Positions 1 to 64,000 of a DNA stretch of 64,000 nt are shown here, in pieces (position 1 is the first letter of the stretch; every line of letters begins with the position of its first letter). The DNA is taken from NCBI GenBank assembly GCA_035221665.1, contig JAVHYY010000086.1:434001-498000 (forward strand). Reading direction: 5' to 3'. This stretch comes from Okamejei kenojei. Taxonomy: Eukaryota. The translations under genes and the position numbers were made by a program. Under the pieces are notes generated by a model, which ran no database searches, was not told where the DNA came from, and saw only the letters and a program-made list of their open reading frames with translations.

Positions 1-1008
1 AGGAAACCATATAACATAGGTGCAGGGAGTAGGTCATTCGGCCCTTCGAGCCTGCACCGCCATTCAATATGATCATGGCTGATCATCCAACTCAGTTATC
101 CCGTACCTGCCTTCTCTCCATACCCCCTGATCCCTCTAAGCCACAAGGCTACATCTAACTCCTCTTAAATATTGCCAATGAACTGGCCTCCAACTACCTT
201 CTGTGGCGGAGAATTCCAGAGACTCACCACTCTCTGGTGTGAAAAAAAAATGTTTTCCTCATCTTGGTCCTAAAAGATTTCCTCCTTATCCTTAAACTGT
301 GACCCCCTTGTTCTGGACTTCCCCCCCAAACATCGGGAACAATCTTCCAAACATCTAAGTCTGTCCAACCCGTTAAAGTAGTTTTATATAAGTTTTCTAT
401 AAGATCCCCCCCCCTCAATCTTCTAAAATTCTAGCGATTACAAGCTGAGCCTATCCAGTCTTTCTTCATATAAAAGTTCCTAACATCCCAGGAATCCGTA
501 TGGTGAACCTTCTCTCCTCTGTACTCCCTCTATGGCAATAATTTATTTCCTCAGATTTGGAGACCAAACCTGTACGCAAAAAAAACTCCAGGTGTGGTCT
601 CACCAAAGACCCTGTACAACTGCAAGTAGAAACCTCCCTGCTCCTGTATTCAAATCATTTTGCTATGAATGCTAACATACCATTTGCTTTCTTCACTGCC
701 TGCTGCACCTGCATTGCCTACTTTCAATGACTGGTGTACCACGACGCCCAGGTCTCCTTGCATCTCCACTTTTCCTAATCGGCCACCATTCAGATAATAG
801 TCTACTTTCCTGTATTTGCCACCAAAGTGCATAACCTCACATTTATTCACATTATTCTACATCTGGCATACATTTGCCTACTCACCCAGCCTATCCAAGT
901 CACCTTGCAGCCTCCTAGCATCATCCTCACAGCTAACACTGACCCCTGGCTTTGTGTGATCCGCAAACCAGGAGAAATTGCATCCAATTCCCTTGTCCAA
1001 ATCATTAA
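1..1008 (-). mobile_element. CR1-clade LINE 3' part, interrupted by the ERV; resumes at 8320-8377
   Basis: RT C-terminal fragments (KCEVMHFG, RGGDLIE, GHSLRIR). After the ERV the sequence continues as taatatatat..cccagcactgagcc, matching the uninterrupted CR1 copy near 41985-42030. Confidence 0.9.
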
Positions 1009-1656
1009 TGTGAGGGATAAAGTGATTAAACCCTATTAAAGAAAGGAGTTTTAAAGAGAATTCAAACAGAGAGGGGCTGGAGAGAGGATTCTGACACAGC
1101 AGTGTCTGAAGGTTGCCAGACCCATCCTCGAGTCCTTGAGTAAGAAGAGATTCATTGTATAACTAGAGAAGGGGGTGATGTAGAGAGATCCCTATCAGTG
1201 GAAAGGAGTGTTAGATGGGACCCTTGGTACTATAGCTTAGCTTTAGTACTGATATAGGAAAACTGAGAGGGTTCACTAGGAGGTGAGTAAAACTGGGCCA
1301 GGTCATGAGCAATTGAGCATACTTAATAGAATAAATGAATATTACAACACACCCCAGGTCAAGAAATTGCTCATTACCTATGAACATGTTTGAACATGCA
1401 ATGTATGATATGGGAGGGTGCGAGGGGATGTACGGTGGGAGGTACCTACAGATTGTGCACCTCCGACCCTGATTGGAGAAAGGTCCGGAGGGGAGATTGA
1501 ATGTAAGATTTTGTGTATAAAGGGGGATGATCTCTCTGGCTTCAGTGTGTCTCGAGTTGCAGAGGCACCCGGTCTGCAGACTCGTAAAATAAAGAAATCT
1601 CTGCTTCCAGGATTTAGTCTTTGAGTATTAATTGTGAGCATAAAGGGTATCTCACA
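1009..1656 (+). repeat. ERV 5' LTR
   Basis: Direct repeat of 7672-8319 with about 8 substitutions and 4 one-base indels (counted by eye); TATAAA near 1517 and AATAAA near 1588. Confidence 0.97.
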
Positions 1657-1660
1657 AATT

Positions 1661-1678
1661 TGGCGGCTCGTCCGCGAT
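1661..1678 (+). promoter_or_regulatory. Primer-binding site, tRNA-Pro-like
   Basis: TGGCGGCTCGTCCGCGAT, 4 nt after the LTR; two mismatches to the MLV-type Pro PBS TGGGGGCTCGTCCGGGAT. Confidence 0.8.
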
Positions 1679-1951
1679 CGCCACTACCCGGCTGGCTTGG
1701 TGCAGGCAAAGAAGGAGGGGAAGGTGCACCCTGCTGATTTCAGCAGTCTCTGATCTCCTTGCTTGCCAAATCAGCAGTTTGAGCGAGTGATATCCGCTGG
1801 AAAAGACTCGGGAAGCAAGAGGGGGTGTAAGGTAAATACGTACGGGACGGTCGAGTGATTCTTGTGCACAGGACCCAGGTAAGAAAAACGACTATTAAAA
1901 TATTGCCTGGGCGACCGGGGTTTTGTCGGACGGGAATAGTCCGACAAGGTA

Positions 1952-3420
1952 ATGGGAAACCGGAACGGGAGGAGTAAGGTCCGGGAAACCGGGATGAGGC
2001 TCATACTGATATGGAGCCTAACATTCCGCCCGATAGTCCGTTGGGGCGAATGTTGGATGGGATGAAGGAACACCCGGGGTAAGAAGTAAGGAAACTATGT
2101 GCCTCTCACCAGTAGGGGGTGAGGAACTTTAAAAAGGAGATGAAATGTTTATTGGGAAGACCCCTTGGGACTGGCTGAACAAATAGATCAGTTCCTAGGG
2201 CCAAAAATGTTTTTATGAAAAATATTGAGTTGTTTCAAACAATTCTCATTGAAGTAAGAATGGAACTAATGTAATGTGTGTGTAAAAACCGGTTTTTGTA
2301 TGAATGAGGAAGTTTGTATATGTGATAGGTTTGTTTGCTGTGGGCCGACATGTTGTAAGGGTTGTGTGTGTGTTCCTTTAAGGAATTGTAAGCAATGGGG
2401 GACGTTATTGTAAAGTAACGGACAACCGCTTTGTATCATCGCAACTTAAAAAGGGGAAGTTGGAAAAATGTAGTTTGCTTGGCTTCTATAGATTTCTTTT
2501 CAGTAAAGTTAATTTGGAAAATTGTTAGTCGTATGTATTTAAACTAGGAATTGGAATTTGGGAATTGTTGGGGGAATGGTTTGAACAAAATTAGAAATAA
2601 GTTAATTGCTGAACAACAAGCAGCTGTTATGGTTGTTTAGATAAACATTCTGGTTGGAGAAGGGTAATAAATTAATGGGGCCCACAAAAAAAAGGAGTTG
2701 GCAGACAATTATGTCAATAAGGGGAAGTTTGTTTACTTCCGAAGAAAGACAGATGGTCAGACAGGCAGGAGAAGGGGTTACAGGATTAAAGCGAGAGCAG
2801 TAAAATATTCCATTACTGCACGAATTGGAGTAACCAAACAGAAGAAGTGTGAGAGATCTCAGGGAGATAACAATCAAGGGAATTAGAGAAGCCGTTCCCA
2901 AGGGACAGAATTTCGAACGGGCTTTTGAAAATCAGCAGAACAAGGACGAATTCCGACAGTGTTTTTTTACAAAGTTTTAAGGAAAGAATGTCCAGCAGTA
3001 TTCGGGGATAGACCATGATACGACCGCAGGTCAGCAGTTTTTGAAGGTTAATTTTGTAACAAAATCATGGCCAAATATTAGAAAGAAATTGGAAATATTG
3101 GAAGATTGGAATGAAAAAAATCATTGAATCAGTTGTTAACAGAGGCTCAAAAGGTATATGTAAGACGGGATGAGGAGAAACAGAAGGGAAAGGCAAAAAT
3201 GATGTTGCAAGCAGTACAGCAAGTAGTATTGGAGGACGAGGAAGAGGTGAATGGAGGGACCGAAGTTGGGGTCCCCGGGGAAAACAAGGAACAAGGATCA
3301 GGAGGGTGGTACACGGGGCCACCCTGGTGTTATTATTGTAAAAGAGGAGGGTCATTTCAAGAGGGAATGTTCCTAAGCGACGAGGGGAGGTGCAGTCGTA
3401 CGCACTCATGGAGGAAGAAT
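1952..3420 (+). pseudogene. gag: ERV gag, fragmented
   Basis: MGNRNGRSK start, PDSPLGRML, VRNFKKEMK..EDPLGLAEQIDQFLGP, IKGIREAVPKGQN, EKQKGKAKMMLQAV, and a frameshifted CYYCKRGGH..C zinc knuckle. Confidence 0.85.
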
Positions 3421-3423
3421 AGG

Positions 3424-4841
3424 GGAGTCAGGGGTTCCGCTCCCTGGGGTGTATGGGATACACACGGGAACCTCTGGTAAATTTGAAATTAGGACCCCAG
3501 GGAGAGGATATGATATTTATGGTAGATTCTAGAGCAGAAGAGATCGAGTATAACTAAGGTACCAGAAGGAATGAGATTGGGTAAAAAACAGGTTAGAATT
3601 CTCAGGGGTTAGAAGGGAAAGTGATGACATTACCCGAGGTAGAAGGGGTGGTGGTAAAATATGAGAAATCGGGAAACTATAGAAGATTTAATCTTGGTAC
3701 CCCAGGCAGGGATAAATTTGATGGGGAGAGACTTACAAATCCAATTAGGAATGGGAAACACCCCCCGTAGGGGGAAAGATAATAGTCCAATTTGTATAAA
3801 TTGACCACGGGAGGACGAGGAAAGAATAGTCCCGCAGGTGTGGGCCAAGGAAGGAAACCGGGGTGGGCTGCAGATCCACCCTTGAAAATAGCTTTGAACA
3901 AAGAAGGTGAGATTAGTACGGCAAGGCAATATCCAATTTCTATGGAAGGAAGGAGAGGACTTCAGCCCAATTATAGAGAACTTACTAAAGGACGGTATAT
4001 TAGAGAGTTGTATGTCCCATATAACACCCCCGTACTCCCCGTAAGGAAAACCGACGGGACGGTCAGATTGGTCCAGGATCTCAGGGAATGAAATAAGGTA
4101 GTTAGAAACGCGACACCCGTGTGGTCACGAACCCGTATACCATAATGGGACGGATACCCCGAATCACAAGTGGTTCAGTGTGGTAGATTTAAAAGACGCT
4201 TTTTGGAGCTGTCCCCTGGCTGAAGAGAGCAGGGACCTTTTTGCGTTTGAATGGGAAAACCCAGAGACCCAAAGGAAACAAGCAGTATCGGTGGACTACA
4301 CTCCCTCAGGGATTTACAGAGTCCCCGAACCTGTTTGGACAGATATTAGAACAAGTATTAGAGGACGTCCCGAGGACTGATGAGACACAGCTGTTGCAGT
4401 ATGTGGACGATTTATTACTATCTGAGAAGTAAGACATTGAGTTTAGAATGAGAAAGAAGGCAGATCAGAAAGGATTAAAGTGGGAAGCAGAGGGATGAAT
4501 TGATGAGACTGCTTTAGAAAGAAAGAGCGTGAAAAAGGAAAGACAATGTTGTCAGTAACAACAGACCTGGTTGAAAAGTCTGAAATAAGTGATGCACCGA
4601 CACACAGTGAGTCTCTATGACAGAGCCAAACAGGGGCCAGAGATTCCATGCCAATAATAAATATATTTTGGGAGAGTCTTTTCTTCAAATGCCCTATCGG
4701 GAGTGAAATAAATCTTGATCTAAGCCCAGACAAGGCTAGTAAGGAGATAGGTAATGGATAAGGTGTGTTGGGGATGTGAACAGGTACGATAATCAGGAAA
4801 TATAATAATAATAATAATAATAATAAATAATAATAATAATA

Positions 4842-4876
<35 letters not shown>

Positions 4877-5800
4877 TCTTATAATAATATTAAGATAATG
4901 GTGAACATAGCTATGGTAAAGAACATTAAGAAGAGGTATTAAATACACCTAGGCTAGGATGCGGCAGCGTTTTAAATACTAGCGCCGTGTTTTTTAATCA
5001 GATGTTGTAGGCAGATTTGGAAGGTTTTGAATATAGTTATGTGGATGATATGCTGGTTTTGTTTCCACAAGTGAGGAGCAATGTGAGAAAGAGACATTGT
5101 AATTATCTTGGAAAAGATGGCACAGGAGGTCATGATGTATCAAGGAAGAAGTTTTTGTTTTGTCAGCAGCAGGTAGAATATTTTGGACGAGTAATATCTA
5201 AAGAAGTAAAAGCTATAGCGCAGGATCGAATTGGAAGCTTGCCTGCAATCTTGTTTAGCTCAATTGGCAGAAATTAAGGCTTTAAGAGCAGCAATATGTA
5301 CATGGAGTCTGGCATATGTTTGGAGCAGTAGGGAAACAGAAAGGCTTTGAGAAAAGCTACGGAGACCCCATGCAAAGTTTAGCAGTGTCCCCCTATGGAA
5401 TGTTGTTTTGGGTTATCTTATTTGGGAAGGTGGAAGGCACACCAACCTTTGAGGGAGGTGGACGTATTCTTGCGGAACTATTTACTGGCAGTGTCCCGTT
5501 CCCTTACAGAATTAAAAGCGAAAGGATTATTGGCTCAAAGCCGCCACTTTGACTTTCCAATACCTGCTGTAAAAGGCCGGCGACTGGGTACTGGTCAAAA
5601 ATTGGAAGGAGGAGAAACTCCAGCCCAGGTGGACCGGCCCGTAACCTAGTATTGCTGACAACCGAGACAGCAATACGAACAAAAGAAAAAGGGTGGAACC
5701 ACGCGATCTGTGTTTTAAAGGACCCGTCGATCCACCCGTTCCTGAGGAGGAGGAACAGTGGACGGTGAAGCCGGGAAGTAAACCCCTAACAGTAATTTTA
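3424..5800 (+). pseudogene. pol: ERV pro-pol, frameshifted and internally deleted
   Basis: FMVDSRA protease-like motif, PYNTPVLPVRK, VQDLRE, VDLKDAFW, LPQGFTESPNLF, YVDDLLL; RNase H relic AELRALRAA; integrase C-terminus W.GP..VLLTTETAIRT. Confidence 0.9.
4802..4880. repeat. (AAT)n microsatellite inside the ERV pol region
   Basis: Tandem aat units seen directly. Confidence 0.95.
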
Positions 5801-5832
5801 AAAAGAAAAGCATTGAATGTATAACTGACAGT

Positions 5833-7670
5833 ATGAAAGGAGCGCAGTTGTGGTATTGTTTGCTTTGTATGTAATTGTTGTAAAAGGTATAATAATTGTG
5901 ATAAATGTTATCATCCTATTCAATACAGAGGGGTAAAGACCAGATCATTTACCTATCATTCCCATGTGAACAAAGTATGCCATGACCGAAAGACTAGAAT
6001 CATTTGTAAAGAGGGGGGAAAGGAGTATTTGATGGCAGGCAATAGGGGGTATATAGGGAAGGGGGCCGTTACCTGCCCAAGGGGAGAGAGATGGGTTTGT
6101 GTACAGTTAGTTTTCCCTTCTCAGATCGTAAAAGGGGCAATAGATAAGACGAAGGAGGAAGTAATAAAATAGGTTACTAAGGTAGTAGTCACTAAGCCTC
6201 CCCCTCCCCCACATACTCAGCCTCAAGTGCACCAGACACTGTACGAAGAAATCAAGAGCAGATCGAAATCCCTGAAGGAGAAAAAAACCTGTTTGTGGAC
6301 TTGGCCACTCGGATAGCTGGGACCCTGAATGTGACTAAAACTGTTGGGTCTGCGGAGGACCACTGATGAATTCACGCTGGCCGTGGAGAGGATCCATTGT
6401 TGAAATATGGGACCTGATGGGGTGGAACCTGACAGTTGGACAAGACCGAGATTCCCAGGTATGGGTCCTGACAGATGCTCCGGTCGGGACTGAGTGTATC
6501 GCTAGGCCCTGGGCAAAGGATGCCGTCCTAGTAGGCAGCAGCCCCTGCCAGCGCATCATCACCCCAGTGGCCAAATCAGTCCCGAGTGTGGTGGCCAGAG
6601 GAGCCTAAAGGTATCTAACTAAGAAATATGGGAAAAACTGCGCTATCCGGATGGAAATTGGTGGAGTGGAATCAGCCGGACTATGGAATTGCACCGTGAA
6701 TAACCCTTATCAGGGGATCCAGTATTGCAAGATATATGGAACAAGGTTGCCTCTAGTGGACCGGCCCCTGAAGGATTGTTATGGATATGCGGATACAAGG
6801 CATACTCGGTGTTACCGATGAATTGGAGTGGGACTTGTTTTATTGGACTGGTACAACCTGGATTCTTCCTGTTAAACCCCAAAGAAGGCCGGTCGTTAGG
6901 AACACCTGTATTTGATTACCTATATCGGAAAAAGAGGAAAATAGACATTGGAGAATGGGAAGATGATGAGTGGCCACCAGCAAGAATCATCTCATACTAC
7001 GGACCAGCCACCTGGGCACAGGATGGATCCTGGGACTACCGAACACCAGTATACATGTTAAACCGGATCATAAGGCTTCAGGCAGTACTGGAGGTAATTA
7101 CCAACCAAATTGCGGGGGCGCTGGAGATGCTGGCAAAGCAGCAGACGCAGATGAGAGCAGCGATATACCAGAACAGGTTAGCCCTAGATTATCTCCTGGC
7201 AGAAGAAGGAGGGGTATGCGGGAAATTCAACCTCTCTAATTGCTGTTTGAACATCGATGATAATGGACAGGCAGTGATGGACATATCAGAAGGGATCCGG
7301 AAGTTGGCGCATGTTCCAATACAAAAGTGGAATTCGATTATGGGAACCCAATGGTGGGATTCTATCCTCGGAGGAACATGGTGGAGAACGGTGGCACTTG
7401 TGTTTTCTATGTGCAGTGGCCGGACTGATCTTTATCCCCTGTTGTATCCCTTGTTTTAGGGAACTTATTACCAGAAGTATGTCAGATGCAGGCTGTAGTC
7501 ATGCCTATGGGAGAGAAAGGGGAAATACAGAAAATAATGATAATGCGGCCAGGGGAAGTTTATGATTTACAGGAGGAGAAGGTTAGGACGATGTTACGTC
7601 AGTTCGAATTGAAGGAACTTAAAAATGAGGGTTTTAATCAGTGTATGCGTAGCAAAAGAAAAAGGGAGGA
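5833..7670 (+). pseudogene. env: ERV env (gamma-type); SU frameshifted, 244-codon open stretch 6725-7459 covering the SU C-terminus and TM
   Basis: CWVC motif, RKKR furin site, immunosuppressive domain [17 protein letters not shown]6CC motif [10 protein letters not shown], hydrophobic anchor. Confidence 0.93.
7654..7670 (+). promoter_or_regulatory. Polypurine tract
   Basis: AAAAGAAAAAGGGAGGA just before the 3' LTR. Confidence 0.9.
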
Positions 7671-7671
7671 T

Positions 7672-8319
7672 TGTGAGGGATAAAGTGATTAAACCCTATT
7701 AAAGAAAGGAGTTTTAAAGAGAATTCAAACAGAGAGGGGCTGGAGAGAGGATTCTGACACAACAGTGTCTGAAGGTTGCCAGACCCATCCTCGAGTCCTT
7801 GAGTAAGAAGAGATTCATTGTATAACTAGAGAAGGGGGTGATGTAGAGAGATCCCTATCAGTGGAAAGGAGTGATAGATGGGACCCTTGTCACTATAGCT
7901 TAGCTTTAGTACTGATATAGGAAAACTGAGAGGGTTCACTAGGAGGTGAGTAAAAACTGGGCCAGGTCATGAGCAATTGAGCATGCTTAATAGAATAAAT
8001 GAATATTACAACACACCCCTGGTCAAGAAATTGCTCATTACCATGAACATGTTTGAACATGCAATGTATTATATGGGAGGTGCGAGGGGATGTACGGTGG
8101 GAGGTACCTACAGATTGTGCACCTCCGACCCTGATTGGAGAAAGGTCCGGAGGGGAGATTGAATGTAAGATTTTGTGTATAAAGGGGGATGATCTCTCTG
8201 GCTTCAGTGTGTCTCGAGTTGGAGAGGCACCCGGTCTGCAGACTCGTAAAATAAAGAAATCTCTTGCTTCCAGGATTTAGTCTTTGAGTATTAATTGTGA
8301 GCATAAAGGGTATCTCACA
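7672..8319 (+). repeat. ERV 3' LTR
   Basis: Copy of 1009-1656, followed by TTAA. Confidence 0.97.
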
Positions 8320-8377
8320 TTAATATATATTCCCAGCACTGAGCCTTGCGGTAACCTTTTAGTCTCTGCCTCCTATT

Positions 8378-8585
8378 NNNNNNNNNNNNNNNNNNNNNNN
8401 NNNNNNNNNNNNNNNNNNNNNNNNNNNNNNNNNNNNNNNNNNNNNNNNNNNNNNNNNNNNNNNNNNNNNNNNNNNNNNNNNNNNNNNNNNNNNNNNNNNN
8501 NNNNNNNNNNNNNNNNNNNNNNNNNNNNNNNNNNNNNNNNNNNNNNNNNNNNNNNNNNNNNNNNNNNNNNNNNNNNNNNNNNNNN
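8378..8585. other. Assembly gap
   Basis: N run. Confidence 1.
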
Positions 8586-8719
8586 ATTTATCTATACATC
8601 ATTATACAATATAAATGTGTGGATATGGAGATATGGATATAAATATAATAGCCGTAGATATGAATATAGATATGGATATATAAATATATCGAATATACAC
8701 TCAAAAATATGGAATTAGT

Positions 8720-10745
8720 CTGACGTCACTGGTTGGTAAGATTTTATAAAGGATGAGAAGATTTTATAAGAGTCCATTATAAAGCATGAGGTTACGGAGT
8801 TCGTGACAAAATAGGGCGAAGTCAGCATGGGTTTGTGAAGGGGAGATCTTGCCGGACGTATCTGCTGGAAACCTTTGAAACGGAAAGTCAGTGAATGTTG
8901 TTTACCTAGATTTTCAGGACTTTGATAAGGTGTCACACGGGAGACTGCGGAGGAAGACGAGTGTTTGTAGTATCAAATTGGCAGATTCTAGCGTGGAAAT
9001 CTGGATGGCAGAATGGCAAAAGTGGAATCAAGCGATTTTTATCCGGTTGGCTGCCGGTGATTAGAGAAGCTCCGCAGCGATCGGTGCTGAGACCGCTACT
9101 CCTCACGTTCTATATTAATGATTTGGATGGGGGGGTTGGAAGAATTTCTGGCCAAGTTTGCAGATTATAAGAAAATAGTGAGAGGGGCATGTAGTGTGGA
9201 AAAACAGGAACTACATTTATTTCAATAGGACTAGAATACAAAAGTAGGGATGCAATGCTCAGGTTCTATAATGAGCTCGTCATACCGCATATGGAGCATT
9301 TTGAGTGATTCTGGCCGCATGTCAAGGTGGTTATGGATAGGGTCCAGACGAGGTTTACATGAATGATGCCTGGAATGAGTGGGTTAACACAATGATGATA
9401 GTTTGACGGCACTGGGCCTGTACTCGTTGGTGGTTAGAAGGATTGGGGGGGAGGGGGGGGGGGGTGGACGCACTTGAAATATTCTGAACAAGGCCATGAT
9501 TGAACCAGGGTCTACACCGCTGAGTCAGCTGCTCTAACTGAATCACCCCAGTGATTGTGTATGATGGAACTGCAGGGTGCGGTTTATACTGGCACAAAAT
9601 GCTGGAGTAACGCAGTGGGACAGAAAGCATCTCCGGAGAGAACGAATGGAAGACGGTTCGGGTGGAGACCCTTCTTCGGCCTGATAGTCAGGGGAAGAGA
9701 CAGTTTAGAGATATAGAAGGAAAAGATGTGATAACGGAATATCAAAGCAGACGATGGTAAGGAAATGTACAATTGTTAATTGTTGGATGAGGGGAAGCTG
9801 ACCAGAAAACATACAATCAGTAAAAGTAATCAGGACAGTGAAACTAGTCGGGGAACTGGGATGGGCAGGGTCGGAGAGAGAGGAAAAGCAAGGCTTACTT
9901 CCAGTTCGCGAAATCAATATTTGCAACCGCTGGGTTGTAAGCTTCCCGAGCGAAATATGAGGTGCTGTTCCTTCAATGTTCGTTGCGCCTCACTCTGACA
10001 GTAGAGGGGGCCCAGGACAAAGCTCTGTGTCGGAATGAGAGATGTGACGGGTAAAAATGCGATAATGGAAGTTATTTACAGGCCACCAAACAGTAGCCAG
10101 AATGTAGGATGCAAGCTACACCAGTAGATAGAATTGGCATGTAAGAAAGGCGATGCTACGGAGGTCATGTGAGATTTCATTATGCAGGTAAACTGGGTAA
10201 ATCAGGATGGTACTGGACCCCAATAAAGGGAATTTGTTGAGTGCCTCCGAGATCAATTCGTAGGACAGCTTGCTGCAGAGCCTATCATCGTATAGACGAT
10301 TCTGCATTAAGTGTTGAGTAGAGATCCGGATTTAATAAAGGAAACTTTAGGTAACTGAGCCACTAGAAGAGAGCGACCAGACCATGATACGTTTTAATCT
10401 GATATTTAAGGGGGAGAAGATGACATCGGAGGCGTCTGTCTTGCAGATGAGCAAAAGGGACTACCGAGGCACGAAGGATGATCTGGTGAAAGATGACTGG
10501 GAAGGGAACATAGCAGGGATGACAGTGGAACATTAATGGCAGGAATTTCAGGGAATAATTCGGAAGATGCAGGACGTTTTCGCTCCAAAAAGGAAGAAAG
10601 ATTCTAGGTGGAGAAAGCCATGGCTGACAAGGGAAGTCGGGACAGAATAACATTAAAAGATAAGGAGTATAACATTGCAAAGATTAGTGGGAAGCCAGAG
10701 TATTGGAAAGCTTTTAAAGAACAACAGAAAGTAAATAAAAAGGGA
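8720..10745 (+). mobile_element. Old degenerate CR1 fragments with a nested Penelope-derived repeat (~9590-10035)
   Basis: SVLRPLLLTFYINDLD RT remnant and endonuclease remnants near 10070-10400; 9890-10035 is the reverse complement of the Penelope GIY-YIG-type sequence at 49750-49890. Confidence 0.7.
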
Positions 10746-10837
10746 TGATGATACTCCAACATTTTTCTAATTCAAAATGCAGACATTCTGTTTCTATCAG
10801 TTTACTCTTTCCGTCTCTGAATTACATATTCCATCAA

Positions 10838-11585
10838 TGACGGGTGGCGCCGTCAGCGATGGCAGCCTCGCCAACAGTATAGCTGTCTTTTCGTCATTTT
10901 TGTTATTTTAAGTCTGTTCTAAAAGTGCGTGTTAATGTTCCCTGGTTTGTTTTATGTAGGAGGTGGGGGACGGGGTCGGGGGAAACGTTTTGTAAAACTC
11001 TTACATTGCCGGTGATGCGATTGTTTTCCGGATCGTAACTCCGATCGCTCTGCAGCCTAAGATCATGGAGTTGGCGGCTTTGCTCGAGAGTGACTTTGAG
11101 CCCCACCGCATGGCCGTGGATTCCCCTTGCCTGGGATCGACGCTCCAACCGCGGCCTGCAGATTTCAAGATCGAGGATCTCGCAGTCTCCGGCAGAGACT
11201 GAAGTCGGGAAGCTCCAAGTTGCAGGAGATTCGGCCAGCCCCGATCTGGGGTCCGATCGCCAGGCGAGAGGAAGCTGGGAGCCCCGCGATGCGAGAGCAT
11301 GATCGCCCGACTTGGAGCGAACGAAGGCGGGCTGCGGGAGCCAAGATCTCCGCGACAACAGAAGCTTCCAGTGCCCTACCGTGGAAGAACAATGAAGGGA
11401 AGAAGGTTGCATTTTTTTGCCTTTCATCACAGTGAGGAATGTGGGGAAGTCGCTGTGGGCGAGTGCCATGTTTAAAATTTATATTTGTGTCTTGTCGCTC
11501 TTTATTGGTATGACGGCATGGCAAACCAAATTCCTTGTATGTTGCAAACATAATTGACTAATACATTACTATTATGAGTATGATA
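10838..11585 (+). repeat. GC-rich interspersed repeat, probably a non-autonomous retroelement
   Basis: Abrupt GC-rich block ending in a LINE-like 3' tail (aaattccttgtatgttgcaaacata..attatgagtatgat). The ORFs in it have no recognisable product. Confidence 0.45.
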
Positions 11586-12449
11586 ATGAATAAGATATTA
11601 TACCACATAGGTAGAAAATAGATGGGTGACCACCAGTAAACGGATTATGGAGAAGTAGTCATGCGAAGGAGAATGATCAGAGGGTAGACGGGTGTATCGG
11701 CAGCAGGTCCACGGCATCAGGCACGGCTCAGAGCGGGGAGAGGGGAAAACAGACAGTGCGACAATCATAGGAGAGCCATTGCAGTGCGGGGGGGGGGGGG
11801 GGGGGGGGACGCAAAGAGAAGATTCAATCCACTATGCGACACACTCCAGGATGACGATTTTATTTCGTTGGGATCAACACGCAAACGGTTACAGAATATT
11901 CCAAACGCTATTTGAGGACACCGTATTATTTACTTGTCAGAAGCCTTTTTCACCCAATTCACATGATATGTTTCATTTCATGCAGCAACAGTAGTTCGTT
12001 TCGCTTTTAAGCCACATTGCTCAAACAGTATAATTTCATAAATCATTACAAGATTGAACAACATACTGTCCTTTGTTTATTCAGCAATTATGATGATGCA
12101 ATTAATTGTCGCTCCAGAGATTACACTGCAGTATAAATAGTTCTGAGAAGTTTGATGCAGAAATATCTTGACAGCTGATCTTGCTCACGGAAATAATGCA
12201 CGCACTTGGGAATGGACCGGTCTTTGCCATTTATTATTCGTTTCTTCACGTTTTCTGAGTTCCAGGTAAGAACAAAACATATGCACGTCGCCTTTCATTT
12301 AAAAAGCATTTTAAATCTGCCATTCAGCCACTTTCATCTGCAAGAATATCTCCGTCGCTATCTGTTTCTTATGATGTCGTGCGAAATCACGAATTCAATC
12401 AAGTTGTCATATACAAAGGAGTTTATAACATATAACATATAACAACTTT

Positions 12450-14695
12450 CGTCTAGGGAGGCTATTTGGGTGGAACTGAGAAGTGGGAACGGTGTAGCAA
12501 CACTTTTAGGGGTGTACAATATAGACCGCCAAATGGGGAGCGAGAATTGGAAGAGCAAATATGTAAGGAGATAGCAGATATTAGTAGTAAGCACAAGGTA
12601 GTGATTGTGGGAGATTTCAATTTCCCAAAAATAGACTGGGAAACACATTCTGTAAATGGGCTGGATGGTTTGGAGTTTGTAAAATGTGTGCAGGAAAGTT
12701 TTTTGCAGCAGTGCATAGAGGTACCGACCAGAGAAGGGGCAGTGCTGGACCTCCTGTTAGGAAATGAGGCAGGACAGGTGACGGAGGTATGCGTTGGTGA
12801 GCACTTCGGGACCAGTGATCACAATACCATTAGTTTCAATATAATTATGGAGCGAGTCAGAACAGGACCTAGAGTGGAGATTTTTGATTGGAGAAAGGCT
12901 AACTTTGAGGGAATGCGTGAGGATTTTAAAGGAGTGAATTGGGACACTTTGTTTCATGGGAAGGATGTAGAAGAGAAATGGAGGACATTTAAAGGGGAAA
13001 TTGTAATAGTACAGAATCTTTATGTCCCTGTTAGGTTGAAAGGAAATAGTAAAAAATTGGAAAGAGCCATGGTTTTCAAGGGAAATTAGACACTTGTTTC
13101 GAAAAAAGAGAGATATCTACAAGAATTATAGGAGGCATGGAGTAAATGAGGTGCTAGAGGAGTATAAAGAATGTAAAAAGAATCTTAAGAAAGAAATTAG
13201 GAAGGCTAAAAGAAGATATGAGGTTGCTTTGGCAAGAAAGGTGAAAGTAAATCCAAAGGGTTTCTACAGCTATATTAATAGCAAAAGGATAACGAGGGAT
13301 AAAATTGGACCATTAGAGAACCAGAATGGACAGCTATCTGCAGAGCCAAAAGAGATGGGGGAGATATTGAACAATTTCTTTTCTTCGGTATTCACCAAGG
13401 AGAAGGATATTGAACTCTGTGAGGTAAGGGAAAAAAAGTAGAGTAGCTATGGAAACTATGAGATTCAAGGAGGAGGAAGTACTGACACTTTTGAAAAAAT
13501 ATAAAGGTGGATAAGTCTCCAGGTCCTGACAGGATATTCCCTAGGACATTGAGGGAAGTTAGTGTAGAAATAGCAGGAGCTATGACAAAAATATTTCAAA
13601 TGTCATTAGAAACGGAAATAGTGCCGGAGGATTGGCGTACTGCGCATGTTGTTCCATTGTTTAAAAAGGGTTGAAAGAATAAACATAGCAATTATAGACC
13701 TATTAGTTTTGACGTCAGTGGGTGGGCAAATTAATGGAAAAGGATACTTAGAGATAATATATATAAGCATCTGGATCAACAGGGTCAGATCAGCAACAGT
13801 CAACATGGATTTGTGCCTGGAAGGTCATGTTTGACAAACCTTCTTGAATTTTTTGAAGCGGTAACTAGGGAAATTGATGAGGGTAAAGCAGTGGATGTTG
13901 TCTATATGGATTTCAGTAAGGCCTTTGACAAGGTTCCCCATGGAAGGTTGGTTCAGAAGGTTCAATCTTTGGGTGTTAATGGCGGAAGTAGCAAGATGGA
14001 TTCAACAGTGGCTGAATGGGAGATGTCAGAGAGTAATGGTGGATGGCTGTTTGTCAGGTTGGAAGCCGGTGACCAGTGGGGTGCCTCAGGGATCTGTGTT
14101 GGGTCCACTGTTGTTTGACATGTACATCAATGATCTGGATGATGGGGTGGAAAATTGGATAAGTAAGTATGCTGATGATACTAAGATAGGTGGTATTGTG
14201 GATAATGAAGTAGATTCTCAAAGTCTACAGAGAGATTTGGGCCATTTGGAAAAGTGGGCTGAAAGATGGCAGATGGAGTTTAATGCTGATAAGTGTGAAG
14301 TGCTACATCTTGGCAGGACAAATCAAAATAGGACGTACATGGTAAATGGTAGGGAATTGAGGAATGCTGTGGAACAGAGGGATCTAGGAATAACTGTGCA
14401 TAGTTCCCTGAAGGTGGAATCGCATGTAGATAGGGTGGTAAAGAAAGCCTTTGGTGTGCTGGCCTTTATAAATCAGAACATTGAATATAGGAGTAGGGAA
14501 GTAATGTTAAAATTGTACAAGGCATTGGTAAGACCAATTCTGGAGTATGGTGTACAATTTTGGTCGCCTAGTTATAGGAAGGATGTCAACAAAATAGAGA
14601 GAGTACAGAAAACAAATGGTCGGCACGGACTGGAAGGGCCGAGAGGGCCTGTCTCCGTGCTGTAATTGTTATATGGTTATATGGTTATATGGTTA
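12450..14695 (+). mobile_element. CR1 LINE ORF2 (endonuclease-RT) in the GPCR intron
   Basis: YRPPN, VGDFNFP, SDHN, DFSKAFDKVPH, GVPQGSVLGP, YADDTK motifs; (TATATGGT)n tail. Confidence 0.95.
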
Positions 14696-14699
14696 ACGT

Positions 14700-15600
14700 C
14701 AGCACATAAACAGGCCCTCTCAGCCCTTCCACTCCATGCCGACCATTTGTTTTCCCCTAGTCTCATCTACCTGCACTGAGACCATAGCCCTCCATTCCCT
14801 TACCGTCCATATAACTATCCACTTTACATTTAAATGTTAAAATCGATCCTGCCTCCACCACTTCTGCTGGAAGCTCATTCCACACAGTCATCACCCTCTG
14901 AGTAAAGAAGTTCCCCCTCACGTTACCCCTAAACTTCTGTCCCTTAATTGTCATGACATGCCCTCTTGTTTGAATCTTCCCTACCCTCAGTGGGAAAAGC
15001 TTATCCACGTCAACTCTGTCTATCCGTTTCATCATTTTAAAGACCTCAATCAAGTCCCCCCTTAACCTTCTGCGCTCCAAAGAATAAACACCTACCTTGT
15101 TCAACCTTTCTCTGTAACATAGTTGCTGGAACCCAGGCAACATTCTAGTCAATCTCCTCTGTACTCTCTCTATTTTGTTGACATCCTTCCTATAATTAGG
15201 CGACCAAAATTGTACACCATACTCCAGAATTGGTCTTACCAATGCCTTGTACAATATTAACATTACTCCCCTACTCCTATATTCAATGCTCTGATTTATA
15301 AAGGCCAGCACACCAAAGGCTTTCTTTACAACCTATCTACAAGCGATTCCACCTTCAGGGAACTATGCACAGTTATTCCTATATCTCTCTGTTCCACAGC
15401 ATTCCTCAACCCCCTACCATTTACTATGTACGTCCTATTTTCATTTGTCCTGCCAAGATGTAGCACTTCACACTTATCAGCATTAAACTCCATCTGCCGT
15501 CTTTCAGCCCATTTTTCCAAATGGCCCAAATCTCTCTGTAGACTTTGAAAATCTACTTCATTATCCATAACACCACCTATCTTAGTATCATCTGCATACT
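14700..15600 (-). mobile_element. CR1 LINE 3' fragment, same family, tail-to-tail with the previous copy
   Basis: YADDTKIGG..KCEVLHLG..LERRRLRGDLIEVFK..FFTQRV. Confidence 0.95.
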
Positions 15601-17825
15601 TATTCTGTTGCCAATCCTGCAAGAATAAACAAATATTCTGTTGCCAATCCTGCAAGAATTAAATGCTTTTTTTTCACCCTCCTTTTCTGACAAGTCAGCA
15701 AGCTGTTAAATGGGAGTATCTGTATTTTCTGATCAGAGACACAAAGGTATTATTGGAAGCAGAATTGAATTATTTTAAATTGTCTCTCTTCTCCGAAACT
15801 CGCCCTACAAAAATGCCGGTATCATTTACAGAATTTGGTGGCTGATGTAGCACCTTCGATTATATCATTTATTCGAATTACACTTCGGATACAATTTGAC
15901 TCAATACTGTTCTGAATGCAGACATTGAATCAATTTCATCTACCAAGGTTGTTTTCTTGTTTGCTGACCGCATTTGTCAGCTGTTTACAAGTAACGTTAT
16001 TACGAAGCGCTCTTGTTAGTTTCGCATGGAGATGTATCATTTTATTTAATTTTCACACACAGTATTCTAAGTTATCTCTCCTCCAATTAACATCGTTTTT
16101 TGCTTGCAGTATGATGTGCTAATGGATTGATATTTTCTTATTTTTTCAAAAACTTGTCATTATGTTTGGGAAGGTAGTCTTTTGTATTCCATTCCATAAC
16201 CCTACGCGGGCGTGGCATGAGCCTAACAAAGCACAATATATTTGGTGATTAGCTGAATCGTCTAAATAGTATACGGATGTCAATCCATTGGCTTTATCGG
16301 TGGCGGACTGATTATCAATGACTTGCTTTATTATTTTGTTTTGCAGCGAATTTGGTGACGATTGTGATTTTGTCCCAAGGAAGATGCGGCATCTCGAAAT
16401 GCATAACTCGTTACCTGGTCATGGCGGTGGCGGATCTCTTGGTCATTATCACTGCTGTGATATTAAGTCGGCTTCGAGCTATTTATTTCCCACTTACTTT
16501 CTTGTCCACCACTCCTGCCTGTAGTCTCGTTATTATCTTCAGCTGGATTTCAAAAGATACCTCAGTGTGGTTAACGGTCGCGTTCACGTTCGATCGCTTT
16601 TTAGCTATTGGCAGCCATAAACTGAAGCTTAGATACTGCACCGAGAAAACTGCGGCTGCGGTTATAGTAACCATCTGCGTGCTGGCGTCCTTGCGAAACA
16701 TCCCTTTATATTTTGAATAGGAGCCCATGTATGTCGTTGATAACGTACCCTGGTTCTGCAGCATTAAACCAGTCTTCTATACATTACTTGCATGGAGAGT
16801 GTATGAATGGTTGCACCGTATGTTAAATCCATGTATCCCATTCCTCCTCATTTTGCTGCTTAATGTTCTGACGATCAGACACATTCTAGCGGCCAGTCAG
16901 GCCCGCCGGAGACTCCGGGCGCAGAGCAACAGAGATAAACAGAGTGACCTCGAGATGGAGAGCCGGAGAAAGTCAATTATTTTACTTCTCTGCATTTTCT
17001 GGAGTTTTATTTTGTTGAGGTTGACCTATGATGTAAATTTCCTATTTGTGCAGGTTACAAGCAACATCTATCCACTGGTTCTAATTCCAATGACCCAAAA
17101 TGTATTCTTCAAGAAAGCGGATACATGTTAGAGATTTTTAGTTCCTGTACCAACACGCGTATTTATGTTGGGACACAGTCTATATTCAGGGAACAGTTGA
17201 AGGATGCCATAAAAATCCCTTCAATCTCATTACTTGCTGGTTCAAGTAGTGCACATAACAATTAAATACTGATAAGGACATGCAACTCTGAAACGACAAG
17301 TGCTGAAAAATTCGGACAAAGATAGCGCCGGAGCTTGGCGACGGTTTTGCGTGCTGATATCAAATTAGGATATACTGTCATCCGATACAATCTAGTTACA
17401 ATCTCTTTACTCTTTTTTGTTGTATTTTCTACCCATTGTAACTGAGTTTGGTTTGATTGTATGCGTGATAGTATGATCCGATTTGTTTGGAAAGCAAGCA
17501 AAACGACTTTTCGCTGAAACTCGAATCACATGGCACTAATAAAATTAGAAGCACACTTAACCCTCATTGAGATAGTCAACAGTCCCGGCGGAATTCATAT
17601 TAAAAAAGGTGTTCAAATTCGAATACCCATCATCACTCTATTCTGAAAATTAATTCTCAAAGTTCAGTAATAATAATTATGACAAGCGATTTGTTTATTC
17701 TGAACAGTGCAACGGAAATAGTACATTGGCAAGTAAACGGTTTTCCAATCGTGAGTATGTTTCGTGTTTTACCGCAAACGGAAACGTCATGCTCAGCCGC
17801 CAAATTAACGGCTGATCCGCCTATA

Positions 17826-18145
17826 GTATTTTCATCACAATAAATGATAATGTGCTGTACCACCATAGTGGACATTTGTGAACCAACATCAATCTGCATC
17901 CCAGACACCTGCAGTCTGTCACTATTCTAAATCCAGATTGGCGATCCAACTCAAATAGCTGAATAGCGCTGGTGTCAATGCCATGTACAAATGCTATTCA
18001 AATGCTATTCAGTAATTTGTGTTAGATCGCCAATCTGGATTTAGAATAGTGCCAGACTGCAGATTCTGGGATGCAGTTGAATTTTGGGTCACAAATGTCT
18101 ACAATGGGGGTACAGCACGTTATCATTTTTTTGTGAGGAAAATGC
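17826..18145. repeat. Imperfect inverted repeat, ~140-bp arms, ~36-nt spacer
   Basis: 17826-17967 is reverse-complementary to 18004-18145 (for example cactattctaaatccagattggcgatc versus gatcgccaatctggatttagaatagtg). Confidence 0.9.
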
Positions 18146-19329
18146 TGCTGCAAGCCGCCGAAGCCTATTTCGCACGTATTCGTGTGATTGGAGTCACCAT
18201 TCTCACATTAGAGCAGAAAGTTGGCCCAATGCATTGCTTAATGGGGAGAAAACACAATGTGCTGGAATAACCCATTGGCCTGTAGTGTGAAAGGAATGGA
18301 GAGACGCGTTTGCGGTCGGGACCCTACTTCCCGCTTAAGAATGCCCCCACATATGTTGCTTGACCCGCTTCGTTATATCAGCACTTATTGAGCACTTCAG
18401 GGTCATGCCTCCAGCATCCGTAGTTCACTCTGTCTCAGTAGGGAGAGGTACAAGGTGCAGGGAAGAGGTTGCCGGGAAAGTCAGCGAAGGAAGTATGCAG
18501 AAGCCAATTCAGTTACAATCAGAACCAGGTGCCGGATGCCGTCACCGAACCGCCGCCTCAGAAGCAGCTGTAAAAGGGCGAACAGCACCTCCGCATTGAG
18601 TGCGCGGCAATGAGCCCGACAAAAAACGAGGGACAAAGAAGAGAGTACTTAGAACAGTGCGGTACAGGAACAGCCATTGCGACCCATAGTGTCCGCGCGA
18701 AACATGATGCCTAGTTCACCTATACTCCTCTGCCTGCACTGGGTCCATATGCATCCATTCTGCGCATATCAATACATTCCCTGCATCTCCACGTGCACAC
18801 CGACAAACGGTGCACACCGCCATACGGCATTATCTCTGGCAGTGCGTTCCAGACACCCACCATTGCATAAAATACCTCGTCCACGCATATTTTAAACTGC
18901 GCTTTAATTACATCAAAGCTACGTCTTATAATTTTGGACATCCCCATCCGGCTACGGGAAAATGATAATGACTATTTGCGCTTTCTACACTTTCTCCGAG
19001 GCTGCAGTGGAAAAAATCCACGTTTGCCCAACTGGTTCTAATGTGTAATAATCTGCAATCCGGACAATATTCTGCTAAACCTCCAACACCCTCTCCAGCG
19101 CCGAAGTATCATTCGTGTAATGTGGCGACCACAATTCCAATCCAGGTGTGGCCTAAACCACGATGCGTTAAACTGCTGCGACCGAAGTTTTCTACTCCTA
19201 TTCTATTATTTGGAACCGTTTTCAAGTTGAGCCATTCAGGAACATTGCTACCGCCCTGTTTTAAGATCAAAAGTACACTCCTCACATACAGCAGCCGATG
19301 GAAAGTAATTTGAGAATTCCCGCGAGTTA

Positions 19330-19343
19330 ACACCAGAGGGCGC
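19330..19343 (+). promoter_or_regulatory. Candidate CTCF site
   Basis: ACACCAGAGGGCGC versus the core consensus CCASYAGRKGGCRS. Confidence 0.55.
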
Positions 19344-19894
19344 CGTCGGAGGTGTGACGTTAGAAATCGCCCCAGCGTGAAAGCACAAAGACTGACGACG
19401 CCCAAGAATGTCATTCCGCTTAGCGCAGCAGTGTCCAACCACCCAACCAATGTGCTCACACCTTCGAACACTGAACACGAAATCCTGCACACTAATCTGC
19501 AGTACCGAAACCACAACATTCCAGGTCCGTTTCCTTTTATCTTTACAGCTGTACAGAATTGTGAATATTGCCAATATTTCCCCTTTTCCTGATAGATTTC
19601 CAAGAAGTGACATATTTCTTTGCATCAACCGCTGAAATATGGCATCAACTTCCATTCGTATGTTGCAAGATAATACTCCCTCCAGCTGACTCCAAAATAC
19701 AGCCACTGATGGGGTAATAATATTTTTATCATGATATTGGTTGGCATCCCGTTAGTTACCTATTTCATACGGTATCTATCCTTTGAGCAACATTGGTGGT
19801 TTCGGTCCAGGTTCACCGAATATTTCCTCACTCCTGCCGTGAGTTAACAATATAATCCCAATGTTCTCGCGATGTTTTTTTTCTGAGGCGGCAT

Positions 19895-19933
19895 AATTTT
19901 TGTACGAGGCAGTTCATAGATAGTAGCACCGTG
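19895..19933 (-). other. 23-spacer recombination signal sequence of V1
   Basis: CACGGTG, 23-nt spacer, ACAAAAATT. Confidence 0.92.
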
Positions 19934-20462
19934 TCTCTCAGCACGCAGTAATATAAGGCTCCGTCAGACAGCTGCACTCCAGCCAGTGTAAATGAACTTT
20001 CGCCTCTGGAAGTGTCGAGGGACGCGGAAATTCGAGCACCCACAATTTGTGCCGTGGAAATGTTTCCGAAGGATGGAATGAGAATCAGGAAGGTGAAGTC
20101 ACTGTTCGTTTTCTGACGGTACAGATTCAAAGAATACATATCAGCAGTAGTTGAATACTTGCAGTTTATTTTCACCGAGTCTCCTTCCATCGGCGTCAAG
20201 CTAGCCAGTTCCTGTGAGACGGAGTCTGTGGCAACGACACCTGCAATAATTTAAAAACACATAAGCATTTTGCATTTTCAATTAATACAGGCCAATATTC
20301 GTGGAAAAGGTTGGACATATTCAACTGAGATACATCAAAGTCTTTCCGGCAGGGAGGTTTTCGATATCAGCGACACCTGATAAGGAAACCCGTATACTTT
20401 GCGAGCTTACTTGTTAAAAGACCTGCAGCGAAACAAAATAAATGAACAACAACTGCGAACAT
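19934..20462 (-). CDS. TCR alpha/delta-type V segment V1 (leader 20462-20411, V exon 20240-19934); open frame but FR2 Trp replaced by Leu
   Basis: Leader MFAVVVHLFCFAAGLLT then GTAAG; V exon VVATDSVSQELASLTPMEGDSVKINCKY..LNLYRQ..VQLSDGALYYCVLR followed by a 23-RSS. Confidence 0.88.
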
Positions 20463-20879
20463 GTCGGACGCCAACCGTTCTGAACAAAGGAGACTGACTA
20501 TGAAATTGTTTGCAGTGAAGATACTGCGCGATATCCGGACTCGCTGGTGATTGCGTCGCTGCTGACTTCGAATGAATCATCCAATCAGCTTGCAGCTTCG
20601 ATCCATCAAATGGAAAATTAGGCCGCTTGCAATGATCCAATCCGCTTGCCATAATTTGATCATATCTCAAAATATAATTGGTTCCGAGCAATGAAATGAC
20701 CCGAAAGATAAAATAACTAAATCTCTTGGCCTATCCATAGGTCGAAGTTGTGGGGTGAAGGTAAGTTACATGGTCCCCTCTCAACGTTCAACATTCCAAA
20801 ACAAATATTTACTCTTTTATGTATTAGATATAATTATAGACATTCCGCGGATCTCCGCACAATGTCGATTTGCGGGTCG

Positions 20880-21380
20880 ACCTCCGACAACAAAATTATA
20901 GAAGCTTTGGAGAGTGCAGAAGAGGTTTACCAGATTTTTGCCTGGATTAGGTGGCACTACCAAGAGGAAGACGTTGGACAAACGTGGATTGTTTTCTCGG
21001 AAACTTTGTTGTGGGAAACGTGGTAGAGGTATACACAATTATGAAAAGCACAGATAGTCAGAATCCTTAACCGAGGGTGCAAATGCCAAAGGCAGGAGGC
21101 TATTTTGAGATTATAAGATGAGAGGGACAGAGTTTAAACGACGTGAGGAGGACGTGTTTTAGACAATAATTGGTAGAGCGCGCTGCCAGGAGTGGTGGTT
21201 TGGGCAAATGCGATATTTGCACGTAAGAAACTTTTAGCTGGGCAAGTGGTTGTGCAGAGAGTGAGGGATACGGATCACGTGCAGGCAGAGACGTTTAGTT
21301 TGACGACATCGTCTTGGGAGCAGACGTTCCGTGCGGAAGCGCCTGTTATTGTACTCTTTGGTGTTTTGTATTGTATCATT
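20880..21380 (+). mobile_element. Degenerate CR1 3' fragment
   Basis: ttggagagtgcagaagaggtttaccag and downstream CR1 3' remnants. Confidence 0.55.
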
Positions 21381-21761
21381 TATCTGCTATGATTTCTTGG
21401 AGACTGAAACACAGAAATCAAGAATTTGCCCAAATGGTCTTCACATCCTTAATCTGTTGCATCATTGAAAAATAATCCTGGTTTCACTCAGAGACGGTGG
21501 ACAGAGAGGGCTTCGTGTTTAATGCACAAAATGAAGATGCACTTGCCCTCCGTGAGGGTCCAAAGCCAATGATGTAGGTTTACGCAAATTGAGGGGTTCC
21601 TATTCCAAACGCCTGCGTTATTATTGATGAAACCTAATTCGGTAATCGATGGAAATTGAAGGGGCGGATAGAACGATTTCTGAAACATCAGAGGATCCAG
21701 AAGCTTTCTGAGCACATAAAATTAATTGGAACCGAACCCCCAAGATCTGCTGAGCGATTGG

Positions 21762-21801
21762 ACTTGTTGTACGAGAGTTTTTACTGGTTTTCAACACCGT
21801 G
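21762..21801 (-). other. Degenerate RSS of V2
   Basis: CACGGTG, 24-nt spacer, ACAACAAGT. Confidence 0.75.
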
Positions 21802-22330
21802 AGCGCCGCTGCGCACATATAAACCCCAGACGCCCTCAGCTGCAATTCTAAGATAGTCAGACTTGCGAATTTCGCCGAGCTCTAGTGAACTGCAGAGAAA
21901 CGCATTTTCGCAAAATCTGCCTCGTTCGCAGCTCCGCTGGTGTATTTGATCAGAATAAACTCAATCTGTGTGTCTGGGTGCTGCCGATACCAGAGCAGAT
22001 TATTGGTGCCGCTCCATGTTGTATGGTTGGTACAGTTTATAGTGACCTTTCCTCCTTTCATCTCCACGACCTAAGACAACGGATCAGTGGCAGGATCCCC
22101 GTGGCCTCGACCTGCGTTCAAAGCGTTGAAAGCAATAATACATCAGCGCGGCGAATATAACATACGATGGAAATCGGCATCCGCGGAAAACGAGGAAATG
22201 AAAAGTGTGTGTTGCAAGTTAGGAAGAATGGATTCCTCCCGGGGCAGGGTTAACATTTTTTTTTACTGGGAAGAAAATCCTTACCAAAGAGGGATACAAT
22301 GACGAGCAACGTCGCGAGGATATTGTGCAT
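21802..22330 (-). pseudogene. TCR alpha/delta-type V pseudogene V2 (leader 22330-22285, V exon 22111-21802)
   Basis: Leader MHNILATLLVIVSLF then GTAAG; V exon GRGHGD..KVTINC..LLWYRQHPDTQIEFIL..LTILELQLRASGVYMCAA; TAG stops at 22071-22073 and 21882-21884. Confidence 0.9.
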
Positions 22331-23803
22331 GATCTTCTCCGAGTCTGTCATTTTTCTGACTCAGAGTCCACCAGTTCCAAGTGGTCTGTAGTTATCGCCG
22401 CACCATTCGCCCAGCCGAGGAGTCAATAAATGGCAAACGGGCAGCAAAGCCAGCTGCCCCCCGGATAACACAGGTTATATAACAATAAGGCGCAGAGCAG
22501 TAAACTGGACCTGATTTTAAGTCGGCCACTGTATTCACACTGAACGGATTGCAGGTATTGAAAACCCATGGGAAGTGGCGGTTCCTGCGATTAGTGGCAT
22601 CCGCAGTTGAAATTCATTGGTCGTAAAGCAAGCTGACGGGCTTCGCATGCTTCGCCGTGCTTCGTCCAGCTTTACCGAGCTGCCCATTCACTACGTCAGA
22701 GAACCGGATTCGATCCTAACCTCCAGTGTCGTCTGCATGGAGTTGTCATGTCTCCCGAGCGACTTATGGGTAAACGCTTTTCTCGCACGCCTTATGAACG
22801 TCAACAGACACATCATAGAAAACATACTATCGGTTAGCATCAGAACATCGTTTGAGAAAAGCCCAAGACTGCAAGAATTTTCCGAGCGTTAAAGATGTAG
22901 CGTCTGACTTGGGTGATTGTTTTATGTGTGTTTATATCTGATCTGTTTGGATCACTAAACAAGATTTGTCATTCTACCTTGATATACGTACAACAATAAA
23001 TCTCAATGTAAATCAAAGACAAGCGGGTTTGTGGGTTAATTTGACTTTGCAAATACCCTCTGGATGCAAACGTTGGATGACATCGAACTGGTATGAACGC
23101 ATGATTGATGATGGGGGGTGCTATGCTGTGTCAATGCTGTGTTTTCCAATGTCAACAATTAAACTTTAAAAAGATAGAAAGGAAGACATACCCGAGATTG
23201 CTATCTAATGGCGACCAATAATTCTAACAATCATAATGATAATGATGCTCATCACCACTTATTGTCATGTAGCTGGTAGAGTGAAATTATTTGCTTTGCA
23301 TGCAATCCAGTGTAACACGAAAAATATAGTACGTAAAAAAAACACAACGATTATAGTGTAATAGTTACCTTCACCGAGACGCTAGACACAAAGAGTCGTT
23401 ATGTTTCTGGCGCCAACAGAACTTCAAAGTGCTTAACAGTACAGATCTGTTTTGGCGAAAAAGACCGATTGGCCTAGCGGCATCTCCTTCTTCCGACGCC
23501 ATATTGGATACGGCCGTTTGGCCAACGTCCGCGGCCATCGCCGACATTACGGTGTTATTTAGTTGGTATGACTTTAATTCCACAGCATGTATTATGCCGT
23601 GTTTGGTGCGCATGAACCGGTTCACCAAACGTTTACTGTAACCATTGCCGAAATCGCAGTCGTAGCTGCATTTGCGATGAGGGTGCCTCCCTCATCGGAA
23701 TATTAATTATTAATGAAATGGATGAAGCGGCGGGCTGGTGATGGAGGCATGAATGGATGTGCAAATAGAATGTAATATTTGCGTGAAGGAAACCTAAGGT
23801 ATT

Positions 23804-23817
23804 CCACTAGATGGCAG
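23804..23817 (+). promoter_or_regulatory. Candidate CTCF site
   Basis: CCACTAGATGGCAG matches CCASYAGRKGGCRS at every position. Confidence 0.6.
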
Positions 23818-24719
23818 CAAAGCCACGGCAACGATCTGAAATGAACTCGGGTTCTTTATTTACATGGATGCTATCGGGCGAGCTGTATCTATATTCCATT
23901 TTCATACATCTATATTCAATTGTCATGTACGTATACACTGTGTCAATGGGTCGATTGTAATCATGTATTGTCTTTCTGTTAACTGGTTAGCACGCAATAC
24001 CAAGCTTATTGTCACGAACCCGTGAGAATAAATTAAACTAAACAAGTCTTACCAAAATGGTCTGTTCTTGTATATCGCTAACTTTAAAAGTTGAGCTCCC
24101 TTTTCTCTGCGGAACTGATGACCAAGCCCCACTTTGGGTCAAATTACCGCTCTGGTTACCTAGGCATCAACGTGTTCCTTCCATTCGAATGAGGATATTA
24201 CTTTCATCCGGGTCAACGCGATTTATATGTCAGCATGTCAGGCTATATCTCCGGTCCCTGATATTATTGAACCTTATTTAGTTTTAGGACTCCTCCCTTT
24301 AAACCAGCAAAGTTATTTTTCATGAGTTTGAGTTTCAGTGCATTTGATCATCACATGTACCGAGGTACAATTAAAAGCTGTTGTTGCGCATTAACCAGTC
24401 AACTGATAGATAGCTCATGATTGCAATTGAGCCATCCACTCTGCAAAGATACACGATAAAGGAAATTTCATGAATAATGTTTAGTGCAAGATAAAGTCTA
24501 ATGAAGTCCGATCAAAGATAGTCCAATAGGCTCTGACATTATCTCTATTAAGCATATGTCATAATCTGGAGCAGAGAGGTACGTCAAATCTCGACCAGGC
24601 AGACCTACGCCTTCGTTCTGTCGATTATCAGCAGGAGTTCCGTTGCTCCAGCACATCACCTGTTCTCCACACACTACAAGCGATGTTGCACAGATGTCTG
24701 ACTTCTGGAAATAGTAAAA

Positions 24720-25980
24720 ATGGGAGTTCTTGTACTCGCTGCGCTGTGGATGAGGTTCATCGTCGGTAAGGCGGTTATGATTTTCCCCAATATAACTACC
24801 GTCCTGAGGTCTGGAGAGCAGACCAATTTCACAGTCACAGAGATTCAGAGGAAAGACACAGATATACACAAAACCCTGGATTGCCTGACCACTGGTCGGA
24901 TCTGTTGGGATGAGTAGTTTTCCCGTTTGGTAGGAAAGCCGTAGGCACCAATCACAAAATGAAATTATGATTGCATGGAGATGAAGACAATGCATTCACC
25001 TGTGCGATATTGGCAGCAAATGCAATTGAGCATCAAACCAGTTGATCCATGATAAATTGCGCGATTTGTGGCGTAACTTCTTCATCTGCAATAGAAATAA
25101 AAATATGCCAGTCGGCTGGAAAAGATGCAGATATCACTTGCGACGATATTTCCATGAATCGAGAGCCTGAGCTACAGGGATAGCTTAGGCAGGCGACAAT
25201 TCCTTGGAGCGCAGAAGGTGAGTGGTAATAGTCGGACGTGTATACATTAGGAGGGGGCATTGAGAGTAGCAGGAGAATGAAGATTCCGAGCGTAGGTTTA
25301 AGGTGCGAGCGTAAATGGCCACTTCTTCCAAAGCGGGCAGTGTGTATATGGACCGAGCTACCAAATGATGTAGGTGAAACTGATAGCTGAATCGGGTGTC
25401 AGGGGTTATGTGGGGATTCCAGGATAATGGGTTAGGAGGGAGTGATCTATCAATCGTGATCGAATGGCGGAGTACACTTGATGGTCCGAATGGCCCAATT
25501 GTGTTCCCATCACTTATGACCTGATGCGCTTATGACAATAACAGCATTTAAAATAATTTTGAACTGGTAACGACCAGACAACTTTTAGAGAGATATGAGG
25601 CAAACATGGATACAGGGCTCTGGTTAAGATTAGGCAGCTCGATCGAAGTGTTTGTGTCTGTGTTGTTTGATTCGATGGATCGTCGTATCAGATATACTCG
25701 TGGAGTAACACATATGCTATCATCTGCAATGTAATGAACTATGTTAACTTGAATGTCAATATAGTTGCGTGCTTTCCCGCCGATGAGGATTATATTCAAA
25801 GTTATGACTAATGTTCTTATTTGGTGTCCCAGATCTCAGCAATGCCGATTCCGTGACACAACGAGAGCCCGCCGTCAGGCAGATGCAGGGCGATCATGTC
25901 ACATTTATTTGCACCTATACCAGTGATTCTTAATATTTACACTGGTATAGTTAGTACCCATGAATAAGGCCCGAATTCAT
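24720..25980 (+). pseudogene. TCR V pseudogene V3 (leader 24720-24765, V exon 25833-~25980), truncated at a CR1
   Basis: Leader MGVLVLAALWMRFIV then GTAAG; after cccAG the frame reads LSNADSVTQREPAVRQMQGDHVTFICTYTSDS*YLHWYS*YP*IRPEFI and meets a CR1 tail. The 3' half and RSS were not found. Confidence 0.82.
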
Positions 25981-26850
25981 AGAAACATAGAAACATCGAA
26001 ATTAGGTGCAGGAGTAGGCCATTCGGCCCTTCGAGCCTACACCGCCATTCAATATGATCATTTCTGATCATCCAACTCAGTATCCCGTACCTGCCTTCTC
26101 TCCAGAACTCTGATCCCCTTAGCCACAAGGGCCACGTCTAACTCCCTCTTAAATATAGCCAATGAACTGGCCTCAACTACCCTCTGTGGCAGAGAGTTCC
26201 AGAGACTCACCACTCTCTGTGTGAAAAAAGTCTTTCTCATCTCGGTCTTAAAGGATTTCCTCCTTATCCTTAAGCTGTGACCCCTTGTCCTGGACTTCCA
26301 CAACATCGGGAACGATCTTCCTGCATCTAGCCTGTCCAACCCCTTAAGAATTTTGTAAGTTACTATAAGCTCCCCTATCAATCTCCTAAATTTTAGAGAG
26401 TATAAACCGAGTCTATCCAGTCTTTCTTCATAAGACAGTCCTGACATCCCAGGAATCAGTCTGGTGAACCTTCCCTGCACTCCCTCTATGGCAATAATGT
26501 TCCTCCTCAGATTTGGAGACCAAAACTGTACGCAATACTCCAGGTGTGGTCTTACCAAGACCCTGTACAACTGAAGTAGAACCTCCCTGCTCCTATACTC
26601 AAATCCTTTTGCTATGAAAGCTAACATACCATTCGCTTTTTTCACTGCATGCCTACTTTCAATGACTGGTGTACCATGACACCCATGTCTCGCTGCATCT
26701 CCCCTTTTACTAATCGGCCACCATTTGGATAATAGTCTGCTTTCCTGGTTTTGCAACCAAAGTGGATAACCTCACATTTATCCATATTATACTGCATCTG
26801 CCAAACATTTGCCCACTCATCCAGCCTATCCAAGTCACCTTGCAGTCTCC
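25978..26850 (-). mobile_element. CR1 LINE 3' fragment, young family
   Basis: LVRPHLEYCVQFWSP, FFTQRVVSLWNSLP; (TATGTTTC)n tail. Confidence 0.95.
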
Positions 26851-29115
26851 AAATGCTTTGATTCAACCAATTACATGTGGCAATTCACGATACAAGCATC
26901 AGTGACACAGGGCAGGAACGGAGATTAGGCCCACAACGGCGAACTGAAATGTAAGACGCAAACGCCCAAATCGCGCGTGCTTACGGGCAGGAGATTTGGA
27001 ACGCCGCTCAGCGGTGACCGGACGTAGGGGAGATGGTGATCGGTCACCGGGAGCGAACGGCGCGTCTTCACAATCAGTAGCAGCGCGCAGTGAGTGGGAC
27101 GAACTGCAGTGACGGCACAACTGCGGAGGTGAAAGCAACGCGACCTTTACCTCTATCTATTCAATTCCTCTAATAGTGTAATATAGTTTGATTTGATTGT
27201 ACTGATGTATATTGTTTTCGGCACTGATTGGGTAGCGTGCAACTCAAACTTTTTTTCATCTCATCGCTCTACACGTGACAATTATAACCATAACATTTAA
27301 ACTAATTTTTTTTGCATACATTAAAGGTACATGCAATGATTTAGATGTGCAGAATCTGCTTCAATTGCACGAGAGTTCACCCTTATCTCTATCCCGTGAC
27401 AATATGCTTTTTGCTCGACAGACCATTATGATTATTTGGAAATGTCGTCGTTGCGTTTTTGCGATTTGGCGAAGTGGTGCCATATGGCGGAATTCGATTG
27501 CGTTTAACATTGCCGAGGAAATTGAATACATATTCCACAAGGTGGCAACAATGCCTTTGTAAAAATAATCTGTGAAACGTCAGCCGTGTTGCAGATGCTG
27601 ATCAATAACTTCACATGTGATCAGTAACTTCCCATTTACTAACTCAGTTATTTTCAATTTAGCACGTTTTATCATTTTCTGAGGCATTTTTATGTCTGTT
27701 TTTCTCCCCATATATGTTCCCGGAGTCGTATTACAAGCATTACCAGTGAGAGAGAGAGATGGTTATCATACTTTCCGTTGTAAGTTTGCACTGGTGTATT
27801 CCAACTCAATAAACTTGGTTGCGCACTCCGTTGAATAGTTGTCAGCCTGGCATATACTTTTTCCCATTTATAAACATATAAAAATAGATGCATTAGGCCA
27901 TTCGGCCCTTCGAGTGAGCACCGCTATTCAATATGATCATGGCTGAGCATCTAAAATCAGTACCCCGTTCCTGCTTTCCCCTCATATACCTTAATTTCTT
28001 TAGCCCAAAGAGCTGAATCGAACTCGCTCTTGAAGAGAGATATTTAATTTGTATTATTAAATATCCAAATGAGTACAAACAATAAACATGCTTATTATTC
28101 CACAATGTTCTACAGGTGAACATTAATCCCTCTGCAAGTACGAATTTATTTGGTGAAACACAATATGGCATCATTGTATGTAGGTACATAATCGTGTGCT
28201 CGATTTCCATCTCAGAACATCAACCCCGTAGGTCCGACCATATTGCAACCACGTCACCCTTAGGTCACTAGTTTTTCTTACGACATGTCAAAGTGTGGAG
28301 TATTTCGGGAAGAGGTTCGTGGGAACGTATGGATTGGTGCTGGGGTCACTCACTCAATCAAACCCATCAATCCTTCCTGAAACGAAACACATGATACGAG
28401 AATTTTCCATTTTAACTGTTCCCATAACTGCTAATTCGTTCCTTCAATAGGCCATTGCATTCAAGCCAGCACACCTCCTTGATCCGCGTCCTTTGTCAGG
28501 AATGCAAGCCAGATCATGGGCAGTGAACGTTCTTTGCTGTGTATCGATTGCTTGCCGTAATTGTTTTGAAATTCATATATGCTGCAAGCTCATTTTGTTT
28601 CCTCTTTGCAATTGCTAACCACTTTATATTCCAGGCACCTGTGCCCTTGGATAGGTGATCATTCCCTTCTGCTGCATTTTTAGTTTCAGTTCGATGCGAT
28701 AATTAATAACTCAACTTCATGTGCACCCATATAATAATCTGGATATTTGAACATCCTCAGCTCACAACCAATTGGAGCAACGATTTAAGTTCTAGGTAGA
28801 CAGCAGTAACCGCAGATGCTGTGATTTGAAAAAAAAACAAGAAATACTGGAGTAACACAGCGGGCCAGGCCGCATCACCTGATAACACGGACATAATACG
28901 TATCGGGCAGTGACTGTTTTTTGGACTGAAGAAGAATCCCGACCCAAAACGCTGCCCTCCAGAGATGCTGCATTACCCGCCGAGTTACACCTGCAATTGA
29001 TCACTTTTACTTAAGTCATTTGTTTCATTCCAGCCTAAAGAAGCAGGGCAGATTCGTTATTATGGCTACCTATTCTGACTCTCTCAATTTTACCATTTCT
29101 CTCCCTCTCTCTCAG

Positions 29116-29201
29116 CGAATTTCGTGACGATACAAAATTCTGTAGAAAGCAAGATGCGGCCTCTCCAAATGTATCACTCCCTACCTGATGTGCATGGCAG
29201 T
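29116..29201 (+). pseudogene. GPR139-like GPCR exon 2 fragment, copy 2
   Basis: After ctctcAG: cg aat ttc gtg acg ata ... aga tgc ggc ctc tcc aaa tgt atc act ccc tac ctg atg tgc atg gca (ANFVTI..RCGLSKCITPYLMCMA), then cut by a LINE tail. Confidence 0.8.
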
Positions 29202-29615
29202 AATAAATACTTTATTGACCCCCTCAGGGAAATTCAGATGTCCAGAAGCCCCCAACCAACCATGCATTCAAAACGAACGCAGACATAAAATACATAAAAT
29301 ACCATGTGGGCACTATCCGAGAGAAATAAATACATTAAAAATATTAATAAGCAATTAAAAATTAAAACAATGAACAAATGCACCCCCCTACAGCCTAGCG
29401 GTACGATTTATAACATCTAATGGCTGCAGGGGTGAACGATCTCCTGAACCGTTCTGTTCTACAGCGCAGGGAGAGGAGCCGGTTCCGAGTGCTTCTTTTG
29501 ACTCTCCAGAACTACATGGAGGGGATGCCCAGGGTTTGCAGGGTGACCTGCACCTTGCACCTCATACGCCCGCTCTAGGCCTGCAAGATGGTTACAAAGA
29601 CTCTGTGTTACCGGC
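29202..29615 (-). mobile_element. Rex1/Babar-like LINE 3' fragment
   Basis: The minus strand encodes CRTERFRRSFTPAAIRCY; tail ..ggggtcaataaagtatttatt. Confidence 0.7.
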
Positions 29616-30113
29616 CATTAAAATCTGGCTGCAGAAGATTGTAGTGAACATATGTTAGACGACGGTAAACAAACGAACAACCGGCAATTATTACCGTTCA
29701 ACGAATAAACTGGAGACAATTGCCACTGGATTATCGTTTCCGGAAATAGAATTGCACATCTTTTTATTGATGCCACAGTTTCTAGTATTCGATCGACATT
29801 GGCTTTGATAATACCCGAAATCATCATAATTGAATTCTTGATTACGTAACTTCCGGTTGACATATCAATTTCCTCAGATGCATGGTCCACGCATAGTTAC
29901 GCCCACAAAACAGGCAAAAATCAAGTTTCGTTTTAATCTCCGTCACTCATGCACTCACCATGTAGTCAGTAATATCCGGGACAACGCCCTAAGCACGTGA
30001 ACAGATCACTAAAGGCGTTTCACTTTAGTCCTTTGGAATAATCTCCAAGACCCGTAGAGGGCCACTGTCTAGATCTTCCCGTTTACACAACCACTCGGTC
30101 CTTGAGCGAAAAT

Positions 30114-31501
30114 ATGGAGATCGTCATTCTGATTACTCTCATTGTATGTTTCCTTGGTGAGTAGCTCTCAGAGGAGCATGGGATAAAGAAATAACATTTC
30201 CCCGATGAGTCCACGATTGATTATTGGTTCTCGATAATTTAACGGCCGGGGCTCCACAGATGATCCGAGTGACTTCTCCATTGGTGTTGTGTTTAAAGTT
30301 GGTAACGTAGCGGAGGCCATGTTCCACTCCGCAGACTAATCAATATAATCTGCATTTGCTTCACCATTCTCCCGCCATCCACCCCCCCCCCCTCCACTGT
30401 AACAGTATATCCGAGCCAACACTCCCTGAAGGACATGGTCCTGTGCTGTTGTGTTGTAGTGTTGTAGTGAATGGTTCCAAATCCGTCTGCCAATATTGTG
30501 CAGAGATGCCGTCATATGGATCTGCTGCAGTACAATGGGATGATAAAGAAGTTCTTGGGACCCTCTGTGGGTAACACACTTTAATTGACCACATTACATG
30601 CTGATGCAGGAAAGAACTGCAGATGTTGGCTTAAATTACGTGCTTAAACTACGTATTAGGTTTATTTATCACCTGCACTGTTGGACAGTGAGAAGCTTTG
30701 TTTAGCAAATTACCAATCAGATCAGATAATAAATAAATACGATCAAGGTCAACTTAAGTACGATTGATCGTGCAAACTGAAAGATGCCGTGTGAAAAATA
30801 TTATTCTCAGCATTGTAACGCACGTGTTCCAAAGACAAATTCCAATGCATGCAACGTGTAACTGTTAATTGGTCTCCCTAGTGTTTAGTAGGACTGCTCT
30901 GAATCCTGATAACAGGGCAGGGGAAACTGTTCCTGAGTCTGCTGGTGCGCGCTCCCAAACGTCTGTACCTTATGCCCGACGGGGACGGGGAGATGAAGGA
31001 ATGATCAGGGAGTGAGACATCTTTGATTATTTTGAATGCTTTTCCAAGACATCGTAAAGTGCTCATGGAGCCCTACAATTGACCCGGGGCCTATTCTTCC
31101 AGAGTGGCGTTTGTTCCAAGTTAACGACACAAAACATTTTTTGAGGATCACTTTTAACCAATGTTCCTTTTATTGTTCCTAAACCCGATCATAGGTCGTA
31201 GTCATGGAAATTCGGTAAGTCAACCACAATCATCAGAAAAAAAGAAAGAAGGCGAAGGGGTGATGCTTTCATGCCACTACAACACTGCAGAAAGCACTTA
31301 TTCTTTGTACTGGTACAGAAAACAAGCGGAGAATGAACCTGTGTTTATTGTGCGGCAGAAGTCTTGGAGGGGAGAAGAGAGAGGAGAGGGATTCGGGACA
31401 CGTTTCTTTTCGGAGCTGAACACAAAGACGAAGCGGAATAATTTAATGGTCACCGGGTTGCAACTGACCGACTCCGCCCTGTATTACTGCGCTTTCGAAG
31501 G
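30114..31501 (+). CDS. Intact TCR alpha/delta-type V segment V4 (leader 30114-30156, V exon 31195-31501)
   Basis: Leader MEIVILITLIVCFL then GTGAGT; after atAG: GRSHGNSVSQPQSSEKKKEGEGVMLSCHYNTAESTYSLYWYRKQ..GLQLTDSALYYCAFE. Both Cys and the Trp are present, there are no stops, and a 23-RSS follows. Confidence 0.95.
30880..31066 (-). mobile_element. Rex1-like LINE fragment in the V4 intron
   Basis: KIIKDVSLPDHS..SGIRYRRLGARTSRLRNSFP. Confidence 0.65.
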
Positions 31502-31540
31502 CACAGCGATGGAAAGTAGCTTCATATCAGTACGAAAACT
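31502..31540 (+). other. 23-spacer RSS of V4
   Basis: CACAGCG, 23-nt spacer, ACGAAAACT. Confidence 0.92.
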
Positions 31541-32276
31541 CCAATTGCCTGTGGTACAGACCACCTGCCTGTTGCAGGTTTTGTCAACACATGCCAAGTG
31601 CCACCGCAACGCTCAGGCGCACGCCGACAGGAAACCGTGGGTGCTTCGGTTCAAACTGTCAGCAACCGTTCCCATTAGCACCGTAGCCATGAAACAGATT
31701 CAAAATCGTGGACACTGTTGCAAGGTTCACCAGGTTATCCTTACGTACATATAAATGAACAAACAAAAGCATCAATTCAGCATCGGATGTCGCGCAAATA
31801 ATATTTGTAAAATCAATCCGCGTTGACGTCTAATTGTCAAACCATGTGCGTGCCGAACGTACTATAGTCCACATATCTACTCACTGTACCCGGCGGCGCG
31901 TTTGTACATGAATGCAGGGTGGGAGGGCTGCTACGATGTGCACAGCTGGTTAGTGTCAAGGTGGAGGCATAGCCGTGGAAGTTTTATTAAACACCGGAGA
32001 TGGCTTTAAAACATTAGAATATAATTGAACCAGGGGCGAAGCAGATCAGGACATTCCGACGTGTATAGACATTTTGGGGACCAGCATCAGTCTGGTTACG
32101 TCCGCAAGACTAAATACAGAAGCAGTCCCTAACTGTATGCCATTTTAATTCCGCATCCCATTCCAACATGAAAACCATGCAATGTCAGGGTGAAGCCAAA
32201 CTCAAACTAATAGAACATCCAACTGAGATAGAAACAAAAAGCTCGTACAAATAGCATCTCTGAAAAGAAGGAATTT

Positions 32277-32309
32277 GTGACGTTTCTGGTCGAGACCCTT
32301 CTTCAGACG
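32277..32309 (-). ncRNA. Minimal hammerhead-ribozyme-like motif in a Penelope-derived repeat (degenerate)
   Basis: Minus strand GU-CUGAAGA-AGGGUCUCGACCA-GAAAC-GUC-AC. Confidence 0.5.
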
Positions 32310-32639
32310 ATTCCCCCTGGATAGTTTATATCAGCAACGTAAATATTTAACTCTCCAATATCATGTAACACGCTTCCCCTCTCGCCCTTTCTCTTTCTTT
32401 CTTATGCATTCAGGTCCTCTCATACCATTTCTTCCGATATCCCGTGTCTAACACACGGTTCCTACTCCTACCGGCACCCCACTGAGCCCCTATCCACTAT
32501 TTATGTGCGACACCATCACACCCTTACTTAATTCCACTTTTAATTTCGTATCATATTTGATCACCTGCAGCCTTCGGAAGTCTCCACTTATCCTTCACGA
32601 TTCGGTGCCCCCACTGTTCACAAGTTCCCACGTTCACAA

Positions 32640-34780
32640 GTTATAGTAGAACTAGTCAATTCGACTCATCGATTCTACTCCGCCATTCAATCATGGCTGA
32701 ACTCTGGCTCCAAATCCTAGTTTGTTGCCTACTTCCCATAACCCTTGACACCCGTTCTAATCAAGAAATTATCTGACTTCAGCAAATATTCAGCGACTTG
32801 GACTCCACATCCCCCTGTGGCAATGAGTTCCACAGATTAATTACCCTCTGACTAAATAGGTTTTTGCTCACATCCTTTCCAAAATAGCGCCCTATAATTC
32901 TGAGGCTTTGACCTCTAGTCCCAAGACTCTCCCAACTGCGGAGACCTCCTTTCCACATCCATCTATGCTTTTCATTATTCTGCAATTTTCGATGACCCAC
33001 CTCAACCTTCTAAACGCCAGCCAGTAAAGGCCCAGTGCTATCAAACGCACATCATATGCTAACCCTCGTATTCAATAGACTACAAACAATAGACTATAGA
33101 CAATAGTCGCAGGAGTAGACCATTCGACCATTCTCTTGAAAGCATCCAGATAATTGGCCTTCATTACTTTCTGAGGCAGAGAAGTCAACTGATTCATAGC
33201 TCCCTCGGTGAAATGTTCTTTCTCATCCCGTTCTAAATGGCCAACCCATAATACTCAAACTGTGGACCCTGGTTCTGGACTCCCCCAACATCGGGAACAT
33301 GTTTCCTCCCTCCATCGTGTTCAGTCCCTCAATAATCTTATATGTTTCATAAGATCCCCTCACATCCTTCTAAATTACAGTGTATTCAAGTCTAGTCGCT
33401 CCATTCCATCAACGTATTACAGTCCCGCCGTCCCGGGAATTACCCTCGTGAATCAACGCTGCACTCCCTCAAGAGCAAGAATGGCGACAAAAATTGCACA
33501 CAATACCCCAGGCGTGATCTCACTGGGAGCCTGTAGAACTACAGAAGGACCTCTTTGCTGCTATACTCAACTCCTCTTTTTCTGAAGGCCAACGTCCCAT
33601 TAGCTTTCCTCACTGAGTGATGAACCTGCATGCTTACTTTCAGTGACTAATAAACAAGGACAACCAGATCTCGTTGTACCTCCCCTTTTCCTAACTTGAC
33701 AACATTCAGGTAATAATCTACCATCCTGTTCTTGCCACCAAAGTGGACAATCTCACATTTATCCACATTAAACTTCTTCTGCCATGCAATCTGCCCACTC
33801 ATCCAACCTGTCCAAGTCACCTGGCATCATCATAATATCCGCCTCACAGTTCACACTGCCACCCAGCCTTGTGCCATCTCCAAATGTTATATTTAATCCC
33901 TTCATCTAAATCATGAATTTACTTTTTAAATATATGTGGTCCCAGAACCGAGCCTTGCGGTACTCAACTAGTCACTGCACCCCTTTCTGCAGGGGACCCA
34001 TTAATCCCTACTCTTTGTTTCCTGTCTGCCAACCAATGTTCTACCCATGTCTGCACCCTACCCCCAATACCATGTGCTCTAATTTGCCCACTAATCTCCT
34101 ATGTGGGAAATTATCACAAGCTATCTGAAAGTCCAGGTCACTGCATCTACTTGCTCTCACTTCTCAATTTTCCTAGTTACATCCTCAAAAAATTCTAAAA
34201 GATTAGTCACATGATATCCCCATCGGAAATCCATGTTCATTCAGAACGAGCTTGTTACTTGTTATATATATAGAATCTAATATATAATATAACATATAAT
34301 GTAACTGATTATAATTGTAAGCTGTTAAAACATCTTCTCCACCACCGATGATATGCTAACTGGTCTATAATTCCCTGTTTTCTCTCTCCCTCCTTTCTTA
34401 AACAGTGCGATATCATTAGCCTACAAGGCACAGTAACTGATCCAGAATGAATAGAACATTGGGAAATTATCACCAATGCGTCCACGATTTCGAAAGCCAT
34501 TTCCTTAAGTGCCCTGGGATGCAGACAATCGGGCCGTGGGGATTTCTCAGCCTTCAGTCCCATGAGTCTACCCAACACCATTTCCTGACGAATGTGAATT
34601 TCCTTCAGTTCTTCCCTTACCAATTGTTCTCTGACTAGGACATCAGGAAAATTGTTTGTGTCCTCCATAGTGAAGACGGATCCATAATACCTGTTCAACT
34701 CATCTGCCATTTCCTTGTTCCCCATATTAAATTCAGCCTTTTTAGTCTTCAAGGGTCCAACTTTGGTCTTAACTATTTGT
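32640..34780 (-). mobile_element. Degenerate CR1 fragments
   Basis: GNKEMADELNRYY, GLKAEKSPRPDCLHPRALKE, FSQRVINLWNSLP. Confidence 0.85.
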
Positions 34781-34918
34781 TGTTCCTACGCAGCGGCTCA
34801 GGGAGAACCCTCATCAATGCTGATACGGACAGGAAATAGACATCACTAGCACTCACCTATTTCAAATCATATCAACTTGATAATTTTCAGTCGTGGAAAA
34901 TAATACAGAAACTATCGG

Positions 34919-37900
34919 TTATGCGTAAGATTTGAACCATGTTTTAATAGTAAGATTAAACGAGAACTTACCAGTTCGAAGTTTGATCGTTATTTTATGA
35001 GGAGTTACGATGAGGGATTACGTGAAGAACCCGCCTCACGCTGGCAACGGCATACTTCAAAGCAGCGGCATGAAAAACACAGAACACCAAAAGCCGGAGT
35101 AACATAGTAAGGCTCATAAAAGACTTAGAACTACCATTTGATCATTTATTTTATGAGGGTGGGAGTGGAGGGCACGTAATCCCTCATCGTAACTCCTCAT
35201 AAAATAACGATCATACTTCGAACTGGTAAGTTCTCGTTTAATCTTACTATTTTACTTCGGAGTCACGTGAGTGACTACGTGAAGATTTTAAAGCTTTCTG
35301 TGTTTTTTTATGTCGTAGAATTAATCCGTACGACAGTCCGGCTAAGTAAACACATACATGAGAAACCAGACTAATGTTAGTTCTTTTCACAATTAACTTT
35401 TTTTAATGGTTTAAAGACCATATAATAACCCTCCTTATATCTGAGGGAATGATTACAAATGATAAAAGATATAAGTGACTACATAACTGATTATAGCAAT
35501 TAATAGGAAACAAAGCAGGTGATTATAGTGATCCCAACACCGCGTGTCCAAAGCTTATCATAGTGTGAACAGGTTGATTGTAGAACTTTGAAAAAGTTTC
35601 TTATTTACTCCACCCTGCGATTTTTAGAATATGCTCGAGAGGTACGTCCCGCCCCTTCGCCGCGGACGTAGCTGCCGCCCTGGTGGAGTGAGATTTGAAC
35701 ACATCAGTGTCTACTCCCGCTAAAAGCAACACCTGTTTCAACCACTTTGAGATAGTTTAAACTGAAGCTCTTGTGTGTGGTTTTTTGTGCGTAACCATTA
35801 ACGTTTTTTTCATTTCCTCGAAGAGTCTCAGTAACTTTAATATATTGGTTCAAATGTCTAACCACACACAAAGTAGGATCAATATGATAAGCTTGAAAGG
35901 TTACCTTTGCTCCAGATCTCCGTGGTCTGCTTTGTTTGATCAGCTCGTAAACATAGAACACAATATTATCTGTAGTCACATGCATACAGTCTAAACGCAA
36001 CATTTGTAAAGTTTGAGCTGAGACCAGTGACATTAACATTATTAATTTCAATGTTAATCTTTCCAATGTCAATCCTTCAATTGGAGTCCATTGTCTAAGT
36101 AGAGTAAGTACAATGCTCACATCCCAAAATCTCTGTGTATCTTGGTTTGGGTGGATTAATGTTAAAGATTCCTTTCATGAATCTAGATATTAATGGATGT
36201 GACCCAATTGATTTCTGATCAGTCATAAGTCCTAAATAGGATGACAAGGCACTGCGTGCAGTGTTAATGGCACTGTAACTTAAATGTTGCTCAAAATGCA
36301 AATTGGCAAGGAATTCCAAAACATTTGCAATATTCACAATATCATAAGAAATATTTGACTGTGTGCAAAATTCTTCCCATTACTTAATATGTGTCATATA
36401 TTGTTTGTGTGTGCTATCTCGCCATGATGCGACATAATTTCCATCGTTTTGTCCGATAATCCCAGCTCCTGCAGTGGTCTGGTCAAAACCTGTAGATTAA
36501 TAAATTCATATATGCATATAATGGATAAATGTCTTTAGTTACTGGACGAATCAAAATATCACTACAGTAGGAATCGACATATATGGCTCTTTAATCATAT
36601 TCAGCATTACTGGGAACCAAAGTTGAGTTGGCCAATTTGGAACTACCAACAATCCAGAGGCAGAATCTTGTTCTATCTTCTTCAGACATCTCTGAATCAA
36701 AGCAAATGGTGGAAAAGCATAAAAGAACATATTTCCCCAGTTTAACGAAACAGCATCTACTGCTACTGCATCTGGATCGTGTTCCCAAGACACATATTTA
36801 GGTAATTGATGATTAAGCCTTGATGCATACAAGTCAATTTCTGGTAACCCAAATTGGTGTATAATATTTTTAAATATTGCTGGCTTAAGCATCCATTCCG
36901 TATAATCTTTAAATATCCTTGATCTTTTATCTGCCTCCACATTGTCTTTACCTGGAATGTAGCTTGCAGAAATCCATATTTGGCGATCCAATACACCATT
37001 ACCATATTTATTGACCAGACAATCACATGACACTGATCTAACTCCCCCCCATGTGATAAATATATGCAACAGCCGTATTAATTGTCTAACTTTATTAACA
37101 CATGTGCACCTTGTTTAGCACAACAATATGCTTTTAGTCCATAAAAGCACCCAATAACTCCAAATAGTTAATACCATCACTTGAAGAAACGCTTCTTCTT
37201 GAGCTTTTTCATCTACCTCCACAATTGGAGGATGAATCTGTTGCCCCCCCATCCGAGAGCACTAGCATCTGTTTGTAAAACCATTTCAGGCTGTTTAATC
37301 ATGATATTTATTAGCAGCTTGTGGGACATTTTTTAACCCACCATTGTAATTCCAACACAGCTTCTTTTGTTAATTACATAGGCCTGTCAAGTGGCCTGCC
37401 TTCTCTTTGAGAGCTCGTATCTTGTCCCTTCGAAGATTTTGATAATGTAATGGACCAAATTCTACTGCAGGAAACGCTGCTACCAGTTTACCAATGGTTT
37501 TCGCTATTTCTCGGATGGAAGGATAAGGTTTGAATGAGATAATTACAAGTTACCAAAATATCATCGACTTTATCTGTTGGTAAAGTTATTAACATAGTCA
37601 CTGAGTTAATTACAAACCCCAAAAGTTAATTGTTTGTGCTGGCTGCAGCTGGGACTTAATTGGATGAATCAAGAACCCTAGCTTACCACAAAGCTTTAGT
37701 AACTGAAACTGAGATCTCAGCTGACTCTTGATAATCACTAATGATCAGAATGTCATTGAGATAAGCCATAATAATGTGCATTTGTGCTCTTAATTGGGCT
37801 AAACTGGTTTCGACAGTTTCGTAAAGAGTCTATGAGCTGAACTCAGTCCATTTGGCAAAGCTTAACTGCCATAATTGTCCCAACCAATTAAATTTTAAGT

Positions 37901-40728
37901 ACCACCGAAAAAACTGATGCATAGGTACAGATAATAGGCGTCTTTTTCATCAATCTTAGCCATATAACAACCTGCTGAATTAAATATTTTGCAGTATTCA
38001 ATGTCTCCATTTTAAAATGTTTGTATTCTACAAACTTATTTAGATCTGTAAGGTCCAGAATACTTCTGCAACCGCCATCTTTATTCATTCTAAAAATATT
38101 AAAACAAATTGATGCTCGTGTTCATAAGTTTTTTTCCATTACCCCTTTTCCAGATAATTGGGCAATTTGGACATTAATCTCTGCTTTTCAATTGCAAAAC
38201 ACGAAAACATAAGCAGTTTATTCTGTACAGGAGGATTAACCCCTTCTTTAAAAGTAATAGTGGTTAATGAAACTGCTTGTAATATATACCGATCAAAAGT
38301 AATAGTAAGCAGTCTTTATAAAACTTTTTGTAATCTCCCTCTAACTGGAGATTAATCCGCAGTTTCTTTAAGCATAGAACAAGTCTTTTAATTCCTCTCC
38401 ATATGAGCGTGGTGGTCTCCTTTTCCCCCCAATTCGGTAAGTATTTGGCTGTGCAGTACAATAAGACTTCCTTGACATATTTCTGCCTCTTTTTCCAAAA
38501 TCAAATCCCCTTCTGGGCGAAAATAACCTTTTTGTCCAAAGACAAAGGTTTCATGCAGCTAAAATATTTAACTTTTCATCCAATTTTAATAATTTAGGCA
38601 GATTACTCCAAACAGACAACCAGGAGCTTAAACACCACTTGCTCGACACAGGTATGCAAACCTTGGGTGAAAAATGGGCCAAATAGCCATTTACCTCATA
38701 CAAAATTTTCATAGAAAGAATTGCACAATAGCGTCTTTTTTTTTTTTTTCTCTTATCCATCTCCGCAAAAGCCATAACAGCAGCAGAATAATTTGTGAGG
38801 ATTTTTGAACCTCACTACTTGACGCTCTCATATTTGGGGTCATGGATGCCCATATCAACGGATAAACCGTAGGCACTTCCAATGAGGCACAATTTCTTGT
38901 GCTGTGCAATTTTTAATATTTCAATCATCACAGAAACATGAAGTTGGTGAGATACCAATATATTATATGTTGGCAGCTAGGTTTTCTTCCATAGCCTCAC
39001 CACTTCCTTCATATATAGCAAATTCTTTTGCTATCCCAGGCACATTTTGGCCTTTTTTTTTTTTTTTTTTTCTTTTTCTTTTTTATTTATTTTGTGTGTG
39101 CTTTCAAATGCAAATCACCATCAACAGGGTCTGCCTTCTGCAGCCCTAAATCAATTGGGATTTCATCCCATGAGACTTCTTCTTCCGGCCCAAATCCTGG
39201 GTCCGGAGTTCCAACTCCCAATTAGGCCCACAGCCATATTCAGAATAATTAAACCCCTCAGGGCTTTTTTAGGAACCTTCTGGGTACTATGACCCTAGTC
39301 TCATAATAAATTTGGAGAACTTTCTCCATATGCTCCATAATTAGTTCCACATAGTTTCATTATCTGGAGGACTTGCAATATCAGAGTCATCAAAACCACG
39401 GGCCTCTCAGATTTTTTTTTTTTTTTTTTTTTCAATTTTCGGGAGCATTTCTCTCCGTGGTTATCATTTTTGGAAACTAATTCGCTAACGGGTATATCTG
39501 CGGCCACCGGTATCGGAACCGGCTCCGCACTAGCTTTCCCGTATATTTATTTTTCACCCCAGGAAGCACTTTACCCGCGAATTTTCTTTTACTTCATAAT
39601 CTGTGCTATCCAGCACTTAACTTGACTCTGACTTGATTTAACATAACTATTACTGCTGGACCTACCCAGCGTCCGCTAAAACATCCCTACTTTGCTGCAC
39701 TTACCTGCGGGGCCGTTCCGACCGCTGCGAGGAGCTGCTCCTTACTGCAGCTCCTCCTTCCGCCGTCAGCGTTGACGTCATGCCGTTGCCAGCGTGAGGC
39801 GGGTTCTTCACGTAGTCACTCACGTGACTCCGAAGTAAAATTAGATTGAATGGGTATTGAACAGCGCCCCTCAATGTCTTCTGAACGTAATCTGCTTCCC
39901 CGCGTAAATGCACGATTTGGTGCAAGAACTGAGAAGCTCCAGCATGTATCCGCTTTCCTGTAGGATAAACTTTGGGTCAGCGGAATTGGAGTCGCTGGCA
40001 TAGTTATTGCTGGTCATTTGCACAAATAGAAAATTCGCGACGTACGTCAATCGCAACAGGAGAAAACTACCCGATATCGCCATGAGTAAAATGATAGTCT
40101 TTCCCCTGTTCTCCATCTCCGTGTCATTCTGTCGGTCTCCATTGCTCTGGGCCCGGAGCCTCCTGCGGGCTTTATTCGCCGTTAGGATGTATCTGACCGT
40201 CAGAACATTGAGTAGAAAAATGAGAAAGAACGGGACACATGGGTTTAACATCCGGTGCAGCCAGTCCTAAACTCTCCATGCAATGGAAGAGTAGTACATT
40301 TAGTTTATCGTGCAGAACCAGGGCACGTTATCAACCACGTACACTGGCTCGTATATAAAGTAAGAAGGGACGTTTTTGAAACAACCCAGCGCACAGACAG
40401 TTGCAATAACGGCTGCCGCGGTTTTTGTCCGTGCAATATCTGAGCTTCTGTCGGTGACAGCAAATGGCGATGAATCGATCGAAAGTGAAGGCGGCGGTCA
40501 ACCAAACAGACGTGTCCTTGGATGCCCAGCTGAGGAGAATAATACGTTTGCAGGCGGGAATGGTGGACAAATAACTAACGGGGAAATAAATAGCACGTAG
40601 CCGACTCAATATCACTGAAGTGATAATAACGAGGAGATCCGTCACTGCCATGAATGCAAGGTAGCTGGTGATACACTTCGTGAGGCCGCATATTCCTTGC
40701 ACCAGGATCACAATGGTCAACGCGTTCG
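34919..40728 (-). pseudogene. GPR139-like GPCR exon 2, copy 3 (40728-39839 plus C-terminal codons 34945-34919), split by a DIRS element
   Basis: After cacAG: ANALTIVILVQGICGLTKCITSYLAFMAVTDLL..FTFDRFIAICC..MLNPCVPFFLIFLLNVLTVRYIL..LLSSCT..YPFNLI, then DIRS, then KTWFKSYA*. Frameshifts present; exon 1 not located. Confidence 0.9.
34946..39841 (-). mobile_element. DIRS1-type tyrosine-recombinase retrotransposon, near full length, decayed
   Basis: Gag-like region, RT (ILDLTDLNKFVEYKHFKMETL), RNase H, methyltransferase-like region (DLYASRLN..YAFPPF) and YR (SYSAINTARSALS, HSTRAAATSA). Inverted terminal repeats, plus an internal complementary region at ~35172-35285 that joins copies of both ends. 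Confidence 0.95.
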
Positions 40729-41014
40729 CTGTGTGAGAGAGATCGAGAGATAGAAAATCCAGTAACGAAAATGACGTTTGCCTGTTACATCAACATGTTT
40801 GGAAGGCGACTATGCATTCGTATCCTTCACTGTTGACACCGCGATTGAAACACATCAGTTTAACGACGTACATTTCGCAGATCATTGCAGATCAATCTAA
40901 ACTTTAAAATTACTCTTAAATAATAGAGAGAAAGAAATAAGGCCTTGAAGAAAATTAAGGCGTGGAATTTCAAAACCAACAATGTCGGCAATAATGTGCA
41001 GGAAGGAATTGCAG

Positions 41015-42280
41015 ATAGAAACATAGAAACATAGAAATTAGGTGCAGGAGTAGGCCATTCAGCCCTTCGAGCCTGCACCGCCATTCAATATGATCAGGGC
41101 TGATCATCCAACTCAGTATCCCGTACCTGCCTTCTCTCCATACCCTCTGATCCCCTTAGCCACAAGGGCCACATCCAACTCACTCTTAAATATAGCCAAT
41201 GAACTGGCCTCAACTACCCTCTGTGGCAGAGAGTTCCAGAGACTCACCACTCTCTGTGTGAAGAAAGTCTTCTCATCTCGGTCTTAAAGGATTTCCCCCT
41301 TATCCTTAAGCTGTGACCCCTTGTCCTGGACTTCCCCAACATCGGAAACAATCTTCCTGCATCTAGCCTGTCCAACCCCTTAAGAATTTTGTAAGTTTCT
41401 ATAAGATCCCCTCTTAATCTCCTAAATTCCAGAGAGTATAAACCGAGTCTATCCAGTCTTTCTTCATAAGACAGTCCTGACATCCCAGGAATCAGTCTGG
41501 TGAACCTTCTCTGCACTCCCTCTATGGCAATAATGTCCTTCCTCAGATTTGGAGACCAAAACTGCACGCAATACTCCAGGTGTGGTCTCACCAAGACCCT
41601 GTACAACTGAAGTAGAACCTCCCTGCTCCTGTACTCAAAATCCTTTTGCTATGAAAGCTAACATACCATTCGCTTTTTTTCACTGCCTGCTGCACCTGCA
41701 TGCCTACTTTCAATGACTGGTGTACCATGACACCCAGGTCTCGCTGCATCTCCCCTTTTCCCAATCGGCCACCATTTAAATAATAGTCCGCTTTCCTGTT
41801 TTTACCACCAAAGTGGATAACCTCACATTTATCCACATTATACTGCATCTGCCAAACATTTGCCCACTCACCCAGCCTATCCAAGTCACCCTGCAGTCTC
41901 CTAGCATCCTCCTCACAGCGAACACTGCCCCCCAGCTTAGTGTCATCCGCAAACTTGGAGATATTGCCTTCAATTCCCTCATCCAGATCATTAATATATA
42001 TTGTAAATAGCTGGGTCCCAGCACTGAGCCCTGCGGTACCCCACTAGTTACTGCCTGCCATTGTGAAAAGGACCCGTTTACTCCTACTCTTTGCTTCCTG
42101 TTTGCCAGCCAGTTCTCTATCCACATCAATACTGAACCCCTAATACCGTATGCTTTAAGTTTGTATACTAATCTCTTATGTGGGACCTTGTCGAAAGCCT
42201 TCTGGAAGTCCAGATATACCGCATCCACTGGTTCTCCCTTATCCACGCTACTAGTTACATCCTCGAAAAATTCCACAAGG
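41015..42280 (-). mobile_element. Young CR1 LINE, 5'-truncated, inserted into a short repeat
   Basis: DFQKAFDKVPH, GVPQGSVLGP and (TATGTTTC)n tail. The flanks join to ggaaggaattgcag|atgctggtttaaaccgaag, a repeat head also seen near 46690. Confidence 0.97.
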
Positions 42281-42552
42281 AATTCCACAAGGATGCTGGT
42301 TTAAACCGAAGGAAGACATAAAATGCTGGAGTAAATCTGCGAGACAGGCAGCATCTCTGGAATGGAATTCTAATCTTGGCAATAAACCTGGCGAGAGTTT
42401 TAATCGTCTGCGATTTAACTTCAAGTGAAGTAACAGAAGCTTACAAAACCACTCATAGTAGCATTTAAACGACACGAGGGGCTGCACGTCAATGGTATTG
42501 TGAAGCGTATGATCTGAAAGGGCACACAGATCACAGGAGATCACATGTTATA

Positions 42553-42751
42553 AGAAGGAACTGTAGATGCTGGAAAATCGAAGGTCGCCAAAAATGCTGG
42601 ACAAACTCAGCGGGTGAGGCAGCATCCATGGAGCGAAGGAAATAGGTAACGTTTCGGGTCTGATGAAGCGTTTCGGCCCGAAACGTTGCCTATTTCCTTC
42701 GCTCCATAGATGCTGCCTCACCCGCTGAGTTTATCCGGCATTTTTGTCGAC
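42553..42751. repeat. Palindromic Penelope-derived short repeat, ~80-bp arms
   Basis: 42582-42660 is reverse-complementary to 42674-42751. Confidence 0.85.
42656..42691 (+). ncRNA. Minimal hammerhead-ribozyme-like motif
   Basis: GGGU-CUGAUGA-AGCGUUUCGGCCC-GAAAC-GUU-GCCU; helix I GGGU/GCCU and palindromic ACGU in place of helix III. Confidence 0.6.
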
Positions 42752-43879
42752 AGGAGGTCACATGATTGATTGCAGTGACATTCATTCTCGTGGAGGGACA
42801 GTAGGTTTTGCAAAGGTAATACGTCTTGAAAATTCTTCCGGCATTTACAATGCGTAGTTATGCGGACGAGTGATGAATCGACACGGGGAACGGACATGAA
42901 CAGTGCACTGTATCCATGGAATCATTTAGCCAAAGCCAAGCGGAAAATCCCAGTGCTACATTTCGTCTGAGGAAATGACAGATCGCTCAGTACTCAGTAA
43001 ATGCAGAAATATAGAAGCACGAAAGGCACTGAATAATTGCGCTCAATGCACGTTGCAATTGCATACGAGCACGAGAACGTTCACTCTCTTACAATAGCTG
43101 GGAAAAAACGTATTTTGCTGTCTCACTGTCGACCTTTACTGCCACACGATAAAAACTGAAATCTCGATAATTAATAATTGCAGAACATCAGCGGCAGCAT
43201 TATCGGTCTGAATATCAACAATGAAATATAATGAATAGAAAATGTCTTCAATCAGGAAAGACCCGTGAATGGGAACCGGAGAGGCAAGCACGCATATACA
43301 ATTAAGGAGAAATAATGTTAGTGTCGGTTATTGGTTTAATATCTTTGCATTTATGGTTCAATACCATGCTTAATTTGTTTATTAAACGTCATTGCCAAAT
43401 CCAAAAGATAGATGCATATATTAAAAGCGGCAAAGCAGGATACTCTCAGGGAGCCCTTCTAGAGATGTAACGACAAACAAAATCGACCTGATCCAGGAAA
43501 GAGTACTAAATGAATGGTTTCATTCACAAGGGTCCGTGCTGTTGTCATTTTAGTTTCGTTTAGTTTAGTTTAGTTTGCTACCCCATGTACCGACGTAAAG
43601 TGAAAAGGCTTTTTTTGTTTGCGCGGTATGGCGTCAGCAGAAATTCTAAACATAATTGAAATCAAGCCGTTCACGAAGTGCAGCTACAAGATGAAGAGCA
43701 TAACGGTTAGTGCAATAAAGAGTCCAATAATGTCCGATCATTGGTTGAGTCCGATTAATAATGCAGTCCAATGAATTATTGTGACAGGATATATACCGTT
43801 ATAGAATTACGAGCATTAGACAAATGCTGCGCTCGATGTTAGCTGATCAGCGGAGAGTAGAGGAAATCAGCGTGGGCAT

Positions 43880-45430
43880 AGAGTCATAAATTAATACAGT
43901 GTGGAAACAGGCCCTTCGGCCCAACTCGCCCACACCGGCCAACAATGTCCCTACAACCCGACACCCAGTTGATTGTGCTTGGTCCAAACCTGTCCTATCC
44001 ATGTACCTGTCCAACTGTTTCTTAAATAACTAGGTAGTTCCAGCCTCAACTACCTCCTCTGGCGGCTTGTTCCATACATCCGCCACCCACTGTGTGAAAA
44101 CGTTACCCCTCGGATTCCAAGTAACTCTTTTCCCATTCGCATTGAACGAATGTCATCTGGTCCTCTATTCCCCTACTCTGGGTAAAAGACTGTACATCTA
44201 ACCGATCTATTCATCTCATGAGTTTATACACCTCTATAAAATCTCCCCTCGTCGTTCTACGCTCTATGGGATAGAGACTCAGCCTACTCAGCCTCTCCCT
44301 GTAGCTCACACCTCTTTGTCCTGGCGATATCCTCGTATATCCTTTCTGAACCCTTTCAAACTTGACGATATATTTCCTATAACATGGTGCCCAGAACTGA
44401 ACACAATATTCTAAATGCCATCTCACCAAAGTCGTATACAACTGCAACATGACATCCCAACTTCTATATTCATCACTCTGACTGATGAAGGCCAGAATGC
44501 CAAAAGCCTTTTTGAACACCGTATCAACCGGCGACTCGACCTTCATGGAAGCATGCACTTGTGCACCTAGATTCCTCTGCTCTATAACACTACCCAGCCT
44601 ATCATTTACTGTGTAGGTCCTACCCTTGTTCGACGTCCCAAATTGCAAAATCTCACACATCTCTGTATTACATTGCATCAACCATTCCTCAGTCCACCTG
44701 ACCAATCGATCCAAATCCTGCTGCAATCGTCCACAACCATCTTCACTAACTTGCTAATCTTACCCTATATGTTCTCATCCAAATCATTGATATAGATGAC
44801 AAACAGTAACGGGCCCAACCCTGTGGCACACCACTAATCACGGGCCTCTATTCTGAGAAGCAACCTTCCACCATCACCCTCTGCTACCTCGCATGGAGCC
44901 AGTTTGCGATCCATTCAGCTATCTATCCTTGGATGCCATAAGATCTAACCTTCCAGAGCAGTCTACCATGCTGCACCTTGTCGAATACCTTACTATATTC
45001 CTTGTACACGACATGTACATTTACTGCCTTCATCGTTTCTGCTCGCGTCTTCAAATAACTCAATCAGATTTGTGAGACAGGACCTCCCACGTACAAATCC
45101 ATGCTCACTGTCGCGAATCAGCCCTAGACATCCAAATGCCTGTTTTGCATATCCCTCGGAATACTCTCCAGTAATTTAACAACTACAGATGATAATCTCA
45201 CCGGCCTATAGATCCCAATATTTTCCTTCCAGGCCTTCTACAAAAGAGTCATAACATTTGCCACCCTCCAATCCTCTGGCACCTCTCATGTATTCAAGGA
45301 AGATCCGTAAATTTCAACCAGGGCTCCCGCAATTTCCTCTCTGGTTTATCTAAAAGCCATCGGATGTATCTGACCAGACCCCGGATATTTGTCTACCTTC
45401 AAACAAGATAGTTCCTCCAGTACGTCCTCG
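43880..45430 (-). mobile_element. CR1 LINE fragment, older subfamily
   Basis: QQDLDRLVRW..HLEYCVQFWAP..RGDFIEVYKLMR. Confidence 0.9.
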
Positions 45431-45787
45431 ACGGTTATCCTGGCTGCTCTTCTAAATAGATACAATACAGTACAAAACCGTTCATTCTCATTTGAACCTC
45501 ATGGAGGTTCAAACGAAATTCAGTTTCAGCAATCACACAAACAAGAAAAGAACCAAGACGCAACACAATTTACACAAACATCCATCACAGTGAATCTCCA
45601 CCCCTGTACTCCCCAATCTCCTGTAAATAGTTAAGAAATAGTCAAAATATGTTCATGGCTGCTCGAGAACATCGATAGTTTTTAGTAGATGTTGAGTAAA
45701 GAAAACAACGTAAAAGAGGTCATTATTCAAACAATGATATCTGGAGCATTATTGAGGCATCATCGGTTTTGTGTCTCTATTACATAT

Positions 45788-46200
45788 CATAGAAACATAG
45801 AAAATAGGTGCAGGAGTAGGCCATTCGGCCCTTCGAGCCTGCACCGCCATTCAATATGATTATGGCTGATCATCCAACTCAGTATCCTGTACCTGCCTTC
45901 TCTCCATACCCCCGGATCCCTTTAGCCACAAGGGCCACATCTAACTCTCTCTTAAATATAGCCAATGAACTGGTCTCAACTACCTTGTGTGGCAGAGAAT
46001 TCCAGAGACTCACCACTCTCTGTGTGAAATATGTTTTCCTCATCTCGGTCCTAAAGGAATTCCCCCTCATCCTTAGACTGTGACCCCTTGTTCTGGACCT
46101 CTCCAGCATCGGGAACAATCTTCCTGCATCTAGCCTATCCAACCCCTTAAGAATTTTGTAAGATCACCCCTCAGTCTTCTAAATTCTAGCGAGTACAAGC
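45788..46200 (-). mobile_element. CR1 3' fragment
   Basis: RTRGHSLR..FTQRVVSLWNSLP and tail. Confidence 0.93.
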
Positions 46201-46766
46201 CAAATCTTCAGGGTCAAGTTTTCAGGGTCAAATATCAAGTCTTCAGGCATCACCGCGGAGGCCCAATGGTAGGGTGTGTACAATAGCCATGCCATGCAGA
46301 GTAAGGTGGCAACAAATATAATTAACGCATATGCTGCTTCGGACTGATCGTCAAACGTTATCTGGAACACCGAAAGCTGCAAGAGCAGAATAGTAAACTG
46401 CAAAAACCGGGCCGTTCCCAGGCGCGTGCATTTTCCGTGTGAACGTAGAGCTGATCACTTGCACTCTGAAGCAAGCACCTTGCCCCATCTCATTATGCCA
46501 TGCGGCCGTCCCTGGGGCGGCTGTTGCCATGGATCACATGTGTTGTTAGTCACCATTTTCCGAACAAATAGATTATCGCTGATTTTAATGCTGAACCGAA
46601 TTAATCGACTAGAAAACACAGAGCTATGATAAGACGTGTTTGAAGACGTTTTGGATATTTTAGTGTATAAATGCAAATCATATGTGTACGAAGGAAGTAC
46701 TGCTGCTGGTTTAAACCGAAGATAGACACAACAAGCTGGAGTTAATCAGTGGACAGGCAGTACCAT

Positions 46767-47090
46767 AGTTTAGTTTAGTTTAGTTTAGTTTGGAGATGCA
46801 GCGCGGAAACAGGCCCTTCGGCCCAACAGGTCCGCGCCGACCAGCGATCATTGCACATTAACATATGACCACTATCCAACAGCCACTAGAGACAATATTT
46901 ACATTCACTAAGCCACTTAACCAACAAACCTGTACGTCTTTGGAATGTGGAGGTAACCGATTATATCGGGGAAAATTCACGCAGGTCACGGGGAGAACAT
47001 ACAAACTCCGTACAGACAGCAGTCGGAATCGAACCCGGGTCTTCGGCGCTGCATTCGATGTAAGGCAGCAACTCTACCACTGCGCCACCT
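46767..47090 (-). mobile_element. tRNA-derived SINE with a CR1-type 3' tail
   Basis: Minus strand GGTGGCGCAGTGGTAGAG (A box) and GGGTTCGATTCC (B box); tail gggccgaagggcctgtttcc followed by (AAACT)n. Confidence 0.85.
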
Positions 47091-47389
47091 TGACCAGCAT
47101 CTTCTCTGGAAAGAAGGAGTGGGGACATATCTGGTCAGACACTTCTTCAGCCAGACATTGTCTAATGTAACTCATATAATAACTTTAAGCACCAATTAAG
47201 AAGTCGTTACGGACTACTGTAAGGATTTCGGATTTAAGGCAAATTTACTAGCGAAACTAAGCCTTGTTGGGTGTAAAAAGACGCGGAGGTGCGCTTTCTA
47301 AATTGGTTTAAGAGTCAAAACGTAAAGGTGAGTAGTTGTTTCTCGGACCGGAGGGAAGATTTCAGTGACGCCACTTTTAGCGTTGTGTT

Positions 47390-47760
47390 AAGGGTTGGAC
47401 AGGCTAGATGCAGGAAGATTGTTCTCGATGTTGGGGAACGCCAGAACAAGGGGTCACTGTTTAACGATAAGGGGGAAGTATTTAACGACCAAGATGAGAA
47501 TATCTATTTTCACACAGAGAGTGGTGAATCTGTGGAATTCTCTGCCACAGAAGGTATTTGAGGCCAGTTCATTGGCTATATTTAAGAGAGAGTTAGATGT
47601 GGCCCTTGTGGCTAAAGGAATCAGGGGGGTATGGAGAGTAGGCAGGTACAGGATACTGAGTTGGATGATCAGCCATGATTATAATGAATGACGATGCAGG
47701 CTCGAAGGGCCGAATGACCTACTCCTGCACTTATTGTATATGTTTTTATGTTTCCATGTT
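47390..47760 (+). mobile_element. CR1 3' fragment
   Basis: DRLDAGRLF..FTQRVVNLWNSLP. Confidence 0.92.
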
Positions 47761-47761
47761 A

Positions 47762-48845
47762 AGGCAAGGCAAGGCAAGGCAAGGAAACTTTATTTATATA
47801 GCACATTTCATACGCGAGGCAGACTCAAAGTGCTTCACATAAAAACATGTCATACAATAAAATGAAATAATTTAAAAAATAAATCAAATAGAAGAATTAA
47901 AAGAAAATAAAAGCAAAGTTAAAAATGCATTATACAAAAGTGCAAAAGTTAAAAGTGCAATGTAGCTAGGATTTAGTCGAAAGTTAAAGTAAACATAAAC
48001 GTTTTCAGCCTTGTTTTAAAAGTGGTCAAAGTTGGGGCAAGTCTTAAATCTTCAGGAAGATTATTCCAGCTATTTGATGCATAGTAACTAAATCCTGCTT
48101 TCCCATGTATTGTATTTACTCTGGGAATCACTAACAGATTGGTTTCTGAAGATCTTAGCGGACTAGAATACTTATGTAGTTGAAGCATGTCAGTGATATA
48201 TTTTGGCCCTAAACCATGTAGTGATTTATAGGTGTGCAGCAATATTTTAAAATCAATTATCTGACAAACAGGGAGCCAATATAAGGATTTAAGTCTTGGT
48301 GTAATGTGTTCAATTTTTTTTGTCTTTGTTAGAACTCTAGCAATAGCATTCTGAACCAGCTGTAGCTGCCTGACAGTTTTTTTTTCGGAAGACCTGCAAG
48401 GATACCGTTACAATAATCTAGCCTACTAGTAATAAAGGCATGTACAATTTTTTCTAAGTCTTGAGCTGACATGAGTCCTCTTAGTCTTGCTACGTTTATG
48501 AGCTGATAGTAGGCCGATTTTGTTACTGATTTCATGTGACTGTCGAAATGTAAATCTGAATCCATAATAACCCCGAGATTTCTGACTTTGAGGTTTTCAG
48601 GGAAAAATGTGAAAGTGTTGGGTTACTTTAAGCCTTTCTTTTTTAGCACCAAAAACAATTATCTCCGGTTTGTCCCTATTTAGTTGAAGGTAATTTTGGC
48701 ACGACAAGTCTTTGACTTGCTCAATGTACTGGCACAGCAGATCTATGGGGCGACAGTCATTTGGTGATAGCGTTACATAGATTTCAGTGTCCCCGACATA
48801 GCAGTGGTAGTCAATATTATTATTTCGCACGGTTTGCCCTAGTGG
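47762..48845 (-). mobile_element. L2-clade LINE 3' portion
   Basis: YHCYVGDTEIY, EKIVHAFITSRLDYCN, PTLTTFKTRLKT; 3' end gcactttgag..tgctatataaataaagtt followed by (TTGCC)n. Confidence 0.88.
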
Positions 48846-49129
48846 AAGGAGCGTTCTCACTTGTGCCCTGTATAAATGCAGAAGGACATCTTTGCTCCAT
48901 TACTCAACTCGTCATGTTATGCACGCCAACACACCAATCGCTTTCTTCATTGCCTACTGTACCCGCATGCTTACTTTCAGTGATGATGAATAAGGACATC
49001 CAGATCACGTTGTATTTCCCATTTTCCTAACATGTGCCATGTGCATTCAGTACTAATGTACCTTCCTGTTTTAGCTTTGTGTTTCTAGTGCTGTGGCGGT
49101 TGCCTACCAACTGCGCCACAGTGATGGGC

Positions 49130-49960
49130 CACTTCGCTGATAAAAGCTACGTATGCCTAACATATAGTCAGTTTCATCGAAAGGTAGGGTTCCAGTTACA
49201 CTCCATGAGTGAGCAGGACCTTCCTGCCTGGTTTGTGTACCTGGGATTCCACTCTTCGACTATGGATGCTGCTCTCATCAGGGTATCTTCTAAATCACGT
49301 AGCTCTGCTCTCACTCCCCCTCCCACACTCGTAACAAGGGCAGAACACTGTCCTCACCTTCCACCCTACTAGTCGTCACATAAAATTAGATAATCCTCCG
49401 ATATTTTCGTCTCATCCAACGGGATCCAGCACTGGCCACATCTTTCCATCTCTTCCCTGTCAATTCGTCCCTTCCCACGAAAAACACCCTCTCCCCTGTA
49501 CTTTCCCTAGCAACAGCAGGAAATGCTTCACTTGTCGCTTTACCTCCCCCCTTGACTCCAGTCTTTCAAGGTCCAGCAGAGGTTAACCTGCACCTTCTCA
49601 ACCTTATATATAGCATCCGCTGATCTAGGCGTCAGCTGCTCTACATCGGTGACACCAAACGTAGGCTTGTGGATCGCTTCGCCCAACAGATTCGCTCAGT
49701 TCGCAATTTTCTCCCTGTTCTCCCGGTGGCTCAGTACTTCAACTCCCCCTCCCATTCCGAATCCGACATTTCTGTCCTGTGCCTTCTTCATGGGCAAGGT
49801 AAGGCCCACCGCAAATTAGAGGAGCAGCAACTCATATTTTGCTTGGGTACTTTACACCCCAGCAGTATGAATATCGACTTCTCCAATTTCAGGTAGTCCT
49901 TGCATTCTCCCTCTTCCCCCTACCCTTCCCAGCTCTCACACAGCCCACTGGCTCCGCCTA
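49130..49960 (+). mobile_element. Penelope-like element fragment (GIY-YIG endonuclease region)
   Basis: LLYIGDTKR.., DRFAQQIRSV..PVAQYFNSPSHS..RKLEEQQLIFCLGTLHPSSMNIDF. Confidence 0.85.
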
Positions 49961-50124
49961 TTCATTTCTTCTTACGGGTACGAAGATGTGAACCTCACGT
50001 GATATATACTTTCGCAGATGTTTCCTCTCATCGGCGGCTGTTACCATCCTCTTTCAGTAGGTTTTCTCTGAAGGGACGGCGCGTCATTTGCGTTCTCAAC
50101 ATTATTCTCTAGATGTTTTCCTCA

Positions 50125-50554
50125 ATGCAGCACAATCTATTTTCCATCTACATCGTGTTGATAATACGTAAGTGCTAGAGCTCTTCACAAATAATACACG
50201 GTCGTATTATTATTTGCCCTTCTGTAGTCTTCTGTAACGCGACCGCATTTTATGTATTTCCGTAGGTCGTTGTCTCTCGGACAGAATATCGCAGATTCCG
50301 CCTGTCATTATTGTCCAGACTGGAGAGTCGATACTGATCAATTGCAACCTATGAGAAATACATTTATTCCATGCAGTGGTACAGACAGAAAAGTGGAAAA
50401 GGATTAGAAAGGGTAATCAGGCGAAGAGCGGTTGGGAGAGAGATCAATGGTCGTTTTAAATTAGGATTTCGCACCTGCTGACAAGGGCGGCCAGTTCATC
50501 ATCGAGAGCATCGAACCCGCCGACACGGCGGTGTATTATTGCGCGACATATATG
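50125..50554 (+). pseudogene. TRAV-like V segment V5 (leader 50125-50167, V exon 50266-50554), two one-base frameshifts
   Basis: Leader MQHNLFSIYIVLII then GTAAG; V exon CLSDRISQIPPVIIVQTGESILINC/TYEKYIYSMQWYRQKSGKGLE..GRF../PADKGGQFIIESIEPADTAVYYCATY. The frameshifts could be assembly errors. Confidence 0.9.
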
Positions 50555-50593
50555 CACAGTGAGAGAAACCGCGGCGGTCCCCACACAAAAACG
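50555..50593 (+). other. Near-consensus 23-spacer RSS of V5
   Basis: CACAGTG, 23-nt spacer, ACAAAAACG. Confidence 0.96.
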
Positions 50594-50640
50594 TTTCTCC
50601 TGTTTACAGCTGCTGCCGGCCCTGACAGCGCCGGTTGTGC

Positions 50641-50945
50641 CTCCGTGGGACTCAACCCGCAGTAAAACACAACGGAGTCTCGTAGCTGCGTTTCAGACAT
50701 TGTCCGCGAGACGGTTAACTTCGAAAGATCAAGCGGCGCCGAAAACCATTTCCCTGGATGTTTCGCCACCTCGCTATACTTGTGTACGTGCAGAAGAAAC
50801 GCGATGGAGGCACCGGAAATCTGTCGGTACCACAATATATTCGGATGGGTGCTGATAGTTGTGTAATAGCAGTGGATCGGGACATCGGCCCCTTCATTTG
50901 CACTGACCGCAGAAGCGTTTGTTGCACGGAGTCTCCTGCACCATA
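50641..50945 (-). pseudogene. TCR V pseudogene V6, convergent with V5
   Basis: GAGDSVQQ../EGADVPIHCYYTTISTHPNILWYRQISG..TQLRDSVVFYCGLS, then heptamer CACGGAG (50641-50647). No nonamer; one frameshift; 5' end abuts a LINE and no leader was found. Confidence 0.85.
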
Positions 50946-50959
50946 AAAATTAATGAATG

Positions 50960-51815
50960 AATTAATTAATACGTCTATTGGCCAAGCATTCATACACAAA
51001 TAATTTGCCTTGGTGCTCCGCCCGCAAGTGACATTCAGTGACAGTTAGTAATGCCACATAAAATATTAAACAATAATAATAATAAAACATTATCGATTAA
51101 ACGTGCGAATTAAATAAAATACCAGTGCAAAAGGAGGGTACAGATTGTTGAGTAGAGCTGCTGGTTTTTGAGTAGAGCTACTACTCGTGGAAAAAAACTG
51201 TTTTTTATGCCTGGATGTGGCAGCTTTGAGTGTCCGGAGTCGCCTTCCAAAGTGATATAAAGAATTTATGGTCAGGATAAGAGGGGTCAGAGATGATCTT
51301 ACCCGCTCGCTTCCTGGCCTTTGTAGTGCGCGGTTCGTCAATGGAGGTAAGGTTGCAGACAACAACCTTCTCTGATCGGAAGTTTCGCTGCAGGCTCCGG
51401 ATGTCGTGCTTGGTGGCTGAGACAAACCTAGCCATGATGGAGAAGGTGAGGACAGACTCTGCCATGGCTGTAGAGAATTGGACTACCATTGCCCGTGTCA
51501 GATTGTGCTTCCTCATCTGCCGCAGCAAGTACATCCTCCGTTGTGCCCTTTTGACTGTGGAGTCGATGGTGGCGTCCCATTTATGGTCCTTGGAGATTAT
51601 AGTTCCAGGAACTTAAAACACTCCACAGATCTGACGGCGGTTTGTTAATGGTGAGTCGGGTGAGGGGAGGGGAAGCTCTCCTAAAGTCCACAATCAATCA
51701 CACTGTCTTAAGGGCATTGAGCGATGGCACCAGGATGCCAACTGTGTCATTTCCTGTCTGTAGGCAGATTCCTCCACATCCTGGATCAGTCCAATGAGGT
51801 TTGTGTCATCTTGGT
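50960..51815 (-). mobile_element. Rex1/Babar-like LINE 3' portion
   Basis: QRMYLLRQMRKHNL..ESVLTFSI, KIISDPSYP, TLKAATSRHK. Confidence 0.8.
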
Positions 51816-52299
51816 GGTACAGGGACATAGATTAAATCCTACAATGTCACTCCGGCTACTCACCGGGAAAACATAGAAACATAGAAAATGTGTGCAGGAG
51901 TAGGCCATTCGGCCTGTCGAACCAGTACCACGGGCTCCAACCCATTTACAGTGCGTTGTTAGTTGAAATACGACGTTATTTCGTACATTAATCATTCGAA
52001 TTATAGATCTAAACATCCGATGAACTCAGTGCACAGGAGAACCAGCGTTGTGATTAATGAAGAATCATTCTTCAATTTATTCAATAATTATGTTTCATGT
52101 CTGAAATGCGATATTGGCAGATGTTGCTATAGGTGTTGTTTCACTGTTGACATGTGCCCAGTTGAAGTGAAAACATTGTTTTGCGTGCCATCTTGTTGAA
52201 CCATCCATTCATAATTACAAAATACCATGCAGAATATAGTGTCACTGCCTCAGAGAGCGTTGGGATGTATCAGATGTTCAAGCGGCGCATCCAAGATAG

Positions 52300-53455
52300 A
52301 ATAAATGGGAGGTTATTTAAGACTGAGGTGAGAAAAAACGTTTTCATCCAGAGAGTTGTGAATTTATGGAATTCCCTGCCATAGTGGAGTGGGGAGCAAG
52401 TCACTGGATGGATTTAAGAGAGAGTTAGATAGAACTCTCGGGGTTAGTGTAGTCAAGGGATATGGGGAGAAGGCAGGCTCGGGTTATTGTCGATCAGCCA
52501 TGACCACAATAAATGGCGGTGTTGGCTCGAAGGGCCGAATCGCCTCCTCCTGCACCTATTTTTATGTTTCTATGTTTCTATGACAGTGGGGGTGGGCGAT
52601 CGGAAACACCGCCCCGCTGTTAAACGCAACCGTGACTTGAAAACTTATCAACTGCCTTCATTCATTAATGTGCATATATGTGAAGTTATCCACTTTGGTA
52701 GCAAAAACAAGAAGAAAGATTATTATCTAAATTGTATCAAATTGGGAAAAAGGGTAAGTACAACGGGATCTAGGGTTTTTTGTTCATGAAAGTAAGCATG
52801 CAGCTACAGCAGGCAGTGAAGAATGTGAATGCCATGCTGGCCTTCATAACAAGAGGAGTTGAGTATAGGAACAAAGAGGACCTCATGTAGTTGTATAGGG
52901 CCCTAGTGAGACCACACTTGGAGTAATGTGTTAAAGAAGGAACTGCAGATGCTGGAGAATCGAGGGTACACAAAAGGCTGGAGAAACTCAGCGGGTGCAG
53001 CAGGATCTAAGCAGCGAAGGAGATAGGCGACGTTTCGGGTCGAGAACCTTCTTCAGACCCGAGGATTATTGAAACATATAAGATTATTAAGGGTTTGGAC
53101 ACGCTGGAGTCAGGAAACATGTTCCCGATGTTGGGGGAGTCCAGAACCAGGGGCCACAGTTTAAGAATACGGGGTAAGCCATTTATAATGGAGATGAGGA
53201 AACCCTTTTTTACACAAAGATTTTTGAGTCTGTGGAATTCTCTACCTCAGACGAGGCCAGTTCTCTGGATAATTTCAAGAGAAGGCTAGATGGGGCTCTT
53301 AAATATACAGGGAGAAGGGGATGTGGTGGGGAAGGCATGGACGGGGTACTGATTGGAGATAATCAGCCATAATCACATTGAATGGCAGTGCTGGCGCGAA
53401 GGACCGAACGGCCTACCCCTCCACCTATTGTCCATTGTCTATTGTCTATTGTCTA
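52300..53455 (+). mobile_element. Cluster of CR1 3' fragments with a nested Penelope-derived short repeat (~52933-53060)
   Basis: FIQRVVNLWNSLP, CEVIHFG, RTRGHSLRIRG; (TATGTTTC)n and (TATTGTC)n tails. Confidence 0.85.
53025..53060 (-). ncRNA. Minimal hammerhead-ribozyme-like motif
   Basis: Minus strand GGGU-CUGAAGA-AGGUUCUCGACCC-GAAAC-GUC-GCCU. Confidence 0.62.
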
Positions 53456-55106
53456 CCCTCCCACATACCCTCATGAATGTGTGTGATCATTGGTGTGCTT
53501 CAGACAACGGTCATGTGAACATTACGCTTCGTCATCTATGTCAACGGTTAAGAAGTAAAGATAATGATGAATAGGTTTAAGCCTAACACAAGAATTGGCG
53601 GAGTAGGGCAGCTTGAACAGGAAAATCAAAGGAACTTGACACGGATCTTGATCAACTGGAAAAAATCCAATGGATAACTGATGGAATTTAAGTACTATGA
53701 GTTGCATAATGGTAAATTATATCAGTGAAAGACCGATTAGCAGGACCCCGGGTAGTGGTGGAACATTGGGACGAAGGGGTACAGGTGTATATACTTTCAT
53801 GAATGAGGCTACAAAGATAGACAAAAATGTAGTAGATAAATTACTTGGCCGGATTTCCTTCATCTTTCTCGCCACTGCGTACAATAATAAGTTGGAACGT
53901 CCTGCTCTAGTGGCCCAAGAGCTCGGTGCGTCCACATCGGGAGTTTTCTGTTCAGTTCAGGTCACCTTCGGCTAATTGTGTTGAAAATGAAGCAAATTGC
54001 ATTCCAGCCGCCCCCGCCGCGCTGGGAACCAAAGAGTTTCGGTGTAGCAACTCACCAATATGTTGCCTAATGCATGGAGCTAAACAACCCTCTCCCTGGG
54101 TTACTTAGCGCGGATTTGATTGACGGCAGTTCAATAACAACCGGTCAAATGCTTCGGCCAAAAATCACCGAATGTCGAGTACAGGTGATAACCTACCACT
54201 TCGTACCTTCGTTGTGTTGATTTTAACACCCGTGCCGATCGAGCTGCGGTGTATCCATCAACTCTATGAAGGCCAATTTATTTGAATAAATATTTCTGAG
54301 GATGCACATCAGCCATTAACGTAAGTTAATTATTTATGTGTGTTAATTTATTCAAGTTGCTGGTTTATTTTGTTTCTTCACGTTTTATGTCATCGAGTGA
54401 CGTTCCTTTATAGTAGTTTGTTGTGAAGCGACTTACTCAAAACATCGTGGGAAGTGCTAATGGGAAATCGATCTCCCCGCGATTTACATGGACGGGTACT
54501 CACGCATGTACGCACGGACGCCATTGCTTAATTAGACAAACATTTTGCGCAATGCTGATTTTTAATCAAAGTCAACAATGAGCCTTCGTCCCTCGGCCAC
54601 CGAACATTGAAATAAACACACAGGAATCTATGCAGGTATTTGATTTGTTAAAAGTACTGTTCTCAAATTTAAAGCAACCAACGATCAGTTCATCTAACAA
54701 GATAATTCCATCTATGTTTTAATGGACCGTTAACAAACAAAGAGGCATTGTAGACCAGACAGAAACGCGCAATGTGACTTGCTGGGAGGCTTGACTAGAA
54801 AATTTAACGGCTCAGGATAGGACGAGAAGAGGAAATATAGGGGAATCGATTTCCATAGATTTCGTTCATGGCGCATGATTATACGGCAGCTAGTTTAAAA
54901 GGACCGATATGGGAAGGAAAGTGTTGCCTCGGTAATGCGTTCATAGGATGCCCAGATGTCGCTGTGGGTATTATGAATTCCCTGTAGGATTTATGTCGGA
55001 GAATGAATAAAATGTACGGTTAAATGTTTGGCCAAGCCACGTAGGGAAGCTCGACCATGCAGGGTCATGTTGATTTGGGTTCTGATACAACATGAAGCTC
55101 GATGAA

Positions 55107-55678
55107 CTATATCCGAATAAACGCAAGCATATATTTGAATGCGTGCAGCAACTCTTCCCTGAACCTCCTCTTATTCACCATCTAAATGGCCGTGTTTGTG
55201 CATGAGCTCAGCAGGTGAAGCATAACCCCAATATCTTCAAACATTACAAAATGTCTGATGCAGGTCCTGCGTGCAGAGACTTTCACCAAGTTATGAAATT
55301 TGGCATAGATGTCGCCCAGCGTACGTTAAAGGCTACGGTCCGTGCGGTTCAGCGATTCTGTCCATATCTGTCACTCTATCCCGCGGCGGAGACAACGACG
55401 ATGAGTGGCCAAACATGGAACAACTCCTGCTGTCGCCATTGGCTACTGAAAACCGAAGAGCGCGCTGTACTATAACCACCAGCGTTATCTCAGACAATAT
55501 TTATTTTTTCATAGTTTAGGAAGAATGAATCTACACACAGGCGCCGTAATCTGATGTAATATCACCTCGCAGACAAACACCGAGAGTTCCGCTGTCGCCA
55601 TGGTCACCATGTACCGCGTGATGCATTTGGAGAGACCGCACTTTCCGCGCGACAGGACAACAACCGTCAACAGGTTCA
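55107..55678 (-). pseudogene. GPR139-like GPCR exon 2, copy 4 (divergent paralogue, internally deleted)
   Basis: After cctAG: VNLLTVVVLSRGKCGLSKCITRYMVTMATAEL.., later MLHLLSSCTNTAI*MVNKRRFREELLHAFKY. About 570 bp versus about 900 bp for copy 1 exon 2; the DRF region is missing. Confidence 0.85.
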
Positions 55679-56617
55679 CTAGGAGAAAAAGAGAGAATGC
55701 ATTATGGGACGAGCGAAAACTGTGACCAACTTCAAAACTTTCAATGCTGAAAAACATTCTGAAGTTGAGGATATGCCCTCCAACTCAGAGTATAGTAAGG
55801 ACTGGAGAGTGCCCACTTGTTCCTTGGTTTAAGATGGGAAATGGAGGGAATACAGATAATCACGACGTTGAGTCTCACGTCAGTGGTGGGGAAGTAGTTG
55901 GTGCGGATATTTCCCGATATAATTTACTTCCATATGAAAGAGAATGGACTAATTAGGAACAGTCAACATGGCTTTTTTCAACAAAGATGACATGTGTTAT
56001 TGGTTTGTCGAGTGGTTTGGAGGTGCGTCAAAGGTAATCGATGACTGTAATAATGGTGGTTGTATCTAGATGGAATTCATTTCGGCATTTGATAAAGTCT
56101 GATGTGAGGATGATGCGGTATGTTTGTGGTATGCATAAATGACTTGGATATCAATGCAGATAGGTTGGCTGTCAAAGTGGGATATAGATCAGCTACAGAA
56201 ATGGGCTAGGAATTGGCAGAAGATGGCAAAAAAGTGTGAGCTGTTGATCTTTGAGATATCGAATAGAAAGCGCAATTATACAGTTAATGGCAAGACTCTT
56301 AACCACGATAATGTACATAATCAACTGATGTGATGTGACAGGATTCTTCTGAGAGGCAGATCAGATACAGACGCAGCACAGTGTATGATCAAATATATCT
56401 GTGCCCCAAAACATCTTCCACACACATATATAAACAAATACCTACACACACCCAGAAGGACCGTAGTGACTCTGCATTGGCGCTGATTCTGCTGAGTCAA
56501 TCGCACAATCAATAGTACTTGCTGTAATTATGCTCTTGAGAAAGACACAGCGGATATATATTCCCAACATAAGAAAGAAGAAAGAGTCAAAATACATTAA
56601 TCGATTATGTGAGATAA

Positions 56618-59600
56618 AATAGTAAGATTAAACGAGAACTTACCAGTTTGAAGTTTGATCTTTATTGTATGAGGAGTCGAGTTGAGGACTACGTGAATAG
56701 AAGCCCGTACAGCCGTTGGTGCGTCAATCTTCAAGCAGCGGAATGAATTCACAGCTAACAATGACCGAAGTATAACGGTAAGATGATAAAACCAGAACTA
56801 CCAGATGAGATCAATGAGGGTGGGAGCGGAGGGCACGTAGTCCCTCAACTCGTCTCCTCATAAAATAAAGATCAAACTTCAAACTGGTAAGTTCTCGTTT
56901 AATCTTACTATTTTACTTCGGAGTCACGTGAGTGACTACGTGAAGACTTCAAAGCACTGTGAATTCACGCCGCAGACTCAAATCCGACGTTCACACTGCC
57001 TGGATTGACTCAAAAGTCGTTAACAATCAATCATGCATCAGTAATACATTTGTTAAATGGAATAACAGTTTATTTACAAACAGATCATAACAAACCCCTC
57101 TAACTCAGGGGAAAAATGTAACAGTACTGACACCAGAATCGGCAAACACCCCGAGCCTTGAAATCGGCTTGTGATAAAAACCTCTGAAAATTAGCTCACT
57201 GGACCATCCTGCGGCCGCGAGGACCTTGCAATCGTTTGCACCGACACCTTACTGTGTGTTTTTTTGTGACTAATAAACAAAGCCAACTCTATTCCTCTCA
57301 GAGGTTTAGTAATCTCAATGTAAAGAGATAAATGTGAGACTATACAGAAGCGATCATCTGCGGGGTATGCTGAAAACACCATCTTACATCCTGTCATGCC
57401 TCTTTTATTATGTTTAAGCAAATCATAGATATAAAATATAATGGCATCAGCCGACACATGCATTCTATCTAGCGTAGCTTTTGCAATGTTTGTTGTACAC
57501 GTTGGGCTGAAACCAACACCAGAAGCATGACCACCTTCATAGTTACTTTTGGCTATAGATAGGCTTGTAACCGGAGCCCACTGGCGAAGAAGCATAAAAA
57601 CCTCACTCACATTGCAAAATACCGGCATACCTGAGTTTAGGAGGATTAGAATTGAAACTCCCTTCATGAATCGTGAACTAACGGATGTTGTCCCTACTGT
57701 ATGCAATTCTGCATTCATAGGTAAATAAGAAGACAGAGCACTCCTGGCTGAATTAATTGCACTGTAACTTAAATTGTTTTGGTCAAAATAAAGAGTTGAC
57801 AACTCCAATACATCCGTGATCCCTGACGTGTGGTATACAATATCCTGCTGTAGGCAGAATTGCTCCCACTTCCTTATATAGGTGATATATTGCTGCTGTG
57901 TACTATCCCCTGCAGGCCGACGTGAGAACATCCACCGTCCGATGAGACAGTCCTCTCCTCCCCAGGTATGGCCTCCTTAAATCTGCAAATTAACAGATCA
58001 ATACGATCCTATAAAAGGATGTTGATCCCCCAGTGACTGGATTTACCAGTAGATTTTTATTCTTGGCATAAGCATGTAAGGCTTCCTAAGCCATTTGTAA
58101 TACAACGGGAAACCATGCTCGTGTAGGCCAATCTGGCACTACCAATACCCCTGAAGCGGAGTCCTCCTTGATCTTTTGCAAACATCTGCTGATGAGACAG
58201 AATGAAGGAAATACATACACAAACATTCCTCCCCCAATGCAGCGAAAATGCATCCACTGCTACTGCCCCAGCATCTGGTTACCATGAAACATATCTAGGT
58301 AACTGATGATTTAAATCGAGATGCAAACAAGTCAATATCTGCAATGCATACTGATTCAATCATTTGGTTAAACACATCCTGATTTAACATCCATTCAATG
58401 TTGTCATTAACTGACGTGACCTCTTCCTGGCAAATAAAGTGCTGAAAGCCAGATATTTTGGTCCAAATACACCAGCTCCAAATCTGGTTAGCCAGTCTAT
58501 CACAAGACTGTGACTTAACTCCACCCATGTGGTTTACATATGCCACTGCTGTGGTGTTGTGATCTGAGCTGCACATGCAGATCCCTCCTTGTAGAACAAT
58601 AAGGCTTTGAGCCCATACCAGGTGCCCAACAACTCTAAATAATCAGTCCTCTTAATTTGAGGAAGCGATGTCTCATCCACATTCCATCTGCCTCCACAAC
58701 TAGAAGACATATCTGTTGCACCCCAACCCAGTGCACTCACATCAGTCCTGTAATATCAGTGACGGTGATTTCCACGAAACCTTCCTTAAATTTTTTGAAA
58801 CATGTACTATCCACCATTGTATGTCAGCAATCGCCCCAGCTGACAACTGCATAGGCCTATCAAAAATAGCCCCTTTGTATTCTCAGTGCCTGTTCCTTTG
58901 ATGGTTGTAATTGTTGATAATGCAGAGGACAATACTGCACAGCTGGAAAAGCTGCAACAACTTCCCAATAAAACTGCTACTTTGTCTAATCAAAGGCCGT
59001 TGTTTCTCCAACGAGATTAACACAGTCCTCAATTAACTGATTCAATTGATCCCTGGGCAAAGTTACCAACATGTGATTGGAATTAATGGTAAATCCCAGA
59101 TAATCAATAATTTGGACTGGTGATAATTTAGATTTACCTGGGTGAATAACAAATCCCATTTGTTCAAAAATGATTTTAAACAACTGAAACTGATGATTGA
59201 GTTTTCAGCATGAGTCTTTCCAACAATCAGAAATTATTCTAAATAGGCCCATTACCACATGCCCCTGAGCTCTAAGCAATGCTAACACAGGTTTTACCAA
59301 TTTAGTAAAATAATCTAGGAGCTGAAGTTAATCCATTCGGCAATGTCCTGAATTGCCACAGCTCAGTCATCCAAATAAATTTCAAATATCTTCTATCATC
59401 ACCATGAATAGACACTGCGTAATATGCATTCTTTAAAATCAATGGTTGCCATATAATACCCTTTGGACTCTAGATGTTTGCCCGTGGTAAAGGTCTCCAT
59501 TTTGAAATGCCTATAACAAACAAATTTGGTCAAATTCGATAAATCCCCAGAATAATTCTACATCCCCCAGTCTTTTTAGATCTGGAAATATACTTGACAG

Positions 59601-60797
59601 AAATTGTTGACTTTGATAGACAGAAGGCTCAATTACCCCTTCTCATGTAACGACTGAATCCTCTGCTTGAATAAGCACATTTTCCTCATCTGAAAATAAG
59701 TTTACTACTAGGAAAAATGTTGACTAGGTAGACTGTCCTTATAGTAAAATCCAATTTTTCACCCCTTCAATACACTAAGTATGAACAAATCTGATTGTCA
59801 ACTGCTGCATTGTTTTGAGAAACAATTTTTACCTTCCCCACTTTGAACAGGAACATCAGTTAATTCATTGTCTGTCAATGGTAATTCCTTACCAGCATCT
59901 TTCCTTGCGGCCTTGTTTGTCCTCGACTTCTTGTAGAGAACCTTTTTTTGCCTTGCTTCCAGCTGGCTTAATGAGAGCCATGGTTATAAACAACCTCATA
60001 ACAGTCCTTTGACCCTTTTTGCAAAATTACCACCAAACAACAGATTTCGTGGTGGTACACTGGTTTCAAAATGCATTACAAAGGAGTTCCAGTTCATCCT
60101 GCTGTGCTTCAACCATATCATTTGTATCAATAACTTTCACCACAGCTGTAATACCTGCTGACAACAGTTTTTAAGCATCTATTTAAAACTTCATCTCCTG
60201 GGCCCTAGCAGGTAAACCATCTATGACCAAATTTGGTGACTAACCACCGGTACCTTCAGGACATCTCAATTAACAGGAGCTTTATAGTTTTTTGCTACTT
60301 CATCCATAGCTAGCTCCTGTAACTGGTGGGAGAGCATATACTGAATGGCTTCAGCCAATTCTACATCGATCGCCTTTCCTGCCTCTCTACACTCAGCAAA
60401 CTTCCCAGCAATGTTCGGAATTACCTCCTCACCGGACACCTTACTGCTCTCCGCCAGCAAACTGCCCTGATTAGAACATCCTCCTCACAGGCAGGATAGT
60501 TTTCTGCAGCCCCTGAAACAGGTGCTGCTAGCACAAGCTGTCCATCAGCCCTGGCTTGGGCATCACTCCTCCTCACGGAGCTGGAACATCCTCCTCACAG
60601 GCAGGATAGTTCTGCAGCCCTGAAACAGGTGCTGCTAGCACAAGCTCTCCATCAGCCTGGCTTGGGCATCACTCACTCCTCCTCACGGAGCTGGAACATC
60701 CTCCTCACAGGCAGGATAGTTCTGCAGCCCTGAAACAGGTGCTGCTAGCACAAGCTCTCCATCAGCCTGGCGTGACTCACGTGACCCGAAGTAAAAT
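56618..60797 (-). mobile_element. Second DIRS1-type retrotransposon (different family, 5' part deleted)
   Basis: YR (SYSAINSARSALS), methyltransferase-like (DIDLFASR), RNase H (AYVNHMGG) and RT (GFVIHPGKS) fragments. Same termini and internal complementary region (~56833-56947) as the first DIRS. Confidence 0.93.
60474..60770. repeat. ~110-bp tandem repeat, ~2.7 copies, in the DIRS gag region
   Basis: aacatcctcctcacaggcaggatag..ccatcagcctgg occurs three times. Confidence 0.93.
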
Positions 60798-61746
60798 TCT
60801 ACTTTGTTGGATGAATGTAGCGCTTTCGGGAAGATGTTGGCAATGAAACGGCCATTTAAGTTGAGCAGGACGAACAATTCACTATTTTGAAATCCACCCT
60901 TCATTCACGTCGTTCGCCTCCTCCAAAACACAAACCAATTTTGGATCCAGTTTGCCGAATCGCCTCGGACCACTGTGTTTCAAACGTCTGGACGAACTTA
61001 CACAAGTATCGCCAAGAGCCTTCCCAGAGTTCAGGAATACCGCGTATTTTGCTCTGTCTTCATATATTGTCTTAGATGTATGGTCACTGCAAAATTGTGA
61101 AAGCTGATAGTCCGTTTATTTTAAACCAAGAGCTTCACAGTTGTGTGGGATCTCGTGTGAAGTTTAGAGAGTGGGGAAATGGGCATGAATAAAGCAAGGC
61201 CCCACACTAGCTTTTGATAACAATAAGCTTAAAAATGATGTGGTCATTCGTTATTTACGGATGTAACTTTCTTCCTGCAGCGGATTCGGTGTGCGACGCT
61301 CTCGTACTATCGAGTGTCCCAAATTTGTGGCCAACTCACGTCGTCCTACATTTTGGACGCGAACTTCAGTGAACTACAAGCTCTAACCATTCATCCTCGC
61401 GCTGACGGTGAAGTTGGGATTTGTGCTAACCATTAGGCCCCAGGAATTCCATGTGTATAATGAGATTCCTCATCCATTGCAATAAAGGGCACGACAGGGG
61501 CGACGAACCCCTCGGTTACTCGTTTTCAGTTGTTGCGTCGTACAATCATATCCACGTGTCTAATGCATTAGGCACATTCTAAGGCGCTTTCTGCACATCG
61601 CTGTCAAGGGGCGGAACAGAGCTAGTTCCTCGTGGTGCAAACGTCCACGGCCTGCAGACTTTAATACGAGAGGGAAAACGAAGCCTTTGGCGGATAACAG
61701 GTTATGATCTATTATTCCCTGATTGCCTTCTCCAGATCCGAAGACT

Positions 61747-62915
61747 AAACATAGAAACATAGAAACATAGAAATTAGGTGCAGGAGTACGCCATTCAGCC
61801 CTTCGAGCCTGCACCGCCATTCAATATGATCATGGCTGATCATCCAACTCAGTATCCCGTACCTGCCTTCTCTCCATACCCTCTGATCCCCTTAGCCACA
61901 AGGGCCACATCCAACTCACTCTTAAATATAGCCAATGAACTGGCCTCAACTACCCTCTGTGGCAGAGAGTTCCAGAGACTCACCACTCTCTGTGTGAAAA
62001 AAGTCTTTCTCATCTCGGTCTTAAAGGATTTCCCCCTTATCCTTAAGCTGTGACCCCTTGTCCTGGACTTCCCAACATCGGGAACAATCTTCCTGCATCT
62101 AGCCTGTCCAACCCCTTAAGAATTTTGTACGTTTCTATAAGATCCCCTCTCAATCTCCTAAATTCCAGAGAGTATAAACCGAGTCTAATCCAGTCTTTCT
62201 TCATAAGACAGTCCTGACATCCCAGGAATCAGTCTGGTGAACCTTCTCTGCACTCCCTCTATGGCAATAATGTCCTTCCTCAGATTTGGAGACCAAAACT
62301 GTACGCAATACTCCAGGTTGTGGTCTCACCAAGACCCTGTACAACTGAAGTAGAACCTCCCTGCTCCTGTACTCAAATCCTTTTGCTATGAAAGCTAACA
62401 TACCATTCGCTTTTTTTCACTGCCTGCTGCACCTGCATGCCTACTTTCAATGACTGGTGTACCATGACACCCAGGTCTCGCTGCATCTCCCCTTTTCCTA
62501 ATCGGCCACCATTTAAATAATAGTCTGCTTTCCTGTTTTTGCCACCAAAAGTGGATAACCTCACATTATCCACATTATACTGCATCTGCCAAACATTTGC
62601 CCACTCACCCAGCCTATCCAAGTCACCTTGCAGTCTCCTAGCATCCTCCTCACAGCGAACACTGCCCCCCAGCTTAGTGTCATCCGCAAACTTGGAGATA
62701 TTGCCTTCAATTCCCTCATCCAGATCATTAATATATATTTTAAATAGCTGGGGTCCCAGCACTGAGCCCTGCGGTACCCCACTAGTTACTGCCTGCCATT
62801 GTGAAAAGGACCCATTTACTCCTACTCTTTGCTTCCTGTTTGCCAGCCAGTTCTCTATCCACAATCAATACTGAACCCCTAATACCGTATGCTTTAAGTT
62901 TGTATACTAATCTCT
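61747..62915 (-). mobile_element. Young CR1 LINE, 5'-truncated, nearly identical to 41015-42180
   Basis: GVPQGSVLGP, FADDTKLGG and (TATGTTTC)n tail. Confidence 0.97.
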
Positions 62916-63401
62916 ACTAGTTTGTATACTAGTCCTTGTAGACTAATTGTTATTAGATTTGTTTGCACCCCGTTTAACCGTATATGTTTTTGTATTACAC
63001 TTAGACTTTCGTTCCCACTGACTTCGTACGTTTCAGATTGGATTATTTCCATTCTGTTCAACGGAGACAGTCGCCAGGTAGGAAATATGCACGCTGTCGC
63101 AGTTGTAAGGCATTACGTATTCTGTGCAAGAAGGAGAGAGAACACAGCAGAACAGTAGGCGTATGTGACGTTAATGCCAGCACCTTCAATGGATAAAATA
63201 TTCGGCACGTCCATATTGTTCAACCACCTGGAAAGGTAAGGGAACTGAAGATGCCTTCGCTAAAGTTAATGCAGATATAAAGGAAACGGTCAGGGTTAAG
63301 AGTTTGATTGAATATAAAAGTAGTTATCTATGTCTTGCTCATTGTCTTCGTTTCGGATGTCAACTGCAAAATCTACTGAGAGCCGAAAGGCAAAGAGATT
63401 C

Positions 63402-63664
63402 NNNNNNNNNNNNNNNNNNNNNNNNNNNNNNNNNNNNNNNNNNNNNNNNNNNNNNNNNNNNNNNNNNNNNNNNNNNNNNNNNNNNNNNNNNNNNNNNNNN
63501 NNNNNNNNNNNNNNNNNNNNNNNNNNNNNNNNNNNNNNNNNNNNNNNNNNNNNNNNNNNNNNNNNNNNNNNNNNNNNNNNNNNNNNNNNNNNNNNNNNNN
63601 NNNNNNNNNNNNNNNNNNNNNNNNNNNNNNNNNNNNNNNNNNNNNNNNNNNNNNNNNNNNNNNN
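63402..63664. other. Assembly gap
   Basis: N run. Confidence 1.
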
Positions 63665-64000
63665 TTATGCAGCTGCATAGCGAACGATTCCGCCTATTGA
63701 TTGTGTAGTAGTCTCCACGCTGCTAACGTGTTGAAATAATTAGGACAATAGTCTTTCGCATTTTTAATGTATGGGGCATGGCCACTGTTTACTTGCAATA
63801 TTCACTGTTTGAATTCGGCAAAGCGCCGTATTTTCAATTTGCGTTTTAAAACGAGGAATCTGCATATTAGAAGAACATTTAATAAGGAAATGATAATTTA
63901 TCAAGTTACGGTGAATACAATGTGATGGCGCAATACGATACAAAATAAAGTTTCATTTAATATATCGGGTATGATGTAACGGACGCAAAGCTATCTGCAG

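Follow-up and report, generated by a model that had tools for sequence, protein, structure and literature searches.

GPR139-related receptor genes among T-cell receptor alpha/delta V segments in the skate Okamejei kenojei

The trypsinogen genes of the mammalian TRB locus are a nonimmune family that co-duplicates inside a T-cell receptor (TCR) locus. They differ from the skate receptors described here in locus and in gene family, and they have far fewer copies. Another parallel is the 5' end of mammalian TRA/TRD: according to the available part of PMC4574546, human, mouse, and sheep have olfactory receptor genes (ORs) scattered among TRAV1 (OR10G2 and OR4E2; Olfr1507-1509), so that a class A GPCR family lies among TRAV segments, as in the skate. 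However, the mammalian arrangement, as given there, involves two to three genes at the distal edge, whereas the skate locus has at least 58 copies (26 of them open), which run through the V array to its J-proximal end and lie inside the NAR-TCR repeat. Also, the skate family is unrelated to ORs.

Like the elasmobranch antigen receptor complex with NAR-TCR (Flajnik et al. 2025, PMC12227049), the skate locus has alpha/delta V segments that point both ways, Ig-like V close to the delta segments, and NAR-V accompanied by D, J, and a supporting V. Neither the text nor two supplements of that paper mention GPCRs, and both a receptor within the NAR-TCR cassette and a receptor clade restricted to the locus are absent from its description. 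The main texts of PMC10751288, PMC5931798, PMC10620051, and PMC10115646 do not mention GPCRs either, and the available part of PMC11979771 has no match to "gpr1." The literature that we searched includes no paper that treats this family in cartilaginous fish, in line with the suggestion of an earlier note on this DNA that the family may be uncharacterized.

Genes in the window and its duplicate

The window is the whole 64,000-nucleotide stretch that was analyzed (positions 434,001 to 498,000 of contig JAVHYY010000086.1, here C988). Within about 43 kb (12196..55678), it contains four disabled GPCR genes among six TCR alpha/delta-type V segments, in the order G1(+), V1(-), V2(-), V3(+), G2(+), V4(+), G3(-), V5(+), V6(-), G4(-). 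The receptors belong to two clades, A and B.

12196..12265, + strand: G1 exon 1 (clade A GPCR), with an in-frame TGA; open counterpart at C176:552998
16346..17252, + strand: G1 exon 2, pseudogene, with a one-codon deletion, a TAG at 16718-16720, and a frameshift near 17073
19895..20462, - strand: V1, consisting of a leader, a V exon, and a 23-RSS; the frame is open, with Leu replacing the conserved Trp
21760..22350, - strand: V2, pseudogene with two stops; leader, weak RSS
24720..25980, + strand: V3, pseudogene with its leader at 24720 and, from about 25833, a V exon that contains stops and is interrupted by a LINE
29116..29215, + strand: G2, a GPCR fragment of about 100 bases; acceptor, frameshift, CGLSKCIT, then truncation
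31195..31540, + strand: V4, open TRAV/TRDV-like exon with 23-RSS; no leader found
39835..40731, - strand: G3 exon 2 (clade A), a pseudogene broken by stops and frameshifts; its counterpart at C176:582860 is intact
46362..46431, - strand: G3 exon 1, with a nonfunctional donor site
50114..50593, + strand: V5, pseudogene; leader and frameshifted V exon, near-consensus 23-RSS at 50555
50640..50945, - strand: V6, open V exon; heptamer present, nonamer absent
55113..55678, - strand: G4 (clade B type), remnant; N-terminal piece at 55678-55542, C-terminal piece at 55310-55113, middle lost

These are the counts, order, and strands that the earlier note had given. It was also right that all four receptor copies are disabled, with lesions in G1, G2, G3, and G4, and that all four share a phase-1 acceptor. 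The motifs that it had assigned to every copy (N-x-x-T-I/V-V-I/V-L and RG/QG-x-CG-L/I-S/T-KCIT) are present in three of the four; G2 instead reads N-F-V-T-I-Q, a frameshift, and then KARCGLSKCIT. G1 and G3 match Pfam's 7tm_1 or the family HMM, and the first half of G1 scores above the Pfam cutoff. The intron of G1 has been stretched by a LINE insertion. Three of the V segments are pseudogenes (V2, V3, and V5), and the other three are open and match V-set (V1, V4, and V6). The best PDB matches of V4 are TCR alpha chains, and those of V1 are a mixture of TCR alpha and scFv. No full-length TCR chains were found when V4 was used as the query. An RSS-like match at 24836 was rejected, as it lies inside the intron of V3.

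The window sits within a duplicated, collinear block that spans more than 250 kb, and in the copy that holds the window the receptor genes are decaying. The other copy, on C176, aligned over 140 kb at 87% identity, has intact versions of two of the receptors. It is extremely improbable that the disabled copies and the duplicate are unreal, whether as an assembly artifact or as an error-rich haplotig. The assembly does have indel noise in places (both copies of GPR139 on C22 are frameshifted), the end of C176 matches the start of C988 at 94-97%, and for the frameshift near 17073, run X1 listed only the form without it. But the identity across the block is just 87%, and the differences from C176 are mainly substitutions (33 in G1 and 38 in G3). 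Also, contigs of two samples contain both the TAG form of G1 and the intact form at similar depth (6.3 versus 10 and 41.9 versus 40.5), and the interleaving is also present on C176 and C241. We consider the artifact reading to be largely refuted.

The TCR alpha/delta locus and its duplications

The V exons are of the TRAV/TRDV type with 23-spacer RSS, as expected of a TCR alpha/delta locus. About 1.26 Mb of it contains 26 open and 32 broken receptors and at least 78 V segments. The contig of the window is not where the long J array with 12-RSS and the nested D and J delta segments lie; these are on C241, with J at 78-201k and 245-252k and D at 258k. V families common to C241 and C988, together with paralogous segments, suggest that the two are linked. 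C-alpha and C-delta exons were not found by a C1-set search (150 of 269 candidates scored) or by a motif scan of C241:40-90k and 200-246k, and DAD1 is on C4 and gives no anchor. NAR-TCR cassettes, with NAR-type V, D, J, a supporting V, and matching RSS, occur four times on C241 and once on C176, and C988 has another, 2-5 kb upstream of the window. Between the same-strand V segments of C241 (417k and up) and the J array (78-201k) are five intact clade-A copies (337-405k). V-J joining would therefore delete them, as the earlier note had proposed for V(D)J recombination.

V segments and receptors have duplicated both together and apart. C176:251-293k is a V-only duplication; C176:428-447k and C241:358-375k are GPCR-only duplications; and V and GPCR were duplicated together from C176:407-415k to 418-427k and from C241:317-331k to 369-384k. 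The NAR-TCR cassette with its GPCR is present four times, and the block that includes the window was duplicated as a whole. Across 35 V segments and 22 GPCRs on C176 and C241, V similarity was correlated with the similarity of the neighboring GPCRs (rho = 0.10, P = 0.03), but this was not the case without the NAR-TCR cassettes (rho = 0.065, P = 0.20). Thus, the suggestion that the two families expanded as V+GPCR cassettes holds for some units (the NAR-TCR cassette and those on C176 and C241) but is not a general rule, and the congruence that had been expected between V segments and their neighbors fails outside the NAR-TCR cassettes.

The receptor family and its two clades

Two exact family motifs had 389 and 419 matches across the genome, while controls had 2 and 0. 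The family therefore has at least 389-419 copies, and the places listed fall on 32 or more large contigs. TRA/D-type sequence totaling 1.32 Mb holds 40 of the 389 and 35 of the 419 matches, or about 200 times the genome average, so the interleaving is far above chance, and the enrichment near TCR V arrays that the earlier note had asked about is there. The family as a whole is not linked to V segments: about 90% of the matches lie outside the TRA/D stretches that we examined. The nearest relatives of the clade-B copies in TRA/D are on C43 (84-85%), C20, C3, and C5, and scanning 140 kb of C43 and 60 kb of C20 revealed no V segments. On C30, family members flank an MHC class I-like gene.

The receptors are class A GPCRs, with 7tm_1 and N1.50, D2.50, D/E-R, N7.49, and Y7.53. 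N7.49 and D2.50 never vary among 88 nonpseudogene rows of the family, and 87 of them have Y7.53. RefSeq labels family members "probable G-protein coupled receptor 139," and GPR139 is the best PDB match of the family (E = 2e-13). The wider GPR139/GPR142 lineage shares the phase-1 intron before the Asn of TM1 and includes the nearest characterized relative. However, the family is not the expansion of GPR139 or GPR142 that had been claimed: the true GPR139 is on C22, and a clade of the family with GPR139 was rejected (AU P = 0.00023, in a quick LG+G4 tree of 30 rows, without GPR142, in which the genome's GPR139 was read from two pieces). Family members are 23-27% identical to their own genome's GPR139, versus 30-35% to the amphibian/sturgeon gene. 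The family is a sister lineage, with about one gene per amphibian species. P6.50 and R6.51 are missing from the family, and the pocket residues differ. The ligand residues of GPR139 (positions from the available part of PMC5430874) are not conserved in the 88 rows: F3.33 is found in 10, H5.43 in 13, W6.48 in 70, and N7.38/39 in 17. Position 6.48 was scored in 10 of 12 skate clade-A copies, and 9 of the 12 have Arg, versus Trp in GPR139.

Clade A is nearly confined to the TCR locus. Its exact exon-1 motif has 16 matches: 13 are on C176, C241, or C988, two are at C15:57.43-57.44 Mb, where they adjoin two V segments, and one is on C955, within a duplicate of the G3 segment. The clade includes both shark and ray members (SH-aLRT 100 in a quick tree; all of our tree supports are SH-aLRT only). 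This tree excluded GPCR pieces of under 170 residues, used 31 of 120 database matches, and included six chromosome samples labeled as broken, some possibly because the stretch was short. RefSeq has several isoform records for the members in stingray and catshark, which may point to transcript support. The catshark protein is on a sequence of 133,841,611 bases, and the genes on the published antigen-receptor chromosome of catshark reach 133,540,320; the accession of the sawfish protein is 229 numbers away from that of sawfish IgW. We view these figures as weak hints of synteny.

Clade B is repeated within the 21-kb NAR-TCR cassette, and all four of the cassette-borne receptor copies on C241 are pseudogenes. 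Median dN/dS is 0.15 for clade A and 0.34 for clade B, so constraint is weaker in clade B (11 clade-A and 16 clade-B genes; the motif filter dropped 5 open genes). Intact paralogs under purifying selection exist, in keeping with the suggestion that any function would lie in copies elsewhere.

Explanations for the interleaving

The interleaving probably arose by passive co-duplication: TCR alpha/delta V segments and GPR139-related receptors expanded in elasmobranchs, both of them birth-and-death families, share one stretch of chromosome. Duplications, likely by unequal crossing-over, would have copied V alone, the receptor alone, or both, and because all three occur, the receptors likely ride along with the locus instead of belonging to the V(D)J machinery, presumably with no immune role. 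We predict that the intact receptors function as class A GPCRs for different small molecules, most likely outside T cells; by analogy with GPR139, the ligands may be amino acids or peptide-like. Two findings count against passive co-duplication. Clade A is restricted to the locus, shared by sharks and rays, and strongly conserved, which pure hitchhiking does not predict. Also, the family's clusters are found close to C1-set (Ig/MHC) clusters more often than a uniform distribution would give (within 0.5 Mb for 4 of 22, P = 0.0004; P = 0.049 if distance to the chromosome end is matched), although the test is rough, with incomplete lists and interpolated lengths.

We also considered whether clade A might be retained because the locus controls its expression in T cells, with V-J joining deleting or inverting receptors to give clone-specific sets. 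Its presence only at the locus and the C15 neighbor, its origin before the shark-ray split, its purifying selection, the five intact copies between V and J on C241, and Arg at 6.48 are all consistent with this, but it seems quite unlikely: tandem clades remain at their birthplace without any functional tie, and receptor strands are mixed relative to V. Furthermore, both alleles rearrange in alpha-beta T cells, so the J-proximal copies would be lost in most clones. Four low-confidence RNA-or-DNA runs, checked for an intact C176 gene and its V neighbors, gave short paralog or repeat pieces and no spliced joint, which is neutral. Alternatively, the family might be a chemosensory repertoire in the role of the ORs of bony vertebrates, with its siting in TRA/D being convergent and favored by silenced, one-gene-at-a-time chromatin. 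The family has hundreds of compact, clustered, two-exon genes, with many pseudogenes, a variable pocket, and a fixed core; ORs lie among TRAV1 in mammals (available part of PMC4574546); and the available part of PMC11979771 gives catshark just 8 OR or OR-like, 3 ORA, 3 TAAR, and 2 TARL genes. Against this, the same part reports no GPCR among the top 50 genes of a brain and olfactory epithelium library. A sensory role would fit passive co-duplication just as well, and the only difference is selected co-location, which we consider rather unlikely. A broader proposal, that clade A has been in TCR alpha/delta since before the shark-ray split, with the locus activating it in T cells and V(D)J deletion editing it into per-clone sets of small-molecule receptors, within a family of several hundred or more GPR139-related sensors, is very unlikely.

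The finding redraws the oldest TCR alpha/delta locus, which has receptor genes between its V segments and inside its NAR-TCR repeat; because of these positions, the receptors could be used to date duplications of the V array. With a second, unrelated GPCR family in TRA/D, the mixture of ORs and TRAV in mammals seems less of an isolated case, and one can test for mutual attraction between such loci. Under the RefSeq label of "probable GPR139," this may be among the largest GPCR families of elasmobranchs, in hosts that are poor in ORs and TAARs.

Receptor remnants and V segments in the window

Re-mapping confirmed the order and strands that the earlier note had assigned to four GPCR remnants (G1 to G4) and six V segments of the TCR alpha/delta (TRA/D) type (V1 to V6) at 12196-55678 of the window (C988:434001-498000). 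All four receptors are disabled. Among named proteins, they are closest to those of Leucoraja and Amblyraja, which places the genome among the skates. The four were also thought to share a splice acceptor and sequence motifs: G2 does have the acceptor, but the quoted motifs are absent from it. Open V frames are found for V1, V4 (whose closest solved structures are TCR alpha chains), and V6; V2, V3, and V5 are broken.

Disabled receptor genes with their first exons (window coordinates)
12196, plus strand: exon 1 of G1, a two-exon gene, disabled
46431, minus strand: exon 1 of G3, a two-exon gene, disabled

V5 and V6 form a tail-to-tail pair with about 50 bases between them (50266-50945). An endogenous retrovirus at 1009-8323, with an env-like frame (TLV_coat) and 650-base LTRs that share 98.2% identity, is a young insertion within the V array.

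A stretch of another contig (C176:551-599k) is collinear with the window. There, the counterparts of G1 and G3 have open frames of 310 and 348 residues, and the differences from the window's copies are mostly substitutions. Contigs from two samples include both a version with the TAG and an intact one, at similar depth. Across the fetched ranges, 140 kb of the window's contig (C988) aligns with C176 at 87%. Given this collinearity, the substitutions, the depth in two samples, and the alignment, the window is best read as a decaying duplicate; it might instead be an old haplotype, and it would be very surprising if its features were an assembly artefact. In the collinear block, V6 has a nonamer and V5 was not detected. 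The contig ends C176:700-726k and C988:7-30k match at 94-97%, which suggests either adjacent V arrays or a repeated unit common to both. In this skate, complete NAR-TCR cassettes (NAR-type V, D, J, and supporting V) lie 2-5 kb upstream of the window (C988:429199-432136) and at C176:507406-510333.

Interleaving across the TRA/D-type locus

We used HMMs built for this analysis to map parts of C176 (486 kb), C988 (354 kb), and C241 (336 kb), together with 80 kb from three small contigs. The receptors in these stretches, 26 with exon 2 open and 32 broken, are interspersed on both strands with 78 or more V segments and V remnants; the HMM missed V5, exon 1 was checked in part of the genes, and the end of C176 and the start of C988 may be one place. 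The interleaving is real. C241, which common V families and paralogous segments probably link to C988, contains two Ig-like V segments as well as a J array and J and D segments of the delta type. Between the J array and V segments of the same strand there are five open receptors, which V-J joining is predicted, from the geometry, to delete. Constant exons were not found among the best 150 of 269 candidates from a C1-set search or in a motif scan of C241:40-90k and 200-246k.

In a phylogenetic tree, the receptors of the locus fall into two main clades. Clade A (40 rows, SH-aLRT 100) includes proteins from horn shark, zebra shark, catshark, sawfish, stingray, and devil ray; clade B has close relatives in clusters without detected V segments. 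The median dN/dS is 0.15 for clade A (55 pairs) and 0.34 for clade B (115 pairs). As an exact match, the exon-1 motif of clade A was found only on the TRA/D-type contigs and at C15:57.43-57.44 Mb; with one mismatch, 9 of 11 matches lay elsewhere.

The proposal that V segments and receptors duplicated together as cassettes holds in places. On C241, a 21-kb unit occurs four times, with a NAR-type V, D, J, supporting V, and, on the opposite strand, a receptor pseudogene from one branch of clade B, and there are two more V+GPCR duplications. But this is not the general rule: V-only and GPCR-only duplications are also present, and a permutation test of V segments against their neighboring GPCRs gave p = 0.03, rising to p = 0.20 once the NAR-TCR units were removed.

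Size and relatives of the receptor family

A query with G1 gave 1978 first-look candidates (best 150 scored), and a clade-B query gave 2602 (best 132 scored). Two exact family motifs have at least 389 and at least 419 matches in the genome; 40 of the 389 and 35 of the 419, or about a tenth, are in the fetched TRA/D-type stretches, at roughly 200 times the average density. The places listed (the first 100 for each motif) are spread over 32 or more large contigs; of the 33 clusters listed on C1 to C29, 23 are within 7 Mb of an end. A protein database yielded 2561 matches; among the 120 listed, all 118 that are named come from sharks and rays, and most carry the label "probable GPR139." A few long members (P0208, P0218, P0247, and P0165; 464-1244 residues) may be fused or mispredicted models.

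The nearest solved relative is GPR139, which shares an intron position with the family. The earlier note had described an expansion of GPR139-type receptors; this does not stand, as the genome's true GPR139 is separate, on C22, and is 23-27% identical to the family, and a clade of the family with GPR139 was rejected (AU test, p = 0.00023). True GPR139 is present there twice, as frameshifted copies separated by 31 kb and close to a chromosome end (C22:1175152 and 1206402; L111 and L112), which is probably assembly noise. The family's partner in the tree (SH-aLRT 99) is a gene that amphibians carry in roughly one copy per species and that sturgeon also have, with coelacanth and teleost genes next outward. 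RefSeq labels this gene (P0235, P0289-P0308) GPR139, yet it is distinct from GPR139. It looks as if amphibians and sturgeon have retained a single orthologue of the family. No amniote member was found among 25 matches of one protein search, and no chimaera member among the rows that could be named.

Across the family, the activation core is fixed and pocket positions vary, the pattern one would predict if the receptors were tuned to differing ligands. At position 6.48, where tryptophan is the residue in GPR139 and in most of the family, 9 of 12 skate clade-A receptors have arginine.

Association with immune genes

On C30, an MHC class I-like gene is flanked by family members (C30:3817257-3867780, L128-L133), and both Ig constant exons and a NAR-like V lie inside a large family cluster on C15. 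Many MHC class I-like genes and family members are mixed across C30:1.6-8.6 Mb. Among the places listed, a family member lies within 0.5 Mb of 4 of 22 C1-set clusters (p = 0.0004 versus uniform placement, in a rough test); when placement was matched for distance to the chromosome end, p was about 0.05, and most Ig clusters have no listed family member nearby. The association is modest and is partly due to a common subtelomeric position.

The earlier note's stronger suggestion, a V-linked family under lymphocyte control, goes beyond these results. We think it probable that the two gene families share a duplication-prone region, in which the receptors would be passengers with sensory or endocrine work of their own. 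Selection for keeping a chemosensory repertoire at the TRA/D locus seems unlikely, and a putative T-cell role for clade A slightly more so. In mammals, olfactory receptors are located among TRAV1, according to PMC4574546. The available portions of a map of the elasmobranch locus (PMC12227049) and of its two supplements do not mention GPCRs. Our literature search, with incomplete coverage of shark TCR papers, turned up no account of the receptor family in cartilaginous fish; as far as we searched, the family is annotated in RefSeq under an automatic name but undescribed.

The lasting value lies in a large uncharacterized family, a conserved clade restricted to this locus, and a receptor within the NAR-TCR repeat; the apparently single gene of amphibians and sturgeon is a tractable route to the ligand.
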